A program made the translations under genes and the position numbers. A stretch of DNA of 64,000 nt from Eledone cirrhosa (Eukaryota). The notes beneath the pieces are model-generated. The model ran no database searches. It was given only the letters and a program-made list of their open reading frames with translations, and was not told the origin of the DNA. The stretch spans positions 30,132,001 through 30,196,000 of the forward strand of contig OZ024748.1 of assembly GCA_964016885.1 (NCBI GenBank). The letters are read 5' to 3'. Positions 1-64,000 of this stretch are shown piece after piece (positions within the stretch are counted from its first letter, which is position 1; each line of letters starts with the position of its first letter).

Positions 1-775
1 TCATTGTTTTCATTTTGAGTTTCATCTTGAGCATGCACTCCTTCCACTTTTTCGATCCTTTCATTAATTTGTTCTGCTGTCAGTGATTCCGCCCAGACCC
101 TGGGATTTAAGGTGTTACAATTTACTTCATTTTCACTGACATGTTTCATTTTCCCTTCGATGACTTTGCGCTAATTGCTTGATCTGATCAATTTCTATGT
201 CAGTAACTTCTTAATGTTTCTTCTTATATTAGCTAGTTTGTTACTGTCAATATAATCTGTTTTCGGGATGTTTCTTTTTACAGTTGATATGTCTGTTCTG
301 TATTCGATCTATTTGATGGGTAGCACATGGCAGTGTAGAAAGCTTCAAGGACTTCTTTATTGTCTTCCCTTAACCATTTTTCTCTCTTTTTCTTTGGATT
401 TCTTGGTGGTGAGCATAGAGAGCCATCAGTAGGAGTATTCCGGTTATGGGAGGTCTCCAGCTCCAAATTGATGGGAAGGTTTGAACCATTAGCTCATTTT
501 TTTACCCCAGTCAGGTTCTTCTCTGAGGGACGTGGCTCATTTTGACCCGGCTGACGGCCGATCCGGAATGAGTTTTTAACATTTGACATTGGATTTATTT
601 TGTTGTGTTTTATCCTTAACCGCCAAAGGGTAATCATTTCGAATTACGACTCCTAGGACGAGTGTCAACCAAGACTAGAGAGGTCATCCTCCCCTAGAGA
701 CACGGCTATTCTTCGCTGGCCGCCATCCCACTATTTCTTGGTCACAGGGTTTTTTGGGGGGGGTTTTAAAATTGT
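1..775 (-). mobile_element. 5' portion of a degraded R4/Dong-like LINE (5' UTR plus N-terminal ORF remnant)
   Basis: The minus-strand remnant KREKWLREDNKEVLEAFYTA resembles R4/Dong N-termini. It contains stops and begins next to a short TAA tract. Confidence 0.55.
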
Positions 776-1626
776 TATTATTATGAGTGGTTCCTTAATG
801 TGAACCCTGTGTGGCTAATAAAGAAATTATTAATATAATATACTTGTGGCCTTTGTTGAAGTTGCCATTGTTGTTGTTGTTGGCTATGCCGGTGGTACTG
901 GGGCTTTTTCCGGAGGGAGGAGGGGAAGTTATATTGTTGGTGGGGTACTTCAGTGCCATTGTAGTTGTTAATGTTGAGATGTTCAAAATTTCATTTTGAC
1001 TGGGTCACTAAGTCAATCTATTTAAATCTTTTGGTAGCTTCTTCCTTTCTAGTTTTGTCTAGTGTTACTGCTACCTTCCCTCTCCTTCTCAGAAAATTTG
1101 ATGTCAACTTTTCTTAAGTTAACAGAAGGTAGTGGGGGTAATAGTGATGGTAACAATGATGGAGTGGTGGTGGCGGTGGTGATGGGGTAGTGGTACTGTA
1201 GTAATGGTGTTGTTGCCGCTGTTGGTTTGTCTCTGGCTAAATTTTGTAGCCACTACAATGTATTGTTGTGTTTGTTTGGTATTTTTGTTAGCAGTAGCTA
1301 TGTGGTTTGTTGCCTATGTTTAATATACATGTTGACATCTTTCCTTAATATTTGAACCAAACATTTTGAATAAACTTGAGATACAATAGTAATAATTATT
1401 ATTATGCTGGGATTGGTGGTGGTGGCAGTGGTTGTGGTAAAACTGCCGTTATTTGGCTGTTATATTTAGTGTACACAGGGGATTTCTTGCATTTGTAACC
1501 ATTTTCTTTTTTGAATATAAAATTTCTAATACAAAATTAAATAGGATGTTATGGGTTCTCACTTCCTGAGAGCTAAGGCTGGTGCCTTATGTCCCATCTG
1601 TAATAAGAATTATTATTATTATTATT

Positions 1627-3186
1627 CTTTGAGTCTCAGTCATTGATGTTAGTTAACTGGAAAGTTTGTTGAAATGAATATCAAGCCACTACCTTCAGGA
1701 CGTATCGGAGGGTTCTTGCTATTCCCAGCAAGCATGCCTTTTGAAGCATTCCAAAAAGCGTGAAGGGGCCAATTTTCTTTAACTATCCCTGGAAACTTTT
1801 TGAGATAGTACCTAGTGCGCCTATGACAATCGGGACCACTTTGACTTCATGGCAGTTCCAAATCCTTTTTACCTCCCACTTTAAGTCCTGGTATCGGTTA
1901 ATTTTCTCCCTCTCCTTCTCTTGCACTTTCGTGTCGAATGGGCAGGCCACATCCACAATCAGGCACAATCTTTTTTCTTTGCCCAAAACCACCAGGTCAG
2001 GTCTATTGTGTTCCAGTTTCTTGTCCGTCTGTATCCTAAAATCCCACAGCACCTTCACCTGATCGTTTTCTATCGCCGACTCTGGCTTATGCTCATACCA
2101 CTTCTCAGAATGTGGTAAATTGTTTACTTTGCATAGGTGCCAGTGGATCACCCTGCCCATCACATCATGTCTCCAGCCCTTATAGTGAGTCTGGGCTAGG
2201 TTTTTATACTCGGATACAATGTGAGCCACAGTCTCCTCTCTCTCTCCACAGATTCTGCACAGTGGGCTAGCCTCCTCCTTGTAAATATGGTGTTTCAACC
2301 ACTTTATTTTGAGGGCCTGCTCTTGCGCAGCCATTAACATTCCTTCTGTAGCCTTTTTAAGGTCTCCTCTTTTCAACCAGTTCCATGTCTGTGGATCTCT
2401 GAATTCAGTTTTCTCAAAGAAGGTACTATGAAGGGATTTTTCCTGAAGGCTGCTCTTTCTCCTTGTTATTTCCTCCCTGGACATCCCCTGGTCTATTGTC
2501 CTCTCCTTCAGTACAGTTCTGAGCATTGGCTCCTTACTATCAGTCACGTATTTGTGTAGGTTGTTTTTCTCCATCTGAACACAGTCCTCTATGCTGATAA
2601 GACCTCTTCCACCTTCAGATCTCCTTAAGTAGAGTCTATCGACATCACTCCTCTTGTGGAACATGTTGTAGATAGTCAATAGCTTCCTAGTCTTCCTATC
2701 CATTTCTTTTTGTTCAGCAACATTCCATCTCAGAATTCCCGCACTGTACCTAATAATAGACACAGCTCGGGAATTTACTGCACTTATGGCATTCCTACTG
2801 TTCAGATGTGACTTTAATATGCTCCTTACTCTCCGAATGTATTCAGTTCTTATCAATTCCTTCATTTTTTTGTTCTTGATGTCATCAGCCTCCAGAACAC
2901 CCAAATACTTGTATCCTTCTTCAGTGTCAATTTCCTTTATCATCTCACCTGTTGGTACCTGGATTCCGTTGCTTCTGCTCAATTTACCCCTCTTCATCAC
3001 AAGGACTCCACACTTACTAATACCAAATTGCATACATATATCATTGCTGAAAATACGGACAGTGTCAACAAGCACATCCAACACCTTCTCACTCTTCCCG
3101 AAGAGCTTAAGATCGTCCATGAAGAGGAGGTGATTGATGGTAAGCTCTCCCTTTCCCAACTTGCATCCTGCTCTCACTTTTCGCAG
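1627..3186 (-). mobile_element. 5'-truncated R4/Dong LINE (RT 3' half, CCHC finger, RLE nuclease)
   Basis: ORF 1783-3177 has HLLFMDDLKL, YKYLG, CRICGEREETVAHIVSE(Y), RHD and RPDLVV...IVDVACP...KINRY. A frameshift lies near the C-terminus. (TAA)n on both sides. Confidence 0.9.
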
Positions 3187-3202
3187 TATTATTATTATTA
3201 TT

Positions 3203-4101
3203 ACAGTTGCATTTATCTTGCTTTATGTTCATACGAGTTATCACCAAGTCACAACCAGTGACCTCAAGAGACAACAAGGTCCGCCATGTTCAAGGAAGAA
3301 CATACATACTCACACATGCATCTTTAGTATTTAGACTTGTGATGCACTTATATTGACAGAATCTTCCTTAGTATATGGGCAGTTCCCATTAGTACTATCT
3401 TTTGTATTTCTCCTATACGCGGGTTTCCTGGGATCTGCGATAAGTAATCATTAGACCCCTTAGGTATCATTCCCAGAGCGCCTACAACCACTGGTATTGT
3501 TTTAGTTCTCAATTTCCACATTTTTCCAATTTCTATCTCCAGGTCCTTATACTTGCTCAATTTTTCAAATGTTTTTATAGATACATTCTTGTCTATTGGA
3601 ACAGACATATCAATTAGCAGGCATACCCTCTTTTTAAAGTCCTTCAATATTATATCAGGTCTATTTGCATCTATTTTTCGGTCTGTTTGGATGCTAAAGT
3701 TCCACAAGATTGAGATGTGATCTTTTTCAAGTATGGGAGGTGGTTGATGCTCCCACCAATTCTTTTGATGGGGCAGGTCAAAATGCTTACACATTATCCA
3801 ATGTATGTATTGTGCAGCTCTGTCATGCCTGTTTAGGTATTCGGTTGGAGCTATAGGACTGCACATTGAAATTATATGGTCAATGGTCTCTGGTTGTTTT
3901 TTGCATACACGGCATAATGGGCTGCATCCATTTTTTATTATGTTGGCTTGGTAATTTTTTGTTGGCAGACACTGATCTTGTGCTGATATAATCAGTCCTT
4001 TAGTCTCCGATTTCAGTCCAGAGGATGCCAACCACTGATGGGTTAAAGTTTTGTCAACATCAGGATTGTTAGCTCGCTCTGGGTATTTTCCATACAGAGG
4101 C

Positions 4102-4105
<4 letters not shown>
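3203..4105 (-). mobile_element. 5'-truncated R4/Dong LINE, second subfamily (CCHC + RLE + 3' UTR)
   Basis: ORF 3348-4031 has CRVCKKQPETIDHIISMC, RHD and RPDII...LIDMSVP...KLSKY. Bounded by (TAA)n tracts. Confidence 0.9.
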
Positions 4106-4156
<51 letters not shown>

Positions 4157-4864
4157 GGCGACCTACGTAGTAAATAGTATCATCGTGAGCTCCGCAAAGG
4201 TTTGTTATTTCCGTTTGTTAAAAATTGTCATTTATGGAAAATTTTATTGTTAACTGTTTATAAGCACACATACATTGTTTTCCGAAAAGACACCCAAAAA
4301 GATTGGGGCCTTGTGCCCAAAATTTTAACTTTTATTATTATCAAAAAATTTCTTTGAAAAAAAATGGCTAATTCACCTCTGCACGAAGCAGCTGAAAGCC
4401 TTCCTCACAAAATAACACCTCACACCGACACCACCATTGTAAATGTTACTACGTTTGCCAACACAAAAAAAATATAAGCAGTAGCAATATTTTAAATTTG
4501 TCTCAGGCAGACATTCATTTCCCGCCATTACCAATGACTGCAGGTGTTAAAGCCTCCACCACCACCACGACAACCACCACCCCCACCACCACCGCGACAA
4601 CAGAAACAAAAGAAGAAAAAAATAAATTAACTCGTGATGTCGAAATGAAATCAAGCAAAATGGACTCTTCCGCACCAAAGACGACTGACGTCACCACCAC
4701 CACAACTGAAACTAAAATTAATATTAACACAAATAACGATAGCAACAACAACAACAATGACATTATAAAACCGACCCTCAGTTTCGCCATAGTAGCAAAA
4801 CAGTTCGAAGCATTCACGGTAACTCAGGAGGATTTAGAAAATGCCAAACAAATGGTAAAGAAAG

Positions 4865-6337
4865 ATGGGTACAGGGTCAGCCTCACCCCCCCCACCTAAT
4901 AAAATGGAGCATCGGCGCCTATGCACCGTGTCGTATAGAACAATAAATGTAAAATCACGCCGAGTGGAACGGGCATCCGAGTCCCAAATCCAAAAAGCTT
5001 TGGGACATGTGTGGGCAAGAAAAACCCACATCAGACGTGGGCAAAAGTATGGAACCGTGGATGTGTTCTTTGAAACACCAGAGGAGGCTAGAGAACACTC
5101 CATGGCCCCATTAAAAAGTGACGACTTCACACTCGTCCCAAGCTATTGTGGCCAGAGACTCGTAAAGATCAGGGTGACCCACGTTCCACCGGCCATCGAA
5201 ATTCCCTGGCTAATAGCGGCTGTCCTCGCCGGCATCGAAGCCAACACGAAAATAATAGCAATAGCAAAAGAAAAGCAGGAAAACTGGTCCGGATCTGGGA
5301 TGGAGCTCCTGATCCAAGCGAACCAAAAAAGCATTGAGGAGATCCCAGAGGTAATAGACCTCACTGACGGCAGCCACCTCACGGTAATTGTCGAGGGCAG
5401 AAGACCTAGGTGTGTCGTTTGTGGTGAAGGAACCCACCTAAGGGCTTTCTGCCCTCAGGTTAAAAGGTTGAGGCCACCTCTCCTACCCACCCCAGTGACA
5501 CAACCATCAACACCACCAGTAGCAGAGATGGCAGCAACAACAGAAGCAACTATAACAGCAACAACCCCAGCAACAGTAGCAAAACCAATACCACTACCAC
5601 CACCAGCAAAACCAACACCACCACCACCCAACGCTTCAGAACTAGCACCAGCGCCTACACCATCCACCACACCACAACCAAAACTAACGGCTGTGGAGGA
5701 TTTTCCACTCCCCGGCCTATCACAACTGGAGACAGATTGTGACGACGAGGAGTGGGAAACGATATCCGGAAAAAAAAAAAGAAACCAAAAAAGAAAAAAT
5801 TCTCTTCCTTCCCCCTCCAAAAACAAAATACAGAGGGAAACAAATAAATTAAGAAACAAAAAAGTTAGGACAGATATGCCACCATCCACACCAGCATCAC
5901 CAACCCCATCAACCCAAACACCAACACCATCACCATCATTAACCCCTGCACCACCATCACCTACACCACAAAAGTCACCAAAATGCGAAACAGAAACAAA
6001 CCCACAACAAACGCAAACAAAACAAAACAACCAAAACGATACACACTACACAGCATTAAATTTGAACAACAAGCAATTATTACACTACATCCAACACAAC
6101 ACCAGCATCACAGAAAAAGACTACACAACAACCCCAAAATTCACACCACCTCCACACATACAAATCACTCGCATCACACAGAAAACGTACATGACACTAA
6201 AACAAAAATTCCCCAAAGACATCGGAGACTTCCGACAAGCACTCTCCAGGAGGATTTATAAGGACATCCTTCCTGAGGAGACCACAAGCAGTGAAAAGGA
6301 TGGAAAAACCGTCCTTCCCCTACGAGAAGTAAGGTAA
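4865..6337 (+). CDS. LINE ORF1 (gag-like, CCHC zinc knuckle, Pro/Thr-rich tail); probably extends upstream across homopolymer frameshifts
   Basis: CVVCGEGTHLRAFC knuckle and a basic KKKRNQKRK patch. Upstream frame 4498-4899 overlaps it at the C-run near 4886-4894. Confidence 0.8.
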   Translation: MGTGSASPPPPNKMEHRRLCTVSYRTINVKSRRVERASESQIQKALGHVWARKTHIRRGQKYGTVDVFFETPEEAREHSMAPLKSDDFTLVPSYCGQRLVKIRVTHVPPAIEIPWLIAAVLAGIEANTKIIAIAKEKQENWSGSGMELLIQANQKSIEEIPEVIDLTDGSHLTVIVEGRRPRCVVCGEGTHLRAFCPQVKRLRPPLLPTPVTQPSTPPVAEMAATTEATITATTPATVAKPIPLPPPAKPTPPPPNASELAPAPTPSTTPQPKLTAVEDFPLPGLSQLETDCDDEEWETISGKKKRNQKRKNSLPSPSKNKIQRETNKLRNKKVRTDMPPSTPASPTPSTQTPTPSPSLTPAPPSPTPQKSPKCETETNPQQTQTKQNNQNDTHYTALNLNNKQLLHYIQHNTSITEKDYTTTPKFTPPPHIQITRITQKTYMTLKQKFPKDIGDFRQALSRRIYKDILPEETTSSEKDGKTVLPLREVR

Positions 6338-6371
6338 GTGCTCTTTCCCATCTTTTCCACTCCTTTTCAAC

Positions 6372-9300
6372 ATGACCTCACTCAGAATAGGCAGCATAAA
6401 TGCGCGTGGCTTGGGGTCGTCATGGAAGCAGGGCCACCTGCTCAACGACCTCAGGTCACTAAACATAGATGTAGTGGCCATCAGCGAGACCAGAATCTCC
6501 GAAGCACAGGCTTTCGCACCGATCTTCGGCGGCTACGATGTGTACGCATCTCCCAGCCGTCCGGGATCGGGGGGAGGAGTTGCTGTGCTTTTTCGGAGAG
6601 GTTTGGATCTTGCCATACGGGCCATCTTCCTGGACCCAGAAGGTAAGTTGGTGGTGCTGGACGTGACCAGCGGAGACGGGCAAGCTTTCAGGTTAGTGGC
6701 CGTCTATGCCCCGACAGGAGCAGGGCGGCCTGATTTCTTCCGGCGTCTGGAGACCTTTCTTGGAACGTCCCGCTCTTTAGTGTTAGTGGGCGACTGGAAC
6801 GGGATCTTAGATGCACGCTGGGATTGTGTGGGATTAGTGGATAGGGAAGGAGGGTGCAAGAGTCTCACCAACCTGCTCAGACGTTTTGAACTGTCTGACA
6901 GGTACCGATTGGATTTCCCGAATGTACCAATGTGGACTTGGACAAATCGCATAGGGTCATCCAGATCATATCTAGATAGAGTATTTTGTAGGGAAATAGA
7001 TAGGTCTAGCATAGGCTGTCCACAATTCAAGATAGTCAGCTACACGGACCACAAATTCGTGATCTGTGTGCTTGACTTAGATAGGCTTCATAGACGAGGA
7101 CCCGGCTACTGGAAGCTAAATGCGTCCTTACCAGCGCGCAAGGCCTACAGAGACCGGATTAGCGAACTAGTTAAGCGGGCGTTGACGGGGGCCATCGTCA
7201 ACAACAAGTGGTGGTTTGCTCTGAAAAGAGCAATTAGAATAGAGTCCATTAGGTTTAGTAAGACTTTAGCAATAGAAAAAGATAGAGCAGAGGGAGAATT
7301 AGTTAGAAAATTAGATGAGGCGCTTAGCAAAGGCATCGCGACCGACGTACTTGCGGCGAAATTGGCCCTTGACCAATTCTTCAATGCAAAGCACGAAGGC
7401 TGCGTTGTCAGAGCTAGGGTGCGTGCTCTCAGACACGAGGGGACAAAAGCCGTTCAATGGGCCCGAGTGGCGGAGGCGCGTCGTGGCAACAAAGCCACGA
7501 TCCGGTGTTTGGTGGACCACGACGGGCGCATGCTACTCGATCCCGGGCAAATGTGTGAAGCTTTTCAGCGACACTTCGCTCAACTGTTCGGGGGCAGTGG
7601 CGGGCTGGATCGAGGGATGGACTTTAGTGTCTACCTCGACGGACTGCCGCGGCTTTCGGCCACTGAGGCGGAGTGTTGCGAAAAGCCGATAACAACCGCT
7701 GAAGTACGGGATGCAATGACTAGTTGCACAAGGGGTAAATCGCCTGGTTTGGATGGTCTGCCCTATGAACTTTACGTACAAATGCCAAACTTGTTCGGAG
7801 GCCTCTTGGCGGACGTCTACTGCAACTGGCAACAGAACAGGAGAATTCCCAGCTCTGTGAGCCGAGGAGCGGTGGCGCTGCTGAGAAAGGATCCGAACAA
7901 GGGGGATAACATAGATAATTTTAGGCCCATAACTCTGCTAAACACAGAGTTCAAGATTTTGGCCAAGGTGCTAGCAAAGAGGTTGGCGCTTGTCGTTGGT
8001 GGTCTGGTGGGAGAGGCACAGACATGCGCCATTCCCGACAGATCCATCCACGACAACCTCCACCTCATGCGATACATCATAGAGAGGGTAGCTAGGGAAC
8101 CTGGTACGGGTGGGTCTTTGATCAATTTAGATCAGTCGAAAGCCTTCGATAGGGTCGACCATCGTTACCTAGCGGCAAACCTGAGGGCGGCTGGCTTTGG
8201 GCCCGTCTTCAGAGGCTGGATCGCTGCCATGCACAGCGACATCTGCTCTGTAGTGAGAGTGAACGGTCACCTTTCGGAACCGTTCAACATCATGCGCTCG
8301 GTCCGCCAAGGATGTCCCCTCTCGTCCCTATTGTACGTATTGACTCTCGAGCCATTACTGCACAAACTGGAGACGTTGAGGGGGGTCCCGCGCGAACTAG
8401 GATGCGGAAGATCCGTGTCAGCATATGCCGACGATGTCACCGTAGTGGTGTCGAACGCCAAACACATCGAGGCGATCGGCACTACACTAAGAGAATACGA
8501 AGCGGTGACAGGAGCAATGATCAACCAGGAAAAGTCAGTGGGCCTGCAGCTCGGCACCTGGAGAGGCAGGTCCATGCCGCCCAACAGCGTCGTCGGGCGC
8601 TGGACGGACGGACCGGTTAAATTGCTAGGGGTCTGGTTCGGTCCAGACCTCCAGACGGACAAAAACTGGGACGAGGTGACAAGCAGGGTGGCTTCTCTCA
8701 CCCAGAAATGGGCCGAGAGGAAGCTATCCCTGAAAGGTCGAGCGGAGGTGGCGAATGCGTACATCGCATCCGTCATCTACTACCGCCTAACCGTCGTACC
8801 TTGTCCTAAGCCCCGCCTGACTGCGCTGGAGCGTTTGCTCTTTCGCTTCTTGTGGAAGGGACGCGCTCCGATGGTCAGGCGGTCCATCTGCTGTCAACAC
8901 CCGCTACGTGGAGGGCTGGGCATGCCGTGGCTGATGATGCGCAGACACGCGCTCAGGCTACGACATCTCCACCTCTTCCTCGACGTTGATCAGGTGTGGT
9001 CGCCGTTTGCTAGACACGTTTTTCCCCAGCTCGTCTCCTTGACGGAGCTGCAGTCCTGGGTCAAGCGAAGACCGAGAGGGAGCGCTTGGAGACTGGAATG
9101 TCTTCAGGCGCTCACAGTCCTCGACCAATCGGGCAATGTGATCGGTGGAAACTCCACCTTGGCGTTCTATAGGGGATTAGTGGAGGGGAAGAGCGACGAC
9201 ATACTTGGAGAAACTCTAGGCGTCGACGAAAATCAACTAGCCAATCTCTTCGGAAGGACTTTCGGGCCGGGGCCTATGGACAACTTCCAGAAATCCCTGG

Positions 9301-9791
9301 CCTGGCAGTGCTACCGAGGAGCTTTGCCAGTTCGGGATAAACTCTACAGGCATGGAGGTGCCGTCAGCCGGGCATGTCCGAGATGCGCGCAGGGCGATGA
9401 AACCGTCCTGCACGCACTCGTCCAGTGTCCGAGCATTGCTGACTTGTGGGTTTATGTCGAACACCTGCTGTCACGTGTAGGACGGATCCAGCTATCAGCT
9501 GAGTCCATCGTGAGGATTGCCCCGCCCCCTTCCTTTAGCCGGGAAGGGCAAGCAGTTTTTATCTGTCTGGTGGCCATGGCGAAAGAGATAGTATGGTGGA
9601 CACGTTTGAAAGGGCTGAAGACGAGCACTTACCTCTTCGGTGATGCCCTGATTAACTTTTTCAAATTTCATTTGAAAAGGAAAATCAGGGTAGAGAGGGA
9701 AGTGCTCTCTTCCCAGCATTTTGTTGAAAGATGGGTGAGAGAAGCAAGTATGGCCCGAATGAATGGGCCTTCTCTGAGTATGTGTCTGTAA
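6372..9791 (+). CDS. LINE ORF2: APE endonuclease, reverse transcriptase, C-terminal zinc finger (intact, 1139 aa)
   Basis: SINARG, SET, VYAP, GDWN, YLDR, TDH; SPGLDG, FRPITLLN, DQSKAFDRVDH, VRQGCPLS, YADD; CPRC...ETVLHALVQC. Confidence 0.96.
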   Translation: MTSLRIGSINARGLGSSWKQGHLLNDLRSLNIDVVAISETRISEAQAFAPIFGGYDVYASPSRPGSGGGVAVLFRRGLDLAIRAIFLDPEGKLVVLDVTSGDGQAFRLVAVYAPTGAGRPDFFRRLETFLGTSRSLVLVGDWNGILDARWDCVGLVDREGGCKSLTNLLRRFELSDRYRLDFPNVPMWTWTNRIGSSRSYLDRVFCREIDRSSIGCPQFKIVSYTDHKFVICVLDLDRLHRRGPGYWKLNASLPARKAYRDRISELVKRALTGAIVNNKWWFALKRAIRIESIRFSKTLAIEKDRAEGELVRKLDEALSKGIATDVLAAKLALDQFFNAKHEGCVVRARVRALRHEGTKAVQWARVAEARRGNKATIRCLVDHDGRMLLDPGQMCEAFQRHFAQLFGGSGGLDRGMDFSVYLDGLPRLSATEAECCEKPITTAEVRDAMTSCTRGKSPGLDGLPYELYVQMPNLFGGLLADVYCNWQQNRRIPSSVSRGAVALLRKDPNKGDNIDNFRPITLLNTEFKILAKVLAKRLALVVGGLVGEAQTCAIPDRSIHDNLHLMRYIIERVAREPGTGGSLINLDQSKAFDRVDHRYLAANLRAAGFGPVFRGWIAAMHSDICSVVRVNGHLSEPFNIMRSVRQGCPLSSLLYVLTLEPLLHKLETLRGVPRELGCGRSVSAYADDVTVVVSNAKHIEAIGTTLREYEAVTGAMINQEKSVGLQLGTWRGRSMPPNSVVGRWTDGPVKLLGVWFGPDLQTDKNWDEVTSRVASLTQKWAERKLSLKGRAEVANAYIASVIYYRLTVVPCPKPRLTALERLLFRFLWKGRAPMVRRSICCQHPLRGGLGMPWLMMRRHALRLRHLHLFLDVDQVWSPFARHVFPQLVSLTELQSWVKRRPRGSAWRLECLQALTVLDQSGNVIGGNSTLAFYRGLVEGKSDDILGETLGVDENQLANLFGRTFGPGPMDNFQKSLAWQCYRGALPVRDKLYRHGGAVSRACPRCAQGDETVLHALVQCPSIADLWVYVEHLLSRVGRIQLSAESIVRIAPPPSFSREGQAVFICLVAMAKEIVWWTRLKGLKTSTYLFGDALINFFKFHLKRKIRVEREVLSSQHFVERWVREASMARMNGPSLSMCL

Positions 9792-10033
9792 ATTAAAGGT
9801 GGAAAACTGGGAGAGGGCACTTGCCCTGGTGGTCAGGGCCACTGTGGTCTTTTAATGGGCTTTCTCCACAAATGTCCCTCGGAAGTCTCCCCCTTATTGG
9901 GGAATTTTTCTTTGTTATTTTATTTCAACCTCTGTTTTTTTACACGCAGAAATGCCCATTTGTACCGTCCTGTATTGTCCTGTACTGTCCTTAATGTCTA
10001 CTTTATGTAAACCCGTGTGGTTAATAAAGAAAA

Positions 10034-10064
<31 letters not shown>

Positions 10065-10327
10065 GCAGGAATCTCTTGGCCGCTTTGGACCAAACTTTGT
10101 CAGACTTCTGTAGTAAGTATTTTTGTCTCTCACTGTGTGTTGTAGAGTTAGACAAGTGTTGTGTGTTGTACTGACCCTGACATATTACTGGTACACATGT
10201 TAGTAAACTTGAAACAATAATAATTTGAAATTTAAAAAAAATGAAATTTATAGCTCACACTTAGGTAGTTTTAGTTGGTCTCCTATAAACAATGATAGGT
10301 AAATGTTTAATGTTATTGTTGTTGCAG

Positions 10328-10469
10328 TCATTGGACAGACTTATATCCCTATGATTTCCTTGATGAACGGATGCAGAAAACTTTGAAAGATATTTCCCAA
10401 AGGATTGTTACCATTTATCCAGAACTACGCAAGGAAGTGGCAAACATTATGCAGAATCTCTACAATGAA
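10328..10469 (+). CDS. RASGEF1B: RasGEF1 exon a ([10 protein letters not shown]...NLYNE)
   Basis: tgttgcag| ... gaa|gtaagt; ends in phase 0. Confidence 0.9.
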
Positions 10470-13400
10470 GTAAGTATTTCTTCTCATTATATTATTTCCA
10501 AAAAAGGACGGTGGATTGGCAGAGTTGGTAGAGCATCGGATAACATACTTCATGGCATATGGTTATAGCCTTTTATGTTCAAATCTCACCAAGGTTACCA
10601 CTGCCTTTCATCCTTATGGGGTTAATAAATGCATTGGAGACGATTTACTTGACATTCCCCTTTCCTAAAGTTGTTGGCCTTGTGTATAAATTAGGAACCA
10701 TTATATTTATTACAAATTAACTAAAAAAAAATATTTAAAATATTCTAATAATAGAATGAAAACCAAAAGAGATAGAGAAAAACAGGTTCACATAGTTGAG
10801 AAAATCAGCAAAGGCGCCAGAGTTTGAATTGAGAACGTTAAAGGCCATAACTATATGACACAAAGTATGTTGTCCAACTCATAGTCCTGCCAATCTAATA
10901 ATAGTATGATAATGAGGAGGAGGATGATGATAATGATAATGGTGATGATGATGATAATGATAATGATAATGGTGATGATGATGATGAATTTCATGATATT
11001 CATAATACTAATTTTCCCATTTTATTATTATTTCATTAGTTAAATCGATTAAAAGTGTTTGAAGAATACATGTCAAAGGTGAATGCAGAATCATTACAGA
11101 AATCACAGAACCAAATGGTTCCAACAGTAAGTGAGATATTTCTATTTCTACCTTTCTCTGTTGAAGAAATTGTGTATTGGAGTATGTTGGTATATGTAGT
11201 TATAACTACAACATACCTTGGTACATACAACTTGCCCTCACCAATTGTATTAAACTGCAATGATGTGACATAGTACAACATAAAGCAACATAGTGCAACA
11301 TAGAGCAACACTGTGTTACAAAGTGTTACTCAGTGCAACATAGAGCAATAGAAAGCAACATAGTGCATCAGAGTGCAACAATGCTTAATCCTAACCAGAA
11401 CTTCTGTTTGGTGCTTTTCGATGAGACATCTTTTGATGGCTGTTATGTTATTTATAGATATTTACTACTGCTGTTGTTTATATCATCATCAGCAGCAGCA
11501 GTGGCTGCAGTAGCACATACCACAGCTACAGCAGCAATCACCACAACTAACAACAATAATAACAATGACAACAACACCTACAACATTTTTAATACTACTA
11601 ACATCATCACTACCAATAACAATAACACCATCAATACTACCAAAACGACCTACAACACTACCATTACTACTACCACCACCATCAGCTACAACAATACTAG
11701 CAGAAACACCAGCACCAACCAACAGTAACCCATATTACCACTGCCACTATCACCAATATCAATATCACTCCACCCTCCCCACTTAACAAAACCACCACCA
11801 TCACTGGGACCGCTGCTGATGCCTGCAACTTGTTGATCTAGGTGGTAGTGGTAGAGGGGCCGTGTTTATTTATATTCCCAGCAACTTTCACCACCACCAC
11901 TATCACAATCTGGGGACAGTCAGTCTGTAGTTTATATCTATGAAGACTGAGCTGACTAGAGCTCTGGATTATATGTACTGTCATATTTAGTTGTATACTG
12001 CTGGGATTTCTAGTTCAATCCCAACATTTATCTTATTTTTTATGTGGACAATATGTGATATGATATTAAATTGTATAGTGTTAACAATATGTAATATGAC
12101 ACAAACAATTGAGAAGAAACTAGATGGTGCATGCACTAAAATGTTTAGGGTTGTCAAAACAGAAACTGGCATTAACGTATTACAAATGAAAGTTTATATG
12201 AAAACTGTCCCAAGATAACAACTACAATTGCTCAAAGATGGTTACGATTTGTAGGAGAAGTAAGTAGGAAGTTATACACAAATTACTGTTGTGGGAACCA
12301 ACAATGGGAGACATAGTAGAGGAAGACCTGCTTGAACATTCATCAATCAACTCTCAGACGATGCAAACCTCAGTAGAGAGCAGTTACCAGGAACAATGGA
12401 AAATTGTGAATTGTGGAGAGACTGTCTGGAATGTTCGCCTATAGTCACAATGATGATGAATATGATATTAAGCTGTGTTGTATTAACTGTATGTAATACA
12501 ATATCATGTTGTGTTGTATTAACTATATATAATACTAGCATTAAAGCCCGGCGTTGCTCGGGGTCATTAAGTTACCAAAGTTAGGTTGCAGCACTTTTTT
12601 GTCTGCCAGGCACTGGGTGAATGAATTGCAGACCTGGAAGCATGAGCTGCGCCAGCAGTGACAATTGTAGTTTCGCCTATGGATATTATCTCTGTGCAAA
12701 AAAGTGTTGAAATTTATTGTTTCACAGTACTTGCGCAACACGCGCGTAGACGATGCCAGCCGAACAACAGAGCTGCGATGGGGTTGTTCTGCATGGTTGT
12801 CTGTGTGTTTTCTAAATTTAAGACAGTAGGGAGGGTTGTGATATGAGGGAGAGTTAGCTGTTGTTTCTAGCAGGTTTAGTGACCTCATAGAGGATATGTG
12901 TTTTCTAACTTTAAGACAGTAGGGAGTGGTGTGATATGAGGGAGAGTTAGCTGCTGTTTCTAGCAGGTTTAGTGACCTCATAGAGGATATGTGTTTTCTA
13001 AATTTAAGACAGTAGGGAGTGGTGTGATATGAGGGAGAGTTAGCTGCTGTTTCTAGCAGGTTTAGTGACCTCATAGAAGATATGTTTTCTAAATTTAAGA
13101 CAGTAGAGAGGGGTGTGATATGGGGGAGAGTTAGCTGCTGTTTCTAGCAGGTTTAGTGACCTCATAGAGGATATGTTTTCTAAATTTAAGACAGTAGGGA
13201 GGGGTGTGATATGAGGGAGAGTTAGCTGCTGTTTCTAGCAGGTTTAGTGACCTCATAGAAGATATGTTTTCTAAATTTAAGACAGTAGGGAGGGGTATGA
13301 TATGGGGGAGAGTTAGCTGCTGTTTCTAGCAGGTTTAGTAACCTCATAGAGGATATGTGTTTTCTAAATTTAAGACAGTAGGGAGTGGTGTGATATGAGG

Positions 13401-16346
13401 GAGAGTTAGCTGCTGTTTCTAGCAGGTTTAGTAACCTCATAGAGGATATGTGTTTTCTAAATTTAAGACAGTAGGGAGTGGTGTGATATGAGGGAGAGTT
13501 AGCTGCTGTTTCTAGCAGGTTTAGTAACCTCATAGAGGATATGTGTTTTCTAAATTTAAGACAGTAGGGAGTGGTGTGATATGAGGGAGAGTTAGCTGCT
13601 GTTTCTAGCAGTTTAAGGAGACCCTGACATTACTTAGGTGGGGAGTATATAATGTATCTAATGTAACGGCGTGAAAACTAGCTGTCATAATTACAATTAG
13701 CACGCTTTTCTCTTTGCATGTATGTATATTTTTGTACGAGTGTATATTGATGTGTATGTATGTGTCTATGTACACATGCATGTGTATATATGTGTGTATA
13801 TATATATATATATGTGTGTGAGTGTGTGTGTGTGTGTATGTGTGTGTGTACGTAAATATATGCGTATATTAATTCGTTAACCTCTGTATTAACTCTACAA
13901 CTATTTAGCTTTGACAGTGGTCCCACTCGTATACTGTTGAAGATGAAGAGAAAGACTGTAAAAACTAGCTTATCTTTATAATTTAAAATTGATATACACT
14001 ACGATACTTTGTACATGTCAACGCTTCATTTTGCCTTATGACAGCTAGTTTTCACGCCGTTACATTAGATACATTATATACCCCCCACCTAAGTAATGTC
14101 AGGGTCTCCTTAAATAATTTATTGATAGCATTGTTGTAATTGTTGTTATTGTTCTAATTGAATGCCATTACTACTTCATATAGTAGCCTGTATTTTCTTT
14201 TCTTTTCTTGCCTGTGTATTTTCTTAATTCTCGCATGCTCCGAAGATCTGACTGGTTATAATTCTGTATTGGCGATCGAGTAACGCAAAATTAAGCGGAT
14301 AGCGATCTCTAGACATACCAGTTCAGTGAAACAAATGTAAGCTATGTGATTAAAAACTTTTTTGTATAGCAAACCATGTAAACCTTCTTTCCTGATATAT
14401 ATATATATATATATATATATAATGATGGAGGCACATGGCTTAGTGGTTAGAGAATTGGCCTTGCAATCGAAAGGTTGTGAGTTCAATTCTCAGACCGGGT
14501 GATGTGTTGTTTCCTTGAGCAAGACACTTTATTTCACATTGCTCCGGTTTACTCAGCTGTAGAAATGAGATGATAGAAACTGGGGTCAAAATAATTCCAC
14601 TGCAAAGTGGTCGGGAGGTGCCACGGCAAAAAAGCACCCAGCACTCACTGTAAATGAGGTTGGTGTTAGGAAGGGCATCCATCTGTAGAAATCAAGCCAG
14701 CATCAGTTTCCGTCCCACCCTTGCAAGCAGGGAAAAGCGGACGTAAAATGAAATGATGAAATGAAATGATGATATAATGTATATATATATATATATATAA
14801 TGTATATATATATATATAATGTATATATATATAATGTATATATATATATATATATAATGTATATATATATATATAATGTTTATATATATATATATAATGT
14901 TTATATATATATAATGTATGTATATATATATATATATATAATGTATATATATATATATATAATGTATATATATATAATGTATATATATATATATAATGTA
15001 TATATATATAATGTATATGTATATATAATGTATATGTATATATATATATATATATATAATGTATATATATATATATATAATGTATATATATATCATGTAT
15101 ATATATAATGTATATATATATATATATAATGTATATATATATTCTATTCTATTCTAAGGCGGGTAAAATTCCCGAGATCCATGGACGAGTTCTCTCCAGC
15201 GGTCTCTGTCCCTGATTATCGCTGCCATGTCCTGCGTCTCCAACAGACCAGTGTCTGTCCTTAGGGCATCAACATACGTTAACCTTGGTCTTCCTCTTCT
15301 AGTGTGTCATCACCAAGGTTAACGTATGTTGATGCCCTAAGTGTCCATGTAGGGGCTCCCAAAGGAGCACTGAGTGCAATGTCAACTCTGGATGTCGGTG
15401 AGCATGTCCAGCTAACCTCAGTCTCCTTTTTATCATCGTAGTAGACTATTGTATGCGCCTTGCACTGGAGAAACACCAGGACTCTGGCTTTACTGTGGCA
15501 CCGGCTCAGAGCAGGAGAGTTAGGGCGAAAAAGGTATCGGATGCTGAATTTGCCGACGACATAGTTTTGGTGACAAATACAGTGAAGGAGGCAGAGGATT
15601 TGATGCGGGAGGTTGAGACTGTGTCAATGAGTGTGGGGCTGAGAATGAATGAGACTAAAACAAAATATCTGGTAGAGAATGTTGAGAAGCCAGAGGGGAT
15701 CACTAATGTAGGCGGGAAGCCGCTAGAATTGGTTGAGGGCTTCCTGTATTTGGGAGCAAAGATTGGGAATACGGAAGATGATGTGGTTGAGAGGAAGAGC
15801 CACAGCTTGAGATCGGTGTGGAAGTCAGACCTTCGTAGAGACCTGAAGGTCTGCCTCTTCATTGTTGTAGTGGAGTCTGTGCTGCTGTATGGGTCTGAGA
15901 CTTGGACACTGACCAAGAAACTCACTCAGATGGTGGATGGGTGCTACACGAGAATGCTGAGGATGGCTCTGAACATTAATCAGTATACACTGAGGATGAA
16001 AAACTCAGAGCTGTATGGGAGCATCCCAAAAGTCAGCTCAAAAGTATATATATATATAATGTATATATATATATATAATGTATATATATATATATATAAT
16101 GTATATATATATATATATATATATATAATGTATATATATATATATATATAATGTATATATATATATATAATGTATATATATATAATGTATATATATATAT
16201 ATATATATAATATGTATATATATATAATGTATATATATATAATGTATATATATATAATGTATATATATATAATGTGTATATATATATAATGTATATATAT
16301 ATATAATGTATATATATATATATAATGAATATATATATATATAATG

Positions 16347-16419
<73 letters not shown>

Positions 16420-19309
16420 GTATATCTATATATATAATGTATATCTATATGTATAATGTATATCTATATGTATAATGTATATCTATATGTATAATGTATA
16501 TCTATATGTATAATGTATATCTATATATATAATGTATATCTATATGTATAATGTATATCTATATATATAATGTATATATATATATATAATGTATATATAT
16601 ATATATATAATGTATATATATATATATATAATGTATATATATATATATAATGTATATATATATATAATGTATATATATATATATATATATATAATGTATA
16701 TATATATATATATATATATATAATGTATGTATATATATATATATATATAATGTATATATATATATATAATGTATATATATATATATAATGTATATATATA
16801 TATATAATGTATATATATATATAATGTATATATATATGTAATGTATATATATAATGTATATATATATGTAATGTATATATATAATGTATATATATATATA
16901 ATGTATATATATATATATATATATGTAATGTATATATATATATAATGTATATATATAATGTATATATATATATATATAATGTATATATATAATGTATATA
17001 TATATATATGTAATGTATATATATATATATAATGTATATATATATATACTCAGAAAAATATACATATACAGTCACTGAAATATGTGATACCAAGTTATGT
17101 TGTATTAACTATACATCCTCCTCTACCCACACTTCTCCACCTCTGCCCAGTCAAAAGAAATGGTTATCAATTTATGAAGTGTAGCAATTTTGCCTGTGTC
17201 AGCTGATTCTAACTCTCCACTGATTAGCTCTGCTAGAACCTACCATTATTGTTATTATTATCTTTAGTCTTGCAATTCTTATTTAGATATCTCACTGTTG
17301 CTGCTGCTGTTGCTGTTGCTGTAGGTCCTTTCTCCTCTTCTACTCCCTCCCACCCCTCAATCTGTACTTTTCTTCTCCCTTTCTTCATTAACTGCTCTAA
17401 TAGAGTTTATCTATTATTGATCTGGCTTTGTCAGTTAGTAGGTGGCATGTGATTGAACCAATTTTCTATTCAGTGAATAATAACAAAACTGAGAGGGTAG
17501 GAGGAAGAATTAACGTCTAGGTTTCCCTTCTTCTCCTGCTTTCTTCTGTCTTCGGTTCTTCTGTCTTCCTTCAAAACTGCTTTCTTCTCTCTTCTTTCGA
17601 GGTTTTCTGTCTTCCTTCAAAACTGCCTTCTCTCTTCTTTCAAGATTTCCTTCTGTCTTCCTTTTAGACTTCCTTCCTATGTCTTCCCCCAAGACTGATT
17701 TTTATGTCTTATTTCAAAACTGCCTTCTGTCTTCCTTCAAAACTGCCTTCTTCTGTCTTCTTTCAAGACTGCCTTCTGTCTTCCATCAAGGTTGTTCTCT
17801 GTCTTCCTTCAAGACTGCCCTCTTCTGTCTTCTTCTCTGGCATGGCTGTGTGGTTATGAATTTTGCTTCATAATCACAGTCTTGAGTTCAATCCCACTGT
17901 ATGGCAAACTCAAGCAAGTGTCATTCATTTACCATAACCCCGGGTTGACCCAAGCCCTGTGAGTGAAATTTGGCAGATGAAAACTGTTTGGAAGCCTGTC
18001 AAATGGACTGTACCTGTAATTCAAAGGAGCCAGCCTTGTCACATATTGTGTCAAGTCAATTCTTCCTGAGAATTATATTAAAGGTACATGTGTCTAACCA
18101 CAAATGACACTTGCCCAAGATGCCATATAGTGGGATCAATCTCAGGACTTAATGATTGCAATGTCAATGTCTCAACCATTTGGCCATGGTGTGTGTCCTA
18201 TTACACTGTAGGGAACGATGATTGGTTGAGCCAGAACTCTATCAGGTTTGTCATATAATGATGCCAGGAAAACTAAGTATTATGTTGACTGTTTCAATCA
18301 AATTTTATGTAAGATTCTTTGATATGTTCCAAATATTATATAAATAAGGATATTACTAAATCCCTACAAATACTTGATTATTTTCAAAATTATTAAAAAT
18401 ATCCTAAACAATGTCTTTCATTGAAAATATGGTAGGTAAAAAAAGGGTTAATAGGTGAACTGGAATATGTGAAAATAACTGTCTTTAATATCATAATGAA
18501 AGGTTTAACATCTTTAATTAGAAATATGGTAATGAAAGATCTCACTTCTTCCAAATTTTGATACATTTCAGTGGTGGTGGTGGTGGTGATGATGATGGTG
18601 ATGGTGATGATAATAATGATAGTGGGGGTGTGGGTGATGATGATGATAATGGTGATTATTTTTTTTTGGGGGGGGAGGGGGCTAAATTTGATATGTGCAG
18701 TTGTCATCACCAAGTTTGTAGTATTCCTATTGTTGGCTCAAATGCATCCTCCCCCACTTCTGACATAATAATAACTGCCCCTACACACATACAGGCACGG
18801 CAGTGGTCTATATTTAGACATATATCTTGTAACAAAGGGTTGGTTACACTAAAATGTCTCTTACTCAACAAAACAGACCTACTTTCACAAATATCCTGTT
18901 ATGTAAGGGAAGGAGGTGGACGCGGGGGTGCATCAGGACAATTCAATTTATTATTATTATCAGTAGATTGGCAATATCAGTAGAGCGTCGGACACCATGC
19001 TTCATAGCATAGAGTTACCGCCCTTTACGTTCTGAGTTCAAATCTTGCCAAGGTTAGCTTTGTCTTTCATCCTTATGGGATTGATAAAAAAAAGTACCAG
19101 TAATGCACTGGGGTGAATTTAATCGACTTTCTCCTCCTCTTTAAATTGCTGAGTTTGTGCCTATAGTAGAAATAATTATTAGTTTTTGATATTTTTTAAT
19201 TTCTTTGTTTACTTTACATTTGCCATTGCTAAACTGGAGTTTTGAGAGTTATCTAGGGGAACGGGGTATCTTCGCTATCTCTCTCTCTGTATGTATGTAT
19301 GTATGTATG

Positions 19310-19350
<41 letters not shown>

Positions 19351-22300
19351 TCATCATCATCATCACCGTTTTATGTCCGTTCTTCCACACATTCACGCTC
19401 TCTATTTATCAATTGTTTTCCTTCTCATAAACAATTCAAGACAATTTCTCAACAATATCCATCCTGTACATTTCTTGCAGTAACTTCAGCAGATCTTTGT
19501 GTGTCCTGTATCTGGATCTGTGTGTATCTGTGTATGTATATGTGTATGTATGTGTGTATCTGTGTATATGTGGTGCTACTGGTAACATGTATCACAGTAC
19601 AAACTGTCTCATGGTCGGGTCATTGGCGACTAAACTGGCAACCCCACCAAGGTTTCTTGGTGAGGAGGGTGACTTTGGACATCCTGCAGGACTAAAAACA
19701 AAACCTGTCAAAGGGCAAAGGAGCTCTTAAGAGTCAATGGCCATCCAAAATCACCGGGAGAGATGACCCCTTAGCCTTTATCAAGTCAGAATTCTAGGAG
19801 AAGGAAAACTCTGATATAACACCTGCAACCCTGATGGTATCCAATGATGTTGACTTGTTCTTCTTTTTGGTAAATATCATCTTGGTTAAGAGAGTGGGAC
19901 TGGCTTTGTGCAGTGCCTTTGCTCACTATAAAAGCTTCACAGCACAGGCATTGCTTTATATCTGGAGATCTCTCTGCACTTGTCGTCACAAGGTACCATG
20001 GGCCCAGCACTATGTGTCAATAATTGTCACAAGTGTAGTCTTTGTACCAGAGTTTTCAAGTCGCTGGCTGGACTAAAAAGTCACACTTGTTTAACGGATC
20101 GGTAGGGGTTCTCCTACATGGATATAAAGTAGTGGCCGTACTCGAAAACGAGTTGGCAGCCACCATCTGTGTATATGTCTGTGTATGTGATCATCCCATT
20201 AACAGCCACACATTAATATAATCACCACCTACCACTACAACAACTAACCCACTACTACCACTACACCACTACAATCACCACCACTCCACTACGACAACTA
20301 ACCCACTACACCACTACAACCACTGCTACACCACTACAACAACTAACCCACTACTACCACTACACCGCTACAACCATCACCACACCACTACACACCACCA
20401 CTACACACCACCACTACCATCACTACACCACTATACACCACTACACCACTACAACAACTACACCACTACAACAACTACACCACTACAACCATCACCACAC
20501 CACTACAACAACTACACCTCTACAACCATCACCACACCACCACTACACACCACCACTACATACCACCACTACACACCACCACTACCATCACTACACCACT
20601 ATACACCACTACACCACTATAACAACTACACCACTACAACCATCACCACACCACTACAACAACTACACCACTACACCTCTACAACCATCACCACACCACC
20701 ACACACCACCACTACAATCACAACTACACCTCTACAACCATCACCACACCACCACACACCACCACTACAATCACAACTACACCACTACAACCATCACCAC
20801 ACCACCACACACTACAACCACCTTGGTTGTTCACAGGCGATAATTCCATTGTTAATCCAGTTGTTGTAGATGTGTCATCACGACTGGCTTAACTCTCAAC
20901 ATTTATATCTGGGAATTCGCTGTCCTCCTCCACCATCTCATAACCCCAAACACACACACACACACATACACACACACTCATATATATATATATTGTTATA
21001 TTTAGGGAGGGTCATATTGTTATAATATTGCCAGAAATAATAATAAAACACACTCACTGTTTGGTTTGGATTGGTTTTCGCTTCTGTATATTTTATATCC
21101 CTATAGTTAATTTATCTGGCAATCAATGTTTATCATTGATTGACCCAACAGTTAAAAATATATAGATATAAATGTGACATCATCAATGATACTCACTGAT
21201 GGTGTCACAGGTGTGACATCATATATACATAAGTGATGGCGATATCACAAATAGCGCCCAGCCCACACTGTAAAGTGGTCATATAGGTGTCACAGCAAAA
21301 CTCACCCAGACCATGCTGTAAAGTGCCCATAATGTAACTTCTAAAATTTGTATCTTTATGCAAGCACCTCACAGCATTTATACCCCTTAGCTCCACACCT
21401 TTGCATGTCTAGCTGTTGGTCTTCCACAAACAACCTTGCCGAGACTTGTATCTTGGCGGGGAACTTTCTAGATGCAAATCCCATGCCCATTTATGACCAA
21501 AGGAGATCTTTACCCTTTTACAGTTGTTTTTATTGGCATCATTTATAATGTTTACTAATTTTCTTTTCTGATCAGACTGACATAATAGATGTGTGTCCAG
21601 ACCCATTAACTTTGGCACAACAACTGACCAACATTGAACTGGTAAGTATTCAATATACACAGCATCACTGAACCCATGTCATGGGGCCTACAAAACTAAC
21701 CCCTTATTGAAATTATTCAATCTCTAATATAGTTCAGGATAGAGAAAGTACAAAATGAAAAAAAGAGAATGAAGCAATGAAAGAAAGGGAGAGAGGGAGG
21801 GGGGGGACACTATACCACAGTCTGAGTGGTGATTTGGCAATGTCCTGCAGACAGAATGTCAAAGGCATTGCCACAGAGAAAGGCCAGCGACACCCACTGA
21901 AACAGTCATTCCACTTCATGAGGCACATTCCTCAGTCTTTCCAATTTTGTGGAGGAAATCGGCAGTGTGGAGACCAAGAACACCAGACATCTCAATGTCA
22001 ATGTGGAGACCAAGAACACCAGATGTCTCAAAGTCAATGTGGAGACCAAGAACACCAGATGTCTCAATGTCAATGTGGAGACCAAGAACACCAGATGTCT
22101 TAATGTCAATGTGGAGACCAAGAACACCAGACGTCTCAATGTCAATGTGGAGACCAAGAATACCAGACATCTCAAAGTCAATGTGGAGACCAAGAACACC
22201 AGATGTCTCAATGTCAATGTGGGGACCAAGAACACCAGATGTCTCAATGTCAATGTGGAGACCAAGAACACCAAACATCTCAATGTCAATGTGGAGACCA

Positions 22301-25300
22301 AGAACACCAGACATCTCAATGTCAATGTGGAGACCAAGAACACCAGACATCTCAATGTCAACGTGGAGACCAAGAACACCAGACATCTCAAAGTCAATGT
22401 GGAGACCAAGAACACCAGATGTCTCAATGTCAATGTGGAGACCAAGAACACCAGACGTCTCAATGTCAATGTGGAGACCAAGAACACCAGACGTGTCAAT
22501 GTGGAGACCAAGAACACCAGACGTCTCAATGTCAATGTGGAGACCAAGAACACCAGACGTCTCAATGTCAATGTGGAGACCAAAAACACCAGACGTCTCA
22601 ATGTCAATGTGGAGACCAAGAACACCAGATGTCTCAATGTCAATGTGGAGACCAAGAACACCGGATGTCTTAATGTCAATGTGGAGACCAAGAACACCAG
22701 ATGTCTTAATGTCAATGTGGAGACCAAGAACACCAGACATCTCAAAGTCAATGTGGAGACCAAGAACACCAGATGTCTCAATGTCAATGTGGGGACCAAG
22801 AACACCAGATGTCTCAAGGTCAATGTGGAGACCAAGAATACCAGACATCTCAAAGTCAATGTGGAGACCAAGAACACCAGATGTCTCAATGTCAATGTGG
22901 GGACCAAGAACACCAGATGTCTCAATGTCAATGTGGAGACCAAGAACACCAAACATCTCAATGTCAATGTGGAGACCAAGAACACCAGACATCTCAATGT
23001 CAATGTGGAGACCAAGAACACCAGACATCTCAATGTCAATGTGGAGACCAAGAACACCAGACATCTCAAAGTCAATGTGGAGACCAAGAACACCAGATGT
23101 CTCAATGTCAATGTGGAGACCAAGAACACCAGACGTCTCAATGTCAATGTGGAGACCAAGAACACCAGACGTGTCAATGTGGAGACCAAGAACACCAGAC
23201 GTCTCAATGTCAATGTGGAGACCAAGAACACCAGACGTCTCAATGTCAATGTGGAGACCAAAAACACCAGACGTCTCAATGTCAATGTGGAGACCAAGAA
23301 CACCAGATGTCTCAATGTCAATGTGGAGACCAAGAACACCAGACGTCTCAATGTCAATGTGGAGACCAAGAACACCAGACGTGTCAATGTGGAGACCAAG
23401 AACACCAGACGTCTCAATGTCAATGTGGAGACCAAGAACACCAGACGTCTCAATGTCAATGTGGAGACCAAAAACACCAGACGTCTCAATGTCAATGTGG
23501 AGACCAAGAACACCAGATGTCTCAATGTCAATGTGGAGACCAAGAACACCAGATGTCTTAATGTCAATGTGGAGACCAAGAACACCAGATGTCTTAATGT
23601 CAATGTGGAGACCAAGAACACCAGACATCTCAAAGTCAATGTGGAGACCAAGAACACCAGATGTCTCAATGTCAATGTGGGGACCAAGAACACCAGATGT
23701 CTCAATGTCAATGTGGAGACCAAGAATACCAGACATCTCAAAGTCAATGTGGAGACCAAGAACACCAGATGTCTCAATGTCAATGTGGGGACCAAGAACA
23801 CCAGATGTCTCAATGTCAATGTGGAGACCAAGAACACCAAACGTCTCAATGTCAATGTGGAGACCAAGAACACCAGACGTCTCAATGTCAATGTGGAGAC
23901 CAAGAACACCAGACGTCTCAATGTCAATGTGGAGACCAAGAACACCAGACATCTCATTGGCAATGTGGAGACCAAGAACACCAGACGTCTCAATGTCAAT
24001 GTGGAGACCAAGAACACCAAACGTCTCAATGTCAATGTGGAGACCAAGAACACCAGATGTCTTAATGTCAATGTGGAGACCAAGAACACCAGATGTCTTA
24101 ATGTCAATGTGGAGACCAAGAACACCAGACGTCTCAATGTCAATCTGGAGACCAAGAATACCAGACGTCTCAATGTCAATGTGGAGACCAAGAACACCAG
24201 ACGTCTCAATGTCAATGTGGAGACCAAGAACACCAGACGTCTCAATGTCAATGTGGAGACCAAGAACACCAGACGTCTCAAAGTCAATGTGGAGACCAAG
24301 AACACCAGACGTCTCAATGTCAATGTGGAGACCAAGAACACCAGACGTCTCAATGTCAATGTGGAGACCAAGAACACCAAACGTCTCAATGTCAATGTGG
24401 AGACCAAGAACACCAGATGTCTTAATGTCAATGTGGAGACCAAGAACACCAGACGTCTCAATGTCAATCTGGAGACCAAGAATACCAGACGTCTCAATGT
24501 CAATGTGGGGACCAAGAACACCAGACGTCTCAATGTCAATGTGGAGACCAAGAACACCAGACGTCTCAATGTCAATGTGGAGACCAAGAACACCAGACAT
24601 CTCATTGGCAATGTGGAGACCAAGAACACCAGACGTCTCAATGTCAATGTGGAGACCAAGAACACCAAACGTCTCAATGTCAATGTGGAGACCAAGAACA
24701 CCAGATGTCTTAATGTCAATGTGGAGACCAAGAACACCAGACGTCTCAATGTCAATCTGGAGACCAAGAATACCAGACGTCTCAATGTCAATGTGGGGAC
24801 CAAGAACACCAGACGTCTCAATGTCAATGTGGAGACCAAGAACACCAGATGTCTCAATGTCAATGTGGAGACCAAGAACACCAGACGTCTCAATGTCAAT
24901 GTGGAGACCAAGAACACCAGATGTCTCAATGTCAATGTGGAGACCAAGAACACCAGACGTCTCAATGTCAATGTGGAGACCAAGAACACCAGACGTCTCA
25001 ATGTCAATGTGGAGACCAAGAACACCAGACATCTCATTGGCAATGTGGGGACCAAGAACACCAGACGTCTCAAAGTCAATGTGGAGACCAAGAACACCAG
25101 ACATCTCAATGTCAATGTGGGGACCAAGAACACCAGACGTCTCAGAGTCAATGTGGAGACCAAGAACACCAGACGTCTCAATGTCAATGTGGGGACCAAG
25201 AACACCAGACGTCTCAATGTCAATGTGGGGACCAAGAACACCAGACATCTCAATGGCAATGTGGGGACCAAGAACACAAGAGATCTCAACAGAGACTGAC

Positions 25301-26336
25301 AGAAAATATAAAAAAAATGTATTTGTTAGTTCAAATGTTTATATTATCTTTACTGCAAGACAGATCATTGTTAAAATGTGTAGTATCATTGCTTAACATA
25401 TCTAAAAATAAGTTTCTTAATCCAAATATTTATAATATCTTTATTAGTGAACAGATCATTCTGAAAATTTGGATTATTGGAGTAAAGACTTTAATTTTTA
25501 ATGTGATGCACTCATAGTGTTTGTTGCTTTGTACTTTCTAAGAATGTTTGAGTTAAATATCTGTAATTTTTAGGATCGTTTTTCCCATATTGGAGCTGAA
25601 GAGTTTGTCTGCGTCTGTGTTAAGGACTCTATCAATGGTGTAAGTATAATTATTTTAGTTTATTGATCAGGTTTCACTGATAGTTGCCATGGTAGTGATA
25701 GTGTGACACATTAGTACTTTAGTTACAACCTACTATAATTTAATGTGACTAATTAAAAATTTCATTGCCAATTAAGATATTGAATTCTCTATTCAGGCTT
25801 TGAGCTATTCTTGTCATAAATAACATAACCTATATATAACCTGTGTCTATCCTTTGTGAACCTGTCTCTATCTGTTGTACTCCTAAAGGAGAGCTAAACC
25901 AGACATGTCTAATTTTCTGTGCCCTTTTCCATATAAAGTATGAAACTAATAAGACTTTTTGTATCTCAGTTTTGTCATTTCCTTGATATGCAAATCTGGT
26001 TATCAGTGCAAATCTGGTTGATCAGTCTGCTAATATGCAAATCAGGCTGATCAATCACTGTATATTTTAGAAAATATCATATATTTTTACTAGCTCTGAC
26101 AGTTGGTCAGTGAACTGCACTGATGAAGGCTAATGCCCAGAAACATTAGTGTCTGCAGTTCTATTTACCTGCCAACACAAGAGCAAGAATGAGGGGCTCA
26201 TTCTACTGACATGGCTCTAAAAATGAGGCTGTTTGCATAATTGCAAACGAATCGAATATTATTATTAATATTCGAAAAACTCAGATTACATTTATTATAT
26301 TCAGCCTTGTAGAACGATAATTTTTTAAATTTTATT

Positions 26337-26370
<34 letters not shown>

Positions 26371-29300
26371 TTGTGTGTGTGAAGAGGGTTTAAATGATTT
26401 GATAATTGTGATATGTTCACCTGATGAACACACACACACACATGCATGGTTGCAGAAACACACACACATGCATGCATGCACACACATATGTGGGTTCGCA
26501 AACACACATGCATGTGTTCACAAACACACATGCACATACATACGTACACATGTACACAATGTTTCATTGCTAAATTATGTGTGTTTTTTTTTTTTAAACT
26601 TGAATATGTAACAGAAGTTTTGTTTCTTCTTTTTCTTCCACAGAATTGTACTGGCACCAAGTCCACTCCCAATTTGGAATCCTACATACAATGGTTCAAT
26701 AGACTGAGCTATTTTGTTGCCACAGAAATCTGTTCTGTAAGTCAGTTGTTTCGAGAATCTTGTTACTAAAATTATTTTTATATATAATGGAAGCACATGG
26801 CTTAGTGGTTACAGCATTGGCCTTGCAATCGAAAGGTTGTGAGTTCAATTCTCAGACTGGGTGATGTGTTGTTTCCTTGAGCAAGACACTTTATTTCATA
26901 TTGCTCCAGTTTACTCAGCTGTAGAAATGAGATGATAGGGATTGAGGTCCCTATCATTCCACTGCAAAGTGGTCGTGGAGGTGCCACGGCAAAAAAGCAC
27001 CCAGCACTCACTGTAAATGAGGTTGGTGTTAGGAAGGGCATCCAGCTGTAGAAATCAAGCCAGCATCAGTTCCCGTCCCACCCTTGCAAGCAGGGAAAAA
27101 GCGGACGTAAAATGAAATGATGATGATGATGATATACCATATTTGATGGCTTATAAAATGCACTATTTTCTCAAAAAAATTTCTCAGAAAATCACACATC
27201 TTATAAGGTCAAGTGTCAGTTTATAATATTTACTGTATTTGATATGGCTAATAAAGAAAGAGTTATAAGTATTGGTGGATTAACAGTAATGGGTAGACCA
27301 TTGGACAACCCTTGCAAGCAGGGAAAAGCGGATGATGATGATGTATATATGTATATATATATGTGTGTGTATATATATATATGTGTGTATATATATATAT
27401 GTGTGTATATATATGTATATATATATATATATATGTATGTATATATATGTATATATATGTATGTATATATAAAGAATTAATATCTAGTAACATATATATA
27501 CATACAGATGCATATCAATGCTAGCAAATATATAGGTTTTGTCTTAGTAACTTTGTGGTTCAATGCATGGGGCTGCAGAACAATAATATGAGAGACGTAA
27601 AATAAGAAAATTATAAAATTAACTTACTTACTAAAATTTCACTCCCAACTAATTAGTTTCTGAAATGGAATAAATATACTTTCCAAAGAAAATATAGAGA
27701 AGCATTTCGTCGTCAGGGAAGTCTATTCTCAGCTAAGTATCCAGGCAAAGCGTGGACTCTGGAAACTTATACAAAAATAATTCAGTGGATAGAAAATAGC
27801 AAAGCGTGGACTGAATTCCTAGCCATTGAGAAAATCACTGCCTACTGCGTCGGTGGCAAATTCAAAAAGAATCAATCACGTGACATTGAGGTCAATCAGT
27901 GGAAAGTGGTTTGTTAAGAAGACAGCGGCCTGCCTGCTACCATAGCAGCAGTCTTGGGCAATATTGCTCGACAAATAATTTGAAGATAATTATAAAGAAT
28001 TAATATCTAGTAACATATATATACATACAGATGCATATCAATGCTAGCAAATATATAGGTTTTGTCTTAGTAACTTTGTGGTTCAATGCATGGGGCTGCA
28101 GAACAATAATATGAGAGACGTAAAATAAGAAAATTATAAAATTAACTTACTTACTAAAATTTCACTCCCAACTAATTAGTTTCTGAAATGGAATAAATAT
28201 ACTTTCCAAAGAAAATATAGAGAAGCATTTCGTCGTCAGGGAAGTCTATTCTCAGCTAAGTATCCAGGCAAAGCGTGGACTCTGGAAACTTATACAAAAA
28301 TAATTCAGTGGATAGAAAATAGCAAAGCGTGGACTGAATTCCTATCCATTGAGAAAATCACTGCCTACTGCGTCGGTGGCAAATTCAAAAAGAATCAATC
28401 ACGTGACATCGAGGTCAATCAGTGGAAAGTGGTTTGTTAAGAAGACGGCGGCCTGCCTGCTACCATAGCAGCAGTCTTGGGCAATATTGCTCGACAAATA
28501 ATTTGGAGATAATTATAAAGAATTAATATCTAGTAACATATATATACATACAGATGCATATCAATGCTAGCAAATATATAGGTTTTGTCTTAGTAACTTT
28601 GTGGTTCAATGCATGGGGTTGCAGAACAATAATATGAGAGACGTAAAATAAGAAAATTATAAAATTAACTTTAGTAAGTAAGTTAATTTTATAATTTTCT
28701 TATTTTACGTCTCTCATATGTATGTATATATATGTATATATATGTATGTATATATATGTATGTGTATATATATATATATGTATGTATGTATATATATATG
28801 TATGTATATATATATGTATGTATATATATATATGTATATATGTATGTATGTATATCATCATCATCGTTTAACGTCCATGTTCCACGCTTGCATGGGTTTG
28901 GACGGGAGTTTTCCCACTTGAGGCAAAAGTGGTTGTCATTGCTCGCATAGGACTGTCTGGCGGGTTTTCTACAGCTGGATGCCCTTCCTAACACCAACCA
29001 CATTTACAGTGTGGGGCTGGGAGGTTTTTACCGTGTTGGCTACACAGCCACATTACAGCGTGGACTGTGTGTTTTTTGTCGTGACACCTACACGATCTCA
29101 TTTGTTTCGGCCTGGATGTTGTGGCACCAACATAACTTAACATTGAAAGGGGCGGTGTGGATGGGGTGGGGGTGGTGTGACGGGGGTGTATTTTGTTAGA
29201 GATGCCTGCTGACTGTAGTAGGTTTTACTTTGTATTTAGGTAAGGCGGGTCTTCTCTGTTACTGAGTACCGCCAAAGGTCTCGGTCCAGTGACATTGTCT

Positions 29301-30834
29301 TGGAGAGGTGTAAGTGTGCGAGGTCGGAATTTATCAGCTCGTCCCAGGTTTTACTGGGTCTGCCTACTCCGTGGCTACCGTCTATCTTTATTGCCCTGCA
29401 CTTTGTTATACAGCTGTCGTCTTTCATGCACATCACGTGACCATACCAACGTAGCCTTCTCTCGAGTAAACGACATCTGATCCCTCTTATTTCTAATTTT
29501 TTCCTTAGTTCGTTTATGCTTTGCCGTTCACATATATTACTATTACACATCCAGCGGAGCATGCAAGCTTCATTCCTCTCTAGTCTGCGTATATCCTCTG
29601 CACACAATGCCCAAGTCTCACTGCCATGCAACATTGCTGTTCGTATGCAGGCATCATACAACCTGCCTTTCATTTTTAGGGAGAACCCTTTAGCGGCTAA
29701 TAGTGGTATAAGCTCTCTGAACTTTTTCCATCCAGTTCTGACTCTAGCTACTGTACTTTCAGAGCACCCTCCCCCACTGCTGATTTTGTCACCCAGGTAA
29801 CGGAAGCTGTCCACTATTTCTATAGAACCCTCTGCGCAATTGAAAGAGCTAGTATTTTGTGGGCACTTGCTGCTACTTATTGCACCAGAGCACCGGCCAC
29901 ATGTAAAATCTGTGTTCTTAGTTAGCTTACCTGTGATTCCACTACATCTTTTATGCACCCATACTTTGCATTTGGGACATAAAATGGAGTTTCTACCTAC
30001 GCCTTTCCTACACACTGAGCATGGCCATTTCCCGGAAGGGACCGGCGCCTTATTTTCTTTCCTACAAACTAGAACTTTAGTAGTCTTAGCCAGGTTAATT
30101 TTAAAACCTTTTGATTCTAGGCCGTGCTTCCATGTTTGGAATTTCTTCTCTAGCTCGGCCATTGATTCAGCTATGAGCGTTAGATCATCTGCGTATAGGA
30201 GTTCCCATGGGCAGCCGGTCTTAAACTCCTCTGTTATAGCCTGAAGGGCAATAATAAATAGTAGGGGGCTAAGAACAGAGCCCTGATGGACACCAACTTT
30301 TACGCTAAACTCTTCACTATATTCGTTGTTAATTCTAACCTTGCTGACTGTTTCGATTAATTTAATGCCTCTATAGTTACTCCTATCTAGGGCGTCTCCT
30401 TTACCCTTGTAACAGTTAACGATGATGCTGCTACGCCAGTCCTTCGGAACAACCCCATTCTGTATGACTTGGTTTACTATCCGGGTGACCATGGTGTGTC
30501 CCACCGTTCCAGAGGCTTTCAGCATCTCTGCAACTATTTCCGAAGGCCCAGCCGCCTTACCCGTCTTCATATCTTTGATTGCCTTACTTATTATACTACC
30601 TTCGACTAACACTGCTGGTCCCTCTATTGGATCGATGTGGGGGAGACTGTCTTTCTCCCATTTATTCTCCTCATTTAGTAGCCTTTCGTAGTGACACTTC
30701 CAAGCTACCTTCTTATCAGCGTCAGTGATGGCAAGAACGCCATCATCGTTAAGTACACACATGTATGTATGTATATATATATATATGTATGTATATATAT
30801 ATATGTATGTATATATATATATATATGTATGTAT

Positions 30835-30868
<34 letters not shown>

Positions 30869-31280
30869 GTATGTATATATATAGATGATGATGAGGGAGC
30901 TTATAGATAGGACAACACACGCTGTCTTTTCGTGGGGTAAGTTTTTAATTAATTTTTGTATTCTGAAACATCAAAATACAACAATTTGTTGGTCACTGGA
31001 CTCGGGAATGTCACGACAGAAGTTTGTGGAAGTTACACAAATATTTTAGTATATTTTAGCAGAGCAATCCTTATTTATATTTTACATTTACTTACATCTC
31101 AATATAACATGGCTAAAATTCAAATTTTGCAAAGAGAAGAAAACGGTCAAATGAACTAGATACATCGCATCTACCCCCGCCACCACAATAACTTCTACAC
31201 TCTCTCCCCACCATCACATGTCATTACTTTATCTAGACTAAAGTCATCGACCTGTTGTCAAACTCTCTACTCTCTGTTGA

Positions 31281-31312
<32 letters not shown>

Positions 31313-33470
31313 GTAGGAGGTGAGTTTTATTGTAGTACAATAAAGCAATGCAGATATCGGATAAGAAGCACTCTACAGTTTGTAGGACTGGAGTATACAT
31401 AATATAAGATCAAAAGATGGTTAAAGGAGTTCCATGTATTTTATTATGCGCATTTCAAAAACAAACATCATCATGCAATAATATTTGTGTTTTCATCAGA
31501 TAAAACAGGAGAACATGATATGAAGGCTAAAAAACACTTGTGGATAATGCAGTTTTAAATCAACATATGAAAAGTGGTTTTAGATTGATGTGTGATATTG
31601 GGAAAAATATTTTATTTAGAGAGGGGGGGGTGGAAAGGATGAAAAAGGGGAGGAGATGAGAGGGAGCGATGGGTGATAGAGAGAAAGAGATAGTTTTTAT
31701 AACTGAGAGAAGATATATTGTTTTACATAGAGAGGTTGAAAACCGTTGGAAGATAATGTATAAATTAAAAGAATTTGAAAATTAACGAAGGGAAGATATG
31801 TACGAGGAAAAAATATTTTATTTAGGGAGGGGGGGGTGAAAAAAGGGGGAGGAGATGAGAGTGAAGGTGGAGAGGGAGAGATGGGTGATAGAGAGAAAGA
31901 GATAGTTTTTATAACTGAGAAAAGATATATTGTTTTACATAGAGAGGTTGAGAACCGTTGGAAGATAATGTATAAATTAAAAGAATTTGAAAATTAACGA
32001 AGGGAATTTATGTATGAAGATAGAGAGAAAAAATAATAATTGTGGATGAACGAACTCATTCTTAATACATATTAACTCTTTATTCGCACATATTATCAAT
32101 TCCTTCAATATACAAACTTTAACTTCACATTATTTTTCTCAAATCCTTCTACACACAAACCTTAATAATTTTTTCTCTTCATTAATTTTGAAATTGCCAC
32201 AATACTTATCAACATACACATTTTTTGACGTTAGAATATTCATCCACAATTATTATTTTTTCTCTCTATCTTCATACATAAATTCCCTTCGTTAATTTTC
32301 AAATTCTTTTAATTTATACATTATCTTCCAACGGTTCTCAACCTCTCTATGTAAAACAATATATCTTTTCTCAGTTATAAAAACTATCTCTTTCTCTCTA
32401 TCACCCATCTCTCCCTCTCCACCTTCACTCTCATCTCCTCCCCCTTTTTTCATCCTTTCCACCCCACCTCCTCCCTAAATAAAATATTTTTTCCTCGTAC
32501 ATATCTTCCCTTCGTTAATTTTCAAATTCTTTTAATTTATACATTATCTTCCAACGGTTTTCAACCTCTCTATGTAAAACAATATATCTTCTCTCAGTTA
32601 TAAAAACTATCTCTTTCTCTCTATCACCCATCTCTCCCTCTCATCTCCTCCCCTTTTTCATCCTTTCCCCCCCCTCTCTAAATAAAATATTTTTCCCAAT
32701 ATCACACATCAATCTAAAACCACTTTTCATATGTTGATTTAAAACTGCACTATCCACAAGTGTTTTTTAGCCTTCATATCATGTTCTCCTGTTTTATCTG
32801 ATGAAAACACAAATATTATTGCATGATGATGTTTGTTTTTGAAATGCGCATAATAAAATACATGGAACTCCTTTAACCATCTTTTGATCTTATATTATAT
32901 ATATATATGTATATGTGTGTATATACATCACTCAGTCAAACGACCAGATTTCAACCCCAACATCTACAACAACACCGTCACTAATGTTTACAGCAACAAC
33001 AGCTTCAGAATGAACTGAAATGAAAATTTACAACAACAACAACAGCGGCATCAAAAGATTTTTAAAAAACTAAAAAAAAAAATTAAAAAAAAAAACTCAA
33101 AATAACAAACCACACACGCACACAACAAAACAACAACATCAACTGCCACCACCACCACTACCGCCGCCGCCATCACCATCACCAGCGACCGGGCCTTAAG
33201 AAAACAACTTTAATAATAATTTTTCTGCTTTTGGCACGGATCCAGCGACTGGCCCAGCGCATTACTGGTACTCCCTTTTGTTGACTCCGTGGAGATGAAA
33301 GGCAAGTTTGACCTCGGCGGGATTTGAGCTCAGAGCGTGGAGAGCCATAACTCTATGCTGTAAAGCAATTATAATAATACTGGACTGTAGTACGATCGGC
33401 TTCAACTATATAAACTCTTGAAAGTCAACAGTTGACATAATCTTGTAATCTTGTATCAGTAATGACGGTA

Positions 33471-33504
<34 letters not shown>

Positions 33505-33946
33505 AAGTGAGTAGAGTAGCGTGTGTGTGTTTGTTTGTATGTATGAGTGTTGCTGTGTGCGCGCATATGTATGCGCGTGTGTGTATGTCGTACGTATAAG
33601 TGTCAATAAGTGATTTTTTTATTTTTTTTTTTTTTTTTTTTGCGTGGGGACATAGAAACAATCGGGCTGGATGCCCAATCGCGCAGTTAAACCACTGGGA
33701 GTGAAGAACCCCTAGCACTTGTCAGGGCATTCTTCTAGGAGAAGGCATCTCAGGAAACTGGGTTAACTCCGACATAAAACCTGCGGCTCAGTAGTTACCG
33801 ATGATGTTGATCTTTTCTTCTTTTCGGGTTATAGCTACTGTCGCTCAGAGAGTGGGATTGGCTCAGTGCACAGTCTTTCCTCACTTTAAAAATATTCGTC
33901 ACGCACAGGCATTGCACGAGTGCATTAATAGTTATTAATAGTGTAC

Positions 33947-33985
<39 letters not shown>

Positions 33986-36900
33986 TACTTTTTTTTTTTT
34001 TTTTTTTTCCCAATTCAATGATGTTCCAGAACAATATAGAAAAGATCATTGGCAATAAGGGCAGGGGCCCCAGGTTATCACAGCCTGGGCCCGCTCGTCA
34101 TCGTGCCATTGTAATAGAGCCAAACAAGGCATTTAGTCTTGGCTGCTGGAACGTACGGATGCTGTTTGACAGGGATTCCTTGGAGCGTCCTGAACGAAGG
34201 ACCGCTCTTGTTGCAAAGGAGCTTCGACGTTACAATCTTGACATCGTGGCTTTATCTGAGATGAGGTTAGCTGGAGATGGTCATCTTACGGAATTTTGTG
34301 GAGAATATACATTCTTCTGGAAAGGAAGAGATGAAGGAACCAGAAGAGAATCTGGGGTAGGATTTGCTGTTAAGACTGTACTTGTGAACAAATTAGAAGA
34401 ATTCCCAGTAGGGATTAGTAAGCGTCTTATGTCCATGAGAGTTCCGCTGGATAAGGGAAGATATGCTACCCTGGTGAGTGTGTATGCTCCAACTATGAGT
34501 TCTGTCGATGAGGAAAAGGTGTCCTTTTACCATGCCTTGAAAGGTGTTTTAAGAAATATCCCTCAGGCAGACAAAGTCATCGTGCTTGGTGACTTTAATG
34601 CTAGAGTGGGTAGGGATTTTAACACATGGAATGTAATCGGAAGGCATGGGGTGGGAAAGTGTAACAGCAATGGTATGCTCCTGCTGCAGATGTGTGAGGA
34701 GCTGGATCTGTGTGTTACCAACACCATGTTCCAACAAAAGAACAAATTCAAGACCACATGGATGCATCCTGCATCTAAGGAATGGCATCTTTTGGACTAC
34801 GTCCTAGTCAGGATGCGTGACAGACAGGATGTGCAGTGTGTTCATGTTCTTCGTGGAGCTGAGTGCTGGACGGACCACCGCCTGGTACACGCAAAAGTGA
34901 AACTAATCACTAAACGTAAAATCCGGGCTCCTGGTGTTGCCCTGCCCAAAAGATTGAATGCTGGTCGTCTTAAGGATAAAAATGTGAAGAGGACATTGGA
35001 AGAAGAGATGCAGGCTGCAGATCTTGGTGAGGATTGGCCGACCCTTGAAAAGTCGGTTTATGATGTAGGCAGGCGTGTTCTGGGATTGGCGCAGAGGAAA
35101 CATCAGGACTGGTTTGATGAGAATGATGTACATATAGAAGACTTGTTGGCTGATAAGAGGCGTGCTCTGTCACGCTACTTGACGGCAAAACCACAGGAGA
35201 GGAATACGTTGCATGAGGAACTCGGGGATGTAAAATCACGTGTTAGGCTGAGTCTTTCTCAGATGAAGGATCAGTGGTGGAGTGAGAAGGCTGGTGAGAT
35301 ACAAACTGCGTCTGATTCCAATAACACAAAGCTGTTGTACAGTCTCTTGCGTGGGGTTTATGGACCCTCTTCTTCTCTGGTGACACCGCTTCGCAGCAAG
35401 GATGGCAAAGAACTTCTTTGTGACTCACAAGGAATTCTACGAAGGTAGCAAGAGCACTTTGATGATCTTTTGAATCAGCCGTCTGTCGTCAGTGAAGATT
35501 TCCTCAATCTCATTCCAGAAAGTCCTGTGAAAGTAGCTCTCGCAGAACCTCCGACACTTGTGGAGGTTGCAGTGGCTATTTCGAAGCTGAACAGTGGAAG
35601 ATCTCCAGGTATGGATGGCATACATGCTGAGCTCCTACAATATGGTGGTGAGAGACTCCTGCAACATCTTCACTCTTTGTTTGGCAGGATATGGGCTAAT
35701 GAATCCGTACCTGAGGACTGGAGAGATGCAGTAATGGTGGTCTTGTACAAGGGAAAGGGTAACAGGAATGATTGTGGGAACTACAGAGGTATATCATTGC
35801 TTTCTGTCGTAGGGAAAGTTTTATGTAGAGTTCTTCTGGACCGTCTGCTGACACACATTGCAGATTGTGTTCTTCCTGAAAGTCAATCTGGTTTTCGTGC
35901 TGGACGCGGCACTACTGATATGATCTTCTCAGCTAGACAGCTCCAGGAGAAGTGCATGGAACAAGGCTTGGATCTGTATCAGGTTTTTGTCGATCTGACA
36001 AAAGCTTTCGATACTGTTAACAGAGATGCATTATGGAAGGTTCTCCAGAAACTTGGTTGCCCTGATAAGTTCCTTGCTTTAGTTAGGTCTTTCCATGACG
36101 ACATGAAGGCTTGGGTTAATGTCGGGGGTAACATGTCGGAGCCTATCTCAGTAAAAAATGGAGTGAAACAGGGGGATATTCCAGCACCGACCCTGTTTGC
36201 CATATACTTTGCAATGGTTTTCTGTATTGCATTCAGGAATTGCGAGCATGGTGTTTACATCCGATATCGAACCTCAGGCAGCATATTTAACATCAGGCGC
36301 TTTGCTGCAAAGACAAAAGTATTTACATCAGTCATAAGTGACCTCTTGTATGCAGATGATTGCGATCTTGTAGCACACACAGAGAGTGATGTGCAGCACA
36401 TTTTGAATGCATTTTCTGACGCTTGCACTGCCCTAGGATTGACTGTCAGTCTCAAGAAAACCGTTGTCATGTACCAACCTGCCCCTGGTAAGCAGTACAC
36501 TGAACCAAACATCTATGTGTATGGCAAACGACTTGGAGTGGTTGATCAGTTTGTCTACCTGGGAAGCACTGTCAATCGATACAGCAACCTTGACAGTGAA
36601 ATCTCACTTAGGATTAGGAAAGCAAGTGATGCTTTCGGAAAGCTAGAAAGGCAACTCTGGGGTCGGCGAGACATATGCAGGAGGACAAAGGTAAAGGTGT
36701 ACAGAGCATGTGTGCTCTCTTGTCTTCTTTATGCCTGCGAGACCTGGGTCACATATCGACACCACCTTAAGCAATTGGAGCATTTCCATCAGATGTGTCT
36801 CAGACGGATCCATGGCGTTCACTGGAGGGACCACATCAGTGATGTCGAGATTTTGGAAAGCTCTATGTGTGACAGTATAGAAGCTCTTGTGCTTAAGCAA

Positions 36901-39900
36901 CAACTCCGTTGGAGTGGTCACCTTGCCAGGATGAAGGATACTAGAATACCAAAACAACTCTTTTATGGAGAGTTGGTTAAAGGAAAACGACCGCCACATA
37001 AACCAAAAAAGAGGTATAAGGATTCCTTAAAAGCCTCTCTGAAAGACGCTAACATCTCTGCTGATACATGGGAGAATATTGCTGCTGATCGTAATAAATG
37101 GAGAAAGACTGTATATGAGGGAAAAGTTGCCTTTGAGGCATCTCGAATCGCATACGAGAAAGTAAAACAGGATGTGAGAAAGGGCATTGCTGTTGCACTT
37201 CCAGACGGTGAGGGTCCTCCTATGGTGCTGATATGCAGCGTATGTGCGAGACTCTGCCTAAGCAAAGCTGGACTCGGAAGTCATAAAGTACGACCAGTGG
37301 TTGACTATCAGGCTGCTGTCGGAGATGCTACTCATCATGCTTGCCAAACATGTGGTAGAGAATGTAAATCAGCAGGAGGGCTCAAGCGACATGCAAAAGT
37401 ACACGAACTCCAACCACAGCCGACTATTCCCAGTAAATGTTTTGGTTGCCGACTTGTGCAAGACATTTTAGATCATTGGCTGGGCTAAAAAGCCACATTC
37501 GATCGCAGCGCTGTTAGTTGCTATCATGTGTGTGTGTGTGTAGATATGCGTGTGTGTGTGTATATATATATGTATATGTGTATTATTATTGTTGTTGTCG
37601 TTATTATTATTGTTGTTATTATTATTATTATTATTAATGTATGTGTGTGTATATGTGCGTGTGAGTGTGTGTGTGTGTGTGTGTATATATGTATGTATAT
37701 ATATATATATATATTTATTTATTTTTTTTTATTTTCTTTTATTTTTTATTTATTATTATTATTATTTTTTTTTTTTTCTTTCTCCTCGTGCAATGGCCAT
37801 ACTCGATAACGAGGGGGCAGCCATCATATATCTGTATGTATATATATATGTTCTTCTGGTTTTATAATTCCACAAAGTTTTACCAATAGAGAGAGAGAGT
37901 CGGTTTCTAAGATAGACACAAGACTCTCTCATTGGAATTTACACATCAACTAGGTAGATATGTATGTATGCATGCATGTGTAGATATGGATGTTATTGTA
38001 TGTGTGGATGTGTGTTTTGAGTTGTATGTGTGCATGTGTATATGCTTTGTATCTGTACATGTGTATATGCAGTTATTAGATGCACAATTTTTGGAATGTT
38101 TTACATATTTTTACTGTTCCATTAATGGATTGTACTTGTAGTTTCCTAACTAGTTCTGTTCTTTCTGTTCCTGTGAAGCCTCAAGATTTGTATTGAGGCA
38201 GTTACTAACATATCCCAGTGCCCCAATAATTACAGGCATAAATCTGAAGGTGTAATCAGGGTGGAGTATCTGCAGATTTCTCATCAGTTCTGCATAAATA
38301 TTCTCCTTTTCACTAATCTTTGATATTATATTGGCATCTGCTGGGCAGCTAATTTCCACTACTGTGCATGTTTTCTTCTCCCTGTCCCATATCATAATAT
38401 CTGGTCTGTTATGCCTGCATTTTATTGGGGTTTTTACTGGAACATTCCACCAGTACTCTTTCATATTATGTACATGGATGTCTTCCACATTGTTGTAGCT
38501 TTTAATGTGTTTATTATCGGGGCTATCTTTTTTACGAACTGCATTGTTTTGGCCACTACATCATGCCTCATAGGTAGATAGTACCGCGATGACATCTTTG
38601 GGCAGCTGCTGATGACATGGGTAATATCCTCGATGTTAGTTCTGCAGAGTCTGCACTTGTTATCACATCTAGGTGTTTTGCCTGCATCCCTATCTCTTTT
38701 GTGAATCAGGTATTTTGTGCTAATCTCCTGTTCTTGGATTGCAAAAGCGTATCCTTCAAAGTGGGAGCCAATATAGCGGTTGTTGGTCCAAGATAGACTA
38801 CTTTCCTTATCTATATTACTCTCACTCTGGAGCTTCCTGGCAACATATCCATGCATGATTTTTTGCTGATAGGCATGCAGTTTTTCATCCATGGATTCAC
38901 TGCGATACTGCTGAGCGACATCCCTGGGTGTGAGTTTTTGATTATCACACAGGGAATATCTCTCAAGGAGTTCCTTCCCAACTCTCATGATCTTATCTGT
39001 TTCATGCAGATAGACTTGCTCGAGAAGCAGGCTCCTACGCTTCGAGGTTCGTAGATGTTGTCGGAGAGATATGATGCGACATTCAAATGTTGTCTGGACT
39101 GATGTTAGGCCTCTGCTTCCCTGCTTACGTTTCAAGTAAAGGCGGTCTATGTCACTGTTGATGTGGAAGTTTCCGGGGTTGTTCAGTATTTTTCGAGTTC
39201 CAACATCAACTGCTCGGATTTCGTCTATCGTCCAATTGAGTATTCCAAACGTTGGTGTTAGGACAGGCACAGCAAACACATTGTAAGCCACTGTTTTGTT
39301 TTGCGCAGAGAGTTCCGATGACCAGATCTTTCTTAATCGGGTGTAGTATTCCCTGGTTACGCGTTCTTTATTACAGATACCATTATAGGATATGTTCTCA
39401 TCTATCCCCAGGTATCTGTAGCAGTCCTCATCAGATATCGGTGAAACAGTTAGACCATTGATGACAATGTTGCTAGATTGGGTTGTTGTTTTTCCCCGCT
39501 TTACAGTCATGTATGAGCATTTATCTTGGCCAAACTCCATTCCTATATCCTTTGAGAACGTTGTAACCAGGTCAAGATTTTTCTTCATCCCATCCATGTT
39601 CTTGGCATAGAGTTTCAGATCGTCCACAAAGAAGTTATGGGTTAGGTTCGTATTTCTGTCTTCCTGTGAGCCAATGATGTATCCCTCACATTTCTTGAGC
39701 AGAAAGGACAAGGGGTTTAATGACAAGATTAACAATATCACAGAGAGACTGTCCCCCTGAAATATACACCTGCAATATTTTATTTTATCAGTGAAAATAG
39801 AGTCCTCCCTCTCTGTATTTAACCTTAGGATAGTAGCCCAAGAAGAAAACAGCCTCTCTATGGCTCTGACAATAATGTCTGAGACATTATTATATATTGT

Positions 39901-40902
39901 ATATATATATATGTATATATATATATGTATATATATATATATGTATGTATGTATATATATGTATGTATGTATGTATGTGTATATATATATATATATATGT
40001 GTGTGTCTGGTCACCAGTTGGTGCTACTGGTAACATGTATTCCAGTACAACCTGTCCCATGGTCAGGTCGTTGGCGACTAAACTGGCAACCCCACCAAGG
40101 TTTCTTGGTGAGGAGGGTGACTTTGGACATCCTGCAGGACTAAAAGCAAAACCTGTCAAAGGGCAAAGGAGCTCTTAAGAGTCAATGGCCATCCAAAATC
40201 ACCGGGAGAGATGACCCCTTAGCCTTTGTCAAGGCAGAGTTCTAGAAGAAGGAAAACTGATATAACACCTGCAACCCTGATGGTATCCAATGATGTTTAC
40301 TTCTTCTTTTTGGTAAATATCATCTTGGTTAAGAGAGTGGGACTGGCTTTGCGCAGTGCCTTTGCTCACTATAAAAGCTTCACGGCACAGGCATTGCTTT
40401 ATATCTGGAGATCTCTCTGCACTTGTCGTCACATGGTACCATGGGCACAGCACTATGTGTCAATAATTGTCGCAAGTGCAGTGTTTGTACCAGAGTTTTC
40501 AAGTCGCTGGCTGGACTAAAAAGTCACACTCGTTCAGCGCATCGGTAGGAGTTCTCCTACATGGATATAAAGTAGTGGCCGTACTCGAAAACGAGTTGGC
40601 AGCCACCATATGTATGTATGTATATATGTATGTATATATATATATGTATATATATGTATGTATATATATATATGTATATGTATATGTATGTATATATGTA
40701 TGTATATATATATGTATATGTATGTATATATATGTATATATGTATGTATATATATGTATATATGTATGTATATATATGTATATATGTATGTATATATATG
40801 TATATATGTATGTATATATATGTATATGTATATGTATGTATGTATGTATACGTATGTATGTATATATATGTATATGTGTATGTATGTATATATATGTATA
40901 TG

Positions 40903-40945
<43 letters not shown>

Positions 40946-40946
40946 G

Positions 40947-40977
<31 letters not shown>

Positions 40978-43896
40978 GTATATGTATGTATATATGTATG
41001 TATATATGTATATATATAAATCTATGTATATATGTATATATGTAATTGGAAAATGTATGACCCCGACGGCAGAGCTCAAGCCGTTTCGACGGCTATTTCT
41101 GGACGTTATATATACATACATATATGGTGGCTGCCAACTCGTTTTCGAGTACGGCCACTACTTTATATCCATGTAGGAGAACCCCTACTGATGCGCTGAA
41201 CGAGTGTGACTTTTTAGTCCAGCCAGCGACTTGAAAACTCTGGTACAAACACTACACTTGTGACAATTCTTGACACATAGTGCTGGGCCCATGGTACCAT
41301 GTGATGACAAGTGCAGAGAGATCTCCAGATATATAGCAATGCCTGTGCCGTGAAGATTTTATAGTGAGCAAAGGCACTGCACAAAGCCAGTCCCACTCTC
41401 TTAACCAAGATGATATTTACCAAAAAGAAGAACAAGTCAACATCATTGGATACCATCAGGGTTGCAGGTGTTATATCAGAGTTTTCCTTCTCTTAGAATT
41501 CTGCCTTGACAAAGGCTAAGGGGTCATCTCTCCCGGTGATTTTGGATGGCCAGCCATTGACTCTTAAGAGCTCTTTGCCCTTTGACAGGTTTTGTTTTTA
41601 GTCCTGCGGGATGTCCAAAGTCACCCTCCTCACCAAGAAACCTTGGTGGGGTTGCCAGTTTAGTCGCCAACGACCCGACCATGAGACAGGTTGTACTGGG
41701 ATACATGTTACCAGTAGCACCAACTGGTGGCCTGACATACATACATACATAAATAGATACACACATACATACATGAATAAATACATACATATAACTGCAT
41801 GTACATGTTCGGATACAAAGCATATACACATGCACACATAACTCAAAGCATACACATCCACACATACAATAACATCCATACCTACACACACATGCTTACA
41901 GACATACATATCTACCTAGTTGATGTTGTGTAAATTCCAATGAGAGAGTCTTGTGTCTATGTAATAATTTATAAAATTATAAAACCAGAAAAACATACAT
42001 ACACACACACACACACACATACACATATATACATACATGATGGCTGCCCCCTCATTATCGAGTATGGCCATTGCACGATATAACATTATTAATAATTATC
42101 AATTAAGCTATAGTGCAATGCCTGTGCGTGAAGGTATTTTTTAAAGTGAGGAAAGACTGTGCACTGAGCCAATCCCACTGTCTGAGCAACAGTCGCTATA
42201 ACCCGAAAAGAAGAAAAGATCAACATCATCGGTAACTACTGAGCTGTAGGTTTTATATCAGAGTTATCCCAGTTTCCTGAGTTGCCTTCTCCTAGAAGAA
42301 TGCCCTGACAAGGGCTAGGGGTCCTTCACTCCAAGTGGTTTAACTGCGCGATTGGGTATCCAGCCCGACTATTTCTATGGCGCCGCACATATATACACAT
42401 GTATACATGTATATACATATATACATACACATACATATGTACATGTATAATATACATATTTACACATTTTGGGATGGCCGTTCACTCTTATCAGTTCTTC
42501 CACCCTTTGTCAGGTTTTGTTTTTTGTCCTGCAGGGTGTCCAAAATCACCCTCCTCATCAAGTAAACTTGGTGAGCTTGCCGGTTTAGTTGCTGACAACC
42601 CGACCATGTGACAGGTACTGTTACATGTTACCAGTAGCACTCGAGAGTGACCCACATACATACATATATACGTGTATATATATGTATATATATCATCATC
42701 ACCGTTTTACGTCCATTCTTCCACGCTAGCATGGGTTAGACAGGTTGTCCTGTTGTGGGCAGTGTCTGGTCGGCTGAGCATGCCTTGCTCATACAGGAAC
42801 TGATTTGGCTTGATTTCTACAGCTGGATGCCCTTCCTAACACCAACCTCAGTTACAGTGAGTGCTGGGTGCTTTTTCGTGGCCCCTACACGTCCAGTTTA
42901 CAGTGTGGGCTGGGTGCTTTTTTGCCGTGGCACCTCCACGACCACCTTGCGGTAGGGGCATATTGTCTATATGCTTCAGCTTGTACCCATGGGAGGTCGG
43001 GTACTCTGTATTACTGCGTGACGCTAGAGGTCACGGTCGTGTGTCATCGCCTTTGAGAGGTGTAATTGGGTAAGGCGGCTTTTATCACCTCATCCCAGGT
43101 CATCTTGGGTCTCCCCACTCCACGGTTTCCATCGACTTCTAGTGCTCTGCACCTTTTTATGCAGCTGTCATCCTTCATACGCATCACATGTCCATACCAG
43201 CGCAACCGCCTCTCCTGCACACAGCATTTGATTCCTCTTATGCTCAGTCTCTCTCTCAATTCATTTATGCTTTGTCGTTCGCGTATATTACTGTTACACA
43301 TCCATCGGAGCATGCAGGCTTCGTTTCTCTCTAATCTACGTAAGTCTTCCACCTTCAGCGCCCAGGTCTCACTACCATGCAACATCGCTGTTCGGATACA
43401 CGCATCATACAGTCTGCCTTTCATTTTGAGGGAGAAGCCTTTTGCAGCTAGCAGAGGTAGTAGTTCCCTAAACTTCTTCCATCCCATTCTTACCCTAGTT
43501 ATTGTACTTTCTGAACACCCACTTCCGCTGCTAATTCGGTCACCTAGGTAGCAGAAGCTGTCTACTGTTTCTACAGAGCCCTCCCAGAGATTGGTGGTAC
43601 TTGTTTCCTGTGGCTGTTTGCTGCTTGCTGTCCCAGCACAGCTGCTGCATTTGAAGCCTACATTCTTAATTAAGCTTCCTGAGATCCCGCTACATCTCTT
43701 GTGTACCCATTGTTTGCATTTGGGGCAGAGAATGGAGTTCCTACCTACACCTTTCCTACATACTGAGCAAGGCCATTTCCCTGAGAGGATCTGGGTTCTG
43801 TTTTCTCGTCTACTTACAAGGACCTTAGTCTTTGTCATGTTGACTTTGAGACCCTTTCTTTCTAGTCCCTGCTTCCAAGTTTGGAATTTCTTCTCT

Positions 43897-43941
<45 letters not shown>

Positions 43942-44596
43942 GTATATATGTATATGTATATATATATGTGTATATGTATATGTATAAATATATATGTGTA
44001 TATGTATGTATATATATATATGTGTATATGTATGTATATGTATATATATATATGTGTATATGTATGTATATGTATATATATATGTGTATATGTATGTATA
44101 TGCATATATATGTGTGTATATGTATGTATATATATATGTGAATATGTATATGTATGTGTATATATATGTGAATATGTATATGTATGTGTATGTGTATATA
44201 TATGTGAATATGTATATGTATATGTATGTATATATATATGTGAATATGTATATGTATATGTATGTATATATATATGTGAATATGTATATGTATGTATATG
44301 TATATATATATGTGTATATGTATATATGTATATATATATGAATATGTATATATATATATATGTATATATATATATGTGTATATATGTATATATATATGTG
44401 TATATATATGTGTATATATGTACATATATATGTGTATATATGTATATATATATGTGTATATATGTATATATATATGTGTATATATATGTGTATATATATA
44501 TATGTATATATATATGTGTATATATATATATATGTATATATGTGTATATATATATATATGTATATATGTGTATATATATATATATGTATATATGTG

Positions 44597-44627
<31 letters not shown>

Positions 44628-45040
44628 GTATATATCTGTATATATATATATGTATATATCTGTATATATATATATGTATATATGTGTATATATATATATA
44701 TATGTATATATGTGTATATATATATATATATGTATATATGTGTATATATATATATATGTATATATGTGTATATATATATATGTATATATGTGTATATATA
44801 TATATGTATATATGTGTATATATATATATGTATATATGTGTATATATATATATATATGTATATATGTGTATATATATATATATGTATATATGTGTGTATA
44901 TATATATATGTATATATGTGTATATATATGTATATATGTGTATATATATATGTATATATGTGTATATATATGTATATATGTGTATATATATATATATGTA
45001 TATATGTGTATGTGTATATATATGTATATGTATATATGTG

Positions 45041-45071
<31 letters not shown>

Positions 45072-45604
45072 GTGTATATGTATATATATGTATATATGTG
45101 TATATATGTGTATATGTATATATATGTATGTGTATATATGTGTATATATATATATATGTATGTGTATATATGTATATATGTGTGTAAATGTATATATGTG
45201 TGTATATGTGTATATATATATGTATATATATGTATGTGTATATATGTATATATATGTGTGTGTATGTGTGTATATGTGTATATATATGTGTATATATGTG
45301 TATATATCTATATGTGTATATATGTATATATATGTGTATATATGTATATATATGTGTATATATGTGCATATATGTATATATATGTGTATATATGTATATA
45401 ATATGTATATAATATGTATATATATGTGTATATATGTATATATATGTGTATATGTGTATATGTATATATATATATATATATGTGTATATGTATGTATATA
45501 TATGTATATGTATGTATGTATATATATGTATATGTATGTATGTATATATATGTATATGTATGTATGTATGTATATGTATGTATATGTATGTATATATATG
45601 TATG

Positions 45605-45638
<34 letters not shown>

Positions 45639-45810
45639 TATATATTGCCCCATCAATCAGTGAACTATACATAGGCCTCATCTTATCACCTATGACATGA
45701 CGTGAATAAGAATCAACGACTTACGTCAGTGAAGAAACCTACTTTGTCTTATGGCTGATTTCTGTCGTAGATAGGGTATGCCTCTCCTTCAACCCCAAAC
45801 ATTATATATA

Positions 45811-45845
<35 letters not shown>

Positions 45846-48242
45846 GTGTGTGTGTCTATATATAATAATTGTTTCTACATTAGGCACAAGGCCAGCAATT
45901 ACCCAGTGCATTACTGGTACTTTATTTTATCGACCCCGTAAGGATGAAAGGCAAAGTCAACCTCGGCGGGATTTGAACTCAGATCGTAAAGGGACGTAAC
46001 TATGTTGGAAAGCATGGCATCCGACCCTCTACTGATACTGCCAATCCACCGCCCACCGTGTCTGTATATAATAATATATGTGGACCTGACTAAATGGTAT
46101 CTCCCAATGAGGATGACAGACCGATTCACATCCCTACCCCACCCATAGCTCATACAGCACACTAATTCCTACCCCATCCATAGCTAATACAGCACACTAA
46201 TCCCTACCCCATCCATAGCTCATACAGCACACTAATCCCTACCCCACCCATAGCTAATACAGCACACTAATCCCGACCCCACCCATAGCTCATACAGCAC
46301 ACTAATTCCTACCCCATCCATAGCTAATACAGCACACTAATCCCTACCCCATCCATAGCTCAAACAGCACACTAATCCCTACCCCACCCATAGCTCAAAC
46401 AGCACACTAATCCCTACCCCATCCATAGCTCAAACAGCACACTAATCCCTACCCCACCCATAGCTCATACCGCACACTAATCCCTACCCCACCCATAGCT
46501 CATACAGCACACTAATCCCTACCCCACCCATAGCTCAAACAGCACACTAATCCCTACCCCACCCATAGCTCAAACAGCACACTAATCCCTACCCCATCCA
46601 TAGCTCATACAGCACACTAATCCCTACCCCACCCATAGCTCAAACAGCACACTAATCCCTACCCCATCCATAGCTCATACAGCACACTAATCCCTACCCC
46701 ATCCATAGCTCAAACAGCACACTAATCCCTACCCCATCCATAGCTCATACAGCACACTAATCCCTACCCCACCCATAGCTCAAACAGCACACTAATCCCT
46801 ACCCCATCCATAGCTCATACAGCACACTAATCCCTACCCCATCCATAGCTCATACAGCACACTAATCCCTACCCCATCCATAGCTCATACAGCACACTAA
46901 TCCCTACCCCACCCATAGCTCAAACAGCACACTAATCCCTACCCCACCCATAGCTCAAACAGCACACTAATCCCTACCCCATCCATAGCTCAAACAGCAC
47001 ACTAATCCCTACCCCACCCATAGCTCATACAGCACACTAATCCCTACCCCATCCATAGCTCATACAGCACACTAATCCCTACCCCACCCATAGCTCAAAC
47101 AGCACACTAATCCCTACCCCACCATAGCTCATACAGCACACTAATCCCTACCCCATCCATAGCTCAAACAGCACACTAATCCCTACCCCACCCATAGCTC
47201 AAACAGCACACTAATCCCTACCCCATCCATAGCTCAAACAGCACACTAATCCCTACCCCACCCATAGCTCATACCGCACACTAATCCCTACCCCACCCAT
47301 AGCTCAAACAGCACACTAATCCCTACCCCACCCATAGCTCAAACAGCACACTAATCCCTACCCCACCCATAGCTCATACCGCACACTAATCCCTACCCCA
47401 CCCATAGCTCATACAGCACACTAATCCCTACCCCACCCATAGCTCAAACAGCACACTAATCCCTACCCCACCCATAGCTCAAACAGCACACTAATCCCTA
47501 CCCCACCCATAGCTCATACAGCACACTAATCCCTACCCCACCCATAGCTCATACAGCACACTAATCCCTACCCCACCCATAGCTCAAACAGCACACTAAT
47601 CCCTACCCCACCCATAGCTCAAACAGCACACTAATCCCTACCCCACCCATAGCTCAAACAGCACACTAATTCCTATTATTTCTCAGACACACCACATATG
47701 TATGTGTACAAACAGTGAATTCATGAAATGATATCCTTTATTGAAATCAGTTTAGCAAACATTCATACATACACACCCATACAGTCATACACATACACAT
47801 ACTATCACATACCTATACAGTCACACACACACACATACAATCGCACACGCATACACACAAATAGAATCTCACACAGACACACCCATATAATCACTCCCAT
47901 GTACACACATCTATACACACACACACAGACACAATCTACACATAGCCATACAATCTACACACATACATTGATAACAAGTGGCTTAGTTATTTCCATGTAT
48001 CTCTAGGAATCCCAGTCCTTACTTAGTCACAACAGTCAATGTACTCTATCCTGTTTGACTTCAATATTTGACATTATCTGAGGTCGCTGACATAACACCT
48101 TGTATCTAGAAATATCTGAGGAAAAGCTGTTCTAATTATAATTAACTATTTACTTACTAAATATTCTGTCCCAAAGCCTAAACCACAGTGAATAAAAGAC
48201 TACCCCTTGATCAGGATACCAATTGATCTCAGTATGGTATAT

Positions 48243-48295
<53 letters not shown>

Positions 48296-48424
48296 AGATA
48301 AATAGATAGATAGATATATCTATCTATCTATCTATCTATCTATCTAACTATCCCCCTTTGTATTTGTCCCCTTCTTTTGTGCCCCTGTGGCTAATAAAGA
48401 AATATATCTATCTATCTATATATA

Positions 48425-48465
<41 letters not shown>

Positions 48466-51400
48466 GATTCTTTTTTTCAAATACCACTTTGGAAGAAGAA
48501 TCAGGATGGAGAGAGAGGTGCTGTACCCCAGCAAGTTTTATGAAAGGTGGGTGAAAGTGGCGAGAATGGCCCGAGTGAATGGGCCTTCTCTCTATATCAG
48601 CCTGTAGATTGAGGAAAAGGAAGAGGAGAGGAAAGGAGTACAAGCTCTTCGTACTCCTGGAGATGAGGGTTGCACATTTTTTTCGGGGGTATGTGTTACC
48701 CATATAAACTGTCTCCCTCTATTGGGGAAAATCGACTAACTTTTAAATTCCATCTGTGATAACATTTTACACGTTTTTATTGTATGTAAACTTCCCCCTT
48801 TGTATTTGTCCCCTTCTTTTGTGCCCCTGTGGCTAATAAAGAAATCTATCTATCTATCTATCTCTATATATAATGTAGGAGGTGAGTTTTATTGTAGTAC
48901 AGTAAAGCAATGCAGATATCGGATAAGAAGCACTCTACAGTTTGTGGGACTGGAGTATGCATAATATAAGATCAAAAGATGGTTAAAGGAGTTCCATATA
49001 TATTATTATGCGCATTTCAAAAACAAACATCATCAAGCAATAATATTTGTGTTTTCATCAGATAAAACAGGAGAACATGATATGAAGGCTAAAAAACACT
49101 TGTGGATAGTGCAGTTTTAAATCAACATAGATATGTTGATTTAAAACTGCACTATCCACAAGTGTTTTTTAGCCTTCATATCATGTTCTCCTGTTTTATC
49201 TGATGAAAACACAAATATTATTGCTTGATGTTGTTTGTTTTTGAAATGCGCATAATAAAATATATGGAACTCCTTTAACCATCTTTTGATCTTATATTAT
49301 CTCTATATATATATATATATATAGTATTTACGTATCGAGAAAGAGAGAAAAAGGAGGGATAGGTGGTACATATAGTTATTTGCCAAGTAGCGTATGCCAA
49401 AGGTGCTCGATACTAGTGCCGGCAGTATTAAATATTCGAAGTGTTAATATTTAGTGGGCTAGAGAGTTAGCAGAGCGTAAGCACGTGGAAAAGTAAAAAA
49501 TCGGAGAATAGACCGTTAAAACATGTTTATTTGAAATATCACCTACGTACGTTTCGCCCAGTTGGGCTTCTCAAGGGCATAAATAATCACAAGTGTTCCT
49601 TATATAGTTCGGAAAGAGCTTTGGGGGTTAAATCTACATCAAGATTCATTGCTCTAGAAACCCCCCCCCTCATAAAACTAACGTTATAGTAAGCCATACC
49701 TATAACCGATCACGCGGCGACCTCGTTGAAGTCGGATATAATAGAATAGATAACCGCACCAAAGATCACGTCCCCGGCGACGGTGAACACTGTAGATTAC
49801 TCAAACTATTCCCCTATTACAAAACCAACAAAGGCGACGGCCTACTACCAACGCCTTCCAACCAACATCTTCGTGTACATAAACATGGAAGAGGTAGAAA
49901 GAGTGCACCCGAGCATAAAGTGAAAGGGGTACCGAACGGGCGACAGCGCATTAACACACATAAGAGCGGTCACTTAGATGGAACCACCCGTAGCAAAAGT
50001 ACAAGGACACGTAATCGCCACCGTAACTTCCTATGGTTCCACCCCCCCCCCCCCCTACTCTCGGAGTGTGGCCTCCAACATACCCCGGATATTCTTCGAA
50101 GCCTTAGAGAAGAACTTCCCACCCAACCATAGGTATAGAAAAATTCTTAATAGGAACAATATAAAAATATCCTTCTCTACTACTCCTAACCTAGCAGACA
50201 TCATAGGAACAACGAACCACAGTAAGATCACCAAGACACAGCACCTCGACACAGACGCACCTACACCTGACAATAACTATATCGGCCTTAACAACTCCCT
50301 GACAGCATCCAATAGTGTTGGCAACGGCATCCGCAGACGCAACCAGAATGACCGCGAAGTGACTGGGGAACACGCAGAACATGACGTGCGGAATAACAAT
50401 CGCACCATCCCGCGTGCTGTGGGTTGTAATTGTGTTAACGACAGCTGCGGTAGCGTAGGTAACAACGTAGGCAGCAACAATGATAGCCTTACCGTGGGAA
50501 ATAGACGGAACCGCGACAGAAATTGCAACTGCCGCGACAGAGGACGCTGCCCCCTTAGAGGATACTGCTTGACTGATAGGGTTATATATAGATGCACTAT
50601 TACTAGCCACAATAGCGTTAAACATTATATAGGGGCCACCTCCGGCCCGTTCAAAATTAGGTTTCGAACACATCTCCACTCTTTCACAAATAGAAAACTA
50701 AGGCACTCCACTTCGCTCGCGGACTACATCACATCACTAAAGGACTTAAACATCAGCTTCTCCACGCACTGGGAGATTGTCGGCAGGGCTGCACCGTACA
50801 ACTTCAAGAGGAAATGCGATCTTTGCCTCATGGAGCTCTACCACATCATAACTGCACCCCACGAGCTCATCAACAGCAGAGCTGAAACAGCGATAAGTTG
50901 TACACATTGCTTAAAAATATCCTTCTTTAGATGGGTTAAGAATGAAGAGTGAAATAGTACACTGGATCTCCCTGCAACAAGTCTTAACACCCCGGCGGGC
51001 AGGCGCAGCAAAATAACACCCAGAAAACAATCCTTGCATACCAGACCCAGCCTCAGACAAACGGATGCGGCAAAAAAAAAAAAAAAAAAAATTATCCGGG
51101 AAAGACTGCCCTAACACCGGCCAGAGTTACCTCCCTTGACCTGCTGCAAAATCAAAACAAGATATTTTTGCGAGCAATGAATCTTGATGTAGATTTAACC
51201 CCCAAAACTCTTTCCGAACTATATAAGGAACACTTGTGATTATTTATGCCCTTGAGAAACCCAACTGGGCGAAACGTACGTAGGTGATATTTTAAATAAA
51301 CATGTTTTAACGGTCTATTCTCCGATTTTTTACTTTCCCACGTGCTTACGCTCTGCTAACTCTCTAGCCCACTAAATATTAACACTTCGAATATTTAATA

Positions 51401-51510
51401 CTGCTGGCACTAGTATCGAGAACCTTTGGCATACGCTACTTGGCAAATAACTATATGTATCACCTATCCCTCCTTTTTCTCTCTTTCTCGATACGTAAAT
51501 ACTATATATC

Positions 51511-51596
<86 letters not shown>

Positions 51597-52207
51597 TGGT
51601 GCCACAACATCCAGGCCGAAACAAATGAGATTGTGTAGGTGTCACGACAAAAAACAAACACACAGTCCACGCTGTAATGTGGCCGTGTAGGCAACACGGT
51701 AAAAACCTCCCAGTCCCACACTGTAAATGTGGTTGGTGTTAGGAAGGGCATCCAGCTGTAGAAAACCCGCCAGACAGTCCTATGCGAGGAAGACAACCAC
51801 TCTTGCCTCAAGTGGGAAAACTCCCGTCCAAACCCATGCAAGTGTGGAACATGGACGTTAAACGATGATGATGATAATGATGATGGCTTAGTGGTTAGAG
51901 CATTGGTCTTGCAATCGAAAGGTTGTGAGTTCAATTCTCAGACCGGGTAATGTGTTGTTTCCTTGAGCAAGACACTTTATTTCATATTGCTCCAGTTTAC
52001 TCAGCTGTAGAAATGAGATGATAGGGACTGGGGTCCATATCATTCCACTGCAAGGTGGTCGTGGAGGTGCCACGGCAAAAAAGCACCCAGCACTCACTGT
52101 AAATGAGATTGGTGTTAGGAAGGGCATCCAGCTGTAGAAATCAAGCCAGAATCAGTTCCTGTCACACCCTTGCAAACAGGGAAAAGCGGATGTAAAATGA
52201 AATGATG

Positions 52208-52275
<68 letters not shown>

Positions 52276-54420
52276 TGATTCAGTGAATTACTAGTGGTAG
52301 TACCAATATGAGCACTTGATACACAGGCAGTCTATATATGAGGTCAATAATCAATAAAAACATTGAAACAAAACTTTGTTTTTTCTTACTATATATATAT
52401 ATATATATATATATAACGAAGGAAATGTGGTAAGGAACCAGGTGGACCATAACGCACCAAAGTACTCAATACTTAGGGTAGTAGAGTGGGTAATAGGAAC
52501 GAGTAGGACCCTGACGGCTGAGCTCAAGCCGTTTCAACGGCTAATTCTAGTCCTGAATTAGCCGTCGAAACGGCTTGAGCTCAGCCGTCGGGGTCCTACT
52601 CGTTCCTATATATATATATATATCATCATCATCATTTTACGTCCGCTTTTCCCTGCTTGCAAGGGTGGGACGGGAACTGATTCTGGCTTGATTTCTACAG
52701 CTGGATGTCCTTCTTAACACCAACCTCATTTACAGTGAGTGCTGGGTACTTTTTTCTCGTGGCACCTCCACGACCACTGTGCAGTGGAATGATATGGACC
52801 CCAGTCCCTATCATCTCATTTCTACAGTTGAGTAAACTGGAGCAATGTGAAATAAAGTGTCTTGCTCAAGGAAACAACACATCACCTCGTCTGAGAATTG
52901 AACTCACAACCTTTCGATTGCAAGGCCAATGCTCTAACCACTAAGCCATGTGCCTCCATATATATAATGCTATATATAGTATATTACATATAGTATATCT
53001 GTTATATAATGTTATATTTATAATATATGTTTTAAAGTTTGTGTCAAAACTAAAGTCATCAGGTCAGAGTTTATCATATGCCAGTTTCATTTGTGTGAAA
53101 CAACTGAGAATACAAGATGTGACTCTGGACTTCACCTATGTCAACTTTGCCTTTTATCCTTATGGGGTCAATAAAATAAAGTACCAGTAATACACTGGGA
53201 TAATTGCTGGCCTTGTGCCAAAAGTAGAAAGGTTGTTATTGTTGTTGTTATTCCGCTTTTTGTGGAAGGGACGTGCTTCCATGGTCAGACAATCCATCTG
53301 CTCTTAGCACCCGTTGCGTGGAGGACTGGGTATGCCGTGGCTGATGATGCGCAAACACGCGCTGAGGCTGCGACATCTCTGGTAGTGGTACTTCCTTGAT
53401 GGTCAACAGGTGTGGTCTCTGTTTGCCAGATGTGTTTTTCCCCAACTTGTCTCATTAACGGAGCTACAGTCCTGGATCAGGAAAAAGACCGAGGGATAGC
53501 GCTTAGAAGCTGGAATGTCTCCAATAGCTCACAGCCTTCTACCAGCTTACCAGCTGGGCATTAGTATCGGTGGAACATCCACCTCGGCATTCTATAGAGG
53601 ACTATTGGAAGGGAAGAACGACAACGTTCTTGGGGAGACAGCTGGGCGTCGATGACGATCAGCTGTTCGATCTCTTCGGGAGAACTTTCAGCCCGGCGCC
53701 TCTGGACAACTTTCAGAAATCCCTGGCCTGGCAATGCTACCGGGGAGCATTGCCAGTTCGAGATAAGCTCTACAGGCACGGAAGTGTCGTCAACCAAACC
53801 TATCCGAGATGTGCACAGAGCAACGAAACCGTTGTGCACGCATTTGTTCAGTGTCCGAGCATTGCTGACTTGTGGAGCTATGTCAAACATTTGCTGTCAC
53901 GTGTAGGATGGATCCGGTTATCGACCGAATCCATTGTGCAGATAGCCCCGCCGTCCTCCTTTAAGGAGAAGGAAGGGCAGGCATGCTGGCCATGGCGAAA
54001 GAGATTATATGGTGGATAAGGTTGAAAGGATTGAAGATGGACACTTTCCTCGTCGGTGAATCCCTGATTAACTTTTTCATATTTCACTTGAAGAGGAAAA
54101 TCAGGGTGGAGAGGCAAGTGCTGGCTTCTAGTAAGTTTGTTGAATGGTGGGTGAAAGTGGCGAACCTGGTCCAAATGAATGGGCCCGTTCTAAGTATGCT
54201 CCTGTAGACAGAGGAGTGGGAGAACTGAGAGAGGGTGCTTGCCCTGGTGGTCAGGGTGGCCGTGGTCTTTTGTGTGGTTTTCACCATGAGTGACTCTTGG
54301 AGGTTTCCCCCTATTTGGGGAAATTTTGTTGTTTTAATTTTTTTGATTTGTTTTTACACATTTCTATCTTCTTGCTTTTCTTCATGTTAGCTCTTGTGGC
54401 CAATAAAGAAAGCATTATTA

Positions 54421-54455
<35 letters not shown>

Positions 54456-56808
54456 TTACAGCATCTGAAGAAGAAGAAGCGTGTGTGTATGATAGACTAC
54501 TTCATAGATGTTGCCAAAGAATGCATCAATATTGGGAACTTTAATTCCCTTGTAGCTATTATTGGTAAGTACACAGTTTATAACCATGTGGCTGTGTGTG
54601 TGTTGTTGTTTGTGCATGCCTGTGTGCTTGTGTGTGTGTGTGGCTGTGCCTGTATGTAGTTGCGTGTGTGAGTGCATGTATGACAGTACATAGCTTAGTG
54701 ATTAGGGCATTTGGCTCAATAGTATGGCCCTCAGTTTATTCACTTTCCAGCTGTGCACCCAGCCCTCACTATAAATGAGGTTGGTGTTAGGAAGGGCATC
54801 CAGTTGTAGAAATCAAGCCAGAATCAGTTCCTGTATGAGCAAGGTAAGGTCAACCGACCGGACACTGCCCACAATAGGACAACCTCTCTAACCCATGCTA
54901 GCGTGGAAGAACGGACGTAAAGCGGTGATGATGATATATGTCCAAAATATATATATGAGTTAGAAGTTGGCCTGGCCACACATTTCTTCATCTCTCTTGA
55001 CTTTTGAAAATCATGAAATTTGTGAAACCAGTAAAGTCATAAATTATTGTAAATAAACCTTCTGAAAGACTTCAACTTCTTTTTCCTATATATATAGTGG
55101 TAGGAAACTCTCAGACGACTTGGACAGCATGAGGTCTTCAGAGCAGAAACCCCACTTAATTGAGTGTTGTGGCCCTTATCTTCTCATGATTAAGTTGATA
55201 TTTGAAACATACTTTAACAAAAATTTCTTACCTAAAATTATGATAGAAGGTTTAAATTTAATAGAATTATGATAGAAGGTTTAAATAAATGGCATTGTAT
55301 CATAAATCCAGGTGCAGTTTCCATTGGGTTGGTATAGAAAAGATTGGATCAAATTCTTTTTGTATTATTTTCATTTCTGAATATTTCTAAAAGAAGACAC
55401 CCTCCTAATTTCTTCCACCCCCTTTTTTTTCAGCTGGAATGAACATGAGTCCTGTTGCAAGACTCAAGAAAACGGTAAGACATTCCTCTTTATTTCTTTT
55501 ATCTTCTCTCGTATCAATTTACCATATTTTCTGGCATCAAAGATATTTCGTCATCAACACTCCACCATTTTGAGTTACTAAATTTAGAAAAAAAGCTTAT
55601 TATATATCCTTATTTGTAAATATTTATGAATATGACCATTACCACCACAATACATATGACCATTACTACCACCACCACCATGACCACCACAATCCATATG
55701 ACCACCACCACCATGACCACAATCCATATGACCACCACTATCATCGTTGCTGTCACCACCACCACCATAACCACCACTATGATCGTTGCTGTCACCACCA
55801 CCACCATAACCACCACTATCATTGTTGCTATCACCACCACCACCCTTCAGGTGAGAGTATCAGGGGGAGGAGATGAATCACAGAATGATTAGTTCTGTTA
55901 CATGCAACAATAAACCATTAGTCAACAGTCACTCACTGCCCTCTCCACATATTTCTGTGTGTGTGTATAAGTGTGTTTGTGAGGACATGTAAGATCATTT
56001 CGGCAAGTGAATGTGTGGGTGCATATGTGTAAGAGCACATATGTGTGTGTGTATGCCTCCTTGTACATGGTTAAATATTTATAAGGGTATGTGTGTGTGT
56101 GTGTTTATATATATCATCATCAGCATCATCATCACTATTTAATGTCCATTTTCCATGCTAGCATGGTGTGTGTGTGTGTGTGCGTGTGTGTGTTCGGGGT
56201 CAGGAAAGAGCAAATAAGGTTTATTTTTCAACCTAATCCCTGGAAATAAACAATGCAGGTGGCCGTATAACTGCAGAAAATTTTTTTTTTTAATTATTCA
56301 CTCTACATGGCTGAATACAATAAATGTAATCTTGAGTTTTTCGAATATTAATAATAATTGTTTCTACTTTAGGCACAAGGCCAGCAATTACCCAGTACAT
56401 TACTGGTACTTTATTTTATCGACCCCGTAAGGATGAAAGGCAAAGTTAACCTCGGCGGGATTTGAACTCAGACTGTAAAGGGACGTAACTATGCTAGAAA
56501 GCATGGCGTCCAACCCTCTACCGATACTGCCAATTCACCGCCCTCGAATATTAATAATAATAATATTCAATTCGTTTAGAAAATATATATTTTCCCTAGC
56601 TCTGACAGTTAGCAGGTGAACAGTGAACTGCACTGATGAAGGGTGATTCCCAGAAACATTGATGTCTGCAGTTCTGTTTACATGCCAACACAAAGGCAAG
56701 AATGAGGTGCTCATTCTACTGACATGGCTTTAAAAAAGAGGCTGTTTGCATAATTGCAAACGAATTGAATATTATTATTATTAATATTCGAAAAACTCAG
56801 ATTACATT

Positions 56809-56851
<43 letters not shown>

Positions 56852-59390
56852 GTATATATATGTGTGTATATATATGTATGTATAATGTATACAATAATAT
56901 TGTAATAACTCCTTTTTTTTTTATTGTAATATTCTAATAACTCCTTTTTTTTTTTCTTGAATCAGTGGGCAAAAATTAATAAAGACAAATTTTCAATATT
57001 AGAGGTAAGTGTTCCTCTGTTTTGTAATTAAAGGTGAATGTTTTCTTTAGAATGGTTCAGTTTTAGAATAATGGTTAAGAAGTTTGCTTTGCAATCATAA
57101 GGTTCCAGGTTCAATCCTACTGTATGACATCATGGACAATTTATCATAACCTCACATTAACCTATGTCTTGTGAGTGAAATTGGCTGAGCAGAAGCTGGA
57201 AACTTATCTGAAAGATAGACTGTACCTGTAATTCAAAGGGCCAGCCTTGACACATGTCATACTGAATCACCCTGAGAATTACGCTAATCCTTTTGATACT
57301 AATCAAGCCAAAACCAGCTCTAGTTCTATGAAACAAAGACCATACATTTTAAAGGGTTCCTATTTAAATTAAAATCTTCCAACATAATTTTATGTAAGAA
57401 CCAATATTAAATTACTGTCTTTAGATTTAGATATACGGTCACAAAAGAGTTGAATCCACATGACTGTGGAAAGTTCAACCACTCATGGTATGGACTCGTA
57501 ACTCCTGAGGGAGTGATAGTAAGATAATGGCATTTCTAGGGCATTTTTTAACCTGGCAGAGCCCAATCCTCTACAGGTTTGAATTAAATACAACAGATTT
57601 CTTTCAGAACTGGATAGAGAGTGAGAGAGAGATATAGAGGAAGAATCAACCCCAGTACTAGACTGGTACTTTTTTTACTGACCTCGAATGGATAACAGGT
57701 AAAGTTGACCTTGGTGGGATTTGAACTCAAAGAGCAGGAATAAATACTGCAAAGCATTCTATCTGATATGTTAATGACTCTGCCAATTCACCACATTACT
57801 TTTAGTTTATATTTAATCTTGTGTAATTAAACAGAAACAAATTTCTGAGTGCTTTTTTTCTTTTTTTATTGTTTTTCTTTTTTTTTCGTTTCCTTTTCTC
57901 AACAGCACCAAATGGATCCAACGAACAACTTCAGCAGTTACAGGCTGTGTTTAAAAGCTGCAAAGTGGCGTTCTGAAGGGGCCGTAGATGACAGAGAAAG
58001 GGTATGTTATATTAACCTCAATGCCTGTTAATTCTTAACATCCTGTAAAGATATAGCAAAAAATATCTAAAATAGGTTCATTAATTCAAATGTTTGAAGT
58101 ACTTTTACTACTGGACAGATCACTGTGAAAATTTGTAGTATCATCTCTTAACTCTTATTTTCGCTCCTTTATCTCTAACATATAAAGCAATTTTAACCAT
58201 AAATTAGAATAATTATTACAGATGATATTTTATGTTTCAGAGTAGAAAATATTTATAAATATGTGATTGTGATTAACCCTTTTGATGCCAACCTCTCTGA
58301 GACCGTCCCTCATACGATAATAAAAAACTGTTCATTTTAAAGTATTTTATTTCTATTTAAAGTTCTCAAAAATGTATATAAGAACCTTCTGTAATGTTTC
58401 AAAGAAAAGCTTCTTAATGGAGAAATTCTCAAAATTTTATGTAAAAATGTCCTATGTATTGTTCCAAACAGAAACTGCAAAATGAAGAAATTATCGATTA
58501 TTAAAAAATATGCATTTAAACACTTTCATTTGAAACATGATCACAGAAGGGTTAATATTTTTTGGATGTTTATTCAGGTTTACATTTTTTTTTTTTTTTT
58601 TTTTTCTTGGTTCCAGGTAATTGTACCATTCTTCAGCCTGTTTGTTAAAGATATTTATTTCTTGAATGAAGGATTTTCCAACAGGTAAGAATTAGTTGAC
58701 TGGATACTAATATAATAAAGCTCTTTTTATTATTTCCCAGAAAAGGGGCAGTGGATTGGCAGAGCATCGGACAAAATGCTTTGTGGCATATAGTTACAGC
58801 CCTTAACATTCTGAGTTCAAATGCTGTTGAGGTTAGCTTGCCTTTCATCTTTACGATGTCGATAGTTGATTTAATTGACTTACCTCTCTCTCAAAATTGT
58901 TAGGCTTCTGCCTAAATCAGAAAGCATTATTTCCTAGAAAAGGACAGTGGATTTGCCGTATTGATAGAGCATTGAACAACATGCTTTGCAGCATATAGTT
59001 ACGACCCTTTACATTCTGAGTTCTAATCCCACCAAGGTTAGCTTTGCCTTTCATCCTTATGGGATCAATAAAATAAAGTACTAGTAACAGACTGGTGTTG
59101 ATTTAATTGACTTTTCCCTTCCTTTCAAATTACTGGCCTTGTGCCAAAAGTAGAAACTATTATTTCCCAGCAATTGTCTTGTTTCACCCTCAGGAATTCA
59201 TTGCAACAGCCTGCTATGACAATAGAATACATATTCTCAACAGATTAAATCTATTAATATGTATTGAGTACTCACTTTACTTAAAACTCTAACTTACCAA
59301 TATATTTTTTCTCTCTCTACATTTTTTATTACAATTTTATTGGTTTTTTTCTCTTTTTTCAGAATGCCAAATGGAAATATTAATTTTGAA
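10328..59390 (+). CDS. RASGEF1B: Ras-GEF domain-containing family member 1 (RASGEF1B-like); partial spliced gene, 11 internal exons
   Basis: Joined exons give [26 protein letters not shown]...[33 protein letters not shown]...[96 protein letters not shown]...[32 protein letters not shown]. This matches the REM/CDC25 region of RASGEF1 proteins as I recall them. All junctions are GT-AG with matching phases. The A/B/C paralog label cannot be resolved for an invertebrate gene. Confidence 0.93.
10505..10700 (+). mobile_element. SINE family B (tRNA-like head, gcctttcatcc...gataaa core), degraded
   Basis: Homologous by eye to the cleaner copy at 63621-63808. Confidence 0.7.
11040..11126 (+). CDS. 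RASGEF1B: RasGEF1 exon b ([13 protein letters not shown]...MVPT)
   Basis: tttcattag| ... aca|gtaagt; 87 nt, phase 0-0. Confidence 0.85.
12095..12445 (+). mobile_element. Degraded 3' fragment of an RTE-clade LINE
   Basis: [14 protein letters not shown]..., LLLWEP...RGRPA remnants with frameshifts. Confidence 0.6.
12535..13612 (-). mobile_element. Non-autonomous Helitron, 3' part, containing a 93-bp tandem array
   Basis: Minus-strand end is the hairpin cccgagcaacgccggg followed by ...CTAG|T (12535). Same terminus as the element at 60361. 5' end not found. Confidence 0.7.
12803..13610. repeat. 93/91-bp tandem repeat, about 9 copies
   Basis: Unit gtgttttctaaatttaagacagtagggagtggtgtgatatgagggagagttagctgctgtttctagcaggtttagtgacctcatagaggatat. 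Confidence 0.95.
13617..14109. mobile_element. MITE with ~74-bp TIRs and TTAA target duplication (Kolobok-like GG..CC termini)
   Basis: TTAA|GGAGACCCTGACATTACTTAGGTGGGG... ...CCCCACCTAAGTAATGTCAGGGTCTCC|TTAA. Confidence 0.8.
14427..14771 (+). mobile_element. SINE family A (tRNA-derived head, ccttgagcaagacactt middle, RTE-derived tail)
   Basis: A box TGGCTTAGTGG, B box GAGTTCAATTC, (tga)n tail; five near-identical copies in the window. Confidence 0.88.
14775..15140. repeat. Compound (TA)nATG microsatellite
   Basis: Seen directly. Confidence 0.95.
15142..16042. mobile_element. 5'-inverted RTE-clade LINE fragment
   Basis: RT/thumb on + ([24 protein letters not shown]). The 3' end ([12 protein letters not shown], tagaa tail) is on - at about 15142-15310. 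Confidence 0.75.
16043..17048. repeat. Compound (TA)nATG microsatellite, ~1 kb
   Basis: Seen directly. Confidence 0.95.
17522..17838. repeat. Pyrimidine-rich degenerate repeat (ttctgtcttccttcaaaactgcc)
   Basis: Seen directly. Confidence 0.8.
17840..18190 (+). mobile_element. SINE family C plus adjacent SINE remnant (related copy at ~57070-57290)
   Basis: A-box-like tggctgtgtgg, B box gagttcaatcc; shares gactgtacctgtaattcaaagg with the 57070 copy. Confidence 0.65.
18962..19175 (+). mobile_element. SINE family B
   Basis: Homologous to 63621-63808. Confidence 0.75.
19571..20165 (+). mobile_element. Non-autonomous bipartite RTE derivative, family A (~590 bp)
   Basis: RTE-type 5' UTR (ctaggagaaggaaaactctgatataacacc) fused to an RTE 3' end encoding a C2H2 remnant (...[14 protein letters not shown]). 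Confidence 0.8.
20222..20822. repeat. Cryptic (CAC/TAC/AAC)n repeat
   Basis: Seen directly. Confidence 0.9.
21576..21641 (+). CDS. RASGEF1B: RasGEF1 exon c ([22 protein letters not shown])
   Basis: ttttctgatcag| ... ctg|gtaagt; 66 nt; LAQQLTxIE is the start motif of the CDC25 domain. Confidence 0.92.
21966..25289. repeat. 36-bp minisatellite, about 92 units, intronic
   Basis: Unit gtggagaccaagaacaccagacgtctcaatgtcaat, with occasional 30-bp variants. Confidence 0.97.
25574..25639 (+). CDS. RASGEF1B: RasGEF1 exon d ([22 protein letters not shown])
   Basis: ttttttag| ... ggt|gtaagt; 66 nt; IGxEEFV motif. Confidence 0.9.
26089..26308 (+). mobile_element. Short hammerhead-bearing repeat (Penelope pLTR or retrozyme-like)
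   Basis: Homologous to 56596-56810. Confidence 0.7.
26112..26161 (+). ncRNA. Type I hammerhead ribozyme motif (family 1)
   Basis: gaactgca CTGATGA aggctaatgccca GAAA cattagtg TC tgcagttc: 8-bp stem I, GUC site; A.A at the base of stem II. Confidence 0.8.
26644..26736 (+). CDS. RASGEF1B: RasGEF1 exon e ([31 protein letters not shown])
   Basis: ttcttccacag| ... tct|gtaagt; 93 nt; WFNRLSYxVATEIC motif. Confidence 0.95.
26789..27132 (+). mobile_element. SINE family A
   Basis: As 14427. Confidence 0.88.
27468..28719. repeat. 523-bp unit x ~2.3 in tandem, plus a terminal ~49-bp fold-back
   Basis: aaagaattaatatctag at 27471, 27994 and 28517; 28671-28719 is the reverse complement of part of the unit. 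Confidence 0.9.
28863..30752 (-). mobile_element. 5'-truncated RTE-like LINE with a PHD finger in the RT; internal in-frame deletion
   Basis: YKGKGD...NYRGIKLI joined directly to ...[16 protein letters not shown]4HC3 finger, [22 protein letters not shown]; (tga)n tail. Confidence 0.88.
31439..31505 (-). ncRNA. Type I hammerhead motif (family 2)
   Basis: Reverse complement of the 32792-32858 motif. Confidence 0.7.
32792..32858 (+). ncRNA. Type I hammerhead motif (family 2)
   Basis: ttttat CTGATGA aaacac...tgttttt GAAA tgcgca TA ataaaa; palindromic TGCGCA loop III; long irregular stem II. Confidence 0.72.
33222..33368 (-). mobile_element. SINE family B, degraded
   Basis: gatgaaaggcaagtttgacctcggcgggatttgagctcaga is the reverse complement of the family B core. 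Confidence 0.65.
33643..37826 (+). mobile_element. Near full-length RTE (BovB-like) LINE, inactivated
   Basis: RTE-type 5' UTR, single APE-RT ORF, 3' end ggccatactcgataacgagggggcagccatca. Confidence 0.9.
34018..37488 (+). pseudogene. RTE ORF: APE + RT + C2H2 fingers, in-frame stop at 35446-35448, terminal frameshift
   Basis: WNVR, ALSE, VYAPT, GDFNA, LDY, TDH; [32 protein letters not shown]; [21 protein letters not shown]. Confidence 0.9.
38090..39895 (-). mobile_element. 5'-truncated R4/Dong LINE (RT, CCHC, RLE), frameshifted
   Basis: [26 protein letters not shown]...[11 protein letters not shown], then RPDIMI...VEISCP in another frame. Confidence 0.88.
40008..40588 (+). mobile_element. 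Non-autonomous bipartite RTE derivative, family A
   Basis: Near-identical to the 19571 and 41125 copies; 3' part encodes [22 protein letters not shown]. Confidence 0.82.
40589..41042. repeat. (TATG/TA)n microsatellite
   Basis: Seen directly. Confidence 0.95.
41125..41732 (-). mobile_element. Non-autonomous bipartite RTE derivative, family A (inverted relative to the 40008 copy)
   Basis: Reverse complement of 40008-40588. Confidence 0.82.
42038..42653 (-). mobile_element. Non-autonomous RTE derivative, family B (5' UTR and 3' end of the 33643 LINE, no ORF)
   Basis: 42113-42385 matches 33643-33917 and 42038-42078 matches 37786-37826. 42468-42653 is a leader homologous to that of family A. 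Confidence 0.8.
42694..43895 (-). mobile_element. 5'-truncated PHD-RTE LINE
   Basis: ORF 43044-43838 has WPCSVC...[14 protein letters not shown]...FKCSSC, FCYLG and RRLRWYGHV. Confidence 0.88.
43898..45644. repeat. ~1.7-kb (TA/TG) compound microsatellite
   Basis: Seen directly. Confidence 0.95.
45866..46054 (-). mobile_element. SINE family B
   Basis: Reverse complement of the 63621-63808 type. Confidence 0.85.
46131..47674. repeat. 35-bp minisatellite, about 44 units
   Basis: Unit tccctaccccacccatagctcatacagcacactaa. Confidence 0.97.
48352..48844 (+). mobile_element. Two tandem 3' fragments of a Tx1-family LINE embedded in (TATC)n
   Basis: 48470-48600 aligns with the ORF2 end at 9657-9790; both pieces end gtgcccctgtggctaataaagaaa followed by (tatc)n. 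Confidence 0.85.
49001..49067 (-). ncRNA. Type I hammerhead motif (family 2), one stem I mismatch
   Basis: Inverted copy of 49194-49260. Confidence 0.62.
49194..49260 (+). ncRNA. Type I hammerhead motif (family 2)
   Basis: ttttat CTGATGA...GAAA tgcgca TA ataaaa. Confidence 0.72.
49540..49580 (-). ncRNA. Type I hammerhead motif, U3-A8 variant (family 3)
   Basis: atgccc TTGAGAA gcccaactgggc GAAA cgtacg TA ggtg; palindromic loop III; short, imperfect stem I. Confidence 0.62.
49920..50952 (+). pseudogene. Penelope-like C-terminal linker plus GIY-YIG endonuclease (no RT present; frameshift at C-run ~50042-50055)
   Basis: [14 protein letters not shown]...[12 protein letters not shown]...[16 protein letters not shown]...VIY...YIG...FKIRFRTH...CDLCLMEL...INSRAE. 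Confidence 0.88.
51246..51286 (+). ncRNA. Type I hammerhead motif, U3-A8 variant (family 3), G10.1->A
   Basis: atgccc TTGAGAA acccaactgggc GAAA cgtacg TA ggtg. Confidence 0.55.
51597..51872 (+). mobile_element. 3' UTR fragment of the PHD-RTE family
   Basis: Reverse complement of about 28863-29128. Confidence 0.8.
51884..52208 (+). mobile_element. SINE family A
   Basis: As 14427. Confidence 0.88.
52415..52609. repeat. Small fold-back: leader plus 55-bp arms (52493-52547 / 52555-52609)
   Basis: Arms are reverse complements with two mismatches; (TA)n flanks. Confidence 0.85.
52624..52957 (-). mobile_element. SINE family A
   Basis: Reverse complement of the 51884 copy. Confidence 0.88.
53250..54410 (+). 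mobile_element. 5'-truncated, degraded Tx1-family LINE
   Basis: Aligns with ~8841-9900 ([26 protein letters not shown]); ends aataaagaaa followed by (att)n. Confidence 0.9.
54462..54564 (+). CDS. RASGEF1B: RasGEF1 exon f ([34 protein letters not shown])
   Basis: ttttacag| ... attg|gtaagt; 103 nt; GNFNSL motif. Confidence 0.95.
55434..55474 (+). CDS. RASGEF1B: RasGEF1 exon g ([13 protein letters not shown])
   Basis: ttttcag| ... acg|gtaaga; 41 nt, phase 1-0. Confidence 0.93.
55625..55845. repeat. (ACC)n-rich degenerate tandem repeat
   Basis: Seen directly. Confidence 0.8.
56359..56543 (-). mobile_element. SINE family B with an 18-bp target duplication
   Basis: tcgaatattaataataat at 56341-56358 and 56544-56561. 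Confidence 0.88.
56625..56674 (+). ncRNA. Type I hammerhead motif (family 1)
   Basis: gaactgca CTGATGA agggtgattccca GAAA cattgatg TC tgcagttc; stem I extends (gtgaaca/tgtttac). Confidence 0.82.
56966..57004 (+). CDS. RASGEF1B: RasGEF1 exon h ([13 protein letters not shown])
   Basis: tttcttgaatcag| ... gag|gtaagt; 39 nt. Confidence 0.92.
57645..57795 (-). mobile_element. SINE family B, degraded
   Basis: Reverse complement of the core and B box (gatttgaactc). Confidence 0.6.
57906..58001 (+). CDS. RASGEF1B: RasGEF1 exon i ([13 protein letters not shown]...DDRER)
   Basis: tttctcaacag| ... agg|gtatgt; 96 nt. Confidence 0.93.
58617..58684 (+). CDS. RASGEF1B: RasGEF1 exon j ([22 protein letters not shown])
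   Basis: poly-T...ttccag| ... aacag|gtaaga; 68 nt, phase 0-2. Confidence 0.93.
58745..59160 (+). mobile_element. Two tandem degraded SINE family B copies
   Basis: Two heads (gcagtggattggc, acagtggatttgcc) and two gcctttcatc cores. Confidence 0.7.
59363..59390 (+). CDS. RASGEF1B: RasGEF1 micro-exon k (MPNGNINFE)
   Basis: ttttttcag| ... gaa|gtaagt; 28 nt, phase 2-0; matches the RLPNGHVNFE-type motif. Confidence 0.9.
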
Positions 59391-59561
59391 GTAAGTTTTA
59401 TTTGTTTTATTTGAAAAATTTATATGATTTCCAATATTTGTACTCCAAAATAATTTACTAAAGCATAAAACGTCATCGTTTATTTTATTATATATATATA
59501 TATATACATATTTATTATATATGTATATACATATATATTATATATATATATATATATATAT

Positions 59562-59621
<60 letters not shown>

Positions 59622-60251
59622 CGATAAATTAACGGAGCCATAGACTCTCGCTATTCCCTGTCATTAATGTGCTCAAAGGAGAAGGAATCCTGAGCCCTTT
59701 ATAATACAATATGTAGAAAGGATAAGACACCAGAGAGAGATAGTGCGTCATCAGTCAAACAGGGAAAAACCACCAGTGTATGGAATCTATAGATTCCTTC
59801 TCCTTTAAGCACATTAATGACAGGGAATAGCGAGAGTCTATGGCTCCGTTAATTTATTGTAATATTTCGCTCCTTATAACAGCCTCTCTTCTCTCTCTGT
59901 TTGGTTGAGCACACTTCTCTGAGTGGTTTGGGCTGCCCTTTCTAGCAGCTCGTCCCTCAGAGTCCACTGGTTACTACCCTAGGTACGCTGTGAATTCTTT
60001 CCCACGTGTGGCTGGATGGCTGCTCTAGATTCTTTTAGTGCTGTCTGATGAACCATAGGCTAATCATTTCTGTCAACAAATTAGTTGGATTTGTACGTGT
60101 GTGTTAGATAGTTATCAAGGTACGTATTTGCACTTTGATTTATACTTTTAATTATTGTGTGTCTACTTTACCTTCCATGGGCTATAGATTCCATACACTG
60201 GCAGTTTTTCCCTGTTTGATTGATGACGCACTATCTCTTTTCTACATATTG

Positions 60252-60257
<6 letters not shown>
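59622..60257. repeat. Interlocked inverted-repeat element in (TA)n
   Basis: 59622-59689 inverted at 59792-59859; ~59700-59795 inverted (with a deletion) at 60183-60257. Confidence 0.8.
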
Positions 60258-60296
<39 letters not shown>

Positions 60297-60360
60297 TATA
60301 TATATATATTATATTATATATATATATATATTATATTATATATATATATTATATTATATA

Positions 60361-61134
60361 CTAGCAGAATGGCCCGGCATTGCTCGGGATTTGCTACAGG
60401 GTTCTTATATATTTGATATATATTTATCCTTATCGAACCTCGGGAAATAAATACGTTTGTTTATATTTTGTTATTGTGTATGCAAAAATATCTGTCCATA
60501 AATATATAATTATATATATATATATATTAAAATAACAGACTAAAGTTTAAGCAAAGAATCACTGCTTTCACCCTTAACGGGATATTCTACCTAAAAGCAG
60601 TATGAAGTACATACACTAAGACTAATTGATGTAATCTTTGGCCTTGTTTGTTTATATTTTGTTTTTGTGTATGCAAAAATATCTGTACACGAATATCTAT
60701 ATTAATGTTTAAGCAAAGAATCGCTGCTTTCAACCTTAACGGGATCTACTTAAACTAAAAAAATCAATCTGGAAAACAGGAAGACGATACTTTGGTTCGT
60801 GAATACGTTCCCTGGCATAAGAATATATATACACACACACACTGATCGCGTCATAATGACGTAATGCAGTCAGTCATGCATACAGACAGATATTATGAAG
60901 GCGCGACGTCATATCTATGTATCTATCTAAAAAGAGAAAGACTAAGAGAAAGAGAAAGAGATCACTAAATCGCCTAATGCGTTCCCTAAGGCATCGAAAA
61001 TTTGAAATTTTCTTTGCTCAAAACACTTACGGGGTCATACGAGTTACATGTATAAAGTTTGAAAAAACCGGTTGGGTACTTCTCGAGTTTTAGGGAAACA
61101 GACACACAGACATCCTCTGTTTTATATATATAGA
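60361..61134 (-). mobile_element. Complete non-autonomous Helitron
   Basis: Minus strand A|TCTATATATATAAAAC ... cccgagcaatgccggg hairpin ... CTAG|T; no TSD. Confidence 0.82.
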
Positions 61135-61140
61135 TATATC

Positions 61141-61473
61141 ATCATCATCATTTTACGTCCGCTTTTCCCTGCTTGCAAGGGTGGGACGGGAACTGATTCT
61201 GGCTTGATTGCTACAGCTGGATACCCTTCCTAACACCAACCTCATTTACAGTGAGTGCTGGGTGCTTTTTTGCCGTGACACCTCCACGACCACTTTGCAG
61301 TGGAATGATATGGACCCCAGTCCTTATCATCTCATTTCTACAGCTGAGTAAACTGGAGCAATGTGAAATAAAGTGTCTTGCTCAAGGAAACAACACATCA
61401 CCCGGTCTGAGAATTGAACTCACAACCTTTCGATTGCAAGGCCAATGCTCTAACAACTAAGCCATGTGCCTCC
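61141..61473 (-). mobile_element. SINE family A
   Basis: As 52624. Confidence 0.88.
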
Positions 61474-61769
61474 ATTATATTATATTATTTGCCTTTCATC
61501 CTTACGAGGTCGATAGAATAAAGTACCAGTAATGCACTGGGTAATTGCTGGCCTTGTGGCTAAAGTAGAAACAATTATATTATATATATATATTATATTA
61601 TATATATAGATTATATATATATTATATGATATATATAGATTATATATATATATTATATGATATATATAGATTATATATATATATTATATTATATATATAG
61701 ATTATATATATATATAGATTATATATATATATTATATATATATATATCATATCATCATCATCATCATCA

Positions 61770-63125
61770 CCGTTTTACGTCCGTTCTTCCACGCTAGCAT
61801 GGGTTAGACGGGTTGTCCTGTTGTGGGCAGTGTCTGGTCGGCTGACCGTGCCTTGCTCATACAGGAACTGATTTGGCTTGATTTCTACAGCTGAATGGCC
61901 TTCCTAACACCAACCTCATTTACAGTGAGTGCTGGGTGCTTTTTCGTGGTGCCTACACGTCCACTTTACAGTGTGGGCTGGGTACTTTTTTGCCGTGGCA
62001 CCTCCACGACCACCTTGCGGTGGGGGCATATTGTCTATATGCTTCAGCTTGTACCCATGGGAGGTCGGGTACTCTGTATTACTGCATGACGCTAGAGGTC
62101 ACGGTCGTGTGTCATCGCCTTTGAGAGGTGTAATTGGGTAAGGTCGGCTTTTATCACCTCATCCCAGGTCATCTTGGGTCTCCCCACTCCGCGGTTTCCA
62201 TCGACTTCTAGTGCTCTGCACCTTTTTATGCAGCTGTCATCCTTCATACGCATCACATGTCCATACCAGCGCAACCGCCTCTCCTGCACACAGCATTTGA
62301 TTCCTCTTATGCTCAGTCTCTCTCTCAATTCATTTATGCTTTGTCGTTCGCGTATATTACTGTTACACATCCATCGGAGCATGCAGGCTTCGTTTCTCTC
62401 TAATCTACGTAAGTCTTCCACCTTCAGCGCCCAGGTCTCACTACCATGCAACATCGCTGTTCGGATACACGCATCATACAGTCTGTCTTTCATTTTGAGG
62501 GAGAAGCCTTTTGCAGCTAGCAGTGGTAGTAGTTCCCTAAACTTCTTCCATCCCGTTCTTACCCTAGTTATTGTACTTTCTGAACACCCACCTCCGCTGC
62601 TAATTCGGTCACCTAGGTAGCAGAAGCTGTCTACTGTTTCTACAGAGCCCTCCCAGAGATTGGTGGTACTTGTTTCCTGTGGCTGTTTGCTGCTTGCTGT
62701 CCCAGCACAGCTGCTGCATGTGAAGCCTACATTCTTAATTAAGCTTCCTGAGATCCCGCTACATCTCTTGTGTACCCATTGTTTGCATTTGGGGCAGAGA
62801 ATGGAGTTCCTACCTACACCTTTCCTACATACTGAGCAAGGCCATTTCCCTGAGAGGATCTGGGTTCTGTTTTCTCGTCTACTTACAAGGACCTTAGTCT
62901 TTGTCATGTTGACTTTGAGACCCTTTCTTTTTAGTCCCTGCTTCCAAGTTTGGAATTTCTTCTCTAGTTCTACCATAGATTCAGCTATAAGTGCAAGGTC
63001 ATCAGCATACAGGAGTTCCCATAGGCATCCGGTCTTAAACTCCTCCGTTATTGCCTGCAGGACTATGATGAACAGGAGGGGGCTAAGAACAGAGCCCTGG
63101 TGGACCCCAACCTGTACGCTAAATT
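61770..63125 (-). mobile_element. 5'-truncated PHD-RTE LINE (close relative of the 42694 copy)
   Basis: [16 protein letters not shown]4HC3 finger and RRLRWYGHV on the minus strand. Confidence 0.88.
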
Positions 63126-63543
63126 CAGTGTGGACTGGGAGGTTTTTACCATGTTACCTACACGGCCACATTACAGCGTGGACTGTGTGTTTTTTTGTCG
63201 TGACACCTACACGTCTGGCGGGTTTTCTACGGCTGGGTGCCCTTCCCAACATCAACCACGTTTACAGCGTGGACTGTGTGTTTTTTTGTTGTGACACCTA
63301 CACGACCTCATTTGTTTTGGACTGGATGTTGTGGTACCAACATAACTTCACATTTAAGAGGGTGGTGTGGATGGGGTGGGGGTAATAGGACGGCGGTGTA
63401 TTTTGTTAGAGGTGCCTACTGACTGTAGGTTTCGCTTTGTACTTAGGCAAGGCGGGTCTTCTGTATTACTGTGTAGCGCCAAAGATCTCGGTCCAGTGAC
63501 ATTGTCTTGGAGAGGTATAAGTGTGTGAGGTCGGAATTTATCA
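63126..63543 (-). mobile_element. Rearranged 3' fragment of the 28863 PHD-RTE subfamily
   Basis: Matches about 29007-29335. Confidence 0.75.
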
Positions 63544-63620
63544 ATAATATATTATATATATATATTATATAATATATTATATATATATATTATCTTATAT
63601 ATATATATTATATTATATAT

Positions 63621-63808
63621 AGGGCGGTGGATTGGCAGTATAGGTAGAGAGTCGGACGCCATGCTTTCCAGCATAGTTACGTCCCTTTACGATCTGAGTT
63701 CAAATCCCGCCGAGGTTAACTTTGCCTTTCATCCTTACGGGGTCGATAAAATAAAGTACCAGTAATGTACTGGATAATTGCTGGCCTTGTGCCAAATGTA
63801 GAAACAAT
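63621..63808 (+). mobile_element. SINE family B (clean copy)
   Basis: Head gggcggtggattggc, B box gagttcaaatccc, core gcctttcatccttacggggtcgataaa. Confidence 0.85.
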
Positions 63809-64000
63809 TATATTATATATATATATTATATTATATATATATATATATTATATTATATATATATTATATATATATATATTATATATATATATATTATATA
63901 TATTATATATTATATATTATATATATTATATATATTATATATTATATATATATATATTATATATATTATATATATATATATTAAATATTATATATATTAT

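Follow-up and report, generated by a model that had tools for sequence, protein, structure and literature searches.

Hammerhead motifs and repeat copies in a RasGEF gene

The window, i.e., the whole stretch of DNA analysed here, comprises 64,000 nt of the forward strand of Eledone cirrhosa contig OZ024748.1 (positions 30,132,001-30,196,000; assembly GCA_964016885.1). On this strand lies a host gene with a RasGEF-domain exon at 26644-26736 (PF00617, E 5.9e-5) and the next RasGEF-domain exon at approximately 54450-54566 (PF00617). A splice-site scan predicted further host exons on the same strand at 55434-55474, 56966-57004, 57906-58001, 58617-58684, and 59363-59390; PF00617 matched the stretch 58617-58682 weakly (E 0.011) and was not found in 57906-58001. 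Two type I hammerhead motifs with an intact core lie on the forward strand at 26112-26161 and 56625-56674, upstream of the exons starting at 26644 and 56966, respectively. The first-pass annotation had described a CUGAUGA/GAAA/GUC core and an 8-bp stem I in both, had placed both in introns on the sense strand of the RasGEF gene about 480 and 290 nt upstream of exons, and had expected cuts after C26153 and C56666. All of this was found again: the motifs share the strand of the PF00617 exons, the distances to the next exon are 483 and 292 nt, and motif placement predicts the same cuts. The two hammerheads are 30 kb apart, with spliced exons between them. The core pattern has three matches in the window, against a chance expectation of 0.21, and none of 100 shuffles reached three; the third match is without stems, and no other stem-complete hammerhead was found in the window. 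In 50 kb of neighbouring DNA, there is one stem-complete hammerhead, and no further copy of the repeat family described below was found.

Both motifs have the parts of a type I hammerhead, namely the core elements C3-A9, G12-A15.1, and U16.1-H17 and three stems, with the ends in stem I. Stem II does not close directly on G12, where the family has an extra A after C11.1. An extra nucleotide after A9, a G10.1-C11.1 pair, and a palindromic stem III are features of the hammerheads of Penelope-like elements (PLEs). The two A residues that had been read as an unusual A.A at 10.1/11.1 are present, although at other positions, as one extra base on each side of the normal G10.1-C11.1 pair; sister PLE hammerheads of three other families in this genome have U/U there. 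Stem III is self-complementary as claimed, both 10-mers self-dimerising in silico (-8.8 and -8.0 kcal/mol). The most stable structure predicted for the hammerhead region (-16.4 vs -10.2 kcal/mol) is non-catalytic, with the core paired to stem III. Against the Rfam models, which had been suggested as a check, cmscan (E<=1) returned no hammerhead among 108 matches.

The sequence differences between the two motifs had been taken as compensatory. The family alignment contradicts this, as the private changes break pairs. Stem II of the family is GGGU-RAU-ACCC, exact in 37 of 84 copies. Motif 1 has a private G>C (1/84 copies) and A>G (0/84), leaving a C.C mismatch in register; pairing is restored only if the stem slips to a 3-bp register and bulges out a C. 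A 7-nt deletion weakens the helix extending stem I of this motif. Motif 2 has lost a U-A pair of stem II by A>U (4/84) and has an AG>GA swap in stem III (0/84).

Each motif is part of a longer repeat copy. Copy 1 (25984-26321, forward strand) is a 5′-truncated monomer (family positions 70-430) that ends in a PLE-type tail of about 25 nt, directly followed by AT-rich and (TA)n sequence; it has about 5% substitutions relative to its own subfamily plus small deletions. Copy 2 consists of two arms. The inverted arm has an outer part with the tail (56293-56358, reverse strand; family 367-430) and an inner part (56544-56577, reverse strand), which meets the forward arm in a head-to-head joint. Nested between these parts is a SINE unrelated to the family (56360-56543, reverse strand) with a target duplication of about 17 bp, which appears to be tRNA-like judging from box motifs. 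The forward arm (56575-56810, forward strand; family 171-403) runs with a short 3′ end into (TA)n. The first-pass annotation was right in calling the repeat non-coding, and its limits are to be revised to 25984-26321 and 56293-56810. The two copies are 88% identical over 239 nt, and each is about 5% diverged from its subfamily consensus, the same as any family copy.

A high-copy family and the decay of its copies

The family monomer is about 430 nt long and non-coding, with 38-39% GC. Its ribozyme strand has no ORF (longest sense frame, 36-56 codons), and three stretches of it are predicted to fold at z -5 to -9. A 34-nt hammerhead pattern has 1,305 exact matches in the genome, and two subfamily 20-mers have 1,085 and 3,151 (4,236 together); the reversed control patterns have none. 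By extrapolation, there are about 6,000-8,000 hammerhead-bearing segments of the family, and the genome holds tens of thousands of similar hammerhead-bearing insertions. A sister family of about 424 bp occurs in runs of 8 units. The thousands of copies, the PLE-type insertions, and the sense strand without an ORF support the earlier idea of a ribozyme-bearing mobile family akin to Penelope pLTRs and retrozymes.

I aligned 84 unbiased copies and compared core with flanks. The core proved no better conserved than the flanks (49/992, 4.9%, vs 403/7222, 5.6%; p=0.46), one of two outcomes that the first-pass annotation had named together as counting against its proposal. Two further counts gave no higher conservation of the core either (39/630 vs 711/9538 and 34/807 vs 684/13844). 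Such decay of the core along with the flanks is expected for dead-on-arrival copies. An intact core is present in 51 of the 84 random copies. Pairing is kept in 12 of 18 common variants vs 240 of 1,009 private variants (p=1.7e-4); one true G-C>A-U swap is among the common variants and lies outside the ribozyme. Retention of structure is confined to variants at the subfamily level. The window copies, about 5% from consensus and with stem-breaking changes, show no conservation above the neutral rate.

Insertion anatomy and Penelope-like elements

I read about 230 of the thousands of insertions. An inverted arm was found in 80 of 142 sampled insertions and a head-to-tail partial tandem in 34; no array of at least three units occurred among the 142, and no insertion in the family sample exceeded about 1.8 units. 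There are two 3′ end types, short and tailed, about 25 nt apart, and the targets are (TA)n. Short ends run into a microsatellite in 96/107 cases, and in 61/79 inverted insertions one outer end is short and the other tailed. Such ends and microsatellite targets are a PLE signature (PMC8557442, PMC11167929), and 5′ truncation, partial tandems, inverted arms, and a tail at one end likewise fit a Penelope-like insertion. Rare variants are shared more often between the arms of one insertion than between random pairs (44/856 vs 205/28,735). In 13 of 35 partial tandems, the upstream arm extends well past the cut site.

The sampled insertions have no ORF for RT plus GIY-YIG, as an autonomous PLE would. 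The unit is a non-coding, low-GC monomer within 150-450 bp with one type I hammerhead, and some tandem copies carry two consecutive hammerheads, several spanning both motifs. By these sequence features, the ~430-nt family is another member of the known class of PLE-dependent non-LTR retrozymes, and it is likely spread by Penelope-like elements.

PLEs with RT plus GIY-YIG and a CxxxxCxxC linker are abundant in the genome (10,596 first-look candidates), and in one PLE family a hammerhead of similar build follows directly on the 3′ side of the ORF. Three junctions fuse the ~430-nt family to one Neptune-type subfamily (342 first-look candidates for the RT stretch): L092/L211 and L262/L344 are head-to-head and L194 is head-to-tail, with no TA repeat at any joint. 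Because two of the three chimeras have a nearly identical Neptune breakpoint, the joints may derive from fewer than three independent events. Joints of this kind could also arise when neighbouring elements undergo deletion or recombination. With a divergence from consensus of about 4-5% for the family and about 2-6% for the subfamily, the two are of similar age. No sequence similarity was found between the family and the 3′ end of this candidate partner, nor a canonical hammerhead in the last ~230 nt of the partner, nor, among the sampled loci, a source PLE with a 3′ end homologous to the family.

Proposed mobilisation and possible role of the hammerhead

The motifs are very probably decayed copies of a ~430-nt hammerhead repeat, and a Penelope-like RT/GIY-YIG protein, probably of the Neptune type, likely made the insertions into (TA)n in trans. 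This explanation draws on the monomer size, the copy number, the PLE-type anatomy, the neutral decay, the structure-keeping subfamily variants, and the three Neptune-type junctions. A tandem or circular monomer RNA would be bound by the PLE protein, and (TA)n DNA would be nicked. Reverse transcription may start at two internal sites, at family positions ~404-409 and ~426-430, which would account for the short and tailed ends; Poseidon has two RT start sites (Frangieh et al. 2024, PMC11167929). Frequent early halts or template switches would produce truncations, inverted arms, and chimeras. The hammerhead may serve the element's own RNA cycle by slow cutting, probably dimer- or protein-assisted, and would be selected in source copies only. 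The copies in the RasGEF introns are likely passengers.

One variant of this explanation, differing in the template step, is a classical rolling-circle retrozyme, whose template would be an abundant circular RNA with its ends joined at the hammerhead site and whose product would be arrays. I consider it possible but less probable. The size, the 38-39% GC, and the strong folding fit PMC7229834, the sister family has its 8-unit runs, and the 13/35 upstream arms that read through the cut site need a ligated or uncut template. However, uncut tandem transcripts explain the read-through equally, uncut RNA is the main substrate for Poseidon in vitro (PMC11167929), and no family insertion exceeds the ~1.8 units given above. 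It is very unlikely that the family is no more than a pLTR, cut down to its 3′ tail, of an autonomous PLE yet unfound, even though hammerhead-bearing PLE tails with such truncation abound in this genome and have been published (PMC4209133) and the insertions read are a small part of the thousands. Where a segment includes the monomer start, the sequence beyond it is the tail of the family itself (36/54) or host, TA, or inverted sequence and never a shared ORF (PLE ORF in 0/54); a PLE ORF abuts the start in 0/161 loci, and the family was the pLTR in 0 of 50 GIY-YIG and 0 of 55 Neptune loci sampled from the first-look candidates. It is hardly tenable that the host retains both copies as intronic ribozymes that act on RasGEF splicing or output through cleavage of the nascent transcript. 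Roles of this kind have been published for intronic self-cleaving ribozymes, and both copies are sense-strand, core-intact, and less than 500 nt from an exon, but they are as diverged as any copy with stem-breaking private changes, an intact core is common in random copies, spliced exons lie in the 30 kb between them, and PLE-type hammerheads cleave weakly as monomers (PMC4209133; 1/9 dimers active in bioRxiv 10.64898/2026.07.22.740005). The earlier suggestion that they could cut RasGEF pre-mRNA comes down to their shared orientation, expected by chance in 1 of 4 cases, among tens of thousands of similar insertions. Host regulation by the two motifs is unlikely.

Does the hammerhead cut the transposition template? 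Many 5′ ends of the family (52/179) form a pile-up immediately 3′ of the predicted cut. In three other families, the same pile-up within 20 nt 3′ of the cut was not replicated (3/44, 1/21, and 0/37; total 4/102), and a cleavage footprint as a general PLE feature was rejected. In one of these families, 5′ ends pile up at a local hairpin situated 60-100 nt upstream of the cut (22/38), and a weak local hairpin also lies at the pile-up of the ~430-nt family. Since local hairpins mark the pile-ups in both families, fold-back or stalling is the likelier cause. PLE hammerheads are dispensable in vitro, and cut-site reads were not found (PMC11167929). It is doubtful that the hammerhead cut the template in vivo and that a sequence-unrelated Neptune-type PLE, seen as chimeras, mobilised the repeat in trans.

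The family resembles metazoan non-LTR retrozymes (Cervera and de la Pena 2020, PMC7229834; Li, Clavereau and Pollet 2026, bioRxiv 10.64898/2026.07.22.740005) in its non-coding, low-GC 150-450-bp monomer with one type I hammerhead per unit, and in its thousands of copies, many solo and many intronic, as in a mollusc example. In contrast to them, partial tandems and inverted arms dominate and a 3-unit array was not seen in 142 insertions. Unlike for the pLTR-derived retrozymes of the same preprint, a homologous pLTR was not found here, and the candidate partner comes from chimeric joints. The pLTR hammerheads of EN+ PLEs (Cervera and De la Pena 2014, PMC4209133) share the type I form, the extra base between A9 and G10.1, the G10.1-C11.1 pair, the palindromic stem III, and mostly solo decayed copies, whereas the family has a longer stem I (8 bp plus a long helix extension), a palindrome of 10 nt in stem III, another extra base ahead of G12, and no attached ORF. 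PLE insertions in general and those of MRC1 and other non-autonomous Chlamys elements (Craig et al. 2021, PMC8557442) likewise have 5′ truncation, partial tandems, an inverted 5′ arm, a tail at one end, and microsatellite targets; the family tail is about 25 nt vs 30-40 there, and its 3′ end is not common with the candidate partner, unlike in Chlamys non-autonomous elements. The window motifs are intronic, sense-strand, and type I like the ultraconserved hammerheads in amniote introns (cited in PMC7229834). The amniote hammerheads are conserved and low in number, whereas the motifs here belong to a high-copy repeat decaying at a neutral rate.

Metazoan non-LTR retrozymes have been proposed to be non-autonomous PLE derivatives (PMC7229834; bioRxiv 10.64898/2026.07.22.740005), and the idea of animal retrozymes as PLE parasites has been examined mainly in vertebrates (bioRxiv 10.64898/2026.07.22.740005). 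The E. cirrhosa family adds an invertebrate case together with a candidate partner. If the doubtful reading of template cutting and trans mobilisation is true, it would provide evidence from the genome that hammerheads act in vivo during PLE-type retrotransposition, and a retrozyme-partner pair named by junctions, not by homology. With thousands of datable 5′ ends, the family lends itself to a census that looks for cut RNA among the templates.

Two hammerhead motifs and their predicted fold

On re-reading of the sequence, the two motifs (26112-26161 and 56625-56674, both on the + strand), their core and their 8-bp stem I were as the first-pass annotation had them, and so were the predicted cut positions, C26153 and C56666. 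The core pattern matches three times in the window against 0.21 expected, and only these two matches have the stems. The repeat around them is 88% identical between the copies over 239 nt. The Rfam scan proposed as a check gave 108 matches in the window at E<=1, with no hammerhead among them. The motifs are real. The reported A/A at 10.1/11.1 consists of bases that are indeed present, but a better reading is a G10.1-C11.1 pair with one additional base on either side. An extra 5′ base is stated, in a passage of PMC4209133, to be a hallmark of hammerheads of Penelope-like elements (PLEs). Three other hammerhead families of this genome have U/U at the same places flanking stem II; in one of them the hammerhead lies directly 3′ of an RT/GIY-YIG ORF.

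In fold prediction, the ribozyme is seated on a long helix (z -6.5). The core is paired with stem III in the lowest-energy fold, which is 6 kcal/mol more stable than the catalytic monomer. This would fit slow, dimer- or protein-assisted cutting; PLE hammerhead dimers are treated in the review PMC6765202.

A mobile, non-autonomous repeat family

A first look gave 2,823 candidates for the family in the 3.0-Gb genome. A 34-nt hammerhead pattern has 1,305 exact matches and two subfamily 20-mers have 1,085 and 3,151, from which about 6,000-8,000 hammerhead-bearing segments are extrapolated at ~5% divergence. The monomer is ~430 nt (tandem spacing 437-444, GC 38-39%), with no sense frame longer than 56 codons. 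Three octamer-like ATGCA(A/G)AT motifs, possibly an internal promoter element, lie in short internal repeats at family positions 74-147 (window 25987-26048), and the number of these repeats differs between copies.

The sample comprised 142 insertions at 161 loci, which were picked by best BLAST score, hammerhead pattern or 20-mers and de-duplicated by sequence. An inverted arm is present in 80 insertions and a partial tandem in 34, while 49 show neither feature. The family's 3′ ends lie at one of two places, ~404-409 or ~426-430. A microsatellite directly follows the short end in 96/107 cases, and 61 of 79 inverted insertions pair one short with one tailed end. The same anatomy appears in the PLE insertions described in part of Craig et al. 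(PMC8557442), and the family's tail equals the distance that separates two RT start sites in Frangieh et al. (PMC11167929). Of 54 segments that reach the monomer start, 36 have the tail of the family itself in front of it, and in no case does an ORF stand there; thus, the unit closes upon itself and is non-autonomous. With thousands of copies and PLE-type insertion anatomy, the earlier proposal of a ribozyme-bearing mobile family is supported.

In the window, copy 1 (25984-26321, + strand) is a 5′-truncated monomer that carries the tail. Copy 2 (56293-56810) has an inverted arm (- strand) split by a SINE, then a forward arm (+ strand) ending in (TA)n. This SINE (56360-56543) has inserted repeatedly, at many loci, at one ATTATT site near family position ~370, and it adjoins 43/298 family segments.

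The genome holds a second hammerhead-bearing family, a more classical retrozyme whose ~424-bp monomer forms inverted arms and runs of as many as 8 units, with 16,190 exact 23-mer matches (loci L376-L405; G000 C1, e.g. 9.968-9.972 Mb). Two further PLE-type hammerhead families have 7,724 and 28,284 exact matches (loci L346-L375 and L406-L475). Elsewhere in the window, an open frame of 1,152 codons (6333-9791) is likely a LINE; across 590 aa it shares 68% identity with another frame of this genome that bears an RT. A tandem array of about 93 copies of a 36-bp unit (21900-25400) is open in several frames. A near-perfect ~100-bp hairpin (49080-49181) with a below-threshold miRNA-model match is probably a small inverted-repeat element, and fragments at 50050-50934 resemble the GIY-YIG-bearing frame of a PLE from another clade.

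Private decay and the 5′ ends near the cut

All 200 sites among the 20-mer matches listed were fetched; 201 distinct sites were analysed, and 84 of them span the ribozyme without having been selected on it. The family stem II, GGGU-RAU-ACCC, is exact in 37/84 and the family stem III, ACAUUAGUGU, in 56/84. The changes of copy 1 recur in 1/84 and 0/84 copies, those of copy 2 in 4/84 and 0/84. The differences that had been taken for compensatory changes are therefore private decay, not covariation. Nor is the core better conserved than its surroundings (mismatches 49/992 vs 403/7222, p=0.46), with 51 intact cores seen vs 42 expected. Selection is visible at the level of source copies, where common variants keep pairing more often than private ones (12/18 vs 240/1,009); pairing was scored on the fold predicted for the majority sequence, a yardstick biased in favour of pairing.

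Across 201 tracts, 5′ ends fall within 20 nt 3′ of the cut in 52 of the 179 at risk, compared with 22/201 just downstream and 18/127 just upstream. Host-only joints gave 19/70, 7/77 and 8/51 for the same three stretches (p=0.005 and 0.18), and, when 10 nt on each side of the cut are compared, 13/64 vs 3/51 (p=0.03). A local palindrome makes the position of some inverted joints imprecise. Fold-back or stalling is the likelier source of this pile-up. It ranks above a cleavage footprint, which is a possible but less likely reading. Most tracts read through the cut site, as do 13/35 tandem upstream arms. The three other hammerhead families show no such peak 3′ of their cut (4/102; 126 sites read out of over 52,000 matches), and one of them peaks at a hairpin away from it.

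Host gene, candidate partner and standing

Both copies are flanked by exons that code for a RasGEF domain and share the strand of the motifs; they lie 483 and 292 nt downstream, close to the distances first given. The gene may be RasGEF1, a label suggested by resemblance. Copy 2 lies between predicted exons, and copy 1 would be intronic because the following exon starts within the domain. By arithmetic ~0.15 copies are expected per 64 kb, so two are uncommon, but the window was flagged for that. Both would be sense by chance in 1 of 4 cases, and neither shows any sign of preservation. The case for a host function, namely cutting of the pre-mRNA as first suggested, is weak. In Xenopus, according to a preprint (10.64898/2026.07.22.740005), introns hold over 40% of the retrozyme copies, and 1/9 tested dimers cleaved.

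GIY-YIG PLEs are abundant (10,596 candidates, of which 150 were scored); they come with RT and with the CxxxxCxxC linker typical of Neptune/Nematis. In 50 such loci, the family never serves as the terminal repeat (pLTR). One Neptune-type subfamily adjoins the family at the 5′ joint in 2/142 insertions (locus L092, head-to-head; L194, head-to-tail) and at 1/29 further RT loci of that subfamily (L262). It inserts in (TA)n with short and tailed ends of its own and is of similar age. That it is a true mobiliser is somewhat favoured. Against this count the lack of any shared sequence found between the two and the Neptune breakpoints of L092 and L262, which are only a few bases apart; these two loci have 7 variants in common and 79 not, and are no nearer each other than to other copies. 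At another locus (L202), the tail end of the family adjoins a different PLE family. The last ~230 nt of the candidate partner (L211:1575-4830, L344) contain no canonical hammerhead, only a CCGACGA...GAAA remnant without stems.

Literature searches found no description of the family or of the pile-up, and supplements, Lunse et al. or Repbase/Dfam may already list the family; the text seen of PMC8967140 does not mention ribozymes. Retrozymes of such size are known, including ~5,000 copies in a mussel according to part of PMC7229834. The family is a known kind of element, and its modest interest lies in the chimeric joints and the unexplained pile-up of ends.
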